Shown piece after piece: positions 1-46,400 of a stretch of 46,400 bases of DNA (its first letter is position 1; the number at the start of each line of letters is the position of its first letter). This stretch comes from an uncultured Anaerolineaceae bacterium. Lineage in GTDB: Bacteria; Chloroflexota; Anaerolineae; Anaerolineales; E44-bin32. A program made the position numbers and the translations under genes. The stretch lies in assembly GCA_964448245.1 (NCBI GenBank), contig CAYUWF010000002.1, positions 1-46,400 on the forward strand. The letters are read 5' to 3'. The notes under the pieces were generated by a model. It was not told the DNA's origin, did not search any database, and saw only the letters and a program-made list of their open reading frames with translations.

Positions 1-247
1 TGGCACGAGCAGACCCCGGCCGGAACGATCGTCACCGTTGCCCTGCCCGCGGGCTAGTGTCCCGTTCCGGAAGTTCGCATCCGAATTGCCGCCCTCCTTC
101 GGAACCAGGGGTCAGATGTGAGAGTGGCGTATCAGCGAAACCATCAGGCGCGGCACCCGCGGGAGAACAAACGTGATGGCTCGACTCGGAATCATGCAGA
201 CGCAGCAGGTTCGCTGATCTCCGGAACGGGACACTAGGAGGCGACCC

Positions 248-781
248 ATGAGCAAACCCGTGTCGGTCGAGATCTACACCCAGAGCCATCGCGTCCTCGG
301 TCGGATCGAGGCTGGCCCAAGCGGGCTCTTCAGCCACCTCAACCTTCCGACGACCTCGATCATCGAGGTCGACGGCGCCCACCTCAATCGACTCCATCAA
401 CCGGGCCGGCTGGTGTCGCGCTACACGTCGATGTGGCTGGTCAAGCGCGAGATCGTCATGGTGGTCCTGTCCAGCCGGGCCGAGGTCGGGTCGGTCAGCA
501 TCTCGCGCGGGGGGTTCACCACCACCGTCCCGCACTGGGTCCATATCCTGCTGGGCGGGTACGAGCTGCGCGGCCTATTTGAGGCAGCCGGGAAATTCAA
601 TGCCGGCGCGACGCTCTTCGAAGGCGACCGCCTCTTCGTCCCGCTGTATTCCGCCGAACTGACGGCGATTCTCTTCCCGAACGTCGTCGCCAGCTCGCCC
701 GCCATACTTTTCAACCGCAACATGGTCGACTCGATGGCGCTTCTTCCCCGCGAGGAAATCCCCCAGCAGCCGGGAAGTTAG
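248..781 (+). CDS. Conserved hypothetical protein (DUF6812-like)
   Basis: 177-aa ORF with AGGAGG RBS and high-GC3 codons; family recalled, not searched. Confidence 0.7.
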   Translation: MSKPVSVEIYTQSHRVLGRIEAGPSGLFSHLNLPTTSIIEVDGAHLNRLHQPGRLVSRYTSMWLVKREIVMVVLSSRAEVGSVSISRGGFTTTVPHWVHILLGGYELRGLFEAAGKFNAGATLFEGDRLFVPLYSAELTAILFPNVVASSPAILFNRNMVDSMALLPREEIPQQPGS

Positions 782-827
782 ATTGCTTGGGCACCTGGGC
801 ACCTCGGCCCTGGGGATTCGGGACTTA

Positions 828-1063
828 GTAGGCTACGGAAAAATGGCTACGCTCGTCAAACCCCCACCCCTTACCCTCGTGACACTTGCACCCCCTGGCA
901 CCGCCCGCCAGGGCAGGTGTGCGGCGCACGCAGGTGCGGTGCAGGTGAGCAACCCGAAGGGGCTCCCCCTGCGCCCGCCGCGCCCCGCGTCCCTGGGATT
1001 CCTGCGGGGGGAGGGGATCCCATTTCTGGGGGGTGGGGGGAAGAGGGTTTTTCAGCAACCTGC
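828..1063. mobile_element. MITE-like element with terminal inverted repeats
   Basis: Left end GTAGGCTACGGAAAAA; right end TTTTTCAGCAACCTGC (revcomp GCAGGTTGCTGAAAAA); TA on both flanks; hairpin-rich non-coding interior. Confidence 0.55.
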
Positions 1064-1167
1064 TAAGAGCTTCGCCACATGGCGCTTATGACCGTGGACA
1101 CCTAGAATCCTGGTTGCCTAGGTGCCACGGTGCCTAGGTGCCTGCGGTTGAATGTCAAGGGGGTTTG

Positions 1168-3423
1168 ATGGTCCTGCCATGGCTCGCCGCGGCCTGCATC
1201 GTCGGAGTCGCGGCTGCGGCGGACCTTCCCTTCCTGCCCTGGCAGTGGGCCTCGCTCGCCGCCGTCGCCGGCCTGGCGGCCACGGCCACGCGCCGGGAGC
1301 CTCGCCTCGGCTGGACCTTCCTGGCGGCCTGTTGCTTTTTCCTGGGGGCGCTGCGCGCATCCGCGGCCGAGCAGCGTCGAGAAGAAGCGACCATCACTCC
1401 TTTCATCCGGACCACAGCAACGGTGGATCTTCAAGGTATCGTCCTCAGCGCGCCGTCGTCCTGGGGCGACAGCTACACCTTCGACCTGCAGGCCGAATGG
1501 ATCGCCGCCTTGGGCGAGGCGGCCGGCTCTTCGGCCGACGGGAAGGTCGCGGTCCTCTCTGCCACGCTGCTGCCGGCCCGCCGCGGGGAGAGCGTGGTCG
1601 TGCGCGGGCGACTGCGCGATCCTTCGCGCCTGGAAGGCCCGCGTGCCTCGGCGGTGATCGAGGCCGTCTCGCTACGCCGCCTGTCTTCCCCTCCGGTCTT
1701 CCACCCCGCCGCCCTTCTCGATGACCTGCGCGACCGCATCGTCGATCGTCTTCACCGGGTTCTTCCTGCCGGTGAGGCGTCCCTGGTGGCGGGCGTCCTG
1801 CTGGGAGCTGATGAACAGATGCCAGAGAACGTCCAGGAGGCCTTCCGGGCGACCGGCACGGCGCACATCCTGGCGGTCTCCGGGTTCAACGTGACGATTG
1901 TCGCCGCGGCCGCGGCCGCGGTCTTCGGGAATCTGCTGGGTGCGCGCCGCGGCGCGATGGCGACGGCCGCAGCCATCTTCTTCTATACCTTGCTGTGCGG
2001 CGCCGAGGCCGCCGTCGTGCGCGCGGCGATCATGGCCGGCGTGGCGCTCATCGCTTTGCGGCTCGGCCGGCAGACCGCGGCCCTGGCATCGCTGGCCGCG
2101 GCGGCGATGATCATGAGTTTGTTAGACCCGGGAGTCATCTACGATGTTGGTTTCCAGCTGTCCTTCCTGGCCACGCTCGGGTTAGTGGTGGCCGGGCGGC
2201 CGGCGCAGGAGGCGATCCGCCGCTGGGGAGAAAGAGCCATCCCTCACGACGAGGCGCGGTCGGTGGCGGTCCTTTTCGGCGAGCTCGCCCTCTTGTCGCT
2301 GGTGGCACAGATCGCGACCCTCCCGCTCTCGGCTGCCGTGTTCCACCGACTACCCCTGACGGCTCTTCCGGCGAACGCCCTGATCCTCCCGGCACAACCT
2401 CTCCTGATGGCTACCGGCGCGGCGACCGCCCTGGCCTCGTTGGTCAGCCTGCCGCTCGGGAGCGTTGTGGCGTGGCTCGCGTGGCCATTCGCGGCCTTCA
2501 CGATTCGGGTGGCCGAGTTGTTCGCCTCCCTGCCGGGAGCCAGCCTGCCATTGGCACCCTTTGCCTCAGGCTACCTGTTCCTGGCATACGCCGCGCTCGG
2601 CGGCTTGTTCTTGGCGGCGAAGTTGCCGAAGGCCAGGGAAGCCGGGGCTTCCCTGATTCGCCTTGGAGGGCCGGCATGGCTTGTCTGCCTGGCGGCCCTG
2701 ACGACGCTTTCCTGGCGGGCGGCTGTGGAAAAGCCGGATGGGCGGCTCCACGTGACGGCCTTCCCCGGTGGGGAAGTTCTGGTCGAAACGCCCACCGGGC
2801 GATTCCTCGCAGTGAGCGCCGGGCCTTCGCCCCGAAGCCTGCAGGAGTCCCTCGACGGCCGACTTCCCCTCTCTCACCCCGCCCTCGACTGGCTCATACT
2901 GACCCACCCGGGGATCTCCGCCGAAGGCGCGATCCAGTCCCTAGGCCCTCACGCTCCCCAGGGGGTTCTGCTGAGTGAGGGCGCCGGCCTGGAGGGCGAG
3001 GGACAGGAGGACCGCTCCCGGGTCGCCATCGTCCGCGCTGTTCCGGGGATGGCGCTGGATCTGGGGAAAGGAGCCCGGCTGGAGGTGGTCGCGCCGGCCC
3101 ACGAACGGACGACGCTTCTCATCACGTACGGCTTGGCGGTGATCGTCGTCTCGGAGAGCGACGACCTCGCCTCGGGAGCGCCGTTTCGGCCTCCGCAGTC
3201 GGCGGCGGTGGTCCTGCTGGGCGCCGGGCGGCAGGTGGCCAGATCCCTCCAGGAAGACTGGTCGGTGCTGAGACCGGTGATCCTGGTCGCCTCCCCGCTT
3301 CCCGGGGATCCGTTCCCGGCGGAGCTCGCGGGCCCGACGATCCTGGCGACCTCCAGCCGCGGCTGGGTCCGCCTGTCGACCGACGGACGCCGCCTCGAGG
3401 TCCGGGCAGAGCGCGCTCCCTGA
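1168..3423 (+). CDS. comEC: ComEC/Rec2 competence protein
   Basis: Competence motifs TGTAHILAVSGFNV, VRAAIMA, DVGFQLSFLAT; degenerate C-terminal metallo-beta-lactamase-like part; start could be 1138. Confidence 0.9.
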   Translation: MVLPWLAAACIVGVAAAADLPFLPWQWASLAAVAGLAATATRREPRLGWTFLAACCFFLGALRASAAEQRREEATITPFIRTTATVDLQGIVLSAPSSWGDSYTFDLQAEWIAALGEAAGSSADGKVAVLSATLLPARRGESVVVRGRLRDPSRLEGPRASAVIEAVSLRRLSSPPVFHPAALLDDLRDRIVDRLHRVLPAGEASLVAGVLLGADEQMPENVQEAFRATGTAHILAVSGFNVTIVAAAAAAVFGNLLGARRGAMATAAAIFFYTLLCGAEAAVVRAAIMAGVALIALRLGRQTAALASLAAAAMIMSLLDPGVIYDVGFQLSFLATLGLVVAGRPAQEAIRRWGERAIPHDEARSVAVLFGELALLSLVAQIATLPLSAAVFHRLPLTALPANALILPAQPLLMATGAATALASLVSLPLGSVVAWLAWPFAAFTIRVAELFASLPGASLPLAPFASGYLFLAYAALGGLFLAAKLPKAREAGASLIRLGGPAWLVCLAALTTLSWRAAVEKPDGRLHVTAFPGGEVLVETPTGRFLAVSAGPSPRSLQESLDGRLPLSHPALDWLILTHPGISAEGAIQSLGPHAPQGVLLSEGAGLEGEGQEDRSRVAIVRAVPGMALDLGKGARLEVVAPAHERTTLLITYGLAVIVVSESDDLASGAPFRPPQSAAVVLLGAGRQVARSLQEDWSVLRPVILVASPLPGDPFPAELAGPTILATSSRGWVRLSTDGRRLEVRAERAP

Positions 3424-3444
3424 GTCCGCAGGCCTCGCTCCCAA

Positions 3445-3640
3445 GCGGGTTACTGAAAAACCCTCTTGCCACTTCACCCCCCGACCCCCTCTCCGCGGAC
3501 AGGGCCCGGGTGCATACAGAGTCGTGGCGCAGAGGCCCTCCGCTTCGCTACGGGCGGCTCCGCGCGGGGAAGAGATCTGGGGGGTGGGGAGAGCAAAGCT
3601 CCCCCCACCCCCCAGAAATAGGATCCCCTCCCCCTAGGCC
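3445..3640. repeat. Partial MITE end plus palindromic intergenic repeats
   Basis: GCGGGTTACTGAAAAACCCTCTT matches the revcomp of 1041-1063; hairpin GGGGTGGGGAGAGC-AAA-GCTCCCCCCACCCC resembles 6976-7009. Confidence 0.55.
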
Positions 3641-3748
3641 TTACAGCGACGTTACACGGGCTGGTCTTTGTCGGCCCTCTGCAAGGCTGTCGTTTCGAAG
3701 ACGTATGGCATAATTCTCACGGATTCGAAATCCCGGAAGGAGGTGGGC

Positions 3749-4222
3749 ATGGGACCCGATGGAAACAAGCCGGCACAGGCGACGCTCTCGCGCGAAGCCG
3801 CGTTGAGCAGCGCTCTCAGCCGCCTTTCCTGGCCGGATCTCGACCTGCGCTGGGCGACCTTGGTTGATTACAATGGCTTTCTTCTTGCCAGTTATCCGCC
3901 CGAAGGGCAGTTCGATCCGACTCAGGCCGCCGCGGCGACGGCGCACATGCTGATCGCGGGGGATCGAGCTCGCAAGGAGATCGAGATGGGTAAGTGGCGT
4001 TTCACCCTGATGGTCGGCTCGGAGATGCAGCACCTAGCCGTGTCGATCAACCGGGAATGCGTGCTGGCGATCGGGATGGGGCCGATGGCGCCGCTGGGGA
4101 CAGCGATGAACGCCGTCCGCGAGATCGTGCCCGACCTGGCGCGGGACCTCGACCTGGCCTCCCGCCGCTATACCGAGACCAACACCATCCTGTGGCGCCC
4201 GGGGGATTTGAGGCCGAAGTAG
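3749..4222 (+). CDS. Roadblock/LC7 (MglB-like) domain protein
   Basis: ATLVDYNGFLLAS and AAAATAHML pattern; GGAGG before ATG 3749. Confidence 0.7.
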   Translation: MGPDGNKPAQATLSREAALSSALSRLSWPDLDLRWATLVDYNGFLLASYPPEGQFDPTQAAAATAHMLIAGDRARKEIEMGKWRFTLMVGSEMQHLAVSINRECVLAIGMGPMAPLGTAMNAVREIVPDLARDLDLASRRYTETNTILWRPGDLRPK

Positions 4223-4347
4223 CGCGGACCCATCCACACGCCTTTTCCGACGCTGATCCCAAACGGCCCGGCTCAGGAGGCCGGGCCGTACCCTTGCGTC
4301 GAAACCGACAGGAACCCTGGCGGCTTCCTGGAAGCCTCAGGATCGCG

Positions 4348-4410
4348 CCCCTCACCCCAACCCTCCCTCCGCCTCGCTGCGGGACTGTAGTCTCCCCTGC
4401 GGGGAGAGGG
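4348..4410. repeat. REP-like CCCTCACCCC...CTCCC...GGGAGAGGG element
   Basis: Same motif family as 7060-7092 and 15600-15731; lies between convergent genes. Confidence 0.55.
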
Positions 4411-4416
4411 AGCCGT

Positions 4417-6594
<2,178 letters not shown>

Positions 6595-6829
6595 TGGATC
6601 CTCGCGATCTCACCTTAACTATATCCCCGAGGGGGGATTCTTGACAAGGCCGGTCGGAAAAGCCGTGGGGCAACTCAGTCTTGCGTAACACCGGACTCAG
6701 CCGGCCCCATGCGTATGCCTCTTGGCCCTCCCCGGAACGAGTTCAGTCCCCGTTTGGCGACACGGCAGGGGAACGGTAGGAGAGTCAAGAGCCGACGCGG
6801 GACACTCCTACCAATGGACCCTCAATCAC

Positions 6830-7095
6830 AATCCCCCCAGGAAGAGCTCCCCGAGGGATGCTTGAATTCCAGGAGATGTGCACCGAAGCTCCCTCCACCT
6901 CACCCCCTACCCCCTCTCCGCCGAGAGCAGGCGGTCACATGAAAAACTTCTGGCGGAGAGGGGGTGGAAAGTCTGAGGGATGGGGGGAGCCTTGCTCCCC
7001 CCATCCCTCAGGTATATCCTGCCCTCCCCCTGCAGGACTCCCGTGACCGCAAGGCCCACGTCGTGCAGGGGGAGGGGTTAGGGGTGGGGGTCCTA
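6830..7095. repeat. Cluster of palindromic REP-like repeats
   Basis: Several GC hairpins, e.g. GAGGGATGGGGGGAGC-CTT-GCTCCCCCCATCCCTC; related to 3470-3640. Confidence 0.55.
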
Positions 7096-7240
7096 CGAAA
7101 GATCTCTATGCGACTTGTTAGGGGCGGAGGAGGGCTTTGAGGACTGCTTCGCTTTCGCGCGGCTCCGGGCAGGAAGGCGGGGGCGGCGATGCCGCCCCCG
7201 CCTTCGCATCATCGAAGACAAGGGATGTTCCGGCCTACTG

Positions 7241-8254
7241 CTACGGCGTCAATGTCGGCAACGGGAGAAGAAATGGATTGTCGTTCGGGACAAGCATCAC
7301 CTGGATCCCGGGAGCCAGCTTCAAGACGTAGTTGTAGGTGATCAGATCCGGGTTCCCGGCCAGAGCCGCCGCGATCAGCTCGAGGGCCCTCGCTTCTGCC
7401 TCGGCCTCCAGCAGGCGGGCCTTGGCGCGGCCTTCGGCGGCGATGACCGCCGCGTCGGCCTGGCCCTGGGCCGTCTGCCGTGCCTGCTCGGCCTCCTGCT
7501 TACGCTGCTCGACGATAAGGGCCGCCTGCTGCGCTAATTGCTCGGCGATCTGCTTTTGCTCCACGGAGGCGGCGTACTCCGGTGAGAAGGTGATGTTGCG
7601 CAGGACGAAGTCGACCAGGATCAGCCCGTTGTCCGACAGCTTCTGCCTCAAGTTCGTTTCCATACTGCTCTTGAAGGCATCGCGCTCGGAGGTGACGATT
7701 TGTTCGACGCCGAACTGCGAGGTGGCATCGCGGATGATGCCGCGCGCCTGCGGCCGGACGAGCTCGTCGGTGTAGCGGTTCTTCCAATCGATGTGGATGT
7801 CGATGACCTTCTCCGGGTCGATGGCGAAGATGACCGAGGCGTCAATGAACAACTGCTGGCCGTCCGACGTCCGCGCCGTGACCGAGTCGTCCCCGGCAAC
7901 CGCGCCCTCGCTCGGGGCGATCGACATGGTGTAGGTCTGGCGCGAAATCGGGTAGGTAACGACGTTCTCCAGGAATGGAACAACCCAACGCAGCCCGGGC
8001 TGCAGCGCCTCCTCCCGGTAGCCCTTGGGCGCCAGGGCCGAAATCACCACACCGCGTTCCTCCGGCTGCACGAACACCAGGCCGGCGCTGACAACCGTCA
8101 GCACGACGGCCAAGCCGATCATCCCCAGGATCAAGGCGGCGCCCGACTTGATCGGCTTGCCCCGGCCGGCGCGCGAAACGACGATGGCGATCACCGCCAA
8201 AGCTCCGAGCCAGGCAACGGTGCTCATGGCACGCATCACTTCTTCGACATTCAT
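7241..8254 (-). CDS. SPFH/prohibitin (band 7) membrane protein
   Basis: Two N-terminal TM helices, LQPGLRWVVPF, ARTSDGQQ, VLRNITFS and a coiled coil; GGAGG before ATG 8254. Confidence 0.88.
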   Translation of the reverse strand: MNVEEVMRAMSTVAWLGALAVIAIVVSRAGRGKPIKSGAALILGMIGLAVVLTVVSAGLVFVQPEERGVVISALAPKGYREEALQPGLRWVVPFLENVVTYPISRQTYTMSIAPSEGAVAGDDSVTARTSDGQQLFIDASVIFAIDPEKVIDIHIDWKNRYTDELVRPQARGIIRDATSQFGVEQIVTSERDAFKSSMETNLRQKLSDNGLILVDFVLRNITFSPEYAASVEQKQIAEQLAQQAALIVEQRKQEAEQARQTAQGQADAAVIAAEGRAKARLLEAEAEARALELIAAALAGNPDLITYNYVLKLAPGIQVMLVPNDNPFLLPLPTLTP

Positions 8255-8395
8255 GGAATCCCTCCGCGAATCACTTGCGATTCTCTGATTCGGCAACGGG
8301 ATTATAGCATGCGGGTCCTCCGCCTCCCCGACAGCAGGCTGACGGTTGGGCCCACCCCCTGCCTGGATCCTGCCTCGCTTGGGGAGATTCCATTC

Positions 8396-10462
8396 TCAGT
8401 TGCAGAAAAGGTCGTGTATCACGGGGACCATCTCTGCCGGCAGCTCATACCCGGGGTGCTGGTTCTCGTACAGAGTGTGGCACGCCTGGCGCCGGTCGGC
8501 TGGGTTGACATTCACCTTCGAGCCAACCTTCCGAATCTCCTCGACCATGCCGAGCCGGGCGTAGGCGCGCGCGAAGGGCATCCACTCGATACCTTCGTTC
8601 GGCGACTGGTCTTCCTGCTCGGCCTGCTCGGCAAGACGGACGACTTCCTCAAAGTCTCCCCGCTGCAGCGCCAACTCGGCCTTCTCGAAGAAGTAGCACC
8701 AACCGTGGACCGGCTCCGGACCAAAGAGCCAGTCCGGGGCGGTCGCTCCGTGAGTTTCGACATCGATCATTTCTGCCCTTGAGTATTGCGCCGCAAGCGC
8801 GATCTCGGGAGGGTCCTCGACCGACAGAAGGGGCCAACGCCCATCGATCACCCGGACGCACGTTCCGGGTCGCGACTGGCTCATCACCAACACCTTTCCG
8901 AAGTCCACCGGGATCGTGTACGTCCGGTAGGTCACAGGCCCGACGTTTGCCCCAGAAGCGATTTCGTCTAGGATGAAGCCAGAAACCTCCAGGGCGGAAA
9001 TCTCATAGCGGACGGGCACAACCTTGCTGGGCGAGGCATCGTAGATAAGGTTGGCCGGCCCCCAGACGATGCTGCCATCTCCACCATAGTCGAACGAAGG
9101 GTACTTGACAAAAAGCGTGGTTCCGGGCTTGAGGTCCGGAACGCGCCACGTGACTTGCTGCCAGAAGCGAGCCGTCTCTGATTGCTCGATGAGCGCTCTG
9201 GTTGCGACGGCGTGGTGGGTGAGGGTGGCGATGGCCAAGAGCCCGGCCAGGATCATCCAGCGCACTTGCAGGAGACGGATCAGCTGCAATAGCCCGACCA
9301 CGGCGATGGCGGCCGCCATCGACCCGGGCAGCGCGTAATGCGAGTAGGCGTCGAAAGTGACCGTCCGGTTGGTCACGACGATCGGGAGGACCGCCGCCGC
9401 GAGTCCGAGGACTCCGATGGAAAGCATTTCCACCCCGACGGACTCCCCTCCCTGACTCTCCTCGCTCGGCTGGCTCTCGAACGAGGGTTGTCGCCGCGAC
9501 GTCCACCAGCGGAGCCACGCCAGCCCCGCCACGACAGCGACGGCCTTGGCGAATCCGAGGCCGATGTCCCGCAATCGCAACCCGTAGAACAGGTCGTTCA
9601 GACTACTACCCCAGGCGAACAGCCCAACATTGGTCGCGCTTCGAATGAAGCTCACCATCCAGCGGAGGGTCGTCAGGTATGGATCACGGCCAAGGACTCC
9701 GAACTGCGCCGCGAGGTTCGTCGCCGGGCGTGTGTTCTCGAAAACAAGCAGACGCCATGTGAGGAACCCGATCGGGATGATGATCGACGGCAGCCAGCTT
9801 CTTACCGCCACACCCGTCCGCTCCCCGACGGAGGAGAAGGAGCGCTGTTGGCCCACGACGATGTACACACAGAGAAAACGGAGGACCTCGGCGCCGATGG
9901 CGTATTCGACAAGGGCGAGATAGGCCCATCCTGTCATCACGGCGCCGGACCAATAGAGCCAGCGCCGTCCGTCCGAGCGGGTCTGGAGCGCAACCACGGT
10001 CAGGGTGATGGAGACCACTTGCAGCAGAAGGCTCAGCATCATCGGAAGGTACTCAATCCCGGCCACCCACCACAGGTATCCAGGATACAGGACGAAGAGG
10101 AGCGCTCCCCCCAAGGCGGCGCTTCCCCGGGCAGGCCACAATCGGAGAAACAACCAGAACGCGGTTAGTCCCGAGAGGAGCCGTAGGAGGAACGAGATGA
10201 AGTTGTAGGGCAGAGGGCTGGCCCCAAAGACCGAGAAGAGCCAGGCGAAAACCATGCCACGGGCCGGACGGTCTCCCTCGAACATCGCATGGAAGACCGT
10301 GGGTCCCGCAGAAAGACCGTCCAGCATGTAGTACCAGTCATCCCGATAGTAAGTCAGGCGCAGTACGCTCGGCAGGTAGGCGATGACGGTCACGAACACG
10401 ATCAGCGCGAACCCTACTAGGTCCCTCGATCTCGCCGGAGCGGGGCTTATGGACTCCCCCAT
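8396..10462 (-). CDS. Polytopic membrane protein, GT-C glycosyltransferase-like
   Basis: YYRDDWY loop after TM1, about 10 TM helices, extracellular C-terminal domain. Confidence 0.6.
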   Translation of the reverse strand: MGESISPAPARSRDLVGFALIVFVTVIAYLPSVLRLTYYRDDWYYMLDGLSAGPTVFHAMFEGDRPARGMVFAWLFSVFGASPLPYNFISFLLRLLSGLTAFWLFLRLWPARGSAALGGALLFVLYPGYLWWVAGIEYLPMMLSLLLQVVSITLTVVALQTRSDGRRWLYWSGAVMTGWAYLALVEYAIGAEVLRFLCVYIVVGQQRSFSSVGERTGVAVRSWLPSIIIPIGFLTWRLLVFENTRPATNLAAQFGVLGRDPYLTTLRWMVSFIRSATNVGLFAWGSSLNDLFYGLRLRDIGLGFAKAVAVVAGLAWLRWWTSRRQPSFESQPSEESQGGESVGVEMLSIGVLGLAAAVLPIVVTNRTVTFDAYSHYALPGSMAAAIAVVGLLQLIRLLQVRWMILAGLLAIATLTHHAVATRALIEQSETARFWQQVTWRVPDLKPGTTLFVKYPSFDYGGDGSIVWGPANLIYDASPSKVVPVRYEISALEVSGFILDEIASGANVGPVTYRTYTIPVDFGKVLVMSQSRPGTCVRVIDGRWPLLSVEDPPEIALAAQYSRAEMIDVETHGATAPDWLFGPEPVHGWCYFFEKAELALQRGDFEEVVRLAEQAEQEDQSPNEGIEWMPFARAYARLGMVEEIRKVGSKVNVNPADRRQACHTLYENQHPGYELPAEMVPVIHDLFCN

Positions 10463-10472
10463 GGGTACTTGG

Positions 10473-10919
10473 CTAGGGCACACCGCGCTCGAGGACGATC
10501 GTCACCGGCCCGTCGTTCTCGATCTCGACCAGCATGTGAGCGCCGAAGACGCCCAGCCGGGTGGTGATGCCGGCCTGTTGGAGCCAGTCGGCGTAGCGCC
10601 GCACCAACGGCTCGGCCTCGGCCGGGTCGGCGGCGTCGAGGAAGCTCGGGCGTCTGCCCTTGGCGGCGTCGGCATAGAGCGTGAACTGCGAGACCACCAG
10701 GGCTTCCCCGCCGACCTCGAGCAGCGACCGATTCATCTTGCCGTTCTCGTCTTCGAAAACGCGCAGGACGGAGGTCTTTTCCGCCAGCGCATCGGCCTCG
10801 GCGGCTGTGTCGCCGCGCCCGACGCCGAGCAAGATCACCAGCCCGGGTCCGATCTCGGCGACGACCTGGCCGTCCACCGAGACCCGGCCGCGGCGCACGC
10901 GCTGCAGGACAACCCGCAT
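10473..10919 (-). CDS. dtd: D-aminoacyl-tRNA deacylase
   Basis: [20 protein letters not shown] motifs. Confidence 0.95.
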
Positions 10920-10931
10920 GCGCCGCGCGCC

Positions 10932-11921
10932 TCAGGCCAGCCCGACGGCCTGGCGTACCTCGGTCATCGTCTCGACGGCGATTCGCCGGGCGCGTTCGGC
11001 GCCGTCGGCCAGCACCGCCTCGACGTAGCCGGGTCGGGCGGCCAACTCTTCCCGTCGCGCCCGGAAAGGCGCCAGGTGGGCGTTGAGGCTGGCGGCGAAG
11101 ATCTGCTTGCACTCGACGCAGCCGATGCCCGCCCGGCGGCACTCGACGTTGATCATCGCCACCTGCTCGGGCGGGGTGAAGATCTTCTCCAGGGTGAAGA
11201 CGTTGCACACGTCGGGGTTGCCGGGATCGGTCCGGCGGGCGCGGGCCGGATCGGTGACCATCGTCATGACGCGGGCGGTGGTCGCCTCGGGCGTCGCCGC
11301 CAGCTCGATGTGGTTGTCGAGGCTCTTGCTCATCTTCTGCTGCCCGTCGGTGCCCAGTACCTTGAGGACTTCGGTGTGCTTGACCTCCGGTTCGACCAGC
11401 ACCTTGCGCCCGAAACGGTGGTTGAAGGAGCGCACGATCTCACGCGAGAACTCCACGTGCGGCGCCTGGTCGAGGCCGACCGGGACCACATTGGCCTTGT
11501 ACAGGACAATGTCGGCCGTCATCAGCACCGGATACCCGACCAGCCCGTAGTTGATATTGTGGGGCTGCAGGCGGGCTTTCTCCTTGAAGGTTGGCAGGTC
11601 AGTCAGCTTGCCCAAGGGGGTCACCATCGACAGGATGGTGTGCAGTTCGGTCACCTCGGGCACCTGCGATTGGACGAAGACGATCGACTCCTCCGGCCGG
11701 ATGCCGGCCGCCAGGAAATCGAGCACCATCTCGCGGGTGTTCTCCTTGAGATCGGCCGTCGTCTCGAGGGTCGTCAGCGCGTGAAGATCGACCACGCAGT
11801 AGATGCAATCGTAGTCGTCCTGTAATGCGACGTAGTTCTGGATGGCGCCCAGGTAGTTACCCAGGTGCTGGCGGCCCGTGGGCCGGGCACCGGAGAACAC
11901 CCTGCCTTTCTTCTTGGCCAC
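10932..11921 (-). CDS. trpS: Tryptophan-tRNA ligase
   Basis: RPTGRQHLGNY, YPVLMTADI, VPVGLDQAPH, KMSKS. Confidence 0.95.
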   Translation of the reverse strand: MAKKKGRVFSGARPTGRQHLGNYLGAIQNYVALQDDYDCIYCVVDLHALTTLETTADLKENTREMVLDFLAAGIRPEESIVFVQSQVPEVTELHTILSMVTPLGKLTDLPTFKEKARLQPHNINYGLVGYPVLMTADIVLYKANVVPVGLDQAPHVEFSREIVRSFNHRFGRKVLVEPEVKHTEVLKVLGTDGQQKMSKSLDNHIELAATPEATTARVMTMVTDPARARRTDPGNPDVCNVFTLEKIFTPPEQVAMINVECRRAGIGCVECKQIFAASLNAHLAPFRARREELAARPGYVEAVLADGAERARRIAVETMTEVRQAVGLA

Positions 11922-11922
11922 G

Positions 11923-12171
11923 TTACGATCCCTTCCCGAGGGCCTTCTCCACCAGGCTCAGAACCTCCCCTGGCTCGGGATGCCGGCCGAGAGCCGCCTT
12001 GGAGAACACCAGCCGGTCGTTCAGCGACACCTCGAAGCGACCGCCGGACGAGGGCACCAGCTCCAGCGAGCCCAGCCTGACCTCATGGACCTTCAACAGT
12101 TCGGCCGCCAGACCGACGGCCCGCTCGGTATAGTGTCAGGCCGTGCAGTATTCGATGTGGATCGCGTTCAT
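11923..12171 (-). CDS. Rdx/SelW-family selenoprotein (CxxU), 82 aa
   Basis: AAGGAG RBS, then MNAIHIEYCTA-TGA(12136-12138)-HYTERAVGLAAELL...PSSGGRFEV...VFSK...GRHPEPGEV; absent from the ORF track because of the in-frame UGA. Confidence 0.88.
12103..12121 (-). promoter_or_regulatory. Putative bacterial SECIS hairpin
   Basis: GGCCGUC-GGUCU-GGCGGCC stem-loop; loop begins 21 nt after the UGA. Confidence 0.65.
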
Positions 12172-12269
12172 CAGATTGGCTCCTTACCTTGAGTATAACG
12201 CCTGAGGTGTGAGACGCCGGACGGCCGTCGGCCCGAGGCAATCTCCCTCTGAAAGGCCTGAGGGATTCC

Positions 12270-12490
12270 CACCTGCACTTGGCAGCTGCGCTCCCAGCGC
12301 AGGAGCAAGTGTCCGCCCGGAGCCTGTCCTGAGCGAGGCGAAGGGGGCCTTCGCGCAGCTTCCCGTAGAGGCGGAATGATCGGGTTGAGATGATTTCCGG
12401 ACCAAACACCTTCTCCAACGGTCATTCCGAGCAGCCCCACGGGGCCGCGACACCTGCGCCTGCAGCTGCGCCGCAGGCGCAGGTGCAGGT
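12270..12490. repeat. Nested CACCTG/CAGGTG palindromes and a CCCTTCG...CTCAGG-CAGG repeat
   Basis: CACCTGCACTTG...GCAAGTG and CACCTGCGCCTGC...GCAGGCGCAGGTGCAGGTG, similar to 883-947; 12322-12347 revcomp reads CCCCTTCGCCTCGCTCAGGACAGGC. Confidence 0.5.
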
Positions 12491-12654
12491 GGGAACCCCC
12501 GATGCGCGCCATTGGCCCGGCAGCCTCGCACGAAGGTCGTCTGCCCGCAGGACCGCCCTCCGAATGAAGGATGATGAATGGGGTCCAGGGGAGGGACATC
12601 TCCCAACAAAACCCTTCACCCGGTTTGTGAGATAATCGACCAAGGAGGCTACCC

Positions 12655-12882
12655 ATGCGTCAACTCACCAGCTTCATCGCCGGCGCCATCGCCGGCGCGC
12701 TGATTGGCGGGATCACCGCCCTCTTGCTGGCCCCGACCTCTGGCGAGGAACTCCGCGGCCGAACTCGCGAGCGCTTCAACGAGATCTCGGACGAAGTGCG
12801 CGAAGCCTACTCTGCCAGAGTGGCGCAGCTCGAAGCCGAAGTTGCTCGGCTCCGCTCGGGCAAGAAGACCGAAGCGGCCTGA
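12655..12882 (+). CDS. YtxH domain protein
   Basis: FIAGAIAGALIG...LLLAPTSGEELR; AAGGAGG RBS. Confidence 0.85.
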   Translation: MRQLTSFIAGAIAGALIGGITALLLAPTSGEELRGRTRERFNEISDEVREAYSARVAQLEAEVARLRSGKKTEAA

Positions 12883-12910
12883 ACCCAAGGTCCTCGATCG
12901 TGCTGCAAGA

Positions 12911-12949
12911 GAAAGCGGGACCCGGCCAGCCGGGTCCCGCCTGTTTTCT
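12911..12949. terminator. Terminator hairpin between convergent genes
   Basis: GCGGGACCCGG-CCAG-CCGGGTCCCGC followed by CTGTTTT. Confidence 0.7.
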
Positions 12950-12970
12950 CCCCCGGCCGCGCCCCCCGGC

Positions 12971-15001
12971 TCAGTCGGCCGGCGTCAGGCTGTAGCGATA
13001 GGCCCCCGGCTGCCACGTGTGGCGGGCGGTGCCGGTGATGACGAGCACCGCCTCGTCGCGGATATCCAGCGGCACTTCCACCCGGCCGTTCTCGTCCAAC
13101 GTGAGGTAGGTCACGCGCGGCTGGCCGCCCAACTCGACCAGGGCGGCACGAAAGGTCTGCGGCAGCTGGTTGTAGAGACGCACGAAACCCTCCGCCCCCC
13201 AGCCGCCATCGCCGCCTTCGAAATCCTCGGCGTACCCCAGCGCGTCGAGGCGGACGTCATCCAGCAGGAGTCCTTCCCCGTTGACGGCGGCGTCGGTGAC
13301 GTACTCGAAGCGCACCAGGATCTCCTGGCCGGCATAGGCCGAGAGGTCGACGCGTTCTTGAATCCACTCGGCCTGCTCCCCGCCGCCGCTCATGCCGTTG
13401 TAGCCCCAACCATACGAGTTGCCCGAAGGATCCTCGGTCGTGCCGCTCGGCGTCTCCAGAATCGTCCAGGTCTCACCGCCATCCTGGGAGACCTCCAGGT
13501 AGACGTAGTCGTAGCCTTCCTCGATGTCGTACCAGAGCGAGTATTCCAGAGCGGCCGGCCCGGAGACGTCCGAGAGGTCGAAGGCTCGCGTGAGAGTCAT
13601 GTCGGAGGTGTCGCCGCGATTCGTCCAGAAAGCGAAGTCGCCTGAGTGGGCTTTGGCAGGCAGGATCGGGACGAGCGTCGCACCCTGGAGGGTCAGGTCG
13701 TAGGCCCCTTCGCAGGTTAGCTGGATGTAGTCCACGCCATATTGGCTGACGTTGCGCGCCTGGTCCGTCACCGGGCAGTCGGTCACCGTCTCGGCGTAGG
13801 CCGGTTCGGGGGCGTTGGTATAGGAGGTGTAGCCGTAGCGGCCGTCGGCCAAAGACGGGTTCTGCAGGAGCATGGCCAGCGCCCAGTCGAGGAAGACGTC
13901 GTCGGCGGAGATCGCCTGACCGGTCGGGGGATCGGTGGCGTCCAGTTGGCGCAGGATCTGGTCGATCGAATCGAAGCCGTTGGCCGGGTTGGCCACGAGG
14001 GCCTGGGTCGCCTCCGGGCCGAACCGATCCAGGAAGTACGTCAGCACCAGGAACGCCTGGCCGTAGTGCCCGCTGTTCTCTTCGGTCCCGCCCGGCCAGT
14101 TAGCCAGCGTCTGGTCCGGCTCAACGGCGTACATGAAGTCGAAGCCGCCGATGTCGAAGCCGTTCAGATGCTCGGCGACCATCGAGAAGCCTTCGTTCAT
14201 CCATGTGTCTTCGTTCTGGTCGCGGTACCAGTGGATCATGTGCTGGAACTCGTGTGCCAGGACGCCGGCGGTGTACGCATCGCCCAGGTCGACATTGCCG
14301 GCCATCAGGTAGAACATCTCGTGGCTGTTGGAGTACTCATGGGCCAGGGGCGAGTATTCATCGACCGAGGAGTAGTAGCCGGCCAGGTTGACGCCCAGGC
14401 CGTCGGCCAGCAGGATGTACAGATGGACGTCCCCATCGACGCCCGGAGACCACTCGCTGCCGAAGAACTCCCGGTTGGTCGGATAGGACTGCTGCTCGAA
14501 CTCGTCGACCAGCGCCTCGAGCTCTCCTTGGTCGTACTCCACGCCCTGCTCCACCCAGAAGTAGACGTGGTCGGTGGCGTAGGCCAGTTCGGCGTCGACC
14601 TGGAAGCTCTCCTGCGTGTCGGTGTTGCTCGCCCAGAACGTGCGGACCGTGCCGAGCGGCACAGGCGCGGCGCTCCCGGCCATCACCTCCGGAATCCCCG
14701 CCTGACCTCCCAGCCGTTCGGCCAGGGCGATGGGATCGGCGATCGGTACGACCTCCGCCTGGAGCTCATCGTGGACAGCGCGCGCTTCCGGCGGGACCTC
14801 TTCGCTGGACCACGACGAGTCCCGAACGTCCGGAGTCGGCGCGAGCGGCGGCGGTACCCGCGTCGGGCTGACCTCGACGCTGGTGGTGGTGAGGTAGATG
14901 GAGGCGCCTGTCGCCACCAGAACCAGGCACAGGCAGCAGACGAGCGCCAGGATGACGGCCGCGACAATCCACACAACGGTACGATTTTGCGATGTCGACA
15001 T
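12971..15001 (-). CDS. Membrane-anchored immune inhibitor A/M6-like zinc metallopeptidase
   Basis: N-terminal TM, HEFQH...WMNEG zinc motif, YDIEEGYDY and RFEYVTD C-terminal domain. Confidence 0.8.
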   Translation of the reverse strand: MSTSQNRTVVWIVAAVILALVCCLCLVLVATGASIYLTTTSVEVSPTRVPPPLAPTPDVRDSSWSSEEVPPEARAVHDELQAEVVPIADPIALAERLGGQAGIPEVMAGSAAPVPLGTVRTFWASNTDTQESFQVDAELAYATDHVYFWVEQGVEYDQGELEALVDEFEQQSYPTNREFFGSEWSPGVDGDVHLYILLADGLGVNLAGYYSSVDEYSPLAHEYSNSHEMFYLMAGNVDLGDAYTAGVLAHEFQHMIHWYRDQNEDTWMNEGFSMVAEHLNGFDIGGFDFMYAVEPDQTLANWPGGTEENSGHYGQAFLVLTYFLDRFGPEATQALVANPANGFDSIDQILRQLDATDPPTGQAISADDVFLDWALAMLLQNPSLADGRYGYTSYTNAPEPAYAETVTDCPVTDQARNVSQYGVDYIQLTCEGAYDLTLQGATLVPILPAKAHSGDFAFWTNRGDTSDMTLTRAFDLSDVSGPAALEYSLWYDIEEGYDYVYLEVSQDGGETWTILETPSGTTEDPSGNSYGWGYNGMSGGGEQAEWIQERVDLSAYAGQEILVRFEYVTDAAVNGEGLLLDDVRLDALGYAEDFEGGDGGWGAEGFVRLYNQLPQTFRAALVELGGQPRVTYLTLDENGRVEVPLDIRDEAVLVITGTARHTWQPGAYRYSLTPAD

Positions 15002-15111
15002 GATTCTCCCCAAACAAGTCGGGGGATTATAGCCGCGCTGGGCGCCGGCTCAGGCTAACGTTTCGTTAGAGCCTTGGGCGATCACTCCGGCCGTTCGGGA
15101 GCGGGCCGGTG

Positions 15112-15519
15112 TCAGTCGCCGTGCGTCTCGGGGACGACTGCCACGGCCTCGATCTCGACTGCCGCCCCGCCCGGCAGCGCGCCGACCTGGATCGTCGAGC
15201 GGGCGGGCGGATCGATGGGGAAGAACTCGGCGTAGACCGCATTCATGGCGGCGAACTGGCCGAGATCGACGAGGAAGACCGTCGTCTTGACGACATGCGC
15301 CGGCGATGTGCCGCCGGCGCGCAGGGTCGCGGTCAGATTCGCCAGGGCCTGGCGCGTCTCGGCTTCGACTCCTCCGGGGACGAGTTTCCCGGTGGCCGGA
15401 TCATTGCCGATCGTGCCCGAAGTGAATACCCAGCGGCCGCTGCGAACGCCGTGCGAGTAGGGCCCGAGAGGCTTGGGGGAACGCTCCGGCACCAGCACTT
15501 CACGTTTTTTCGAGTCCAT
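15112..15519 (-). CDS. ridA: RidA/YjgF family enamine deaminase
   Basis: GPYSHG, VVKTTVFL, PPARSTIQV, VEIEAVA. Confidence 0.9.
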   Translation of the reverse strand: MDSKKREVLVPERSPKPLGPYSHGVRSGRWVFTSGTIGNDPATGKLVPGGVEAETRQALANLTATLRAGGTSPAHVVKTTVFLVDLGQFAAMNAVYAEFFPIDPPARSTIQVGALPGGAAVEIEAVAVVPETHGD

Positions 15520-15599
15520 CGGTGTTGCTCCGTGGATGGCCAGAGGGATTGTACGCCATGACGCCATCCCGACCGCGGCGGCACGATCTCGAGGAATCG

Positions 15600-15731
15600 C
15601 CCCTCACCCTTTCCCTCTCCCCTCCGGGGAGAGGGAGACTCGCGCAATCCTTCTACCCTCTCCCGTTAGGGGGAGAGGGGGCTCGCGGTTCCTGCGGCCC
15701 TCTCCCCTTGGGGAGAGGGTGGGGTGAGGGG
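15600..15731. repeat. Tandem REP-like hairpins CCCTCTCCC-N-GGGAGAGGG (three)
   Basis: Three hairpins bounded by CCCTCACCC and GGGGTGAGGG. Confidence 0.7.
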
Positions 15732-15777
15732 TAATCGCCGCTTGAGTCGCACCTACACATGCTCAAGGGACACGGCC

Positions 15778-18288
15778 CTACGTCACGATGTTGACCAGCC
15801 GCCCCTCCACGTAAACGACCTGCCGTGGTGCCTTGCCTTCCAGATGGCGCTGCACAGTTTCCGACGCCAGGGCGCGGCGGCGAGCCTCGTCCTCCCCGAT
15901 CCCGGCCGGCACCTTGATCCGGTCGCGCACTTTGCCGTTCACCTGAACCACCAGCGTCATCTCCTCCGTAACGAGAGCCGCCGGGTCGAAGGCCGGCCAG
16001 TCCTGCTGATGGACGGAGTACGGCTTGCCCAACCTCGCCCACAGCTCCTCCGCCAGATGCGGCGTCAGCGGCGCCAGAAGCAGGACCAGGGTCTCGACCG
16101 ACTCACGGAACCCGGGCGTCCCGGCCAACTTCGCTTGGCGCGCTTCGGCCACGGCGTTGGTCAGTTCCATCAAGGCCGAGACGACCGTGTTGAACTCGAA
16201 GCGCTCCATATCCTCGGACACCTGGCGGATGGCGGCATGCGTGCGCCGCCGCAGCATAGCCAGGCCGGCCAGGTGGGACGACCCGCCCGCCTCGGCGGCC
16301 GCCTGGTCCGATGATTGTCCGGCGGTCTCCAGCACCAGGCTCCACAGGCGGTGCAGCCAGCGCACGACGCCCTGGATGTTCTCGGCGCTCCACGGCCCGC
16401 CCTCGGACCAGCGATAGCCGAACATCAGGTAGGCCCGCACGACATCGGCGCCATAGCGCCCCACCTGCACGTCGGGATCGATGACGTTGCCGCGCGACTT
16501 GCTCATGCGCTGGCCGTCCGGGCCCAAGATGTGACCCTGGTTGCGCAGTTGGCGCATCGGCTCGGGGCCTTTGGTAATGCCCATGTCGCGCAGCGCCTTG
16601 TGGAAGAAGCGCGTGTAGATCAGGTGCATCGTGGCGTGCTCGGCGCCGCCGGTATAGGTGTCGACCGGCATCCAGTAGTCGTACTGGCGCGGGTCGAAGG
16701 GCCCCTGCTCGTAGTGCGGGCTCAGGTAGCGCAGGTGGTACCAGGAGGAGCACATGAAGGTGTCCATCGTGTCCGTGTCGCGTTCGGCCGGCGCGCCGCA
16801 GCGCGGACACGTGGTCTGCCTCCATGTCGGATGCAGCTTGAGCGGGCTCTCCCCCGTCGGCCGCCATTCGACGTCGTCGGGCAGCAGCAGCGGCAGTGCC
16901 GCTTCCGGCACCGGCACCTGACCGTGCTCGGGGCAATAGATAATGGGGATCGGCGCGCCCCAGTAGCGCTGCCGCGAGATCAGCCAGTCGCGCAGCCGGT
17001 AGTTCACCGCCGCTTCGCCGACACCCTTCGCCTCCACGAAGGCGATCGTGGCCGGGATGGCACGGTCCGCCGGAGTGCCATCGAGCGCACCCGAGTTGAT
17101 CATGGCCCCGTCGGCTGGCACGGCCTCGGCCATCGTCATTCCATCGAGGGCAGCGACGCCGGCCGGTAGGATGACCGGCCGAACGTCCAGGCCGAACGTG
17201 CGGGCGAATTCGAAGTCGCGCTGGTCGTGCGCCGGCACGGCCATGATGGCGCCCGTGCCGTAGGTCAGCAGGACGTAGTCGGCGATCCACACCGGGATGC
17301 GCTCGCCGTTGACCGGGTTGACGGCGTAGCCGCCGGTGAAGACCCCCGTCTTCTCCTTGTTCGTCGCCTCGCGCTGGATCTCCGACTGGCGCAGCGCCTG
17401 TTGGATGTAGGCCTCGACCGCCGGCCGCTGCGCCGCGCTGGTGAGCCGGTCCACCAGTGGATGCTCCGGGGCCAGCACCATGAAGGTGGCCCCCCACAGC
17501 GTGTCCGGCCGGGTGGTGAAGACCTCGATCGGGTTTCCCTGCTCCGTGGCAAAGCGCACCCGGGCGCCCTGGCTGCGGCCGATCCAGTTCGTTTGCGCCA
17601 CGCGCACCGGCTCCGGCCAGTCGATCGAACGGAAGTCGAGCAGCTCGTCGGCGTACTTGGTGATGCGGAAGAACCACTGCTCGAGGTCCTTCTTGATCAC
17701 CGGCGTATGGCAACGTTCACATACCCGTTCCTCGCCGATGACCTGCTCTCGGGCCAGCGTGGTGTTGTCCTTCGGGCACCAGTCGACGGGCGACATCTTC
17801 TTGTAGGCCAGACCGTGCTCGAACATCTTGAGGAAGAACCACTGGGTCCAGCGGTAGAACGGGGGGTCGGCCGAGATCGCCTGGCGCGGCCAATCCCAGC
17901 CGGCGCCCATCGTGCGCAGCTGGCGGCGCATGTTGTCGATGTTGCGGTAAGTCCACTGCTTGGGATGGATGCCGCGGTCGATGGCGGCGTTCTCGGCCGG
18001 CAGGCCGAAGGCATCGAAGCCGATGGGAAAGGTGACGTTGTAGCCGCGCATGCGCAGGTAGCGGGCGCGGGCGTCCGACGGCGCCATGGCGAACCAGTGG
18101 CCGATGTGAAGATCGCCCGAGGTGTAGGGCAGCATAGTCAGGAAATAGAACTTCTTCTTGGACGGGTCGATCTGGGCCGAAAAGAGTTGGTCGGCTTCCC
18201 AGCGCTTCTGCCAGCGCGGCTCGATCTCAGCCGGGTTGTAGCGGTCGATCGGGGGGCGCACCTTCTCAGGCGTAGGCGAAGTCGCCAT
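15778..18288 (-). CDS. leuS: Leucine-tRNA ligase
   Basis: LHIGH, DWLISRQRYWG, RMSKSRGN, VQVNGKVR; GGAGG before ATG 18288. Confidence 0.97.
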   Translation of the reverse strand: MATSPTPEKVRPPIDRYNPAEIEPRWQKRWEADQLFSAQIDPSKKKFYFLTMLPYTSGDLHIGHWFAMAPSDARARYLRMRGYNVTFPIGFDAFGLPAENAAIDRGIHPKQWTYRNIDNMRRQLRTMGAGWDWPRQAISADPPFYRWTQWFFLKMFEHGLAYKKMSPVDWCPKDNTTLAREQVIGEERVCERCHTPVIKKDLEQWFFRITKYADELLDFRSIDWPEPVRVAQTNWIGRSQGARVRFATEQGNPIEVFTTRPDTLWGATFMVLAPEHPLVDRLTSAAQRPAVEAYIQQALRQSEIQREATNKEKTGVFTGGYAVNPVNGERIPVWIADYVLLTYGTGAIMAVPAHDQRDFEFARTFGLDVRPVILPAGVAALDGMTMAEAVPADGAMINSGALDGTPADRAIPATIAFVEAKGVGEAAVNYRLRDWLISRQRYWGAPIPIIYCPEHGQVPVPEAALPLLLPDDVEWRPTGESPLKLHPTWRQTTCPRCGAPAERDTDTMDTFMCSSWYHLRYLSPHYEQGPFDPRQYDYWMPVDTYTGGAEHATMHLIYTRFFHKALRDMGITKGPEPMRQLRNQGHILGPDGQRMSKSRGNVIDPDVQVGRYGADVVRAYLMFGYRWSEGGPWSAENIQGVVRWLHRLWSLVLETAGQSSDQAAAEAGGSSHLAGLAMLRRRTHAAIRQVSEDMERFEFNTVVSALMELTNAVAEARQAKLAGTPGFRESVETLVLLLAPLTPHLAEELWARLGKPYSVHQQDWPAFDPAALVTEEMTLVVQVNGKVRDRIKVPAGIGEDEARRRALASETVQRHLEGKAPRQVVYVEGRLVNIVT

Positions 18289-18327
18289 TCGTTCCTCCCA
18301 GCCTTCTCGGCCGAGGCCCGGCCGACG

Positions 18328-18390
18328 AAAAGGAAACCCCTCCGCCCGCACAGGGACGGAGGGGGCTCCGTGTTGACCTACTACTCCTGC
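18328..18390 (-). terminator. Intrinsic terminator overlapping a vestigial T-box antiterminator upstream of leuS
   Basis: Minus strand reads AGGAGTAGTAGGTCAACACGGAGC-CCCCTCCGTCCC-TGTGC-GGGCGGAGGGG-TTTCCTTTT. Confidence 0.6.
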
Positions 18391-18408
18391 CCTGGCTCAG
18401 ATCATGGG

Positions 18409-18484
18409 GTAGCCGCAGGCTTCAGCCTGCGCCGCGGCCGCCCGGACTAACTGCGAAGCGTCCCCTAGGGAAGCCCGGGACTAC
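18409..18484. repeat. GTAG-type REP element
   Basis: GTAG-C-CGCAGGC-TTCA-GCCTGCG ... ending in CTAC. Confidence 0.55.
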
Positions 18485-18494
18485 ATGCTTGGAG

Positions 18495-18567
18495 TGGACC
18501 CAGTGGGATTCGAACCCACGACCTTCTCAATGCCATTGAGACGCGCTCCCAACTGCGCTATGGGCCC
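18495..18567 (-). tRNA. tRNA-Ala(GGC)
   Basis: GGGCCCATAGCGCAGTTGGGAGCGCG-TCTCA-AT-GGC-AT-TGAGA...GGTTCGAATCC...GGGTCCA; G3:U70 pair; CCA not encoded. Confidence 0.95.
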
Positions 18568-18568
18568 G

Positions 18569-18644
18569 TGGTGGACCTGGCGGGATTCGAACCCGCGACC
18601 TCTTCAGTGCGATTGAAGCGCGCTCCCAACTGCGCTACAGGCCC
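18569..18644 (-). tRNA. tRNA-Ala(CGC)
   Basis: GGGCCTGTAGCGCAG...CTTCA-AT-CGC-AC-TGAAG...GGTTCGAATCC...GGTCCACCA; G3:U70 pair. Confidence 0.95.
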
Positions 18645-18660
18645 GCGTCGGCGTTCGAAG

Positions 18661-18690
18661 ATTGTACCCGCGGCGACGCGAGGGTGTCAA
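18661..18690 (-). promoter_or_regulatory. Sigma70 promoter of the tRNA pair
   Basis: TTGACA-18 bp-TACAAT on minus; a divergent TATAAT at 18722-18727 precedes the peptidase gene. Confidence 0.7.
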
Positions 18691-18750
18691 GGAATGCATC
18701 GCCGCCGCGCTCGCTCCGGGCTATAATGCCCAGCCTTCAGCGAGCCACCG

Positions 18751-19872
18751 ATGAGTGCAGACTACCGCGAACGAATTCGTCGCCTGACGGAATCCCTGCC
18801 GACGCATGAGTTGGACGGGGTTATCCTGATGCCCGGTCCCAACCTGCGCTACACCACCGGCTTGTCTTTTCACTTGATGGGCCGTCCGACGCTGGCCTTC
18901 GTCACGGTCGATCAGCCGCCGCTTCTGCTCGTGCCGGAACTGGAGAGATCGAAGGCGGAGGGGAACGCCATCGGGGCCAGTGTGAACACCTACGGCGAAG
19001 ACCTGGCCTCGCGCCAGGCGACCTTCGCCGCGGCCGCCGCCGCACTCGGGCTCGGCCGACGGCGGATCGGCGTTGAACCCCTGCGGATGCGCTGGCTCGA
19101 GGAGCGTCTGCTGGAAGAGGCCGCCCCGGGTATCCGCCTGCAGAGCGCCGAGGCCGTGCTCGAACCGATGCGCGCAGAGAAATCCCCGGAGGAGGTCGCC
19201 GCCATCGCGCAGGCCGTGGCCGTTGCGCAGTCGGCGCTCGGCCAGACGCTTCCCGCGATTCGCCTCGGGATGACCGAGGTAGAGCTGGCGTCCGAGCTCA
19301 CCCTGCAGCTCCTGCGGGCGGGATCCGAGACGGAACTGCCCTTCTCGCCGATCGTCGCCTCCGGCCCGAACACAGCCCTGCCCCACGCGGTCCCCACCGG
19401 CCGCGCCCTTCAGCCCGGCGACCTGCTGATTCTGGATTGGGGGGCGACCGTCGGCGGTTATATCTCCGACCTGACCCGGACCTTCGCCATCGGATCGCTC
19501 GATCCGGAATGGCAACGCATTCACCAGGTCGTCGTCGAGGCCAACACCGTCGGCCGCGCCGCCGCCGGGCCGGGCGTGGCGTGCCGCACGGTCGACGCCG
19601 CCGCGCGCGCAGTGATCGAGACCGCCGGCTATGGTCCGGCCTTCATCCATCGCACCGGCCACGGCATCGGCCTAGAAGCGCATGAAGCGCCCTATCTGCG
19701 CGGCGACAATCCGGCCCTCCTGCGCCCAGGGATGACCTTCACCGTCGAACCTGGCATCTACCTCCCCGGCCGCGGCGGCGTGCGCGTCGAAGACAACATC
19801 GTCATCACCGGCGAAAGCGCCACGACCCTCAGCACCCTGCCGCGAGCGCTGCAGGCCTTGCCCGTCGGGTGA
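18751..19872 (+). CDS. Xaa-Pro aminopeptidase/dipeptidase (M24B)
   Basis: Creatinase-N domain, LPHA, DWGA..GGYISDLTRT, HRTGHGIGLEAHE, TVEPGIY, GVRVED. Confidence 0.92.
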   Translation: MSADYRERIRRLTESLPTHELDGVILMPGPNLRYTTGLSFHLMGRPTLAFVTVDQPPLLLVPELERSKAEGNAIGASVNTYGEDLASRQATFAAAAAALGLGRRRIGVEPLRMRWLEERLLEEAAPGIRLQSAEAVLEPMRAEKSPEEVAAIAQAVAVAQSALGQTLPAIRLGMTEVELASELTLQLLRAGSETELPFSPIVASGPNTALPHAVPTGRALQPGDLLILDWGATVGGYISDLTRTFAIGSLDPEWQRIHQVVVEANTVGRAAAGPGVACRTVDAAARAVIETAGYGPAFIHRTGHGIGLEAHEAPYLRGDNPALLRPGMTFTVEPGIYLPGRGGVRVEDNIVITGESATTLSTLPRALQALPVG

Positions 19873-19900
19873 TGGCTCGGCCGTCGGCGGGTCCTCCGGC

Positions 19901-21058
19901 ATGAGCCGCGATCTTCGCCTGCTGGCCCTCTCCCTCTTCCTGTGGGGGATCGGGGAGGGTCTGTTCTTCTACCTGCAGCCGGTCTATCTCACGCAGCTCG
20001 GCGCCGGTGCGGTCCAGGTAGGTTTCATCCTGGGGCTGGCCGGCGCGGCGATGGCCATCACCCACATCCCGGCCGGGATCGTGGCCGACCGTTTCGGCCG
20101 CAAGACGATCATGGTCGTCGCCTGGTTGTTCGGCGCCGTCGCCTCGGTATTGATGTTTCTGGCGACCGACCTGCGGCTGTTCGTCGCCGCGCTGGTCCTC
20201 TACAGCCTGACAGCCTTCGTGATGTCCCCGCTGTCAAGCTACGTCACGGCGGCCCGGGGCCCGTGGAGCGTCGGCCGCGCGCTGACGGGCGTGGCGGCCG
20301 CGTTCAGCGCCGGCTCCGTCATCGGCCCGGTCACCGGCGGCCTGCTCGCCGCGCAATTCGGGATTCGCCCGCTCTTCGGGATCGCCGCCGTTCTATTCGT
20401 GTTGTCGTCGGTCCTGGTCTTCCTCCTCAGCGATCAGCCGACGGAGCCGCACCGCGCCGAAGGTCGATTCCGCCCGCTGCTGAGCAACCGGGCGGCGGCG
20501 CGCATCCTGGTCGTCATCTTCGCCTCGATGCTAGCGCTCACCCTGAGTTGGCCTCTCACCCCGCTCTATCTGAACGAGGTGCGTAACCTCTCGGTGGCCC
20601 AGGTCGGAGCGATGGGATCCTTCTTCGCGTTGGGTATCGTCATCCTCAACCTGACTCTGGGAAGGTTGCCGGCACGCCGGGGCTCAATGATCGGCCAGGT
20701 CCTGGTGGCGGGCTCGGTCCTGCTGTTGTGGAAGGGGATGTCCCTGCCGGCCTATGCCGCCGGGTACTTCTTGGCCGGCGGGTCGCGGACGGCACGCAGT
20801 CTGTTGAGCACCCAGCTGGAACGGGTCGTCGAGCGGTTCCACCTGGGTTTGGCATTCGGCGTGGCAGAGACCGTCGCCTCCAGCGCGCTCATCGTCGCCC
20901 CGCTTCTCGCCGGCCTGCTGTACCGAGCCGACCCCACCTCGCCGTACCCGGTGAGCCTGGTGTTGATCGCCGGCTCGCTGGCGCTCTCAGCCCGGCTGCT
21001 TCCAGCGGATCGGGAGACCGGAGCCTCCACTCGGGCGGCACTCGAAACCGAGGGCTGA
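19901..21058 (+). CDS. MFS transporter
   Basis: About 12 TM helices; motif A GIVADRFGRK. Confidence 0.88.
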   Translation: MSRDLRLLALSLFLWGIGEGLFFYLQPVYLTQLGAGAVQVGFILGLAGAAMAITHIPAGIVADRFGRKTIMVVAWLFGAVASVLMFLATDLRLFVAALVLYSLTAFVMSPLSSYVTAARGPWSVGRALTGVAAAFSAGSVIGPVTGGLLAAQFGIRPLFGIAAVLFVLSSVLVFLLSDQPTEPHRAEGRFRPLLSNRAAARILVVIFASMLALTLSWPLTPLYLNEVRNLSVAQVGAMGSFFALGIVILNLTLGRLPARRGSMIGQVLVAGSVLLLWKGMSLPAYAAGYFLAGGSRTARSLLSTQLERVVERFHLGLAFGVAETVASSALIVAPLLAGLLYRADPTSPYPVSLVLIAGSLALSARLLPADRETGASTRAALETEG

Positions 21059-21060
21059 AG

Positions 21061-22026
21061 ATGGACGGATGGTTAAAGTTGGGAACCGACGGGATCGTCG
21101 CCCTCCAGGCAAACGGCGGCCTGCTCCTGACACAGTCAATGGAGTCTTTCACGTTCCTCGGGGGCGAGCTCTTCTACTTGCTGGTGATGCCGGCCGTGCT
21201 GTGGTGTTTCAGCGCCTCCCTGGGGATTCGCCTCGGCCTAGCCCTGCTGACGAACGCCAGCCTCAACGCCGTCCTCAAGCTGGCCTTCGGCCTGCCGCGG
21301 CCTTTCTGGGTCGACGGGCGCATCCGCGCGCTGTCGGTGGAGACATCGTTTGGGCTCCCCTCCGGCCATGCGCAAAACGCCGTCGTGTTGTGGGGTTACC
21401 TGGCGTATCGCATCCGGCGGTGGTGGGCGACCGTCCTCGCCGCGCTCCTGATCTTGGCGATTTCTTTCTCGCGCTTCTACCTTGGCATGCACTTCCCCGC
21501 CGATGTCGTCGCCGGCTGGATCGTCGGCGCGTTGCTGCTGGCCCTGTTCGTCCTTCTCGAAGAGCCGATCGGCCGCTGGCTGAAGAAACGGAAGCTGACG
21601 ACTCGTCTCCTGGTCGCCGTCCTCTTCTCTCTCGGATGGCTGGGGTTGGGATGGCTCGCCGCGCAATCCTCGGCGGGGAAGATCCTGCCGGCTGAGTGGG
21701 CCGAGCATTTCGCGCGGGCGTTGGGCGGAGGGATCGCGTTCCTGCCCGGCTCCCTGGAAGACATCGTGGCTGGGACCGGGGCCATGATGGGTTTTTCCGT
21801 CGGAGCCGTGCTGCTCGACGAATGGGATCGATTCAGAGACGGGAGCGGCACGTGGCTGCGTCTGGCGAGGTTCTTTGTCGGGCTGGTCGGCGTCCTGGCG
21901 CTGCAGCTCGGGTTGAATGCCCTGCTTCCGGAAGGCGAGGCATTCCGGTTCCTGCGCTACGGCCTGCTCGGCCTATGGATCTCCTACGGGGCGCCGCGGG
22001 CGTTTCAGGCCTTTCGCCTAAGCTAA
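21061..22026 (+). CDS. PAP2-family phosphatase
   Basis: KLAFGLPRP, PSGH, SRFYLGMHFPADV. Confidence 0.9.
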   Translation: MDGWLKLGTDGIVALQANGGLLLTQSMESFTFLGGELFYLLVMPAVLWCFSASLGIRLGLALLTNASLNAVLKLAFGLPRPFWVDGRIRALSVETSFGLPSGHAQNAVVLWGYLAYRIRRWWATVLAALLILAISFSRFYLGMHFPADVVAGWIVGALLLALFVLLEEPIGRWLKKRKLTTRLLVAVLFSLGWLGLGWLAAQSSAGKILPAEWAEHFARALGGGIAFLPGSLEDIVAGTGAMMGFSVGAVLLDEWDRFRDGSGTWLRLARFFVGLVGVLALQLGLNALLPEGEAFRFLRYGLLGLWISYGAPRAFQAFRLS

Positions 22027-22084
22027 GCCGCCGGCGGGCGGGCCTGCCCGAGCCGGCGACGCCCCGGCCGGCGTCCTGCCTGAT

Positions 22085-22342
22085 CTACACCGGGTCTGGA
22101 TTCGGTTCTCGTCTCAGGATGGCCTCCACCAGGTCGTTCATGTCATGAGAGGCGGCGCGGGCCTCGGCGACGATCGCCGTATGTAAACGAACGGCCCTGG
22201 CCCCTGTCAACCTGTCCTTGGCCGGGCTGCTCACGATAACGGAGACTATCTCCAGGGACGCCTCCAGCTCCCCTTGCTTCCAGAACTTCTCCGCCCAGCC
22301 GACCACGCCCGATTCGATCAACAGCGGCCGCCGATCTCGCAT
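22085..22342 (-). pseudogene. Probable C-terminal fragment of a TPR/ATPase-type protein
   Basis: Helical 85-aa ORF with no clear RBS at the core/accessory boundary; family by recall only. Confidence 0.3.
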
Positions 22343-22410
22343 ACCAGCTCGAGAGACTCGCGCAGCCGTTTGCTGGCCTCGAGGGTAGGCGTCAGTCGCA
22401 GAAGGTCAAT

Positions 22411-22433
22411 CTGGCTAACCGACTGTTACCCAG
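22411..22433. other. attI-like simple recombination site
   Basis: CTGGCTAAC-CGACT-GTTACCCAG: 8/9 inverted repeat, TAAC-N5-GTTA, 150 bp before the first attC. Confidence 0.35.
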
Positions 22434-22583
22434 GCCTGAGAATGTACCCGGTTTTCGCCTTCCAAGCAACTTCCCCAGAATGACGCGCTTATGTAAGGTT
22501 CTCGCCCCCGAGCCCTGCCCGAGAGCACGTGCGGCCGCGGGAAGTTGCTGCCGGTGAAGCGGCGGTCGAAGACCAGCTACGCT

Positions 22584-22705
22584 GGCTAACAACTCGCTGG
22601 AGCCCTTCCAGGGTGCTTCGCGACCGACCCGGCCAGCCGGGTCGGCTCTGTTGGCGCGACACTGGGCTTCCGCTGGCCGGACGGCTCAGCTCGAGGCCGG
22701 TAGGC
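22584..22705 (+). mobile_element. attC site (degenerate R', 21-nt insertion)
   Basis: GGCTAAC AACTCGCTGGAG...CCGACCCGGCCAGC...GCTGGCCGGACGGCTCAGCTCGAGGCC GGTAGGC. Confidence 0.8.
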
Positions 22706-22750
22706 GGCCCGCTCCGCCTCTCCAAACATCGCCCGCCTGCGCCATCGACA

Positions 22751-22799
22751 TTCGTGACACAGGTCACGAAGTTGACTTCCCTATTAGTTCCGCCATAAT
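22751..22799 (+). promoter_or_regulatory. Sigma70 promoter with adjacent CRP/FNR-like palindrome
   Basis: TTCGTGAC-ACAG-GTCACGAA (GTGA-N6-TCAC), then TTGACT-16 bp-CATAAT. Confidence 0.6.
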
Positions 22800-22945
22800 G
22801 CCCTTAGCATCCCCGCAGCAGAGCGCCTCTGAGAGCGCGTACCGAGTCAGGCTCATACCATATCTTGGCTGCTCCGGCGCAAGCCTCCGGCAGCAACGCC
22901 ATCTCTCTCTCTTCGCCACCACAAGCAACAAGGGGGCTTCGCCAG

Positions 22946-23248
22946 ATGGAGAGACCGACGGTGAGGAAGGCAGTAATCCCACTGGCAATCATGCACGCAT
23001 TAAGCGCGTTTCGTCCGGGCTCTCCGCCCCAACTTACCGTCGCCGCAAGGCCTGAGCCAACCATCCCTTCCGCACTGTTCTCCTCCACCGGAGATCCATC
23101 GTCGCAGACGTTGGGGCCAGACGGCTGGCCATTAGACTGGCGCACCTCCACTACGAGCTTTGGGACCGGTATACGAAGTGGAAGGCGACCTGTTTGCATG
23201 CGCAAAGCGGAGAAGAGCTTGCTTAACTTATGGGAAGCATGTGAGTAG
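22946..23248 (+). pseudogene. Possibly decayed lipoprotein gene
   Basis: RKAVIPLAIMHALSAFRPGSPPQ looks like a lipobox with Cys changed to Phe, then a Pro/Thr linker. Confidence 0.3.
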
Positions 23249-23280
23249 AAGTCTTATCGTGTAGGCAAGGGTTTCAGTCA

Positions 23281-24588
23281 ATGGGCAACACTCCTGGCAA
23301 GAACTCGATCGGAGAGAAGTCCAACCCCTTCTTTCACCGCGGTCCAGTGCGCGACCCGGCGTACTTCTTCGGACGCAAAGAAGAGGTTCGCTATCTTTTC
23401 GACTTGCTACTGCGGGGACAGAGTGTGTCCGTTAGTGGGCCGCGCCGCTTTGGAAAAACGTCGTTACTCTTCAACGCTGCAGACCCAGGCATCATGCGCC
23501 AATATGGTCTTGATCCGCAACGGATACGCTGGGTGTACCTCGAAGGCGGGATGCTCGATGGATTAGACGAGGAATGGCTTTACGGCGCGATTGACCGTGG
23601 GTTAGGAAACGATGCAAACACGCTCCCCTATACGGGATTGTTGGAGCGGCTGCGGGGGCTCTCGGAACAGGGGCTCCGCCTGATCATTGCACTTGACGAA
23701 TTCGAACTGTTTGCGAGTAATCCACAGTTTCAGCCGAGCATGTTCAATCGCCTGCGTGGATTGGCAGGACAATTCGCGGTCAGTTTCGTGGTTGCTTCTA
23801 AAGAGCCACTCGCCAGACTCTCCTTTGCGCATCCAGAGACCCTCAGCTCCCCCTTCTTCAATATCTTTGCGCCAACTCCCCTTGGCCTCCTGCCGGAGCA
23901 GGAAGCCATAGAAATGCTCACTAGTTTATCCGCTCGCGGCGGACAAACTTTTAAACCGAGGACCAACCTATTCCTGCTCGATCTGGTAGGCCCCCATCCG
24001 TTCTTCCTGCAAGTAGCGGGCTACCGCGCTTTCGCGGCCCAGGATCGCGGGCTTCTGTCGTCCGATGCCTGCGCGGCTGTCCGGGAACAGGTAGGCAATG
24101 ATCTTGAAGGCCATCTCAATTACTATTGGTTTGGCATCTCATTGGCAGACCAATATGCCCTGGCATCTCTCCCCGTCATGGCCCTGGATAGCCGCTCATC
24201 GGCTTTCACCCGGCTGACGGAGGCTGGTTTGCTTCGCAAGAACGGCTATCTCGGTACGGTGCTCCGCGATTTCGTCTCGCGCCAGCGCATTGACGGGCTG
24301 CTCCAATGCGGGCGGTTTGTGATGGATGAAAGACGTAAGCTGGTAGCGGCAAATGGACAGTCAGTTCATCTTACCCCCACCGAATTTGAGGCCCTGCGTC
24401 TCTTGTTGCAGAATCCCGGCCAGCTTTTGACCCCGGAGGACATCGAGGCCGCCCTCTGGCCCGGCGAAATCGCGCCGGACCCTGAGCGCGCACGCGGCAT
24501 TGTGAAGAGGCTGCGTTCAGCCCTGGGACAGGCGGGAGAAGCGATTGTCACTGTGCGTGGGCAGGGATATGTCCTGAACCTCAAATAG
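23281..24588 (+). CDS. STAND/AAA ATPase fused to a C-terminal OmpR/PhoB-type winged-helix DNA-binding domain
   Basis: NPF..FFGR, GPRRFGKT, IIALDEFE, GPHPF; then HLTPTEFEALRLL...IEAALW...VKRLRSAL...IVTVRGQGY. Confidence 0.88.
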   Translation: MGNTPGKNSIGEKSNPFFHRGPVRDPAYFFGRKEEVRYLFDLLLRGQSVSVSGPRRFGKTSLLFNAADPGIMRQYGLDPQRIRWVYLEGGMLDGLDEEWLYGAIDRGLGNDANTLPYTGLLERLRGLSEQGLRLIIALDEFELFASNPQFQPSMFNRLRGLAGQFAVSFVVASKEPLARLSFAHPETLSSPFFNIFAPTPLGLLPEQEAIEMLTSLSARGGQTFKPRTNLFLLDLVGPHPFFLQVAGYRAFAAQDRGLLSSDACAAVREQVGNDLEGHLNYYWFGISLADQYALASLPVMALDSRSSAFTRLTEAGLLRKNGYLGTVLRDFVSRQRIDGLLQCGRFVMDERRKLVAANGQSVHLTPTEFEALRLLLQNPGQLLTPEDIEAALWPGEIAPDPERARGIVKRLRSALGQAGEAIVTVRGQGYVLNLK

Positions 24589-24735
24589 CGCCGGCATTCC
24601 ACCCAGGCCGTTTGTCTGTCTCCACGGACCCGATATTGCCCCGCAGTTGACCCGTAATTCCGCCCTATTTCCACCGGCTCTGTCCTTAGCTCCTGCCGGG
24701 ACCAGTCGTACCATGCAGGCAAGTCAATGCTGACA
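24589..24735 (+). promoter_or_regulatory. Phased 11-bp-repeat promoter, copy 1
   Basis: ATTGCCCCGCA/GTTGACCCGTA/ATTCCGCCCTA/TTTCCACCGGC/TCTGTCCTTAG (24635-24689); -10-like TACCAT at 24709. Confidence 0.75.
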
Positions 24736-24786
24736 TCGGGATCATGGCACTCCTGGAATAGCCGCATTCTAGGAAGGGAGAACCCC

Positions 24787-25371
24787 ATGGCTCAAGACAT
24801 TGGTCCGGCCTCTGCCTTGCCGACGGGTGTGTCGCCCTCTTTCGGCCCACCCGAGAAGCCGGAATCTCTGGAGGGCACCACACGCCTGGTCGAAGCGAAA
24901 CTCCGTCTGGAGAGTCGAGCGAATAGCGGTGCGTCGTGGTTCTACTGGATCGGCGGCCTCTCGATCCTGAACTCCATCATTGTTGTCGCTGGCGGGTCAT
25001 TCGCCTTCATCTTTGGGCTGGCTTTCACGCAAGTCATCGATACATTGGCATCCCTCATGGAGTCCGACTTAAGTATCAGCAGTCCCGGCATCATCACCTT
25101 CCTCGCCCTTGGAATGGACTTAGCCATAGCAGCCGCATGCGCCGGGGTCGGATATCTGGCGAGCAAGCGCAATCGGACGGTGTACATGCTTGGGATCGTC
25201 GTCTATGGCGTCGACGCCCTGATCTCCCTTGTCCTCCAGGACTGGCTAGGGGTTCTTTTCCACCTTTTCGTGTTGGCCGGTTTATGGAGAGGGATGAAGG
25301 CGATGAGAGCCCTGGCGACCATCGAATCAGGAGCCCTCCCCCTCGAAACCCTGCGAGTTGCGGCGCCTTAG
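24787..25371 (+). CDS. Multi-pass membrane protein, unknown function
   Basis: SGASWFYWIGGLSILNS followed by hydrophobic helices; GGGAG RBS. Confidence 0.8.
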   Translation: MAQDIGPASALPTGVSPSFGPPEKPESLEGTTRLVEAKLRLESRANSGASWFYWIGGLSILNSIIVVAGGSFAFIFGLAFTQVIDTLASLMESDLSISSPGIITFLALGMDLAIAAACAGVGYLASKRNRTVYMLGIVVYGVDALISLVLQDWLGVLFHLFVLAGLWRGMKAMRALATIESGALPLETLRVAAP

Positions 25372-25400
25372 GCTATCGCGACGATCAAGGAGACTATCCA

Positions 25401-26870
25401 GTGCTAAGCACAGAAGTTCTTGACGCAAGAATCCATCCCCGCTCCATCCGGACCAAGATCGTCTGCACCCTCGGCCCAGCCTCATCCGACGAGGCAACTT
25501 TGCGGGCCATGATCGAGGCCGGCATGACTACCGCGCGCATCAATCTGTCGCATGGGGAGCATGGTGACCACGCCAAGCAGATCACGCTCGTACGCCACCT
25601 TGCGCAAGAGATGGGCCGAGTGGTGCCCGTGATGATCGATCTTCAAGGTCCGAAGCTACGTATCGGCGTCATCGAGCATGAGCCGATCACGTTCGAAAAG
25701 GGACAAAGGATCACTTTTGTTCCGTCGACCAGTGGATCACGAGCAAATCAGATTCCCCTCCCCCACGCGCATTTGATTAACGGCGCAGCGATTGGCAACA
25801 CCGTATGGCTCGATGACGGTCTGCTGGAGCTGGTGGTCGTCGAGAAGGCACCTGGGGAGCTGCACTGTGAAGTGGTCGTTGGCGGCCAACTCTTCTCACA
25901 CAAGGGGATTAGCGTGCCGGGTGTCCGGAGCGATATGCCTGCCATTACGCCCAAAGATCGCAAGGACATCAAGTTTGCCGTTCAGCAGAAAGCCGACTTT
26001 ATCGCAATGTCTTTCGTCCAATCCTCGGCAAACATTGAGGAGCTGCGCGCGCTCATGGCCGCTCAGTCCGCCGCCATTCCGATTGTTGCCAAGATCGAGT
26101 CCCTGGAAGGCTTGGAAAACTTAGAGCAAATTGTGGAAGCCGCTGACGCTGTGATGGTGGCGCGCGGCGACCTCGGTGTGGAGGCCATCTTTGAGGAGGT
26201 GCCCGCGTACCAAATGCGCATCATCCGCGCCTGCAATAGGGCCGCCCGGCCCGTCATTACGGCGACTCAGATGCTTCACTCTATGATTCATTCTTCCCAT
26301 CCAACCCGAGCCGAAGCCAATGACGTTTTCACCTCGATCCATCAAGGATCGGATGCCGTGATGCTGTCCAGCGAGACAACCGTCGGCGATCATCCGGTTC
26401 GAGCCGTGGAGGTCATGAGCAAGATCGCCCGGATGGCCGAGCAGCACTTTCCGTACCGGACCTGGAACGTCGAACGCACAAACGGGGAGTCTCACTCCGT
26501 TACGGAAGGCATTGGGCAGGCAACCTGCACGATTGCGGCTTCGGTGCGCGCAAAAGCGATTATCACCAACACGATCTCAGGACGCACAACACGTGACGTG
26601 GCCAAGCACCGGCCCCAGTCGCTCATCATTAGCACGACTCCACGCGCGGAGACCCATCAGCAGATGGCATTGGTGTGGGGCGTGGAGTCGTTGCTGGTAC
26701 CTGAATTCTACGACACCGATTCGATGATTTCGGGAGTAAAGCACGCGGCGATCGCAGCTGGCCTTATCCGCCAGGACGACACCGTAGTCATCACCGCCGG
26801 AGTGCCCGTCGGCACGGTTGGGCAGACCAATCTGCTTCAGGTACATACGATGAGGCAAGCGGATCTATGA
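25401..26870 (+). CDS. pyk: Pyruvate kinase
   Basis: RTKIVCTLGPAS, DLQGPKLRIG, IVAKIES, VMVARGDLGVE, ITATQML; GTG start after AAGGAG (ORF-track start 24936 is overextended). Confidence 0.95.
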   Translation: MLSTEVLDARIHPRSIRTKIVCTLGPASSDEATLRAMIEAGMTTARINLSHGEHGDHAKQITLVRHLAQEMGRVVPVMIDLQGPKLRIGVIEHEPITFEKGQRITFVPSTSGSRANQIPLPHAHLINGAAIGNTVWLDDGLLELVVVEKAPGELHCEVVVGGQLFSHKGISVPGVRSDMPAITPKDRKDIKFAVQQKADFIAMSFVQSSANIEELRALMAAQSAAIPIVAKIESLEGLENLEQIVEAADAVMVARGDLGVEAIFEEVPAYQMRIIRACNRAARPVITATQMLHSMIHSSHPTRAEANDVFTSIHQGSDAVMLSSETTVGDHPVRAVEVMSKIARMAEQHFPYRTWNVERTNGESHSVTEGIGQATCTIAASVRAKAIITNTISGRTTRDVAKHRPQSLIISTTPRAETHQQMALVWGVESLLVPEFYDTDSMISGVKHAAIAAGLIRQDDTVVITAGVPVGTVGQTNLLQVHTMRQADL

Positions 26871-26926
26871 GTGCTCAGCCGGGAGCGCTGCCGCGCAGGG
26901 GCGAGCGAGGTTTGTAGATGTATGAA

Positions 26927-27021
26927 AACACAAGCTCGCTGGAGCCTCCCCGGCCAGCCCGGTGTCGGTTTCAGCGCGATATTGGCCTTGGCTGGCCGGG
27001 CGGCCCACCTGGCCATTCGGC
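26927..27021 (+). mobile_element. Degenerate attC site
   Basis: CTCGCTGGAGCCTCCCCGGCCAGC...GCGCGATATTGGCCTTGGCTGGCCGGGCGGCCCACCTGGCC ATTCGGC; same family as 22584 and 31904. Confidence 0.7.
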
Positions 27022-27038
27022 GGCGCAGAGGGCAGTCG

Positions 27039-28097
27039 ATGGAAATTAGCCGGGAGTTGTTCGATCAGGAACGACGCCCCCGATTCGGGACCGCCAACCC
27101 GGAGCGGATGCAGCTCGCGTTCTGGGAGTGGATCCGCGGCGAAGCAAGCCCTCCGGCACAGCAGGAGGGCGTCCTCGGCAAGTTTGGGCTGATGAAGCGG
27201 AATGGCATCATCAAGTCGCGTTACGGTCCCTGGCGGGCGCGGGACCTGTTCAATGCCCCGGCGAACCGCGAGGACGGGCCGATCTGGACCTTCGACCGAG
27301 ATGGGCAGACCCGCACCGAACTGCCGGACGGGCGGGTGGTGCGCATCGGCGGCGAGCACGAGGACGGCTATGACCCGGACTTCTGCATCTACAACGACGT
27401 GGTCGTCTTCGGCCCCGCCGGCCAGATCGAGATCTACGGCTATCCGAAGGAGGTGTTCCCGCCGACCGACTTCCACACGGCTACCCTCGCCGGCGACCGG
27501 ATCATCATCGTCGGCCGCTTTGGCTACGAGGACGACCTCCGCCCGGGGCACACCCCAGTCTACGCTCTCCACCTGTCGGGGTACCACATCTCCGAAATTG
27601 AAACTTCGGGCGACATGCCCGGCTGGGTCTTCAAGCATGCGGCCGAGTTCGCCTCGGGAGGGGTCATCACCATACGGGGTGGGGCGGTTATCGAGGACCA
27701 TGAGGGCGAGCATCGGTATCGGCGCAACGTCGAGGATTACGCGTTGAACATCCAATCCGGGGTTTGGCACCGCCTCACGAACCGGAACTGGCGTCAGTTC
27801 TCGATCCGCCAAGAGGACCGAGGGCTGTTCGTGTTGGAGCAGTATCCGCAAGTGGAGGCCCTCGTGCCCCGCATCATCGAATGCGCGGTCGATCCGAGTG
27901 AGGACTTGGATGAGGACTTGGAACGAATCCGGATCGTGGTCGGAGGAGTGCCGGTGTCCGTGATCGTGAGCATCTACAGGATCGAGATCATTGTTGAGGG
28001 CGATCTGCCCGCCGAGTCGGCACTCCGGTTGGCCGAGGAGGTTCGCGCCAACGCCGAGGCCGCCATCCAGCGTCGGTGCGTTCTGGAGCAGATGTGA
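27039..28097 (+). CDS. Cassette hypothetical protein (family usually annotated as ankyrin-associated)
   Basis: RFGTANPERM, GGEHEDGYDPDFCIYNDV, FPPTDFHTAT; ATG 18 nt after an attC end. Confidence 0.8.
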   Translation: MEISRELFDQERRPRFGTANPERMQLAFWEWIRGEASPPAQQEGVLGKFGLMKRNGIIKSRYGPWRARDLFNAPANREDGPIWTFDRDGQTRTELPDGRVVRIGGEHEDGYDPDFCIYNDVVVFGPAGQIEIYGYPKEVFPPTDFHTATLAGDRIIIVGRFGYEDDLRPGHTPVYALHLSGYHISEIETSGDMPGWVFKHAAEFASGGVITIRGGAVIEDHEGEHRYRRNVEDYALNIQSGVWHRLTNRNWRQFSIRQEDRGLFVLEQYPQVEALVPRIIECAVDPSEDLDEDLERIRIVVGGVPVSVIVSIYRIEIIVEGDLPAESALRLAEEVRANAEAAIQRRCVLEQM

Positions 28098-28105
28098 CCG
28101 GCCGC

Positions 28106-28197
28106 GCCGAACCGGCCGCTGCAGCCAGGCCAGGCCGCCATTTCCTTTTCCAGGAGTTCAAGCCGTTCCAGGCGGCCCCGGCGGCTGACCGTTGGAG
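28106..28197 (+). mobile_element. attC site of a different sequence family
   Basis: GCCGAAC CGGCCGCTGCAGCC...GGCCGCC...GGCGGCCCCGGCGGCTGACC GTTGGAG, 8 nt after the stop codon. Confidence 0.7.
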
Positions 28198-28220
28198 CCG
28201 GGCCGCTCCTGGCGATCGGA

Positions 28221-28360
28221 GTGTCCAAGCTGTGGTACTCGGGACGTAAGCGGTTCGATAAGCAGACGGGAAGGGGTGGCTTGGCTACCTCCGCTCGCTG
28301 GGGCGCAGTGACCTAGAGCGGGTCGTCACGCTCGACAGCATGCTCTGCCCCCGGTCGTCC
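28221..28360 (+). pseudogene. Frameshifted 5' fragment of a cassette hypothetical gene
   Basis: VSKLWYSGRKRFDKQTG, frameshift, WLGYLRSLGRSDLERVVTLDSMLCP; directly after an attC. Confidence 0.4.
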
Positions 28361-28605
28361 TCTGGAAGATGGCCAAGGGAGGGGGGCTGCCCGCGGCGCA
28401 AAACCAGGCGATTCTCAAGGAGTCGCCAGAGCAGATATTCCTCAGTGCAGATAGGGGCGGAGCGATCCGCTGGCTTGAGGCGACACTGAGCCTGGGAGAA
28501 GACCAGGAGGCTCAAGAAACATCTAAGCTCTCGGGCCTCCTATTCCGCTACTCGGACGGTAGACTGGCGCCGTTCTGCAGGTGATGCGTGGAACGTGAGG
28601 CGTCA

Positions 28606-29070
28606 ATGAGCACTGACTTGTCACTCGACCAACGCGCTTTCCACATTGCGGTGGCGAGCATTCGCCGACATTCGATGGATCCCGGCGACTGGAAGCACAC
28701 CACCATCGGTGCGCTGCATCCTGGGCTGGAATTCGTGCTCTTGCTTGCCCCTGGTGAAATGGTGCTTGCCAGCGCGTTCTTCTCCAGAGCGAGCTGGTAT
28801 GGGTTCACAACGCGCCGTATCGTCAGTGAGCTCGCCGGCGCGCGCCGTGAACTAGACCCTCGAGACGGAATCACTTTCGACATGGCCAATTTCAAGGGCA
28901 GAGGGCGTAACGGCACGGTGGTGCCAACCGAAGTGGGAACGGTAACCTCCGCTCGAGACGGCCAATCGCTTCGCTTCGAGTTCGAAACTGTGAAAGCTTC
29001 CATGGCCCCTATGTACGCTTGTATGTTCTGGTCTGTCAGCCTGGTCGCGCGGGGGTGGGCGCTCCAGTGA
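28606..29070 (+). CDS. Hypothetical protein
   Basis: 154-aa ORF with GAGG upstream; same strand as the array. Confidence 0.6.
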   Translation: MSTDLSLDQRAFHIAVASIRRHSMDPGDWKHTTIGALHPGLEFVLLLAPGEMVLASAFFSRASWYGFTTRRIVSELAGARRELDPRDGITFDMANFKGRGRNGTVVPTEVGTVTSARDGQSLRFEFETVKASMAPMYACMFWSVSLVARGWALQ

Positions 29071-29354
29071 GAAAGCTGGGACAGTTGCGCAAGTGAAAAC
29101 GACCCGCACCAGCCTCCTCGCAATCTCCAGCCCTCTCATTGCCATAGTTGGATGCGTCACTGTTGGTGCGGAATTGGTTGAGACCAGCTCCCTAATCGTA
29201 GCCTTACGTGACTCCAAGCCTTCACTGACTAACACGGGGAACGACCTCTAATGCTTGTTTTGGTGACAAAAGGCAAACACGTCAATGACGAAGAGTGTTC
29301 AAGGGGAGCCGTCTTCGGAACCGGCAAATGGGTCGTCTCCCGCTGTCGGCACAC

Positions 29355-29377
29355 GCCCGCAACGCAAACCGTTAGGC
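29355..29377 (+). mobile_element. attC 3' remnant
   Basis: GCAACGCAAACC GTTAGGC 23 nt before the next ATG; no convincing 5' half. Confidence 0.45.
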
Positions 29378-29400
29378 GGCCACGAATAGGGGAGGGGTCA

Positions 29401-30201
29401 ATGCGCCTGCTTCTTTCGCTCTCTGCAAGCTCGGCTTTGCTCTTTGCCTGCTCACTACCCAGTTCTGTTACTGGCTCAGGCCGGGCCCGCCCAACCCCTC
29501 ATTGGGTCGACATGCTCTGTTCCTCGGATATCCCGGCTGCGGAGGAGGCGTACAACAGAGCCTGGGACTCATTCGATAGAGGAGACTTGGACCAGGCAGA
29601 ACAGCTCTACGGGAAGGCCATCGAACTGGACCCCGGCTTCTGCGACGCGATGGACAATTTAGGACTCCTACTCCGACAAGAAGGCCGCCTCGATGAAGCG
29701 ATATCATGGTACAAGGCGTCACTCGAAGTCTTACCTTCGAACGCTACGGCCCTCCAGAATCTGGCGGGCGCCTACCAGGTCCGTGGAGACACGCAGAATG
29801 CGATCAATTCATTCGAGGCTTTGATCGAACTTGACCCACAAAATCCAGAGGGCTATTACGGGCTCGGCAACCTTTACTCGCACCTCGGCCGCGCACCCGA
29901 CTCCGTGCCCTATCTTGAGACAGCCCTTCAGCTCTACGATAACCCCGGCTCGCCCCGCGCTCTCGACGCGCACTACCTGCTTGGGCTTGCACTCTACACC
30001 ACCGAAGACTGTCTCAACGCTGTCCCGCACCTCGAGGCTGGTTATGACCACTTCGAGGAAGATCCCGATGTCAATTATGCGTTGGGATACTGCTACCTCA
30101 CACCAGAGTTCAATGACACCGAGAGCGCGCGTGTCTTTCTCAAGAAAGCGGAGAGTCTGGGTGTTGACATTCCATCCGAACTCGAAGAGTTCGTGCGGTA
30201 A
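29401..30201 (+). CDS. TPR-repeat lipoprotein
   Basis: GGAGG RBS, lipobox LLFAC, about five TPRs (KAIELDP, AMDNLG, GYYGLG). Confidence 0.85.
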   Translation: MRLLLSLSASSALLFACSLPSSVTGSGRARPTPHWVDMLCSSDIPAAEEAYNRAWDSFDRGDLDQAEQLYGKAIELDPGFCDAMDNLGLLLRQEGRLDEAISWYKASLEVLPSNATALQNLAGAYQVRGDTQNAINSFEALIELDPQNPEGYYGLGNLYSHLGRAPDSVPYLETALQLYDNPGSPRALDAHYLLGLALYTTEDCLNAVPHLEAGYDHFEEDPDVNYALGYCYLTPEFNDTESARVFLKKAESLGVDIPSELEEFVR

Positions 30202-30250
30202 GGGGGCCACTCTCTAGCCGCATCGCCCGCCCTCCGAACTCGGAGGGGCC

Positions 30251-30305
30251 GCCAAACAATTCCCCGGAGCCCCTTCGAATGCGCCCCCAGCCGCTGGGGG
30301 CCCCT
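30251..30305 (+). mobile_element. attC 5' half interrupted by a CCCTTCG-type repeat
   Basis: GCCAAAC AATTCCCCGGAGCC-CCTTCGAATGCGCCCC parallels 44084-44120. Confidence 0.5.
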
Positions 30306-30377
30306 TGAGAGTCCGGAGCCCCTTCGCCAGTGGTGCCGGCGAACAAATCCCTGAAACGGACTCGGGTGGCTTTCAAC

Positions 30378-30565
30378 CTGCGTGGGCGGGAAACATCCCG
30401 TACCTAAAACGGGACCCTCACTCCACACAGGCCGCTCGTCAGTCTGCACCTGACCCGCTATTGCCCCGGAATCTCCCCCTAATTCCACCTCCTCTGTCCT
30501 TAGCGCCTGCTGGGATCAGTCGTAGCATGCGAGCAAGTCAATGCTGACGACGGCATCTTTGGTCT
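30378..30565 (+). promoter_or_regulatory. Regulator-tail remnant plus 11-bp-repeat promoter, copy 2 (one unit shorter)
   Basis: ATTGCCCCGGA/ATCTCCCCCTA/ATTCCACCTCC/TCTGTCCTTAG (30460-30503); TAGCAT at 30523; aligns to 24553-24735. Confidence 0.75.
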
Positions 30566-30640
30566 AAGTGCCCGTTTCCGTTGACTGAATGTCTCAGGTA
30601 GGCGCCCGGCGCGAGATAGCGCCGGAAAGGAGGAACCATC

Positions 30641-31888
30641 ATGCGCACGCGAACGGGACTGACGATCGCCACTCTGCTTACCCTGGCAGCCAACCTCGGG
30701 GCCTGTGGAACGATCAAGGCGGCGATTTTCCCACCCACGGAAACACCCACACCGACCCCCACACCGACACCGAGACCCACAGCAACGGTCACCCCCACAC
30801 CCACGCCGACCCCCCTGCCTGATATCTCGCGTGTCCTGCTGAAGCTGGATGATCTGCCGAGCAACTTCATCGAGGCGCCTCCCAGCCAGGTGGCAATGAT
30901 GACGCTGGGGATGGAAGGATTCGGCTTCTCAGAATCCGTTGCCGCCGTGTTCACCGACCTGGAGAGTGGCGAGACAGTATCTGTAATCACCGGGCTGCTG
31001 CTGGACGATAGGGCGGCGAGTCAATTTCAGGATTTCCTGGGCTTGCCGGATCTTGTGTTGATCGGCGTTCTGTCCGCCATGGGCACCAATCCGGTGGTCC
31101 GGCCAGGACAACTACCGGGCGTGGATACCCTGGGAGATCAGGCCAGCGCGGTGACCGGGACCGTGGACGTTCAGGGAGCACCCGTGCAGGTTGACAGTGT
31201 GCTCGCAAAGCGAGGCGCGGTTGGGATGTGGGTCTTCAGCCTGGTTCCCGATGGGATCGGTACGACTCCGCCGATTATTGACCTGGCGAAACTCGTAGAT
31301 GGGCGGATCATCACGTTGATGGGATCACCTCCTGGAATTCGTACGGGGGAAGGGCCGGAGCTCGAAATGCCCGCGATCTCCGGTCTCAGTGCTTGGGTGC
31401 ACGACGCCGACTCGGGAGGCTATGAATACTTCTACGCCACCGCGGAGGATACTTACGAAGACGTTAGGGATTGCGTTCGGGATGAGATGCTGAACAACGG
31501 GCTGGACCTGCAAGGGGTGCAAGCCACCATCTCGACCCAGGGTCATGGCTGGGAGACCCTGTTCACCTTCTTCATGGCTGATCTTCATCCGGGAGCATCT
31601 ACAGAGTGGGTGGTCGAGATCCAAAACTCTCTCGGGTTGCTGATGCTTAACGATGCTTCCGAACTCGACGCCGGTGGTCTCGCGCCGCCTCCCACTTTGC
31701 AATCCGTTTCAACATTTAGCGAGTCCGGCTACGATCTGAAGGTCATCGATCTGAACATCCCGACCCTTTACCCGAGTGCCGTCGCCGCCGCGGAAGGCCT
31801 GCAGCCATGGTTCACGGAGCTCAGGCTGAGCGTTCGCGCGGAGACGCCTAGCGGGGCTGCCTGTGATGAGTTCAAGCCCGCGGGCTAG
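30641..31888 (+). CDS. Two-domain lipoprotein with Pro/Thr linker
   Basis: AAGGAGG RBS, lipobox LGAC, PTPT repeats; last about 187 aa shared with 43001-44068. Confidence 0.85.
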   Translation: MRTRTGLTIATLLTLAANLGACGTIKAAIFPPTETPTPTPTPTPRPTATVTPTPTPTPLPDISRVLLKLDDLPSNFIEAPPSQVAMMTLGMEGFGFSESVAAVFTDLESGETVSVITGLLLDDRAASQFQDFLGLPDLVLIGVLSAMGTNPVVRPGQLPGVDTLGDQASAVTGTVDVQGAPVQVDSVLAKRGAVGMWVFSLVPDGIGTTPPIIDLAKLVDGRIITLMGSPPGIRTGEGPELEMPAISGLSAWVHDADSGGYEYFYATAEDTYEDVRDCVRDEMLNNGLDLQGVQATISTQGHGWETLFTFFMADLHPGASTEWVVEIQNSLGLLMLNDASELDAGGLAPPPTLQSVSTFSESGYDLKVIDLNIPTLYPSAVAAAEGLQPWFTELRLSVRAETPSGAACDEFKPAG

Positions 31889-31903
31889 CCTCGCTTACCA
31901 CGC

Positions 31904-32000
31904 GCCTAGCAACTCGCTGGAACCGACCCGGCCAGCCGGGTGTCGAGTTGGGCGCGATACTAGGCTTGGGGCCGGGCGGTTCCGCTCGAGGCCGTTAGGA
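31904..32000 (+). mobile_element. attC site
   Basis: GCCTAGC AACTCGCTGGAACCGACCCGGCC...GGCCGGGCGGTTCCGCTCGAGGCC GTTAGGA. Confidence 0.85.
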
Positions 32001-32009
32001 GGCATCTCG

Positions 32010-32366
32010 ATTCACGGGGGACCAGCAGATCTTCCCATTGGGCGCTTTGTCGGTGACGCCTTGTTTCAGGTGTGTATCGGAAGAGATGGCGTTCACTTCG
32101 TGTTCGGTCAAGCCGGCACGATTACCATCGGCGGCGGGTGGGAGCTTGTTGACGCATCGGGCGCCCTTGTTGATCAACAGCAGGAGGATGGGGAGCAAAA
32201 GTCGTACCGGCTCCACGACATTCTGAACGCTGACGTTACGGGAAGCAGTATTGATCCCCCACGATCATTCTCTCTGCTGTTCGCCACGGGCCATCGATTG
32301 ACTGTCTACGATGACCTGCCGAACTACGAATCGTTCTCGATCTATCCGGACGGGATTCATATCTGA
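32010..32366 (+). CDS. Cassette hypothetical protein (DUF6188-like) with ATT at the start position
   Basis: AGGAGG at 31997-32002, then ATT-HGGPADLPIGRFVG...HRLTVYDDLPNYESFSI; attC upstream, attC 5' half downstream. Confidence 0.65.
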   Translation: MHGGPADLPIGRFVGDALFQVCIGRDGVHFVFGQAGTITIGGGWELVDASGALVDQQQEDGEQKSYRLHDILNADVTGSSIDPPRSFSLLFATGHRLTVYDDLPNYESFSIYPDGIHI

Positions 32367-32373
32367 CGCATCC

Positions 32374-32402
32374 GCCTAACCCATCGCTTGAGCCGACTCG
32401 CG
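32374..32402 (+). mobile_element. attC 5' half
   Basis: GCCTAAC CCATCGCTTGAGCCGACTCG 7 nt after the stop; no 3' arm nearby. Confidence 0.65.
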
Positions 32403-32403
32403 C

Positions 32404-32523
32404 ATGACTAGCGGGACATGGATCTTCAGCCTGTATCCGAGCGGGATGGGTCCGACTACAACAATGATTGACCTGGCGGAACTCGTAGATGTGCGGATCA
32501 TCGAGTTGAGAGGTGAGAATTGA
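32404..32523 (+). pseudogene. Fragment paralogous to 31223-31324 of the lipoprotein gene
   Basis: GTWIFSLYPSGMGPTTTMIDLAELVDVRIIELRGEN* versus GMWVFSLVPDGIGTTPPIIDLAKLVDGRIITLMG. Confidence 0.75.
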
Positions 32524-32545
32524 TGCTCTCGATGGGAGACGGTCT

Positions 32546-34699
32546 GTGACCCCACCCTCCATTGTGCAGTCCATCCTAACCGATCCCGCTGACGCGCTGA
32601 TCACGCTGCATCGCCTCGCCGACATGGGGAAACAGGATGCCGATGTTGCCGCCCTACAGGAGTCATTGCCGGGGATGCTTGAGATTGCGGGGGAAAACCT
32701 TCTGGCGCGGCTTGCGGAGGCGTACCATCTGATCAGTCGCGGCCAGTCGGATCAGGAATTACTGCTGGTTGGGCTGCGCAAGCTCAGAGCCGGGCTCAGC
32801 GATCCGGGAGCGCAAGCTCTTCACCATGCAAACGAAGCGGCAAGGCTCTACAGCCTATGTGAGCAAGCTATTGAAGCTGAGACGATTGCCGCCATAACGG
32901 ATTTGCTTCCCGCCCTGCAGTCAGTCCGGTCAGAGGACAAGTCATTCGAACTGGCCGATCTGGCTGACACGCTGCATGAACTGATCCCGGCTGCGAAATC
33001 CCTCTTCGCCTATGAGCGGGTGGACTCTACACAAGACCGGTTGGCTTATCTTGCCGCAACCATCGAGCATTTGCACGAAGTCGATCGGAAGGCGCGTGTG
33101 TTGGGCGCGACAGACAGTCCCATTGTCCAGCGAATCGTTGACAGATGGTTGGCGATTGCGACCAGTAGGCTAGGCGATCTCAAGACACGGGCGCAAATCA
33201 CCTGCCAGCTCGTGACCCACCGCACGTGGCAAAGCGACTCGATCACGTTGGCTCTGCGTCTTCACAACCAAGGACATGGCACCGCCCTGAACCTGCGGGT
33301 GAGCCTTTCTGAAGATCCGGGATATTCGCTGCTGGACGGGGTTGTCATCGTGGACCGGCTTGTGGCGGGCGACGAGATACAGGTTGAACTGCGCCTCCGG
33401 CCCCGCCAGGAACCGGGGGGGACGCACTTCCGGGCACGCTTTATCGTCCTGTACGATGATCTGCGCGGGTCAAACCAGGTCGAGCACTACGCAGACTTGG
33501 TTCACCTTGTTGCTCCGGAAGGCGCGTTCCAGTTCATCCCGAATCCATACGTCATCGGCACGCCGCTCAAGATGGGATCGCCGCTCTTTTTCGGACGTGA
33601 AGATGTGTTTTCCTTCATCCAGGAAAACTTTGCTGCCGCGCATCACAACAATCTCGTGCTGATCGGCCAGCGCCGCACCGGCAAGTCATCGTTGCTCAAA
33701 CAGCTTCCGTTACGCCTGGGTGAGGGCTATGTCCCGGTCTACCTTGACGGGCAGAGCATCGCCCTCGACCCTGGCTTGCCGGCCTTCTTCTTGAATCTCG
33801 CCATGGAGATCAGTTACGCGCTGGAAGATCGTGGGGTGTCTTTCGAAGCCCCCAGTCTGAGCGACTTCGCCGAGCGGCCCGCCTATCACTTTGAGCGAAG
33901 CTTTCTTCGCCGGGTGCGGAAAGCCATCGGCGACCGACATCTGACGCTGCTCTTGGATGAATTCGAGGAGCTGGGATCCGCCGTGCGACGCGGCACCTTG
34001 GATGACTCGGTCTTCGGCTTCCTGCGCCATCTAATCCAGCACGGTGAGGGGATTAGCATGATTTTTTGTGGCACGCACCGACTGGAAGAGCTGCCGACCG
34101 ACTACTGGAGCGTTCTGCTTAACGTAAGTCTTTACAGACATATCGGGTTCCTGACCTACCCGGAGGCGGTCGGCCTGATCCAGGATCCGGTTGCCCCCTT
34201 TGGCTTGCGCTACGATGACCTGGCGTTAGATAAGATCTGGCACGTCACCTCAGGCCACCCGTACTTCTTGCAGCTGCTCTGCCACAGTCTCGTCAATCAC
34301 CACAATCGCTCACAGCGCAGCTACGTGACCGTAGCCGACGTCAACGCGGCTCTGGACGAAATCATGGCTACCGGGGAAGCACACTTCGCCCACCTGTGGA
34401 CCGAATCCACCAGCGAAGAGCGTCTGATCCTGACGGCGCTCAGCCGGATGATGACGCTCACCGGGCGGGTCACGCCGGCGCAGGTAAGCGACTATCTCGC
34501 CGAGCGAGGCATCGCCCTGGACCGTCAGACAATCGGTAACACGCTTCACCGCCTGACCCTGCGCGATATTCTTGCAGCCAAGGCGGGCAGCGGTGGGATC
34601 GAGTTCGATGGCTCCTACCGCTGGCAGCTGGGCCTGCTGGGCCTGTGGGTAGAAAAGTACAAGTCGCTGGGTCGCCTGCGTGAGGAAACCCGTCCATGA
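32546..34699 (+). CDS. STAND/AAA ATPase with helical and Ig/CARDB-like N-terminal domains
   Basis: LHNQGHGTALNLRV, NPYVIG..FFGRE, GQRRTGKS, LLLDEFE, SGHPYFLQ; start uncertain, may be 5'-truncated. Confidence 0.85.
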   Translation: MTPPSIVQSILTDPADALITLHRLADMGKQDADVAALQESLPGMLEIAGENLLARLAEAYHLISRGQSDQELLLVGLRKLRAGLSDPGAQALHHANEAARLYSLCEQAIEAETIAAITDLLPALQSVRSEDKSFELADLADTLHELIPAAKSLFAYERVDSTQDRLAYLAATIEHLHEVDRKARVLGATDSPIVQRIVDRWLAIATSRLGDLKTRAQITCQLVTHRTWQSDSITLALRLHNQGHGTALNLRVSLSEDPGYSLLDGVVIVDRLVAGDEIQVELRLRPRQEPGGTHFRARFIVLYDDLRGSNQVEHYADLVHLVAPEGAFQFIPNPYVIGTPLKMGSPLFFGREDVFSFIQENFAAAHHNNLVLIGQRRTGKSSLLKQLPLRLGEGYVPVYLDGQSIALDPGLPAFFLNLAMEISYALEDRGVSFEAPSLSDFAERPAYHFERSFLRRVRKAIGDRHLTLLLDEFEELGSAVRRGTLDDSVFGFLRHLIQHGEGISMIFCGTHRLEELPTDYWSVLLNVSLYRHIGFLTYPEAVGLIQDPVAPFGLRYDDLALDKIWHVTSGHPYFLQLLCHSLVNHHNRSQRSYVTVADVNAALDEIMATGEAHFAHLWTESTSEERLILTALSRMMTLTGRVTPAQVSDYLAERGIALDRQTIGNTLHRLTLRDILAAKAGSGGIEFDGSYRWQLGLLGLWVEKYKSLGRLREETRP

Positions 34700-35730
34700 G
34701 CAATCCTCATAGCCGCCGCGCCTCGATGGACGATTCCAGGATGTTCTTTGGGCGGGATCAGGAACTCAACGAGATCGCTGCCTTTCTCCGTGGCGACCAG
34801 TCGGTTTCGCTTGTTGGGCCGCGCAAGATCGGCAAGTCAAGCCTGTTGCTCCATCTGATGCGCCCTGAAATCGGCGGTGCGCTGGGGATAGGTGCCGAAA
34901 ACCTGCTGGTCTATCTCGACGGTGAGGCGTTCAGCACGGCGCGGCATGACCGAATCTTCTCGCACTTCTGCACAGAGATGACCGCGGCTCTCAATGCACG
35001 CGGCGCAGACCCGGAACCCGCCCTGGCAGCCGCAATCGCCAACCCAACTCGCATCAACTTTGAGGGCGCGGTGCGGCGACTCAACCAGCATGGCGTGAGG
35101 GTGGTTTTGATCCTGGATCAGTTTGAGGGGCTGAGCGTCAATCCACATCTGGATTTGAAGTTCTTCAACGGGCTGCGCTCGGCGGCAGGACGTTACCAGC
35201 TTGTCTTCCTGACCGCATCCGCCCGCCCCCTCATCGAGCTGACTCACTCCAATCGCCCGATGGAGATTCTCTCCAGTCCGTTTTTCAACATCTTTGCGCC
35301 ATCGTGTGTCGGGCTGCTGAAAGAAGAGGAATCCCGTGGCCTGATTCGTACGCGATTGCAGGCAGTCGACATGCCCGTGACACCCGCCCTTGAAGACTTC
35401 GTCTATGATCTGGTTGGCGGCCATCCACTGGGCCTGCAGGCCGCCTGCCTCCATGCGCAGGAAGGTCCCCATGATTTCGCCGAGATCGAGCGCCGGACGC
35501 TACAAGAACTGCAACTGCATTTCGACGTCTGCTGGCACGACCTCGACGCTGTTGAGCAAAATAGCCTGTTCCATCTCTCCGATGCAGTTCTGAGGGAGTC
35601 AGGCGATGCCACTGTCCGCGTCGCGCTGCGCGATCTGGTGCAGAAATGCCTGCTTGTACGCGGCCAGGGGTTGTATCGGTACCCATCGAGGGCGTGGGCA
35701 GAATTTATAGCGGCGCAGGCAGCAGGATGA
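34696..35730 (+). CDS. STAND/AAA ATPase, paralog of 23281 lacking the winged helix
   Basis: FFGR, GPRKIGKS, LILDQFE, LSSPFFNIFAP (identical in 23281), GGHP; ATGA overlap with the upstream gene. Confidence 0.85.
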   Translation: MSNPHSRRASMDDSRMFFGRDQELNEIAAFLRGDQSVSLVGPRKIGKSSLLLHLMRPEIGGALGIGAENLLVYLDGEAFSTARHDRIFSHFCTEMTAALNARGADPEPALAAAIANPTRINFEGAVRRLNQHGVRVVLILDQFEGLSVNPHLDLKFFNGLRSAAGRYQLVFLTASARPLIELTHSNRPMEILSSPFFNIFAPSCVGLLKEEESRGLIRTRLQAVDMPVTPALEDFVYDLVGGHPLGLQAACLHAQEGPHDFAEIERRTLQELQLHFDVCWHDLDAVEQNSLFHLSDAVLRESGDATVRVALRDLVQKCLLVRGQGLYRYPSRAWAEFIAAQAAG

Positions 35731-35991
35731 TGGCGTTCCGCCTACGTAGACTGAGTCCAAGGGGCCCATTGTCATGAGGCGAAGAGCTATTGGCGCATCG
35801 GGACTTGTTCTGGCGATTGCGTCCATACCGCTACTTCCATTCCTGGTAGGGACTGTGATCAATGAAAGAAATAGCGGAGCACCAGGGCCCTTGCTGTTCA
35901 ACGCATGGCTAGTCCTGCACCTCCCCGCAGACACCGACAGCCGGCCTTGGCCGGAAGATGCTTCTGCACCTGATCCAACAGGAGCGGAACC

Positions 35992-38073
35992 GTGAACGAC
36001 TGTCTTTTTGTTTTCCTTGTTGTTACGTTAGGGTTCGGTGGGTTGTTTGGGTTCGTGTATCTCATCGCGCGGAGCAATGAAGCCCAAGCGCGAACTGGGG
36101 AACCTTCTTGGTTAATCCGAGTGACCGGCATTGTTGTTTTCGGAGCACTGGCAGTCAGCGGCCTGAGTGACATCGAGCCTATGTTTCTCATGTTTCTTGT
36201 GCTGGGGTTGTTGGTCCTAGCTTGGTTTGTGGTGCGCACCCGCAAAGCATGGTCGCTGGACAAACATGACCGCGAAGCGGCCGCGCCAATGGTCCTCAAC
36301 GACGACGCGCTTCCGGGGCCGCCTTATCCCTCCTTGATGCAGACCCTCCTTTCCAAAGCCCTACCTCAATGGCGGGGCCAACCCCAAAAAGGCGGATCAA
36401 TGGAACACAAGTCAGAACAAGGCATTACGAACTGGCAGTGGGTAGGAAAGCCGGAACGAATAGGGATTGCGCTCGTGACCCTTTTCACAGGTGTATTGTG
36501 TTGGGGAGCGCCCACCCCGTCGCCGGTTGCCACGTTGCCGGCCAACCCCAATACGTTTCGGATTGTCGCCGAGAGCGAGGTCCAATCGCTGCAAGACGCC
36601 GGCATTCTGGACGATTTCACCCAAGAGACGGGCATCAAGCTAGAGATCGCCTATTGGGGGCCAGTTGACATCAGGAACGCCGTCAGCAGCCTCAGTGAGG
36701 ATAACCCCAAGACGGTCGATGCCTATTGGCCTGGCAGCTCTCTTTGGCTTCCCGGCTCCTCCGGTGTTGAGCCAGTATCGGTCATGAAAACCTACGTGGT
36801 TCTCGCCGTCGATCCGGAGTCCGCCAGGGAGCTTGGGTGGGACACACACAAAGGTATTACCGCGGCTGACCTGGTCGACGGTGTTCGGTCTGGCAAGATC
36901 AATCTCGCCATGACTTCAGCCTCCCAGAGCACTCCCGGCGCGACCTTCTACCTGGCGATGTATACTGCCCTCACCGACAAACGCGTCCTTACCTCCGAAG
37001 ACCTGGAGGATCCGCAGGTGTTCGACGACCTCAAAGCCATGCTGGCAGGCGTTGAGCGCTCCGCCGGCAGCCTTGACCATCTCAAGCAGGTCTTCGTGGA
37101 CGACAAAGTGTCCGGGGCGAACCGCTTCAACGCCATTGTGATCTACGAGAGCCTCGCCATCGAGATGAATAGGGAGCTTGTCGCCCAGGGTCGGCCGCCC
37201 ATGACCATCTTCTATGTGACGGGCGCGACGGCCGTCGCCGACGTTCCCATTCGCTTTGTAGACAACGGGGATGACAGCCGCCGAGAACAGTACGACCAGC
37301 TCGTTGGCTTTCTCACCAGGCCGGATATCCAGCAGAAGATTCAGGCGCTTGGCTGGCGCACCAACCCCATTGGAATGGTCCTTGAGAACGCCGATCTCTC
37401 TGAGTTCAATCCCGACTGGGGAATCAATACCACCACCGAGTTTCGGGAAATGGTCTTCCCCAAGCCATTCGTGGCTCTCGCCGCGCTCAACCAGTATCAG
37501 AGCCTCTTCCGCAAGCCCAGCTTTACCGTGTACTGCCTTGACTACTCCGCCAGTATGGAAAGCAATGGCGGCCGGGAGCAGATGATTGATGCGATGGATC
37601 TACTGCTCGATCAGGAGCGCGCCTCGGAGGTGTTGCTGCAAGCTACGCCACAGGATGTGACTGTGGTCTATGGCTTTTCGGACATGACAGTACAAATTGG
37701 TAACGCGCTCGAAGGCAACGATCCAGGAGCGCTCAAAGCACTTTCGACTCTGATTACGACTAGGGGCACCGGTAGCGGCACGGCCTTGTTCGATTGCGTC
37801 AAAGCCGCCCTGGCCTACATCGCCGACCGCGACAATCCCAAATACGGCTACTCCGTCATCGCCATGACCGACGGTCAGTCCAATACAGGAGCGACAGCCA
37901 CTGATTTTGAGAACTACTACAGGGGTCAGAACCTCAACATCCCTGTCTACGGTATCGCTTTTGGCTCGGCTGACGTTTCTCAGATGAGTGTGTTCGTCAA
38001 CACGGGCGGGGCCGTTTACGACGGTCGTCTGGATGTGGCGGCCGCCTTCCGCCAGGCGAAGGGCAACAACTGA
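35992..38073 (+). CDS. Substrate-binding domain plus vWA domain protein
   Basis: SBP region (DAYWPGSSLW, AMTSASQSTPG, IYES) and MIDAS DYSAS...TALFD...MTDG; true start may be ATG 36400. Confidence 0.85.
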   Translation: MNDCLFVFLVVTLGFGGLFGFVYLIARSNEAQARTGEPSWLIRVTGIVVFGALAVSGLSDIEPMFLMFLVLGLLVLAWFVVRTRKAWSLDKHDREAAAPMVLNDDALPGPPYPSLMQTLLSKALPQWRGQPQKGGSMEHKSEQGITNWQWVGKPERIGIALVTLFTGVLCWGAPTPSPVATLPANPNTFRIVAESEVQSLQDAGILDDFTQETGIKLEIAYWGPVDIRNAVSSLSEDNPKTVDAYWPGSSLWLPGSSGVEPVSVMKTYVVLAVDPESARELGWDTHKGITAADLVDGVRSGKINLAMTSASQSTPGATFYLAMYTALTDKRVLTSEDLEDPQVFDDLKAMLAGVERSAGSLDHLKQVFVDDKVSGANRFNAIVIYESLAIEMNRELVAQGRPPMTIFYVTGATAVADVPIRFVDNGDDSRREQYDQLVGFLTRPDIQQKIQALGWRTNPIGMVLENADLSEFNPDWGINTTTEFREMVFPKPFVALAALNQYQSLFRKPSFTVYCLDYSASMESNGGREQMIDAMDLLLDQERASEVLLQATPQDVTVVYGFSDMTVQIGNALEGNDPGALKALSTLITTRGTGSGTALFDCVKAALAYIADRDNPKYGYSVIAMTDGQSNTGATATDFENYYRGQNLNIPVYGIAFGSADVSQMSVFVNTGGAVYDGRLDVAAAFRQAKGNN

Positions 38074-38086
38074 AGGTATCGTCACG

Positions 38087-38758
38087 ATGCGAGACGAGAG
38101 TCGGCGCCTCACGAGAAAGGAAGCTGTTGCCCTTGGAATAGGCATTGTCGTGGTGATCATCGTTGCTCTCATCACCACGCGCACTCGCCCGCTTCTATTT
38201 CCTGTTAGCTTCCTCCTGAGCCTTACGCTCGGCGCCATGGCCGCCTATGGGGCTCTCAAGCTTCTGGATCCCCGGACCCCGACGGACTTGCTTGAACACG
38301 AGATGAGCGCCAAGTTCCGCTTGATGCTCGAGCAGCTTCAGGAGATTGCCTCCAGAACCGAGCAGGCGAGCCGCAACGGCCGTCTCAACGCGGAGACATC
38401 CGGCCGCCTGGCAGGCATCGCTTCCTGTATGGGCATGATCGCGCGGCGTTATCAGGAGCGATCGCGTGACTTCGCAGGGGCCTCCTCGGCGCTCCTAATT
38501 TTCCAGGAATTCGACAGGGTTCTGGCCCACTATCTCAGGATCAAATCGGGCGAGCAGTTTCTGGATCAGGATACGAAACGGACGGAAATCGCCCAGACGG
38601 AAACCCGGATACTCCCGATTGTCGAAACTGCGCTGGAAACCTTGGGCAGGCAGCTCGACTCCGGCCAGGTCGTCGACAAGAAGATATCCGAAGGCACCCT
38701 GGAAAGTATGTTGCAATCGCTCAACCTGATTGAGTCCTTGAAAGATCACATAGGGTAG
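38087..38758 (+). CDS. XpaC-like (5-bromo-4-chloroindolyl phosphate hydrolysis family) membrane protein
   Basis: Two TM helices plus a helical domain; position in a telA operon. Assignment is mostly contextual. Confidence 0.55.
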   Translation: MRDESRRLTRKEAVALGIGIVVVIIVALITTRTRPLLFPVSFLLSLTLGAMAAYGALKLLDPRTPTDLLEHEMSAKFRLMLEQLQEIASRTEQASRNGRLNAETSGRLAGIASCMGMIARRYQERSRDFAGASSALLIFQEFDRVLAHYLRIKSGEQFLDQDTKRTEIAQTETRILPIVETALETLGRQLDSGQVVDKKISEGTLESMLQSLNLIESLKDHIG

Positions 38759-38783
38759 CCACCGCAGACCGAGGAGATTGGCC

Positions 38784-39917
38784 ATGACGGGTAGAAGGAA
38801 TGTCATTACCGGGATCGTGCTGCTGGCTGTGGTTGCCGCCGCGGTCAGACTGCTCATACCACCGCCGCCTCCCACCCCCACGCCGACTCCCGCCCCCACG
38901 CCGACTCCCGCCCCCACGCCCACGCCGACTTCTACTTCCTATACCGAATTGAATGTCTTCGGTGGGTATCGCTTCTTCGAAGATGAAGAAATCATGGCGA
39001 TCTTGCATGACAGGTATGCGATTGATGTAGTCGGTGAGTTCCGCAAGGGCACATTTGACATGTCCACCGACTACGTAGACGAGGATTGCATCTTTCCGGG
39101 CAGCAAGACCGGAATCGACAATTTTGAAGCCGAGCACCCCGACGTGATCCGGCGATCGGAGGCGGTCTTTCAAGCTCCCATTACCGTCTATACCTGGAAG
39201 GAGTTCCTGCCCTCACTGGAACAGGCCGACCTTGTTTTCACTAGGGATGGCGTCTATTTCCTGCGTATGAAGCCTCTGATCGACGCCATGCACGAAGACA
39301 AGCAGTGGCTTGACCTGGGAGTTGATATTCCGGGATACGTGAACGTGGAATCGACCGATCCGCTCGAGAGTTCAAGCGGAATGATCTGGCTGGCGCTCAT
39401 GGCAAGCTATCTGGTGCCAGGCAACGAGACGGGTGGCAGGGTGGTGACATTGGATGATCTCATTGACAATGACATCCTACCGGTGTTGCGCAAGTATTGG
39501 GAGAACCAGGGTAACCAAACCATCACCACCGGGAAACTGTTCCCCAGATTCATCACGACGGGCGCAGGGATGCCGATGATTGTTGCTTATGAAAACAGCT
39601 TTATTGGCTGGTACGAAGCGTTACCTGACGACCAGAAACCACAGGCAGATCGAATCGTGGGTATTTACCCTCAAGTGACGATCAGTACCGAACACAGTCT
39701 GGCCTCTCTCACTCCCGCCTGCGACCAACTTCTCGAAATGTTCATGACCGACGCCGAGATTCAGCGACTGGCTTGGAACAACTATGGGATGCGCAACATC
39801 GCCGGGGGTATCGGCGCCCGCCCGGGTAGCGCTAGCTGGATCGCCGTAACCGTCCCCTATGTCCCGGAGCCAAAGACAGATGTGACCGACGCCCTCGAGG
39901 CGGAATTGAGCCGGTAG
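38784..39917 (+). CDS. Membrane-anchored extracellular solute-binding protein
   Basis: GAGGAG RBS, TM, Pro/Thr linker (18-bp tandem repeats), STDPLESSSG, PMIVAYEN. Confidence 0.75.
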   Translation: MTGRRNVITGIVLLAVVAAAVRLLIPPPPPTPTPTPAPTPTPAPTPTPTSTSYTELNVFGGYRFFEDEEIMAILHDRYAIDVVGEFRKGTFDMSTDYVDEDCIFPGSKTGIDNFEAEHPDVIRRSEAVFQAPITVYTWKEFLPSLEQADLVFTRDGVYFLRMKPLIDAMHEDKQWLDLGVDIPGYVNVESTDPLESSSGMIWLALMASYLVPGNETGGRVVTLDDLIDNDILPVLRKYWENQGNQTITTGKLFPRFITTGAGMPMIVAYENSFIGWYEALPDDQKPQADRIVGIYPQVTISTEHSLASLTPACDQLLEMFMTDAEIQRLAWNNYGMRNIAGGIGARPGSASWIAVTVPYVPEPKTDVTDALEAELSR

Positions 39918-39954
39918 CTCAGTCCCTTTCAGCTTCCAATAGAAAGGCAAACCC

Positions 39955-41142
39955 ATGGCTGACGCAATGGTAGATCCCAAAGAGGCGAACAGCATTGTCA
40001 CGATGCAGCAATACTCCAAGGAGATCAAGAGGTCGCCTGCTCTCCCGCCATTGTCGGATAAGGACATGGCCCGCGCCCGGGAGCTGTCCAGAGCCCTGAT
40101 CCGTACGGAAGACCAGTTGGACGACATCGTCCTCTTTGGCAGCGACGCCCACAACGCCGTAGCGCAAATCACGAGAGACATGCTACGCGGAGTCCGGGTC
40201 AATGCCATGGACGATGTGATCCACATATCGGATCACGCTCTGGTTCAGATCAACGCGCTCGACCTGGGAGAGCTCACCCCCGCGGCCCGTCGCTACCTTC
40301 TCGTTCTCCGGGAATCCACCGCGGCCATCAGGCATCGGATCGAAAAGTTCTTCAGGGGTTACGAGCTGGTCAATTCTCGGTTGGAATCCCTGGTTGCAGA
40401 AATCCTTGGCAAGGAGACGGAGTCAACCAAGCGCTACTATGCAGATGTTGAGCTCGAAAAGGGGACCTTCGATGTCATGCTCGACGCACGCATCAAGCTG
40501 GCAGCCATCCGGCTCTTTCTGAATGGCGACTATGGTTACGTGGAATGGGATCGCCGCCAGAAGCTGGTGGCGGAGGAACAGGCCGCGGCCGGGCGCGAGA
40601 CTCGTTCGGTGGACTTCGTGATTGTGGCGGCGGCTGAGCGTTACGCGAAGTACATTGAGCGCCTGGAGATGAAAGGCGCCTCGCTTTCGCAGGCGATTCT
40701 CTCGGCCTACCAGACAGGCGTCACCATCCGCTTGATGCGCGAGAATGAGAACATCATTCGCCAGAAGCTGGTCGAAGTTCGCACCGAGCTCGTCCCGCAA
40801 TGGCGTACGCTCATCGCCATCGCCTACAGCGCCTATCAACAACGGGGCATTGCTGCCTTCGTGGGCCGAGTCCGGGACGCTGAAAGTGAATTGCGTAAGA
40901 AGGTTGGTGAGCAACTGGAAATGGCAACCAACGGCGTGGCCGATATGGTCACCCAGCAAACCTTCGAACCCGAGGCCATGGTCTACTACCACGATAAGCT
41001 GGTAAAGTCGCTCGAAACGCTGAAGAGCGCTTCGATTGAGGCCAGGAAGATCCGCAGCGCCGCCGAGGCATTTACCGAAGAGTACATTGCGAAACTGGGA
41101 GAAGCCGTCGTTGCGACTTCTCTACGCGCTCAGCAAGACTAG
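39955..41142 (+). CDS. TelA/KlaA toxic anion resistance family protein
   Basis: IVLFGSDA, all-helical body, IRLMRENENII...LVPQWRTLI motif. Confidence 0.75.
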   Translation: MADAMVDPKEANSIVTMQQYSKEIKRSPALPPLSDKDMARARELSRALIRTEDQLDDIVLFGSDAHNAVAQITRDMLRGVRVNAMDDVIHISDHALVQINALDLGELTPAARRYLLVLRESTAAIRHRIEKFFRGYELVNSRLESLVAEILGKETESTKRYYADVELEKGTFDVMLDARIKLAAIRLFLNGDYGYVEWDRRQKLVAEEQAAAGRETRSVDFVIVAAAERYAKYIERLEMKGASLSQAILSAYQTGVTIRLMRENENIIRQKLVEVRTELVPQWRTLIAIAYSAYQQRGIAAFVGRVRDAESELRKKVGEQLEMATNGVADMVTQQTFEPEAMVYYHDKLVKSLETLKSASIEARKIRSAAEAFTEEYIAKLGEAVVATSLRAQQD

Positions 41143-41157
41143 CTCGGTGGTCCAGAA

Positions 41158-41821
41158 GTGACTGCGCTGCAATTGAAAAGGAGCATTGGTAGAGTGGCCT
41201 CCAGATGGCGGGGATCCTCTCCAGCAGACATGGCATCGTTGAGCTGTGGGACGGACCTCGCAGGAGCCTACCACAACCGCGGGTTAGCCTATCTCAGCAA
41301 GGGTGACTACGACCGCGCAATCGCCGACCTCGACAAGGCCATTCAACTCGGCCCAGGCGGCGCAGATGCCTACAACAACCGCGGATGTGCCCGCGGCAAC
41401 AAGCGCGACTACGACCTGGCCATCGCCGACTTCGACAAAGCCATCCAACTCAAGCCGGATCTCGCACGAGCCTACTTCAACCGCGGATATACCAACGGCT
41501 TGAAGGTAGACCACGACCTAGCCATCGCCGACTTCGACAATGCCATCCAACTCAAGCCAGATTGCGCAGAAGCCTACAAGAAACCGCGGAACTGCCTTCC
41601 ACAGCAAGGGCGACCACGATCGGGCCATCGCGGACTTCGACATCGCCATCCCGCTCAAGCCAGACGAGGCAGTGGTCTACTTCAACCGCGGGCTGGCACT
41701 TGCCATGAAGCGAGATAAAGATAATGCCATTGCCGATTTCAAAAAGGCTTTGGCATTGAGCAGTGACTCAAATCTGCGGCAGGCCGCGGAGAAGGGCTTG
41801 CGCGAGTGGGCGCCGGGGTGA
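41158..41821 (+). pseudogene. TPR protein with a one-base frameshift
   Basis: 102-bp repeats AYxNRG...AIADFDKAIQLKPD; an extra base in TACAAGAAACCGC near 41580 splits it into two ORFs. Confidence 0.8.
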
Positions 41822-42005
41822 TCAAGGCGGCCGGTGTAGGCCCGAGACTAGTCAGCGCTGCGTGGCGCGCCTCCGCGAAGCCGCCTGCCTTGGAACAGAA
41901 GACGGCGGCGATCGGCAAGCATATGCCGTGGGAGGGCCTTGCTGCCGTCCTTTGGGGCAGCGGTGACTGTCGGGATGCGGGGATTCGAAGCTGAGGCTGA
42001 GCGGA

Positions 42006-42088
42006 AAGAGGCTGCCCACAGCGCTGGATCAGGGGGAATACGTGATTGCCAACGTGCGCCGCAGGGACATATCCTGAACCTCAAATAG
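42006..42088 (+). pseudogene. 3' remnant of a paralog of the winged-helix regulator
   Basis: KRLPTALDQGEYVIANVR/QGHILNLK* versus KRLRSALGQAGEAIVTVRGQGYVLNLK*. Confidence 0.8.
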
Positions 42089-42250
42089 CGCTCGCATTCC
42101 ACAAAGGCTCTTGTCTGCCTGCACTGACCCGATATTGCCCCACAATCTCCCCTCAATTCCGCCGTAATTCCACCGGCCCTGTTCTTAACGCCGGCTGGGA
42201 TCAGCCGTACCATGCAATCAAGTCAATGCCCACGACGGCATCGTTGGTCT
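42089..42250 (+). promoter_or_regulatory. 11-bp-repeat promoter, copy 3
   Basis: ATTGCCCCACA/ATCTCCCCTCA/ATTCCGCCGTA/ATTCCACCGGC/CCTGTTCTTAA (42134-42188); TACCAT at 42208. Confidence 0.75.
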
Positions 42251-42265
42251 ACGGAAGAACCAAGC

Positions 42266-42853
42266 ATGATGCAGGAGGCTCCAATTTCGGCACAGCCTCT
42301 CGAGACGCGGCCAGGCCGGCGAAGGTGGCCATGGGTCGCAGGATTCGCCACTGTCTTGTCGGTTGTGATCTGCAGTGCCCTATCCCTATCGCTCTCGACA
42401 GTCTTGCCCAAACTTGCAGAGTCGCTAGACTTGGGCGAAACGCCGCAACTCCACGACGAAGACTACGCTATGGCGGGGCGCGCGCTGTCAGAGAGATGGG
42501 ACAGCGACGCCAGCATCCCCACCGCGAGCACATACTGGAGTTTTATCTATGTTTCTGGCCAAGAGACCCAAGTTTGGCTGGTCCTCGAGATTTCCTACAC
42601 AGGCACGTGCAACTCAACATCCAAGGACCCATGTGAGGCTCTCGTGGATGAGCTCGCACGCATCGTATTCGATAACTATGCGCATGTTGACGAGCTCGCA
42701 GGAATTGAAGTCGCTATCACGAATTACTCCCATTTCGGCCCCGTTGAGTTCTCGATCACTCCCCTTGACAAGGCTCTCACCATCGAGGAATGGCGGAGGG
42801 AGTTGTCGATCGATACCAACATACTTTGTCAGACCGGATATAAGGATTGTTAA
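42266..42853 (+). CDS. Single-TM anchored extracellular protein
   Basis: RRRWPW, TM helix, acidic domain with a Cys pair. Confidence 0.7.
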   Translation: MMQEAPISAQPLETRPGRRRWPWVAGFATVLSVVICSALSLSLSTVLPKLAESLDLGETPQLHDEDYAMAGRALSERWDSDASIPTASTYWSFIYVSGQETQVWLVLEISYTGTCNSTSKDPCEALVDELARIVFDNYAHVDELAGIEVAITNYSHFGPVEFSITPLDKALTIEEWRRELSIDTNILCQTGYKDC

Positions 42854-42898
42854 TACACTCTGTTCTCAGATTTCACACTTCATGTAGACGTTCCGGAG

Positions 42899-42941
42899 CT
42901 AGGCTTTGCTGGCCGCGCGGCTCAGCTCGAGGTCGTTAAGC
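42899..42941 (+). mobile_element. attC 3' half
   Basis: CTAGGCTTTGCTGGCCGCGCGGCTCAGCTCGAGGTC GTTAAGC matches the 3' arms ending at 22705 and 32000. Confidence 0.75.
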
Positions 42942-43000
42942 GGCTCCGGCCGCAGGCACGGGGCGTCGCACGCCCCACCCAGAAGAAAGGGCAGGCAAAC

Positions 43001-44068
43001 ATGGATCCCGCACTTTCTAGCCCCAAACCGCGAGGAATCTCATCCGGGCGCCCTCTTCTTTACGCTTGCCTGGGCTGCTTCGCCGCAGCCCTCCTGCTCT
43101 CCTGCGTTCTTTGCCTAGGCGGACTCATCTGGTTCATCTCGCTCCCTGAAGGCGGCGTCAGGCTCGGAAACGAGATGGAAAGGTATGCCCTCGATTACAT
43201 CGCAGAGCACAATCTCGTCGAGGCTGACGAAACCGTCCTCGCCTACTACGACGCTACCTTCTCGGGAGATGGAACAGAAGCGGCGATTCTTACTGATAAG
43301 CGCCTGATCTACCACCTCCAAGGCACCACCACGAGCATGCTCCTCCAGGATATCGTTGATGTTCAGCACCGCGAGGACCCCCTTCTCGGCGACATCATTG
43401 TGGCGATCGCAAGCTCCGGGCAAACAATGAGACTCGAAATCGCTCGCTGGAATGACGGAGCGACATTCCACAGCATCCTCCTCAATGCTTGGCACAACTT
43501 GGTTTCGCCTTCTGAAATTCCTGCGGAGGAAGGATCGGGGCTCGAAATGCCCACGATCTCCGGCCTCGGTGATTGGGAGTGGGACGGCGAATCGGATGGC
43601 TATGAATACTTCATCGCCAGCGCTGAGGATATTCACGAAGACATCAGGGATTGCGTTACGGATGACGTTCTGAACAGCGGGATGGACCTGCACACGGTGG
43701 AGGCCACCATCTCGACCCATGGTCATGGTTGGGAGACCCTGTTCACCTTCTGGATGGCCGATCTTGATCCGGGGGCATCCGGAGAGTGGGTGGTCGAGAT
43801 CCAAAACTCTCTCGGGTTCCTGATGCTTAACGATGCTTCCGAACTCGACACCGGTGGTCTCGAGCCGCCTCCAACCTTGCAATCCGTTTCAACGTTCAGC
43901 GAGCTCGGCTACGATCTGAAGGTCTTCGATCTGAAGATCCCGACCCTTCACACGAGCGCCGTCGCCGCCGCGGAAGGCCTGCGGCCATGGTTCACGGAGC
44001 TCACGCTGAGCGTTCGAGCGGAGACGCCCAGCGGCCCTGCATGTGATGAGTTCAGTCCCGCGGGCTAG
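43001..44068 (+). CDS. Membrane-anchored two-domain protein (PH-like domain plus shared C-terminal module)
   Basis: Cys-rich TM, YYDATFSGDGTEAAILTDKRLIY; C-terminus duplicated with the 30641 gene. Confidence 0.82.
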   Translation: MDPALSSPKPRGISSGRPLLYACLGCFAAALLLSCVLCLGGLIWFISLPEGGVRLGNEMERYALDYIAEHNLVEADETVLAYYDATFSGDGTEAAILTDKRLIYHLQGTTTSMLLQDIVDVQHREDPLLGDIIVAIASSGQTMRLEIARWNDGATFHSILLNAWHNLVSPSEIPAEEGSGLEMPTISGLGDWEWDGESDGYEYFIASAEDIHEDIRDCVTDDVLNSGMDLHTVEATISTHGHGWETLFTFWMADLDPGASGEWVVEIQNSLGFLMLNDASELDTGGLEPPPTLQSVSTFSELGYDLKVFDLKIPTLHTSAVAAAEGLRPWFTELTLSVRAETPSGPACDEFSPAG

Positions 44069-44083
44069 CCTCGCTTACCATGG

Positions 44084-44379
44084 GCCCAACTACTCGCTGG
44101 AGCCCCTTCGACTGCGCCCCTCGGGGCTCCGCTCAGGGCAGGAGCAACGATCCGGACCGCGGGCGAAAATGGCGACGAGGCTTGGCTGCGGGGTCGTCGT
44201 AGAGTGGGGAGGGGCTACCTGAGCTCGTCCCGGGGGACACGGAGGTGGGGTGAGACGCCGACGCACCCCCAACGAAGGTGGAAGCTGACCAAGGCGTGTG
44301 GTCGTAGGGGCTCAGTTTACCCTCGGCTTGCCCCCGGTTCTCGCGGGGGTATTGGCGAGTGTGCTCGAGGCCGTTAGGC
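44084..44379 (+). mobile_element. attC arms separated by inserted or mosaic sequence
   Basis: GCCCAAC TACTCGCTGGAGCC at the 5' end and GCTCGAGGCC GTTAGGC at the 3' end, 296 bp overall. Confidence 0.65.
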
Positions 44380-44401
44380 GGGCATACCACCACACTCTCA
44401 T

Positions 44402-45115
44402 ATGGCTTACTACGATAGCATCGCGAAACGCTGGCACGAAACGACTGGCTACAAAGGCGGTGCTTTCAAGGAACTGGTCTTGAACAACATTCTCTTGGGC
44501 AAGCTGTCGGGAATTGACAACCGCTCCATCTTGGAACTGGGTGCGGGTAATGGTTATTTCCTGCCTTTAGTGTTGCGTCGTTTCTCAGGCGAAGTGCCTT
44601 CGAGTATTACTGTGACCGACCTGTCCCCGAGGCTACTCGAAATTGCTCAACGGCGGTTTAGGTTGACTGATGCCGGGTATCAAGTCCTGGATGTTCGCAA
44701 ATCTTTACCCTTTGATGACGGCCAGTTTGATCTAGTCATTGCCTCCATGCTTTTCAATGAAGTGCCTTCGCGCGACTTCAGAAACGCGCTAAGCGAATGC
44801 TACCGGGTGTTATCGAGCGCTGGTCTATTGCTTATTGCGGTGACCCATCCTGACTTTGTCAATGGTTTGCGAAAAAGGGGATTGCTGAAAGCCACGCGCC
44901 AGGGGGTGCTAACGATGCCCGGCTCTGGCAGTCTCCGGCTTCCCGTGGTGATCAGATCGTTAGGCAGCTACAGGAGTGGCCTTCAAGCAGCCGGATTTCA
45001 GTATGAAGAGGAAGAAGGCTATCCGACTCCTGAAGTTCTAAACGTCAAGGCCGGTTTGCGGAACGCTTGGAAAGTACCAGTAGCCTTAGTTTATGCATGC
45101 AAGAGAGCCGGGTGA
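44402..45115 (+). CDS. Class I SAM-dependent methyltransferase cassette
   Basis: ILELGAGNG, TDLSPRLL, LPFDDGQFDLVI; clearly more AT-rich; flanked by attC sequences. Confidence 0.9.
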   Translation: MAYYDSIAKRWHETTGYKGGAFKELVLNNILLGKLSGIDNRSILELGAGNGYFLPLVLRRFSGEVPSSITVTDLSPRLLEIAQRRFRLTDAGYQVLDVRKSLPFDDGQFDLVIASMLFNEVPSRDFRNALSECYRVLSSAGLLLIAVTHPDFVNGLRKRGLLKATRQGVLTMPGSGSLRLPVVIRSLGSYRSGLQAAGFQYEEEEGYPTPEVLNVKAGLRNAWKVPVALVYACKRAG

Positions 45116-45120
45116 GGCCC

Positions 45121-45186
45121 GCCTAACACGCCAAACAGCCGACCCGCTTCGCGGTGCTCAGCAGGCGGCTGATGCTTTCGTTAGAT
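45121..45186 (+). mobile_element. attC site (66 bp)
   Basis: GCCTAAC...CAGCCGACCCGCT...AGCAGGCGGCTGATGCTTTC GTTAGAT. Confidence 0.85.
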
Positions 45187-45217
45187 GGCAACGAGCATGA
45201 AGCCTCTTAGGCCATGA

Positions 45218-45514
45218 ATGTGTACGAGCTTGAAATCGGTGCCTCCACAAGGGGACCTAAGGGGTATCTTTGAGGAGGCTACCGAGGCGATGGCCTTCGT
45301 CACCACGCAAGTTACAACGCTTGCCCAGTATCCAAGCTGCATTCACTGGCATTTCAAGCGCGGCGGGGGCCGAGGCAAATTGGAGGTGACCTATTGGCCA
45401 GATCGGAACAAGGCCTGCCTGGCTTGTCCATCCGGCCGTGAGGCAGATTGGATCGGTCCAGTGATTTACGAATTCCGGAGCCTCGTCAAGATGCGAGCGG
45501 TTGGCAATCGCTAG
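45218..45514 (+). CDS. Cassette hypothetical protein, 5' end possibly frameshifted from ATG 45214
   Basis: TLAQYPSCIHWHFKR...GKLEVTYWP...GREADWI; between two attC sites. Confidence 0.65.
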   Translation: MCTSLKSVPPQGDLRGIFEEATEAMAFVTTQVTTLAQYPSCIHWHFKRGGGRGKLEVTYWPDRNKACLACPSGREADWIGPVIYEFRSLVKMRAVGNR

Positions 45515-45530
45515 CCGCCCCATGCGTGCC

Positions 45531-45580
45531 AGCTGACAATTCGCTGGTGCGGACGCCGCATTAGCGCACAGCCGTTAGGC
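45531..45580 (+). mobile_element. Short degenerate attC
   Basis: AGCTGAC AATTCGCTGGTGCGGAC...GCGCACAGCC GTTAGGC. Confidence 0.6.
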
Positions 45581-45596
45581 CGCGCCACTCGGAACC

Positions 45597-46244
45597 GTGC
45601 CCAAACCTTTCCTTCCCCCGATCCCCCCTCCTCCCAAGGCCCAAGCTGCGCGCACCGGCTTCAGGCAATACTTGAAGCGCTGCGCCGCAACGATCGGCGC
45701 CTTCATCGCTGCCATCTGGCTTGTCGAGCTCACGAGCGCACTCTTCTTTCACGGCACACTCAAGAATCTCGGCATTCAGCCCCGTTCCATCGGTGGCCTC
45801 CTCGGCATCCCCCTTCACGCGTTGCTTCATCTCGACGCCGCTCATCTGTGGCACAACTCGCTCGGCATCCTGCTCCTCGGAGGTCTCGTCTTCCTCCGCC
45901 AGGAAACTCACTTCTGGGTGGTCACTTTCCTGGGCACCCTCGTTGGGGGAATCGGGGTCTGGCTTGTGGCCCGTCCAGGTGTTCATATCGGCGCCAGTGG
46001 GGTCATCTTCGCTTACTTCGCCTACCTCCTTTGCGCAGGTTGGTTTGAACGTCGCATCGGGGGCATCCTTCTTTCCGTTGTGGTGTTCGTTATCTGGGGC
46101 TCCCTGCTGTTTGGCCTCCTGCCTTTGCAGGGAGGGATCTCCTGGGAAGGACACATCTTTGGCCTTCTTGGCGGGGTGCTGGCAGCGCTACTGATTGCCC
46201 GGCACCGGAAGCGCAGACTGCGAACCGTTCCGAGGCATAGGTAA
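45597..46244 (+). CDS. Rhomboid intramembrane serine protease
   Basis: HLWHN, HIGASG (catalytic Ser), SWEGH (catalytic His). Confidence 0.9.
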   Translation: MPKPFLPPIPPPPKAQAARTGFRQYLKRCAATIGAFIAAIWLVELTSALFFHGTLKNLGIQPRSIGGLLGIPLHALLHLDAAHLWHNSLGILLLGGLVFLRQETHFWVVTFLGTLVGGIGVWLVARPGVHIGASGVIFAYFAYLLCAGWFERRIGGILLSVVVFVIWGSLLFGLLPLQGGISWEGHIFGLLGGVLAALLIARHRKRRLRTVPRHR

Positions 46245-46400
46245 CACATTGTCTAAGGACATGGGTAACATTTTCCTCACGGGAGGTGGGACCGATGGCC
46301 TTCAGAGGTGTTACCGTGAGCGAGCAGCGACAGAGGTTTTCTGGAAGACTACCAGCTGAACGGCTACCCCGTTTCCGAGCTGGCCGAGCGGTTCCAACAA
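46219..46400 (+). mobile_element. Left end of an IS481-like element with frameshifted transposase start
   Basis: Repeated CATRGGTAACA boxes (46236, 46260), GGAGG, ATG 46295 MAFRGVTVSEQRQRF, extra T, LEDYQLNGYPVSELAERF. Confidence 0.7.

Follow-up and report, generated by a model that had tools for sequence, protein, structure and literature searches.

Introduction

As described by Cury et al. 2016 (PMC4889954), a CALIN is a cluster of attC sites lacking an integron integrase, and the origins proposed there include loss of intI, rearrangement and secondary-site insertion. In the account given in PMC12444791, Xanthomonas CALINs lie away from the ilvD integron and intI has undergone lineage-specific inactivation, while a preprint (10.1101/2022.09.11.507474) reports that IntI can insert cassettes into the genome at non-classical sites (attG). 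The window considered here, a 46,400-nt stretch of a 54,115-nt contig (C2) from an Anaerolineaceae MAG, contains an array of attC sites and half sites which is very probably an ordinary CALIN, a known kind of element: a worn-down row of cassettes without an integrase.

A strain-specific island

The array is hosted by a low-GC, strain-specific island of ~25 kb (C2 22079–47175) flanked by a PAP2 gene on one side and by a conserved neighbour on the other (Table 1). Its borders were set by DNA comparison with the congener G002, homology with which stops at 22078 and restarts at 47176; a 100-N scaffold gap at 46401–46500 falls within the island, past the end of the window. Both the leuS-M24-MFS-PAP2 left flank and the right flank proved syntenic in all four congeners (G001–G004), in which the flank-to-flank distance was only 67 nt to 4.9 kb and the island was absent from the syntenic locus, as was any attC. 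GC content was 0.591 in the island compared with 0.665–0.682 in the flanks and 0.673 in the genome, values for the other attC arrays of the same MAG being 0.61–0.65. The array structure is not an assembly accident, because identical contigs from other studies' runs span sites 26927 (in another sample), 28106, 31904, 32374 (in an independent study) and 42899. Nor is the window locus the integron locus of the genus: the integron of congener G003 occupies positions 657–744 kb of its contig C1 and 165–171 kb of its contig C2, and its PAP2 locus is at C1 399.5 kb.

Table 1. Features of the island, in window coordinates unless otherwise indicated.
Feature	Position	Strand	Basis or remark
Strain-specific low-GC island with attC array	22079–46400 in window, on to about C2 47175	.	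Lost DNA homology, synteny, GC
Full attC, 122 nt, with 26-nt internal insert	22584–22705	+	R1, half-site matrices, nhmmer
Cargo of 4.2-kb interval, three genes	23281–26870	+	Pfam
STAND NTPase with C-terminal winged-helix domain	23281–24588	+	Pfam
X element copy 1: 3' end of STAND-wHTH gene plus ~160 nt conserved non-coding DNA	24557–24751	+
Membrane ORF	24727–25371	+
Pyruvate kinase	about 25401–26870	+	Pfam
Full-length attC, both cores eroded (R'' ACACAAG, R' ATTCGGC)	26927–27021	+	R1, nhmmer
Possible attC, other sequence type (GCCGAAC...GTTGGAG)	28106–28194	+	Unsupported by score
Possible R' remnant (AACCGTTAGGC) of listed site 29355	29367–29377	+	Unsupported by score
5' half site (R''-L''), partnerless	30251–30271	+	Half-site matrix
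X element copies 2 and 3	30381–30566, 42058–42251		Each with a mere remnant of the 3' end of the STAND-wHTH gene
Best attC, 97 nt	31904–32000	+	R1, fold
5' half site, left border of 10.5-kb interval	32374–32412	+	Half-site matrix
Orphan fragment 'a' of cassette gene	32413–32509	+	79% copy of 31223–31319
Multi-gene cargo of 10.5-kb interval	32513–41821	+	Pfam
Two STAND NTPases	32513–34699, 34696–35730	+
SBP+vWA protein	35992–38073	+
Two unknown ORFs	within 32513–41821	+
TelA-like protein	39955–41142	+
Frameshifted TPR gene	41158–41821	+
3' half site (L'-R', GTTAAGC), right border of 10.5-kb interval	42899–42941	+	Half-site matrix, nhmmer
Short attC-like hairpin, R''-L''-L' intact, R' lost	44084–44145	+	Half-site matrix, R1
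Additional 3' half site (spacer and R' GTTAGGC), absent from the preliminary list	44357–44379	+	Half-site matrix
Short attC, different sequence type	45121–45186	+	Core pattern, hairpin
Short attC, 50 nt	45531–45580	+	Joint 5'/3' test

Identity of the attC family and status of individual sites

The repeats are genuine attC sites of integrons. Their family consensus, which has one additional base in L'', is GCCTAAC-AACTC-GCTG[G]AGCC ... GGCTCAGC-TCGAGGCC-GTTAGGC; on a structure-independent alignment, 90.7% of cells were paired as against 20–46% with the partners slid, and five pairs had changed on both sides (in 6 sequences, for instance, from C-G to U-A). A family covariance model (R1), built from seven short copies of which five came from the intI-adjacent array of G003, was used to scan both strands of C2 with filters off. 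Eleven attC or half-attC sites had been placed on the plus strand in the preliminary description; R1 was significant for three (31904, 26927 and 22584), weak for four (44084, 42899, 45121 and 45531; E 0.14–0.73) and gave no match at 29355, 30251 or 32374. Because some five plus-strand matches outside the island were equally weak, R1 alone cannot separate those four sites. For half sites, matrices were trained on 48 full-length sites from another genome, that of G003, and scored against a null of 4.77 million positions outside arrays: all nine C2 matches that scored 6 bits or more lay on the plus strand and within the island, at most 3 null positions reached 13.1 bits with the 5' half, and none reached 17.1 bits with the 3' half (null maximum 15.3).

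It was apparent from these scans that coordinates and strand stood, and that eight of the eleven sites (22584, 26927, 30251, 31904, 32374, 42899, 44084 and 45531) pass the null-based test; a ninth, 45121, is a plausible attC, and 28106 and 29355, which have only their position beside ORF ends to commend them, are unsupported. The further claim of a consensus common to most sites was overstated, the quoted 5' motif occurring at 0–1 mismatch at four of them (22593, 26935, 31913 and 44093) and also at two non-listed positions, 12059 (−) and 41257 (+), and the 3' motif at up to 3 mismatches at three sites only. The ORF list agreed with what had been said of gene context, since nine of the eleven sites begin 6–57 nt past the stop of a plus-strand ORF and the genes are co-oriented.

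Among the complete sites, 31904 gave the highest R1 score (91.1 bits, E 5e-20; half sites 26.5 bits 5' and, at 31978, 21.8 bits 3'), and retains the GTT of R' while the AAC of R'' is mutated to AGC. Site 22584 scored 34–35 bits (R1 match 22584/22603–22705, E 6e-6; nhmmer E 1.8e-21; half sites 33.7 bits 5' and, at 22683, 34.2 bits 3'); its R'' is GGCTAAC, and its GTT triplet was lost because R' is mutated to GGTAGGC. Site 26927 (R1 43.5 bits, E 3e-8; nhmmer E 8e-22) starts 57 nt past the pyruvate kinase stop. The short site 45531 has R' GTTAGGC intact and the family's extra G in L'', the AAC of R'' being mutated to GAC; it matches the 5' consensus at 15/21 with a 10/11 3' core 18 nt downstream, a joint test in which there was no null match at 15 or above and all five joint null matches were at 13/21. 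The only complete site to keep both triplets was 45121, which has exact RYYYAAC...GTTRRRY cores, a pattern found 5 times on the plus strand of C2, and an R1 match that was not significant (E 0.63). In the bottom-strand folding that had been proposed as a check, 31904 folds end to end with a z-score of −3.06 and is the only site to reach −3; 45121 also forms an end-to-end hairpin, but its z-score was −1.75, 13 of 200 shuffled sequences having folded equally well, and fold energies in this GC-rich DNA scarcely separate sites from shuffles.

Of the partial sites, 42899 was recovered through its 3' half (42919) at 29.0 bits, a score reached by 0 null positions (nhmmer E 7e-4), and 44084 through its 5' half at 29.3 bits (R1 E 0.14). 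Lower scores were obtained for 30251 (15.5 bits, equalled by 2 null positions; 84% identity to the 5' end of 44084), for 32374 (13.1 bits, equalled by 3), and for the additional half site at 44357 (17.1 bits), 23 nt after which a methyltransferase ORF begins. Site 28106, which follows an ORF stop by 9 nt, matched the 5' consensus at 15/21, as did 92 null positions, and R1 matched there on the minus strand only (E 0.037), with a plus-strand match at 28162 (E 0.92). The remnant assigned to 29355, 24 nt upstream of a likely ORF start, is a 9/11 match of which there are 39 such places on C2, and fell below 6 bits in the half-site scan.

A non-integron palindromic family of the REP or MITE type, merely resembling attC, is barely credible as an explanation of these repeats. 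Other GC-rich palindromic repeats do exist in the genome (window 3576 and 6890–7031), and the fold z-scores are weak; against this stand the canonical RYYYAAC/GTTRRRY cores with the extra L'' base, strict confinement to one strand at ORF 3' ends, and the presence of the family next to intI in G003. Scatter through the genome, which would have told against attC, was also looked for: all 26 genome-wide R1 matches (E up to 1) were clustered on 7 of the 198 contigs.

Decay of the array

The array is decaying, as had been claimed: core triplets are mutated, both AAC and GTT being kept in only one of the five complete sites. Erosion also shows in half sites, of which there are four or five, in truncated copies of genes and in the frameshifted TPR gene, where the repeat spacing runs 102, 102, 103 nt and TPR repeats go on in a second frame. 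The cassettes would have been drawn from the cassette pool of Anaerolineales chromosomal integrons. They could have arrived through IntI-mediated insertion at a secondary site, with attC x attC accretion enlarging the array afterwards; alternatively, an old part of the main array, distal to the integrase, was translocated. With no IntI acting, the array would then have been worn down by point mutations, deletions, duplications and insertions, and because of such erosion neighbouring cassettes may have fused into long blocks, 4.2 and 10.5 kb in size, that are immobile. It would now be a fixed accessory island whose genes presumably need their own promoters, and an integrase supplied in trans might cut at most 45121, and perhaps 31904 and 45531, where GTT/AAC triplets are kept.

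The long intervals and their cargo

The intervals had been described as far above the usual cassette size, and they are: that at 22706–26926 measures 4,221 nt and that from 32374 to 42899 measures 10.5 kb, both longer than every one of the 96 intervals of the G003 array (median 776 nt, maximum 2,897 nt, none above 4 kb). Such long gaps are best put down to rearrangement and to the loss of recombination sites, and not to any capture of native operons.

The preliminary proposal that native operons of the chromosome moved into the cluster, using it as their landing zone, is very unlikely to be correct. Some of the genes do look ordinary (pyruvate kinase, a transporter-like SBP, TPR proteins) and their co-orientation is operon-like, but the GC content of both long intervals is 0.58, as in the surrounding ordinary cassettes, compared with 0.67 for native DNA, and the pyruvate kinase family, the TelA-like protein and the STAND NTPase were found in none of the four congeners, which also lack the island at the syntenic locus. 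No PK in the 24 relatives searched is more than 47% identical to this pyruvate kinase, the sole PK of the MAG, and the genus deploys pyruvate phosphate dikinase instead (three of four congeners and G000). For the vWA protein, a search of 400 other genomes of the class gave only distant homologues (up to 29% identity), in 5 of them; PADLOC found no defence system in the 32513–41821 cargo. The island cargo is foreign to the genus.

An alternative reading takes the long intervals for true giant cassettes with several genes each, the 10.5-kb STAND/vWA/TelA block (perhaps also the 4.2-kb block) having been captured and being mobile as a single attC-bounded unit. This is improbable, though it has points in its favour. 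The block has a 5' half (32374) on its left and a 3' half (42899) on its right, which is the correct order; on reading the sequence, both appear to be broken close to one and the same CTAG of the consensus, and the genes between them are all co-oriented. In addition, a 311-nt low-depth contig from another run places the start of the STAND gene 52 nt past the 5' part of an attC, so the big STAND module may once have had a proper attC border. However, a complete attC is present at neither border, and a 97-nt orphan gene fragment lies immediately inside the left one. Homology of this fragment to its reference gene ends no more than 5 nt from where that of ORF 43001 to the same gene starts (31319 versus 31325), which is the mark that an insertion leaves in a cassette ORF. 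In a ~92% identical relative (X10) it is an X element and not an attC that precedes the same fragment-STAND junction; the genome of the MAG has three copies of this element, all within the island. No interval in the G003 array exceeds 2.9 kb, and the known cassettes considered in PMC4889954 reach about 2 kb at the largest. The borders of the 10.5-kb interval, where half sites stand beside truncated gene copies, point to illegitimate recombination within foreign cassette DNA.

The missing integrase

Six-frame profile searches of all 198 contigs, answering the earlier call for a genome search, revealed no intI in the contig or the MAG; the best match to TIGR02249 was 27 bits (contig C39), and tblastn against the MAG with the congener's IntI gave nothing better than E 0.5. 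Likewise no tyrosine recombinase was found on the window's contig, in line with the earlier remark that none lies upstream, the three PF00589 matches of the MAG all lying on other contigs. The preliminary CALIN reading, an attC cluster without intI, is supported by these results.

By way of comparison, G003 has an integron-integrase gene (251 + 165 bits to TIGR02249) directly followed by 6 family copies ~700 nt apart, a further 97 family matches lie across 657–744 kb of its C1, and intI scored above the curated cut-off in 15 of the 41 genomes searched (G000 and 40 relatives). The G003 gene reads through apart from a single frameshift, which could be genuine or an artefact of the assembly, in which PAP2 and M24 carry frameshifts too, and its HxxR...Y is intact. 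Since the MAG is 90% complete, with no contigs shorter than 2.5 kb, and three of its other attC clusters (on C1, C27 and C82) run off contig ends, intI could sit in unassembled DNA, and 'integrase-less' would then be true of the locus, not of the cell.

These considerations lend appreciable, though lesser, probability to a reading in which unassembled DNA encodes a working integrase that serves the array in trans, the array then being no dead relic but a satellite to a complete chromosomal integron. In X10, 344 nt of other sequence replace the methyltransferase and ORF 45218 cassettes, which resembles cassette-scale turnover; the borders of this difference (44326 and 45496) are nevertheless off the R' crossover points. 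Against servicing in trans there are also the lack of any intI fragment in the 198 contigs and of any intI in three of the four congeners, all short-read MAGs, and the mutation in four of the five complete sites of core triplets that IntI requires, unexpected under continued use when 48 of 49 sites near the G003 integrase have both triplets intact. The worn-down, integrase-less row of cassettes is preferred.

Comparison with known systems

Insertion at attG sites (10.1101/2022.09.11.507474) is, as that preprint presents it, a known route by which cassettes landing outside attI could found a CALIN; at the left border of the island no recognisable secondary-site (attG-type) junction was found, and the route would here be conjectural. 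As in the Xanthomonas CALINs described in PMC12444791, the attC cluster occupies a chromosomal locus apart from the genus's ancestral integron locus, and arrays turn stable once integrase activity is lost; unlike them, this one belongs to the Chloroflexota and its island is present in one species-level genome, not conserved across species.

With CALINs as defined in PMC4889954, the array shares at least two co-oriented attC sites, no nearby intI, no recognisable intI pseudogene, and cassettes of mostly unknown function. It differs from those described there in that its sites are mostly eroded or halved, and in having two intervals longer than the 4 kb at which that method sets its clustering threshold, for which reason default IntegronFinder would probably split it into a singleton (22584) and two clusters (26927–32000 and 42899–45580).

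Compared with the sedentary chromosomal integron of G003, in which ~100 sites lie beside intI at a median spacing of 776 nt, the window array has ~10 sites, at another locus, with gaps of up to 10.5 kb. Both nevertheless consist of the same attC family, and the distal third of the G003 array is similarly eroded, with lower scores and triplets intact in only 5 of 11 sites.

Genomic context of the island

Within the source MAG (2.43 Mb in 198 contigs, 90% complete, 67% GC), the GC content of the contig under study (C2; 54,115 nt, of which the window is the first 46,400) dropped from 0.64–0.71 to 0.55–0.64 at ~22.5 kb and did not recover before the window ended. The genes to the left of this transition (leuS, two tRNA-Ala genes, and those for an M24 peptidase, an MFS protein and PAP2) were syntenic in all four congeners (G001–G004), as was the right flank from C2 47176 onwards. 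The DNA lying between these flanks in the congeners comprised 67 nt (G001), 2.4 kb (G004), 3.1 kb (G002) and 4.9 kb (G003), was unrelated in sequence, and contained no attC site at the locus in any of the four, thereby defining a genome-specific island at a variable hot spot. The genus has its integron locus elsewhere, since in G003 the PAP2 locus is situated at 399.5 kb of contig C1 and the integron at C1 657–744 kb plus C2 165–171 kb.

A scaffold gap of 100 N within the island is bordered on both sides by an identical 55 nt (C2 46346–46555; locus L002, 1–155), an unmerged assembly overlap, so that the link between array and right flank rests on scaffolding. A tandem pair of tRNA-Ala genes was noted 3.4 kb to the left of the island, and was rejected as its insertion site since three syntenic core genes lie in between.

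Features of the island and its surroundings (positions on contig C2)
Feature	Position	Strand	Remarks
Palindromic G/C-run repeats	3576–3635; 6890–7031		Intergenic
Tandem tRNA-Ala genes	18494–18644	minus	GGC and CGC anticodons
Island	22079–47175		
attC 22584	22584–22705	+	Complete; R1 34–35 bits; halves 5' 22584, 3' 22683; triplet GGT
Long interval	22706–26926		4.2 kb
STAND-wHTH gene	23281–24588		Only intact copy
X element, first copy	24557–24751		
Pyruvate kinase gene	25401–26870		57 nt upstream of attC
attC 26927	26927–27021		Complete; R1 43.5 bits; both triplets lost
Third long gap	27022–30250		3.2 kb
Listed site 28106	28106		Position alone
Listed site 29355	29355		Position alone
attC 30251	30251	+	5' half
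X element, second copy	30381–30566		3'-end gene remnant
Cassette gene	30641–31888		
attC 31904	31904–32000	+	Complete; R1 91 bits; halves 5' 31904, 3' 31978; triplet AGC
attC 32374	32374	+	5' half
Long interval	32374–42899		10.5 kb
Orphan fragment of cassette gene	32413–32509		97 nt
TPR gene	41158–41821		102-nt tandem repeats; frameshifted
X element, third copy	42058–42251		3'-end gene remnant
attC 42899	42899	+	3' half at 42919
ORF homologous to cassette gene	43001–44068		
attC 44084	44084	+	5' half
attC 44357	44357	+	3' half; newly added
attC 45121	45121		Complete; plausible
attC 45531	45531		Complete; triplet GAC
Scaffold gap	46401–46500		

The attC family

Three copies in the window (22584, 26927 and 31904) were plainly homologous, and a profile built from them retrieved ~25 further copies (E < 0.01) from MAG contigs C1, C27, C82, C50, C24 and C71, grouped in clusters each confined to a single strand. 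The family consensus, GCCTAAC-AACTC-GCTGGAGCC ... GGCTCAGC-TCGAGGCC-GTTAGGC, carries inverted core sites RYYYAAC (R'') and GTTRRRY (R') at its two ends, and its boxes are the R'', L'', L' and R' of an integron attC site. L'' (GCTG[G]AGCC) pairs with GGCTCAGC, leaving the spacers AACTC and TCGAGGCC unpaired and one base of L'' extrahelical. In the classical aadA7 site this extra base is C, whereas the present family, site 45531 included, has a top-strand G.

When 15 copies were aligned with MAFFT, the proposed helices were paired in 90.7% of cells (95% in helix 2), as compared with 20–46% in controls with slid partners. Changes on both sides were recorded at five pairs, with a covariation score reached by 2 of 500 shuffles, which is modest evidence given that the aligned sequences are related.

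When public genomes were scanned for the 3' motif, it turned up in 104 stretches, almost all of them in MAGs of Anaerolineales, Anaerolineae or Chloroflexota, which identifies the organism as an uncultured member of the Anaerolineales. Within the source MAG, all 26 matches to the covariance model of the family (R1) fell on seven of the 198 contigs, and nine of the 11 sites listed in the preliminary description begin 6–57 nt past a + strand stop codon, which places them at the 3' ends of co-oriented and for the most part single ORFs; the repeats are not scattered over the genome.

Further clusters of the same family were observed in the MAG at C1 52.4–64.05 kb, C27 0.5–5.4 kb, C82 0.1–4.4 kb and C50 12.7–13.1 kb, three of which run off contig ends, with the normal site spacing of 0.5–1.8 kb that was also recorded in G003. 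A sub-family ending in GGCTCGCCCACAGGGTTGCTTCGCGA rather than GGCTCAGCTCGAGGCCGTTAGGC was present at C1 58237–58336, 59956–60086 and 62706–62836 and at C27 2706–2841 and 4357–4491, and many copies also have one of three different hairpin inserts of 26–36 nt directly after L''. A separate family of palindromic intergenic G/C-run repeats, of the type TCTGGGGGGTGGGGAGAGC...GCTCCCCCCACCCCCCAGA, occurs in the window, at L002 5814–6017 and, being kept in a congener, at locus L016 of G003 (6788–6905); these repeats give weak false matches to the attC model.

Assessment of individual sites

Since an alignment of all the candidate sites by MAFFT proved too messy to model, R1 was built from seven short copies only, five of them from another genome. 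Applied to C2 it clearly recognised the three homologous copies. Matches at 44084, 42898, 45121 and 45532 (E 0.14–0.73) were at the level of chance matches elsewhere, 28106 was matched on the wrong strand only, and there was no match at 29355, 30251 or 32374.

As R1 penalises half and short sites, position matrices for the 5' half (21 nt) and the 3' half (23 nt) were trained on 48 full-length sites from G003, with the rest of the MAG serving as the null. Nine matches of at least 6 bits were obtained on C2, all on the + strand and all within the island, including a site at 44357 absent from the earlier list; the weakest 5' score was reached by at most three null positions and the weakest 3' score by none. 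Site 45531 passed a joint test for both halves with zero null matches at its level. Site 45121, though its cores are perfect and its hairpin clean, was indistinguishable from chance; it is a plausible attC. Eight of the 11 positions originally proposed as attC sites were thus supported and one is plausible, the two unsupported ones being 28106 and 29355, and one site was added.

Folding of single strands, which had been suggested as a check, was non-discriminating in this GC-rich DNA, z-scores for six of the seven sites lying between +0.5 and −1.75. A strict regular-expression scan for attC found 45121 and four chance pairs only, and an Rfam search of 18000–46400 (E ≤ 1) yielded only two tRNAs and chance matches, with neither an attC family nor a group II intron among them. 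[quoted passage not shown]

The integron integrase

The preliminary description had reported no integrase with the array, and this was borne out. Six-frame TIGR02249 and PF00589 profile searches of C2, reading through stops, gave no match; tblastn of the congener IntI against the whole MAG found nothing; and intI was found neither whole nor in pieces in the 198 contigs, the best TIGR02249 score in this genome being 27 bits (contig C39). Of the 41 genomes searched (the source MAG and 40 relatives), 15 had matches above the cut-off of that profile. The array does not have the make-up of a complete integron, having no intI at its head; the genes upstream of its first site (PAP2, MFS, M24 peptidase and tRNA-Ala) are all syntenic core genes. 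The upstream flanks of the C82 and C50 clusters were likewise assembled and lack intI, and the MAG therefore holds several separate integrase-less clusters.

Unlike in the source MAG, the family is physically linked to intI in G003, an almost closed assembly of long-read style: intI lies at C2 165179–166118, family copies spaced ~700 nt from one another follow on the other strand from C2 167122 onwards, and 97 further matches occupy C1 657–744 kb up to the contig end. The G003 intI has a single frameshift, and otherwise reads to its natural stop with HxxR...Y kept; as the PAP2 and M24 genes of the same assembly are also frameshifted, designation of this intI as a pseudogene is not possible. 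Between C1 703360 and 743645 of G003, 3' and 5' half sites recur in pairs, with the 5' half coming 13 nt after the 3' half. The start-to-start spacing of these pairs is exactly 133 nt in four cases and 131 nt in one, and their layout looks like that of a mini-unit in repeated form or of a junction lacking a cassette.

Decay of the array and its long intervals

Both the AAC and GTT triplets survive in just one of the five complete sites, 45121, and the array includes four or five half sites. In G003, both triplets were kept in 48 of 49 sites near the integrase, which are uniform, vs 5 of 11 in the eroded distal third. The median interval in G003 (n = 96) was 776 nt and the longest 2,897 nt, a length that the two long intervals of the window exceed, in agreement with their original description as oversized; discounting 28106 and 29355 would create a third long gap.

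An orphan fragment of the cassette gene 30641–31888 lies directly after the 32374 half site and ends in homology at 31319, while homology of the ORF at 43001–44068 to the same gene starts at 31325, so that the two ends are at most 5 nt apart; to judge from these ends, this looks like an insertion of ~11 kb in a paralogous cassette gene. A +1 frameshift, with spacings of 102, 102 and 103 nt between units, interrupts the TPR gene, whose sequence to 41718 is also present in a contig from another sample. A single cassette would run from the R' core of the preceding attC to a complete attC at its 3' end; the 10.5-kb block does not have these bounds, its left border being only the 5' half 32374, with the orphan fragment directly inside, and its right border only the 3' half 42899. 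Read in sequence terms, the long blocks bear the scars of rearrangement, among them the three copies of the X element described below. With lost triplets, half sites, a gene fragment and a frameshifted gene all in evidence, the array is a decaying CALIN (a cluster of attC sites lacking an integron integrase), as had been proposed, in which attC erosion has probably fused cassettes into long immobile blocks.

Contigs from other metagenome runs, which show what exists and not what is absent, provided an independent view. For the segment 26800–34800, a fraction of 0.65–1.00 of the words sampled was present in each of nine runs; these belong to three studies (sediment, freshwater sediment), and two of the runs may be the source of the MAG. 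Identical contigs bridge 26927, 28106, 31904, 32374 and 42899. In a ~92% identical relative from another study (run X10, uncovered parts of which were left uninterpreted), 344 nt of other sequence replace 44327–45495, which holds the methyltransferase and ORF 45218 cassettes; this is strain variation on the scale of cassettes. In a short, low-depth contig of run X7, 52 nt separate the 5' part of an attC from the STAND gene that follows it. Joints such as those from 31941 to 42908 and from 31941 to 26974 were considered as evidence of excision and rejected, the matching sides being only 20–31 nt and the letters between them coming from other family copies.

Cargo and the X element

Pfam assignments for the cargo comprised three STAND NTPases (one a winged-helix fusion), pyruvate kinase, Kelch-like and TPR proteins, an SBP+vWA protein, a TelA-like protein, a methyltransferase and a rhomboid protein. 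NCBIfam gave no useful names, and PADLOC detected no known defence system, the sole match being that of the methyltransferase to a mad2-type model. The suggestion that the array served as a landing zone for native operons was not supported by these genes, none of which looks native: the long blocks have a GC content of 0.58, the same as the small cassettes, and pyruvate kinase, TelA-like and STAND proteins were found in none of the four congeners. Among 400 other genomes of the class, five had homologues of the vWA protein, at no more than 29% identity. The pyruvate kinase, the only one in the MAG, is at most 47% identical to those of 24 relatives, and pyruvate phosphate dikinase is present in the MAG and in three of the four congeners.

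The ~190-nt X element, whose three copies in the MAG all lie in the island, consists of the last codons of the STAND-wHTH gene and ~160 nt of non-coding sequence, the latter being better conserved than the coding part. A different ORF lies downstream of each copy. Two 11-bp direct repeats, TAATTCCNCCN, could be an operator for the STAND-wHTH regulator. Folding of X as RNA gave a consensus with an unfavourable covariation term, and no structure is claimed.

It is improbable, in our estimation, that the array is also growing by a second, attC-independent route in which X would act as a portable regulatory or recombination junction and the oversized blocks would be built and spread via X. Such a route would couple one sensor-regulator to interchangeable effector genes, and its modules would include the sole pyruvate kinase in a genus otherwise reliant on pyruvate phosphate dikinase. 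In the X10 relative X is also found upstream of the 10-kb STAND/vWA/TelA block, where it, and not an attC half, precedes the fragment–STAND junction. Searches for further copies gave none in the MAG or the compared loci, and no matches in two pattern scans of metagenome contigs.

Relation to known systems

CALINs are common, and this one adds little new on integrons as such; apart from its pyruvate kinase cargo and the X element, nothing about it is out of the ordinary. It does provide a worked example of the death of a cassette array, from attC erosion to the fusion of cassettes into long immobile blocks. It also indicates that Chloroflexota cassette arrays can bring a gene of central metabolism, that for pyruvate kinase, into a lineage without it, and can carry multi-gene STAND/vWA/TelA modules.

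The array is a CALIN in the sense of the relevant extract of Cury et al. [quoted passage not shown] The same paper lists loss of intI, rearrangement and secondary-site insertion as possible origins of CALINs, the last of these, insertion at attG sites, being the subject of a preprint (10.1101/2022.09.11.507474). The same pattern as that described here is reported in a study of Xanthomonas (PMC12444791), with CALINs at a distance from the ancestral integron locus and arrays frozen after inactivation of intI.

Follow-up and report, generated by a model that had tools for sequence, protein, structure and literature searches.

The window, a 46,400-nt stretch of DNA from an uncultured Anaerolineaceae bacterium (GCA_964448245.1 CAYUWF010000002.1:1-46400), contains a gene for a predicted regulator that joins an nSTAND2 NTPase to an OmpR/PhoB-type winged helix, and three copies of a promoter-like block built of phased 11-bp repeats. 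We consider it probable that proteins of this family read the array as an operator in register with the -10, that activation is driven by a multimer, and that the one regulator serves all three predicted promoters (P1-P3, Table 1).

The assembly comprises 198 contigs and 2.43 Mb. The whole unit lies in a low-GC island that continues past the window, to about 48 kb on the same contig (C2). The 20-kb segments of this contig starting at 20, 25 and 30 kb have the three lowest GC values of 98 (0.590-0.602; mean 0.668, sd 0.018). A full-length orthologue of the regulator is absent from four genomes of the same genus and 20 others of the same family. Further duplications and fragments are found in the island: a 97-nt repeat (31223/32413) and a C-terminal domain common to 31320/43500.

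Table 1. Features of the low-GC island, with positions counted from the first letter of the window.
Feature	Position	Strand	Details and basis
Low-GC island enclosing the whole unit	22100..46400	.	~59% GC vs 67.1% for the genome
Regulator gene, 435 aa	23281..24588	+	N-terminal nSTAND2 P-loop NTPase, C-terminal OmpR/PhoB-type winged helix (residues about 340-435)
Promoter copy 1 (P1)	24506..24743	+	joined to intact regulator 3' end; PWM 25.2; R1 E 1.9e-5
Copy 1 units	strong 24628, 24639, 24650, 24661; degenerate 24672; spacer 24589-24627	+	
Copy 1 promoter-proximal unit	24683	+	TCCTTAGCTCC, about -38
Copy 1 predicted core	-35-like 24686-24691; -10-like 24709-24714	+	TTAGCT, 17 nt, TACCAT; consensus only
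Copy 1 predicted start and conserved early leader	start near 24721; leader to 24743	+	consensus only
Output gene 1, 194-aa membrane protein	24787..25371	+	about 4 TM segments, no Pfam family; hydropathy, Pfam
TPR lipoprotein-like gene directly 5' of copy 2	29251..30201	+	Pfam TPR families, hydropathy
Decayed regulator remnant in copy 2	30331..30412	+	57-59% identity to other copies, near background
Promoter copy 2 (P2)	30379..30566	+	PWM 28.4; R1 E 1.3e-6; syntenic with relatives L080, L088, L121
Copy 2 units	strong 30453, 30464, 30475; degenerate 30486; proximal 30497	+	
Copy 2 predicted core	-35-like 30500-30505; -10-like 30523-30528; start near 30535	+	TTAGCG, 17 nt, TAGCAT; consensus only
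Output gene 2, 415-aa lipoprotein	30641..31888	+	Pro/Thr linker, lipoprotein-type signal ending in Cys; hydropathy
STAND gene, 728 aa, in copy-2 unit	32513-34699	+	nSTAND1/AAA_22; Pfam
STAND gene, 344 aa, overlapping the preceding one	34696-35730	+	nSTAND2; Pfam
TM + solute-binding-like + vWA protein	35992-38073	+	Pfam
Small TM/coiled-coil ORF	inside 37988-38758	+	
Pro/Thr-linker lipoprotein	38778-39917	+	
TelA-family protein	39955-41142	+	Pfam
TPR gene directly 5' of copy 3	41158..41822	+	
Regulator remnant in copy 3	42006-42088	+	76% identity to copy 1; last ~27 codons, decayed, TAG kept
Promoter copy 3 (P3)	42006..42251	+	PWM 33.2; R1 E 1.8e-6
Copy 3 units	strong 42127, 42138, 42149, 42160; degenerate 42171; proximal 42182	+	
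Copy 3 predicted core	-35-like 42185-42190; -10-like 42208-42213; start near 42220	+	TTAACG, 17 nt, TACCAT; consensus only
Output gene 3, 195 aa	42266..42853	+	one N-terminal TM anchor; hydropathy
Gene after output gene 3	43001-44068	+	TM + bPH_3 + C-terminal domain common to output gene 2

Judged by its sequence, the regulator is a member of a large, uncharacterised Chloroflexota family of predicted one-component transcription factors (nSTAND2 plus OmpR/PhoB-type winged helix), and of the 8000 candidates scored, at least 630 are homologues at E<=1e-10. Both parts match Pfam above the cut-offs, nSTAND2 (PF20702) with 36.0 bits (cut-off 24) and Trans_reg_C (PF00486) with 58.6 bits (cut-off 26.2; residues 359-432, profile positions 1-77 of 77), in agreement with the STAND ATPase and winged helix named in a preliminary description of this DNA. 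The Walker A (GPRRFGKT) and Walker B (LDEFE) motifs are intact in the translation, and G58, K59, T60, D139 and E140 are invariant across 37 homologues. The AF2 model has a pLDDT of 93.7. Its winged helix (pLDDT >90) has the expected fold: an N-terminal beta sheet (strands 340-362), three helices (366-377, 385-392, 401-421) and a C-terminal beta-hairpin wing (strands 422-432). In Foldseek this domain aligns with 1gxp_A, the effector domain of PhoB bound to pho box DNA (TMt 0.86, rmsd 2.4), and the NTPase part folds like ORC/Cdc6, ATPase_2 and plant NLR NB-ARC. A PDB search with a profile of the 37 homologues matched 50 sequences, all within the C-terminal winged-helix region (positions ~317-424), and their names are those of response regulators and other transcriptional regulators (CarR, 5.7e-12; PcoR, RegX3, PhoB).

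Several known layouts differ from this one. Pfam gave no Response_reg match, the N-terminal 330 residues being a P-loop NTPase instead of a receiver domain. A repeat-type sensor arm (TPR, WD40, LRR) of the classic STAND layout was found neither by Pfam nor as a further domain in the model. There is no BTAD match at E<=0.01 and the winged helix is C-terminal, so the protein does not have the SARP layout. The C-terminal domain is Trans_reg_C and not a LuxR-type helix-turn-helix (GerE/LuxR).

As the preliminary description had claimed, the window has three copies of a block of about 190-240 bp (blastn); no fourth copy was found in the rest of the assembly. Copy 1 is 78% identical to copy 3 over 239 nt (24505-24743 vs 42006-42242, E 1e-47) and 75% identical to copy 2 (24554-24743 vs 30379-30557, E 1e-28). 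The tandem 11-bp units were also recovered: the self-match peaks at lag 11 with 22/33 positions, against 12-16 at other lags, and in register the head-to-tail units have the consensus nCCCnnAATnn. Relative to the -10 the first unit is at -81 in copies 1 and 3 and at -70 in copy 2. Copy 2 is short of exactly one unit (11 nt), as proposed, and therefore the register is kept. Further, the three copies align without gaps from -49 to +22, so any fixed distance from a unit to the -10 holds in all of them. The -10-like hexamers stand, but the unit counted as the "last" for a distance of 30 nt could not be matched to a particular one. As had been noticed, the string CAAGTCAATGC follows in all three copies; it lies 11 nt downstream of the first -10 base. 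Each copy also has a ribosome-binding site together with an ORF, 45-110 nt further downstream. A simple sigma-70 scan called none of the three promoters, which is expected for an activator-dependent promoter but does not count as evidence for one.

To search for further sites we used two models made from other genomes only. The weight matrix, derived from 15 orthologous loci, was scanned over 4.85 M positions of the assembly. Its top three sites are the three copies (33.2, 28.4 and 25.2), while no site elsewhere exceeds 20.1 and the 99.9999th percentile lies at 20.5. Within the window the profile R1, from 16 promoters, matches the three copies alone (E 1.3e-6 to 1.9e-5; the next best match has 1.4), and at E<=1 they are its sole matches in the whole assembly.

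Each block was said to carry the last codons of the regulator gene, intact in copy 1 and decayed in the others. This holds for copies 1 and 3, the latter with its TAG, while the remnant in copy 2 is only near background. The core of copy 2 is 81-86% identical to the other copies and its remnant 57-59%, the baseline being 45-52%. Between copies 1 and 3 the remnant is 76% identical and the promoter 78-80%; because neutral remnant and promoter are about equally alike here, the argument for constraint stands on copy 2 alone.

These identities also bear on the idea that only copy 1 or copy 2 works and that the others are neutral leftovers of segmental duplication, hence that there is no three-promoter regulon. 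The useless regulator remnants, the other duplications in the island and the equal likeness of remnant and promoter in copies 1 and 3 would all fit leftovers. However, all three copies have kept the units in register, the proximal unit, the 17-nt spacer, TAnnnT and a ribosome-binding site with an ORF; the loss in copy 2 is exactly 11 nt, and its promoter is still well conserved beside a remnant at background. Further, with models trained elsewhere no other site in the genome scores as high as any of the three, and loci with several arrays recur in relatives. We regard neutral leftovers as very unlikely.

Arrays of this kind also lie beside the regulator in other genomes. Among 33 loci on genome contigs with the regulator stop codon and downstream DNA, 24 have a same-strand array at the stop codon, 19 at a matrix score >18 and five as two-unit arrays in register. 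No array was found in the other nine, which mostly belong to a 34-37%-identity clade with a second nSTAND2 gene directly after. On 79 metagenome loci, all outside the model training, R1 gave 30 matches at E<=0.01 in 28 loci. Most (22/30) are on the regulator's strand and start about -15 to +120 nt from where its match ends, and a few matches are 5' of the regulator or on the opposite strand (L096, L107-109, L121, L123). In three other genomes R1 has one site each, beside the regulator (among 150 candidates scored per genome). The arrays track the regulator family over >40 loci, the combination of array and -10 being repeated at orthologues' stop codons in Chloroflexota at large, and the check proposed at the outset, a motif scanned for co-occurrence with this family, is positive both here and in related genomes.

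Some of these loci have several arrays, each preceding a secreted or lipoprotein gene: L032/G044 has four in tandem, L105 and L096 have two apiece, and L121 has one extra. In general the outputs vary from locus to locus, most of them being secreted or membrane proteins, consistent with the interchangeable envelope outputs suggested earlier. Unit variants differ between regulator clades with different recognition-helix sequences, which could also be explained by shared ancestry or GC content.

Of 29 arrays, 25 have their TAnnnT hexamer at phase 4 of the 11-nt register, as do 16 of 20 clusters formed at 70% identity; these counts are not independent draws because orthologous promoters share ancestry. 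The last unit (>3 bits) upstream of the hexamer is most often 26, 37, 48 or 59 nt away, i.e. 4+11k. Five rows have a negative distance; there, the unit taken as last is an in-phase match further on. For L033, L037 and L039 the second-ranked hexamer was used, which is likewise at phase 4.

In the mechanism that we propose, the candidate operator would consist of three to six head-to-tail units of this consensus, ending in a proximal unit YCCTT (about -38), with the array in fixed helical register with the TAnnnT -10. The NTPase modules would form an NTP-dependent multimer that sets one winged helix on every unit, on one face of the DNA, and that recruits RNA polymerase to promoters with a poor -35 and -10 of their own. 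We infer binding, activation and multimer stoichiometry from how OmpR/PhoB and SARP winged helices work. P1 would drive the 4-TM protein, P3 the TM-anchored protein and P2 the lipoprotein and, probably, the syntenic nSTAND1/nSTAND2-vWA-TelA operon.

The same operator could also serve a regulator that represses or acts dually. The units reach the -38 position and the spacer, and therefore protein bound there could keep RNA polymerase off the promoter until released by a signal. OmpR-family proteins are able to repress; in every aligned promoter the proximal unit overlaps the -35 region, and in many orthologous promoters the -10 is a good extended element (TGnTATGAT or TATGCT type), which might work without an activator. 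However, the -35 and -10 hexamers of the three promoters in the window are poor, and the array extends 50-60 nt beyond the -35 on its upstream side, further than occlusion would require. Contact with the polymerase on one face of the helix predicts just such strict 11-bp phasing with the -10 over 26-59 nt. Repression or dual action therefore seems unlikely to us, and activation remains the preferred reading.

Hydropathy agrees with the claim that a different envelope-type gene follows each copy: about four TM segments, a lipoprotein-type signal and a single TM anchor. The start codon of output gene 1 (24787) is preceded by GGAAGGGAG. Residues 61-228 of output gene 2 are 56% identical to the lipoprotein after the regulator's promoter in the closest relative (L080), and its C-terminal domain recurs in the protein encoded at 43001-44068. 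GC-rich hairpin repeats lie directly 3' of output genes 2 and 3; they may stop transcription early and so limit the reach of P2. In the STAND pair (32513-35730) both proteins have kept Walker A (GQRRTGKS, GPRKIGKS), and the second is 30% identical to the NTPase part of the regulator, without a winged helix. The TPR gene before copy 3 shifts frame near 41590, by a frameshift or an assembly error in 102-bp repeats.

Orthologues of the STAND pair follow the regulator's promoter in relatives (tblastn, 51-59% and 48-57% identity; L019, L021-28, L045, L084, L086-88, L121), and the gene order of the copy-2 operon (35992..41142) matches that after the regulator in L088 and L087. This synteny indicates that copy 2 is the ancestral promoter position. 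The most likely origin of the three copies is duplication of the module (regulator and promoter), followed by deletion of two regulator copies, which would leave last codons as remnants; it fits the remnants beside TPR genes at least as well as a self-moving promoter. The notion of a portable promoter in a cassette array thus gains no more than partial support.

The blocks could mainly serve elsewhere: as cassette-recombination sites, as sites of another OmpR-family protein or as a structured RNA leader. They flank gene sets that differ in content, the first 22 predicted transcribed nt are as conserved as the promoter (80-86%), and the genome codes for many other Trans_reg_C proteins. However, no recombinase was found among the Pfam-scanned genes of the window, Rfam gave 0 matches at E<=1 over 22000-46400, and the leaders fold no better than shuffles (z -0.6 to -1.4). 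Further, the arrays track one regulator family and occur nowhere else in the assembly. We regard such a main role as very unlikely.

No earlier description of an nSTAND2-winged-helix regulator with a repeat-array promoter was found in the literature searched. To our knowledge few STAND transcription factors are known (MalT, GutR, AfsR/SARP-LAL), and we rate the family as a variant of such factors. MalT and GutR are one-component STAND activators that multimerise, driven by nucleotide, and, coupled with this, bind several repeated boxes in front of the promoters they control. They differ from the present family, with its OmpR-type winged helix and no sensor arm, by a LuxR-type or other helix-turn-helix domain and a large sensor arm. 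PhoB/OmpR with the pho box share the DNA-binding domain, in sequence and fold, and head-to-tail 11-bp repeats that replace a good -35. However, our regulator has an NTPase instead of a receiver domain and partner kinase, the arrays are longer, and the unit sequence (CCC...AAT) is not that of the pho box. MalT and GutR are cited as non-immune STANDs in the accessible part of a preprint (bioRxiv 10.64898/2026.01.04.697583).

According to the available text of PMC10936776, the 11-bp direct repeats bound by OmpR/PhoB and SARP domains overlap the -35, and AfsR is a SARP-NOD-TPR activator. The AfsR/SARP-type STAND activators of Streptomyces (SARP-NOD-TPR, and SARP-LAL such as PimR) resemble the present system in joining an OmpR-type winged helix to a STAND NTPase and in the overlap of the repeats with the -35 of a weak-hexamer promoter; they activate by contact with RNA polymerase, which we propose for our regulator. 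The differences are that their winged helix is N-terminal and not C-terminal, that the regulator here lacks a BTA domain and a TPR sensor, that their NTPase is of the NB-ARC/AP-ATPase type and not nSTAND2, that they use two units and not 3-6, and that the present family is from Chloroflexota.

The best whole-chain fold matches are archaeal Orc1/Cdc6 and ATPase_2 (PF01637) proteins (2v1u_A, 2qby_A, 2qen, 2fna_A). These also have an AAA+/STAND-like NTPase followed by a winged helix, which in theirs binds repeated DNA elements. However, the TM-scores are low (0.31-0.48 on the query) with 14-18% identity, their winged helix is of another type and they act in replication.

The accessible text of Kaur et al. 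(2021, eLife, PMC8195603) describes the nSTAND2 family (PF20702) as mobile, with toroidal hetero-multimers predicted. It presents a conflict operon in which two nSTAND2 genes lie side by side; one of them has eroded NTP motifs and is fused to an effector, GT4 and HEPN being among the fusions. That text mentions no DNA-binding fusion, operator or promoter, though its supplementary architecture tables may list such fusions. This two-gene "counter-invader" operon shares the NTPase family with our regulator; the copy-2 unit has an adjacent STAND pair, and distant relatives of the regulator are directly followed by a second nSTAND2 gene. Two candidates for such a conflict operon in the window were rejected: in the copy-2 pair both Walker A motifs are kept and Pfam found no GT4 or HEPN, and the gene next to the regulator codes for the 4-TM protein.

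A more speculative idea, which we hold only tentatively and think is probably not right, is that the winged-helix nSTAND2 protein supplies the DNA-binding output of a sensing machine made of several STAND proteins, co-assembling with the nSTAND1 and nSTAND2 proteins of the ancestral target operon. The partners would sense envelope or invader signals, and the machine would respond by transcribing envelope, vWA and TelA genes, with positive feedback. The compact operator-promoter at the stop codon of the regulator would have been duplicated repeatedly to wire in new outputs, secreted or membrane-bound. Orthologues of the two partners in relatives carry TM and GAF sensor parts. If true, the machine would amount to a switch of NLR type with a promoter in the place of the effector.

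STAND/NLR-type NTPases have mostly been studied as immune sensors that end in cell death, and for Chloroflexota we know of almost no characterised transcription factors or promoters. Here sequence evidence alone defines a populous family in this phylum, its likely operator, its promoter architecture and a local regulon. The system is testable, with defined DNA sites, differing predictions for 11-bp and 5-bp changes and three natural variants with three or four strong units, and it can address how nucleotide-driven multimers read arrays with one site per helical turn. In addition, it illustrates how a regulon may grow by copying of a compact operator-promoter, and a family filed under "conflict systems" now appears linked to transcriptional control of envelope, vWA and TelA genes.

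The preliminary description had placed a block of about 190-240 bp at three positions. We searched the whole assembly (2.43 Mb in 198 contigs, 90% complete; its contig C2 opens with the 46.4 kb of the window) and recovered these three copies, all on the forward strand and 75-78% identical in pairs (blastn E 1e-28 to 1e-47). No fourth copy was found in the 2.43 Mb, and copy 1, used as a DNA query, gave no match among 40 related genomes. The tandem 11-bp units that had been described are real: the self-match peaks at lag 11 (22 of 33 positions, against 12-16 at other lags), and in a common register the unit reads nCCCnnAATnn. In each copy the strong units are followed by a degenerate unit and then by a proximal unit. 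The interval from the start of the first unit to the -10 is 81, 70 and 81 nt in copies 1, 2 and 3; copy 2 therefore lacks exactly one unit and keeps the register, as had been stated. The string CAAGTCAATGC, reported to follow the -10, was likewise found in all three copies, where it starts 11 nt past the first -10 base. The -10-like TACCAT/TAGCAT is also present in all three. For the distance of 30 nt said to separate it from the start of the last unit, the unit that had been counted is not identifiable; as the copies align without gaps from -49 to +22, any unit-to--10 distance is common to all three.

Layout of the three repeat blocks and their predicted promoters (window coordinates)
Copy	Strand	Block	Starts of strong units	Proximal unit	-35-like	Spacer (nt)	-10-like	First gene downstream
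1	+	24505-24743	24628, 24639, 24650, 24661	TCCTTAGCTCC	TTAGCT	17	TACCAT, 24709-24714	24787-25371
2	+	30374/30379-30566	30453, 30464, 30475	TCCTTAGCGCC	TTAGCG	17	TAGCAT, 30523-30528	30641-31888
3	+	42006-42251	42127, 42138, 42149, 42160	TTCTTAACGCC	TTAACG	17	TACCAT, 42208-42213	42266-42853

A ribosome-binding site and an ORF lie 45-110 nt past the predicted start (near 24721, 30535 and 42220, respectively) in each of the three blocks. These ORFs, here called output genes 1 to 3, encode different envelope proteins, in line with the earlier claim: the first has about four transmembrane segments, the second a lipoprotein-type signal and the third a single transmembrane anchor. For output genes 1 and 3 no homologue was found among the first genes after arrays elsewhere, nor in the fetched loci described below. 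A simple sigma-70 scan did not call the three predicted promoters; it found 2 sites, against 6.3 expected in shuffles. The blocks could alternatively be an RNA element. This reading is disfavoured and was dropped, as the three predicted leaders have no common structure (fold z -0.55 to -1.42); further, Rfam has 0 matches to 22000-46400 at E ≤ 1.

Copy 1 starts within the 3' end of the regulator gene (23281-24588). It had been proposed that every copy carries the last codons of this gene. This holds for copy 1, where they are part of the intact gene, and for copy 3, which is still readable as the decayed last ~27 codons with the TAG retained, while the corresponding stretch of copy 2 is near background identity. 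Measured against a baseline of 45-52% identity from unrelated flanks, the copies share 78-86% in the segment from -49 to -13, 80-86% from -10 to +22, and 70-74% in the spacer 3' of the stop codon. The gene remnant is 76% identical between copies 1 and 3, and 57-59% between copy 2 and the others. Greater conservation of the promoter than of its neutral neighbour, which the preliminary description took as decisive, is thus seen for copy 2; copies 1 and 3 are too alike overall to show it. In copy 2 the promoter was preserved while the adjoining gene remnant eroded. Rival readings are that some of the copies are non-functional relics, or that the blocks are recombination sites.

In Pfam the 435-aa regulator scores 36.0 bits against the nSTAND2 NTPase (cut-off 24) and 58.6 bits against Trans_reg_C (cut-off 26.2), a winged helix that takes up about residues 335-435. 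Its family comprises at least 630 proteins at E ≤ 1e-10 (8000 candidates scored), and nearly all members among the matches listed have both PF20702 and PF00486. The few members with an organism name are from Chloroflexota or Anaerolineae. Variants of about 530 aa (P0031, P0038, P0040, P0044 and others) have an extra XRE-type helix-turn-helix, N-terminal according to the source names. In four genomes of the same genus no orthologue was found; the winged helix alone matches other proteins there. In three of 20 other genomes of the same family, a STAND relative aligns over the NTPase part alone and not over the winged helix; the remaining ones gave winged-helix-only or weak matches. Across the 40 relatives the top orthologue is 54% identical and belongs to another family of the same order.

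The structure model of the regulator has a pLDDT of 93.7. By model comparison, its NTPase part has a fold like that of ORC/Cdc6, of archaeal ATPase_2 proteins and of the NB-ARC modules of plant NLRs, and the C-terminal domain superposes on the DNA-bound effector domain of PhoB with a TMt of 0.86. The solved relatives retrieved by sequence search are OmpR-family DNA-binding domains only. The residues of Walker A and B do not vary across 37 homologues, and no sensor domain was found.

When the single regulator protein was the query, no relative was found among genome contigs, but an alignment of the 37 homologues did recover loci, 45 from species genomes and 79 from metagenomes. In these loci 11-bp tandem units of the same type stand directly after the stop codon of the orthologue, often overlapping it, and are followed by a TAnnnT hexamer and a gene. 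Such an array is present in 24 of the 33 genome loci that have the stop codon and downstream DNA: 19 score above 18 by a weight matrix, and five consist of two units of the CAATCGACCCG type, in register. The nine loci without an array belong mostly to a clade of 34-37% identity with a second nSTAND2 gene as the direct neighbour of the regulator. In four loci of this clade (L043, L046, L052 and L055), where no array was found, this second gene starts within ~100 nt of the regulator stop; these look like the published two-gene nSTAND2 layout, with the winged helix on the first gene.

The preliminary description had suggested building a motif and scanning this and related genomes, and models trained outside the window do pick the three copies. 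The matrix, from 15 loci, was scanned over 4.85 million positions of the assembly, and the three window copies rank first (33.2, 28.4 and 25.2). Within the window, a profile, R1, from 16 promoters of 14 loci, matches these copies alone (E 1.3e-6, 1.8e-6 and 1.9e-5; next best 1.4), and over the whole assembly at E ≤ 1 it finds nothing else. The best matrix site elsewhere (20.1, at C48:31) has no R1 match at this threshold and was dropped.

The arrays also track the orthologues. In the 79 metagenome loci, none used in training, R1 gives 30 matches at E ≤ 0.01 in 28 loci, and 22 of the 30 begin about -15 to +120 nt from the end of the regulator match on the same strand. The other eight are downstream in L105 (two), upstream in L096, L121 and L123, or on the opposite strand in L107-109. 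In three genomes searched whole by R1 (150 candidates scored per genome) the sole site found in each adjoins the regulator. Several arrays can occur together: L105 and L096 have two each, and in L032/G044 four stand in a row, with a secreted or lipoprotein gene behind every one. The extra upstream array lies 348 nt from the regulator in L096 and ~6 kb from it in L121 and L123. No array was found upstream of the window's regulator (R1, E ≤ 10), and there is thus no sign here that the regulator controls its own gene by way of this operator. The minus-strand matches of L107, L108 and L109 (E 2.8e-4) lie ~130-210 nt upstream of the regulator start and point to a target promoter that is divergent in this lineage.

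With the -10 as anchor, a single 11-nt register fits the promoters of every lineage, and they have in common the proximal unit YCCTT, conserved at about -38. Of 29 arrays, 25 have the TAnnnT hexamer at phase 4 (the others are at phases 3, 3, 5 and 6); when the arrays are grouped at 70% identity, 16 of the 20 clusters contain phase 4 alone. These counts are not independent, as the promoters are homologous. For L033, L037 and L039 the second-ranked hexamer was used, also at phase 4. The distance from the last unit above 3 bits to the downstream hexamer is most often 26, 37, 48 or 59 nt, that is 4+11k, indicating that insertions and deletions came as whole units, as in copy 2 of the window. Negative distances, seen in five rows, come from taking a later in-phase match as the last unit. 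In five Anaerolineales loci (L022, L023, L024, L026 and L028) one to three palindromic MITE-like inserts lie between regulator stop and array. They part the two by 150-250 nt and leave the array-to--10 register intact.

The unit also varies with the protein. The clade with the recognition helix (about residues 400-421 in the window's regulator) ARG-VKK pairs with the variant ...ATCG ACCC G..., and the LKS-IKG and VRA-IKS clades with ...ATTT CCCC T... (L050, L115 and L126 were left out of this comparison). Such pairing fits direct readout by the regulator, and is also compatible with shared ancestry and GC content. A rival explanation is that another factor binds the blocks.

The window's modules lie in a low-GC island, C2 22-48 kb, which at ~59% GC against 67.1% for the genome holds the lowest 20-kb windows of the assembly. 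Just after output gene 1 it nonetheless carries a pyruvate kinase gene (25386-26870), and no second one was found in this 90%-complete assembly. A pair of neighbouring tRNA-Ala genes (anticodons GGC and CGC, 84% identical; 18494-18644, minus strand) lies ~3.5 kb before the GC drop.

Judging from gene order, copy 2 is probably at the ancestral promoter position. The closest relatives, L080 and L081, with a regulator 63% identical, have the order regulator, promoter, lipoprotein, homologue of 32513-34699; this lipoprotein is 56% identical to residues 61-228 of output gene 2. In L088 and L087 the regulator promoter is followed by homologues of the genes starting at 32513, 34696, 35992 and 38778 and by a TelA gene, in the order of the window, with a homologue of 37988-38758 in L088 only. 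The first target in L021-L028 is a TM-GAF-nSTAND1 protein of ~1300 aa whose C-terminal 55% corresponds to 32513-34699; the window gene lacks the ~580-aa TM-GAF N-terminal part of its orthologues. A TPR gene lies upstream of both decayed copies, 2 and 3, and in L121 a TPR gene precedes the regulator, with the extra array further upstream. From this synteny and these TPR genes we infer that regulator-promoter-cargo modules were duplicated in tandem and two regulator copies then lost, the TPR link coming from one relative.

Other repeats were observed in the same region. A 97-nt piece of the lipoprotein gene (31223-31319) recurs out of context at 32413-32509, right before 32513-34699 (79% identity), and the C-terminal domain of the lipoprotein is common to 43001-44068 (31320-31619 against 43500-43799, 82% over 300 nt). 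The TPR gene before copy 3 (41158-41822) shifts to a different reading frame near 41590 and stays in it up to 41822, owing to a frameshift or assembly error within its four tandem repeats of 102 bp (41275-41691). A dispersed repeat, rich in GC and up to ~130 nt long, is found at 22581-22710, between the regulator and the genes before it, and immediately behind output genes 2 and 3, next to their stop codons (31922-32003 and 42899-42944); contigs C82, C50, C27 and C1 of the assembly have 3-4 copies each, at 72-93% identity. In the ORF-poor 22.0-23.3 kb stretch this repeat was found, and TPR or regulator remnants were not. Compared with shuffles, the fold of the copy at 31915-32010 is much more stable (z -4.8); the repeat could be of REP/MITE type or a terminator, and the GC-rich hairpins behind output genes 2 and 3 (31915-32010 and 42890-42960) may end transcription. 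Its presence at 31922-32003 makes ORF 31863-32366 doubtful.

In our analysis the best-supported mechanism is that the regulator would act as a one-component factor, placing one winged helix on each 11-bp unit along a single face of the DNA. Nucleotide-dependent assembly of the NTPase modules would gather the winged helices, and the assembled protein would recruit RNA polymerase to weak promoters, in the manner of PhoB and SARPs. The AfsR operator consists of two 11-bp repeats overlapping the -35 (PMC10936776). The rival to activation is that the regulator represses at the arrays.

nSTAND2 has been defined as a conflict operon of two genes that is mobile and has GT4 or HEPN effectors, and a DNA-binding fusion is not mentioned in the part of that article available to us (PMC8195603), whose supplements may list it. 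In the literature searched, neither the family as a regulator nor its operator was found described. The nSTAND2 and winged-helix family, as a regulator with its operator, is thus without an earlier account that we could find, and is related to known systems. It differs from AfsR/SARP in its C-terminal winged helix and the lack of a BTAD match, from PhoB in having no receiver domain, and from MalT/GutR in having neither a LuxR domain nor a sensor arm. As we read it, the unit would work like AfsR/SARP, PhoB and MalT/GutR, yet it is a member of none of them.
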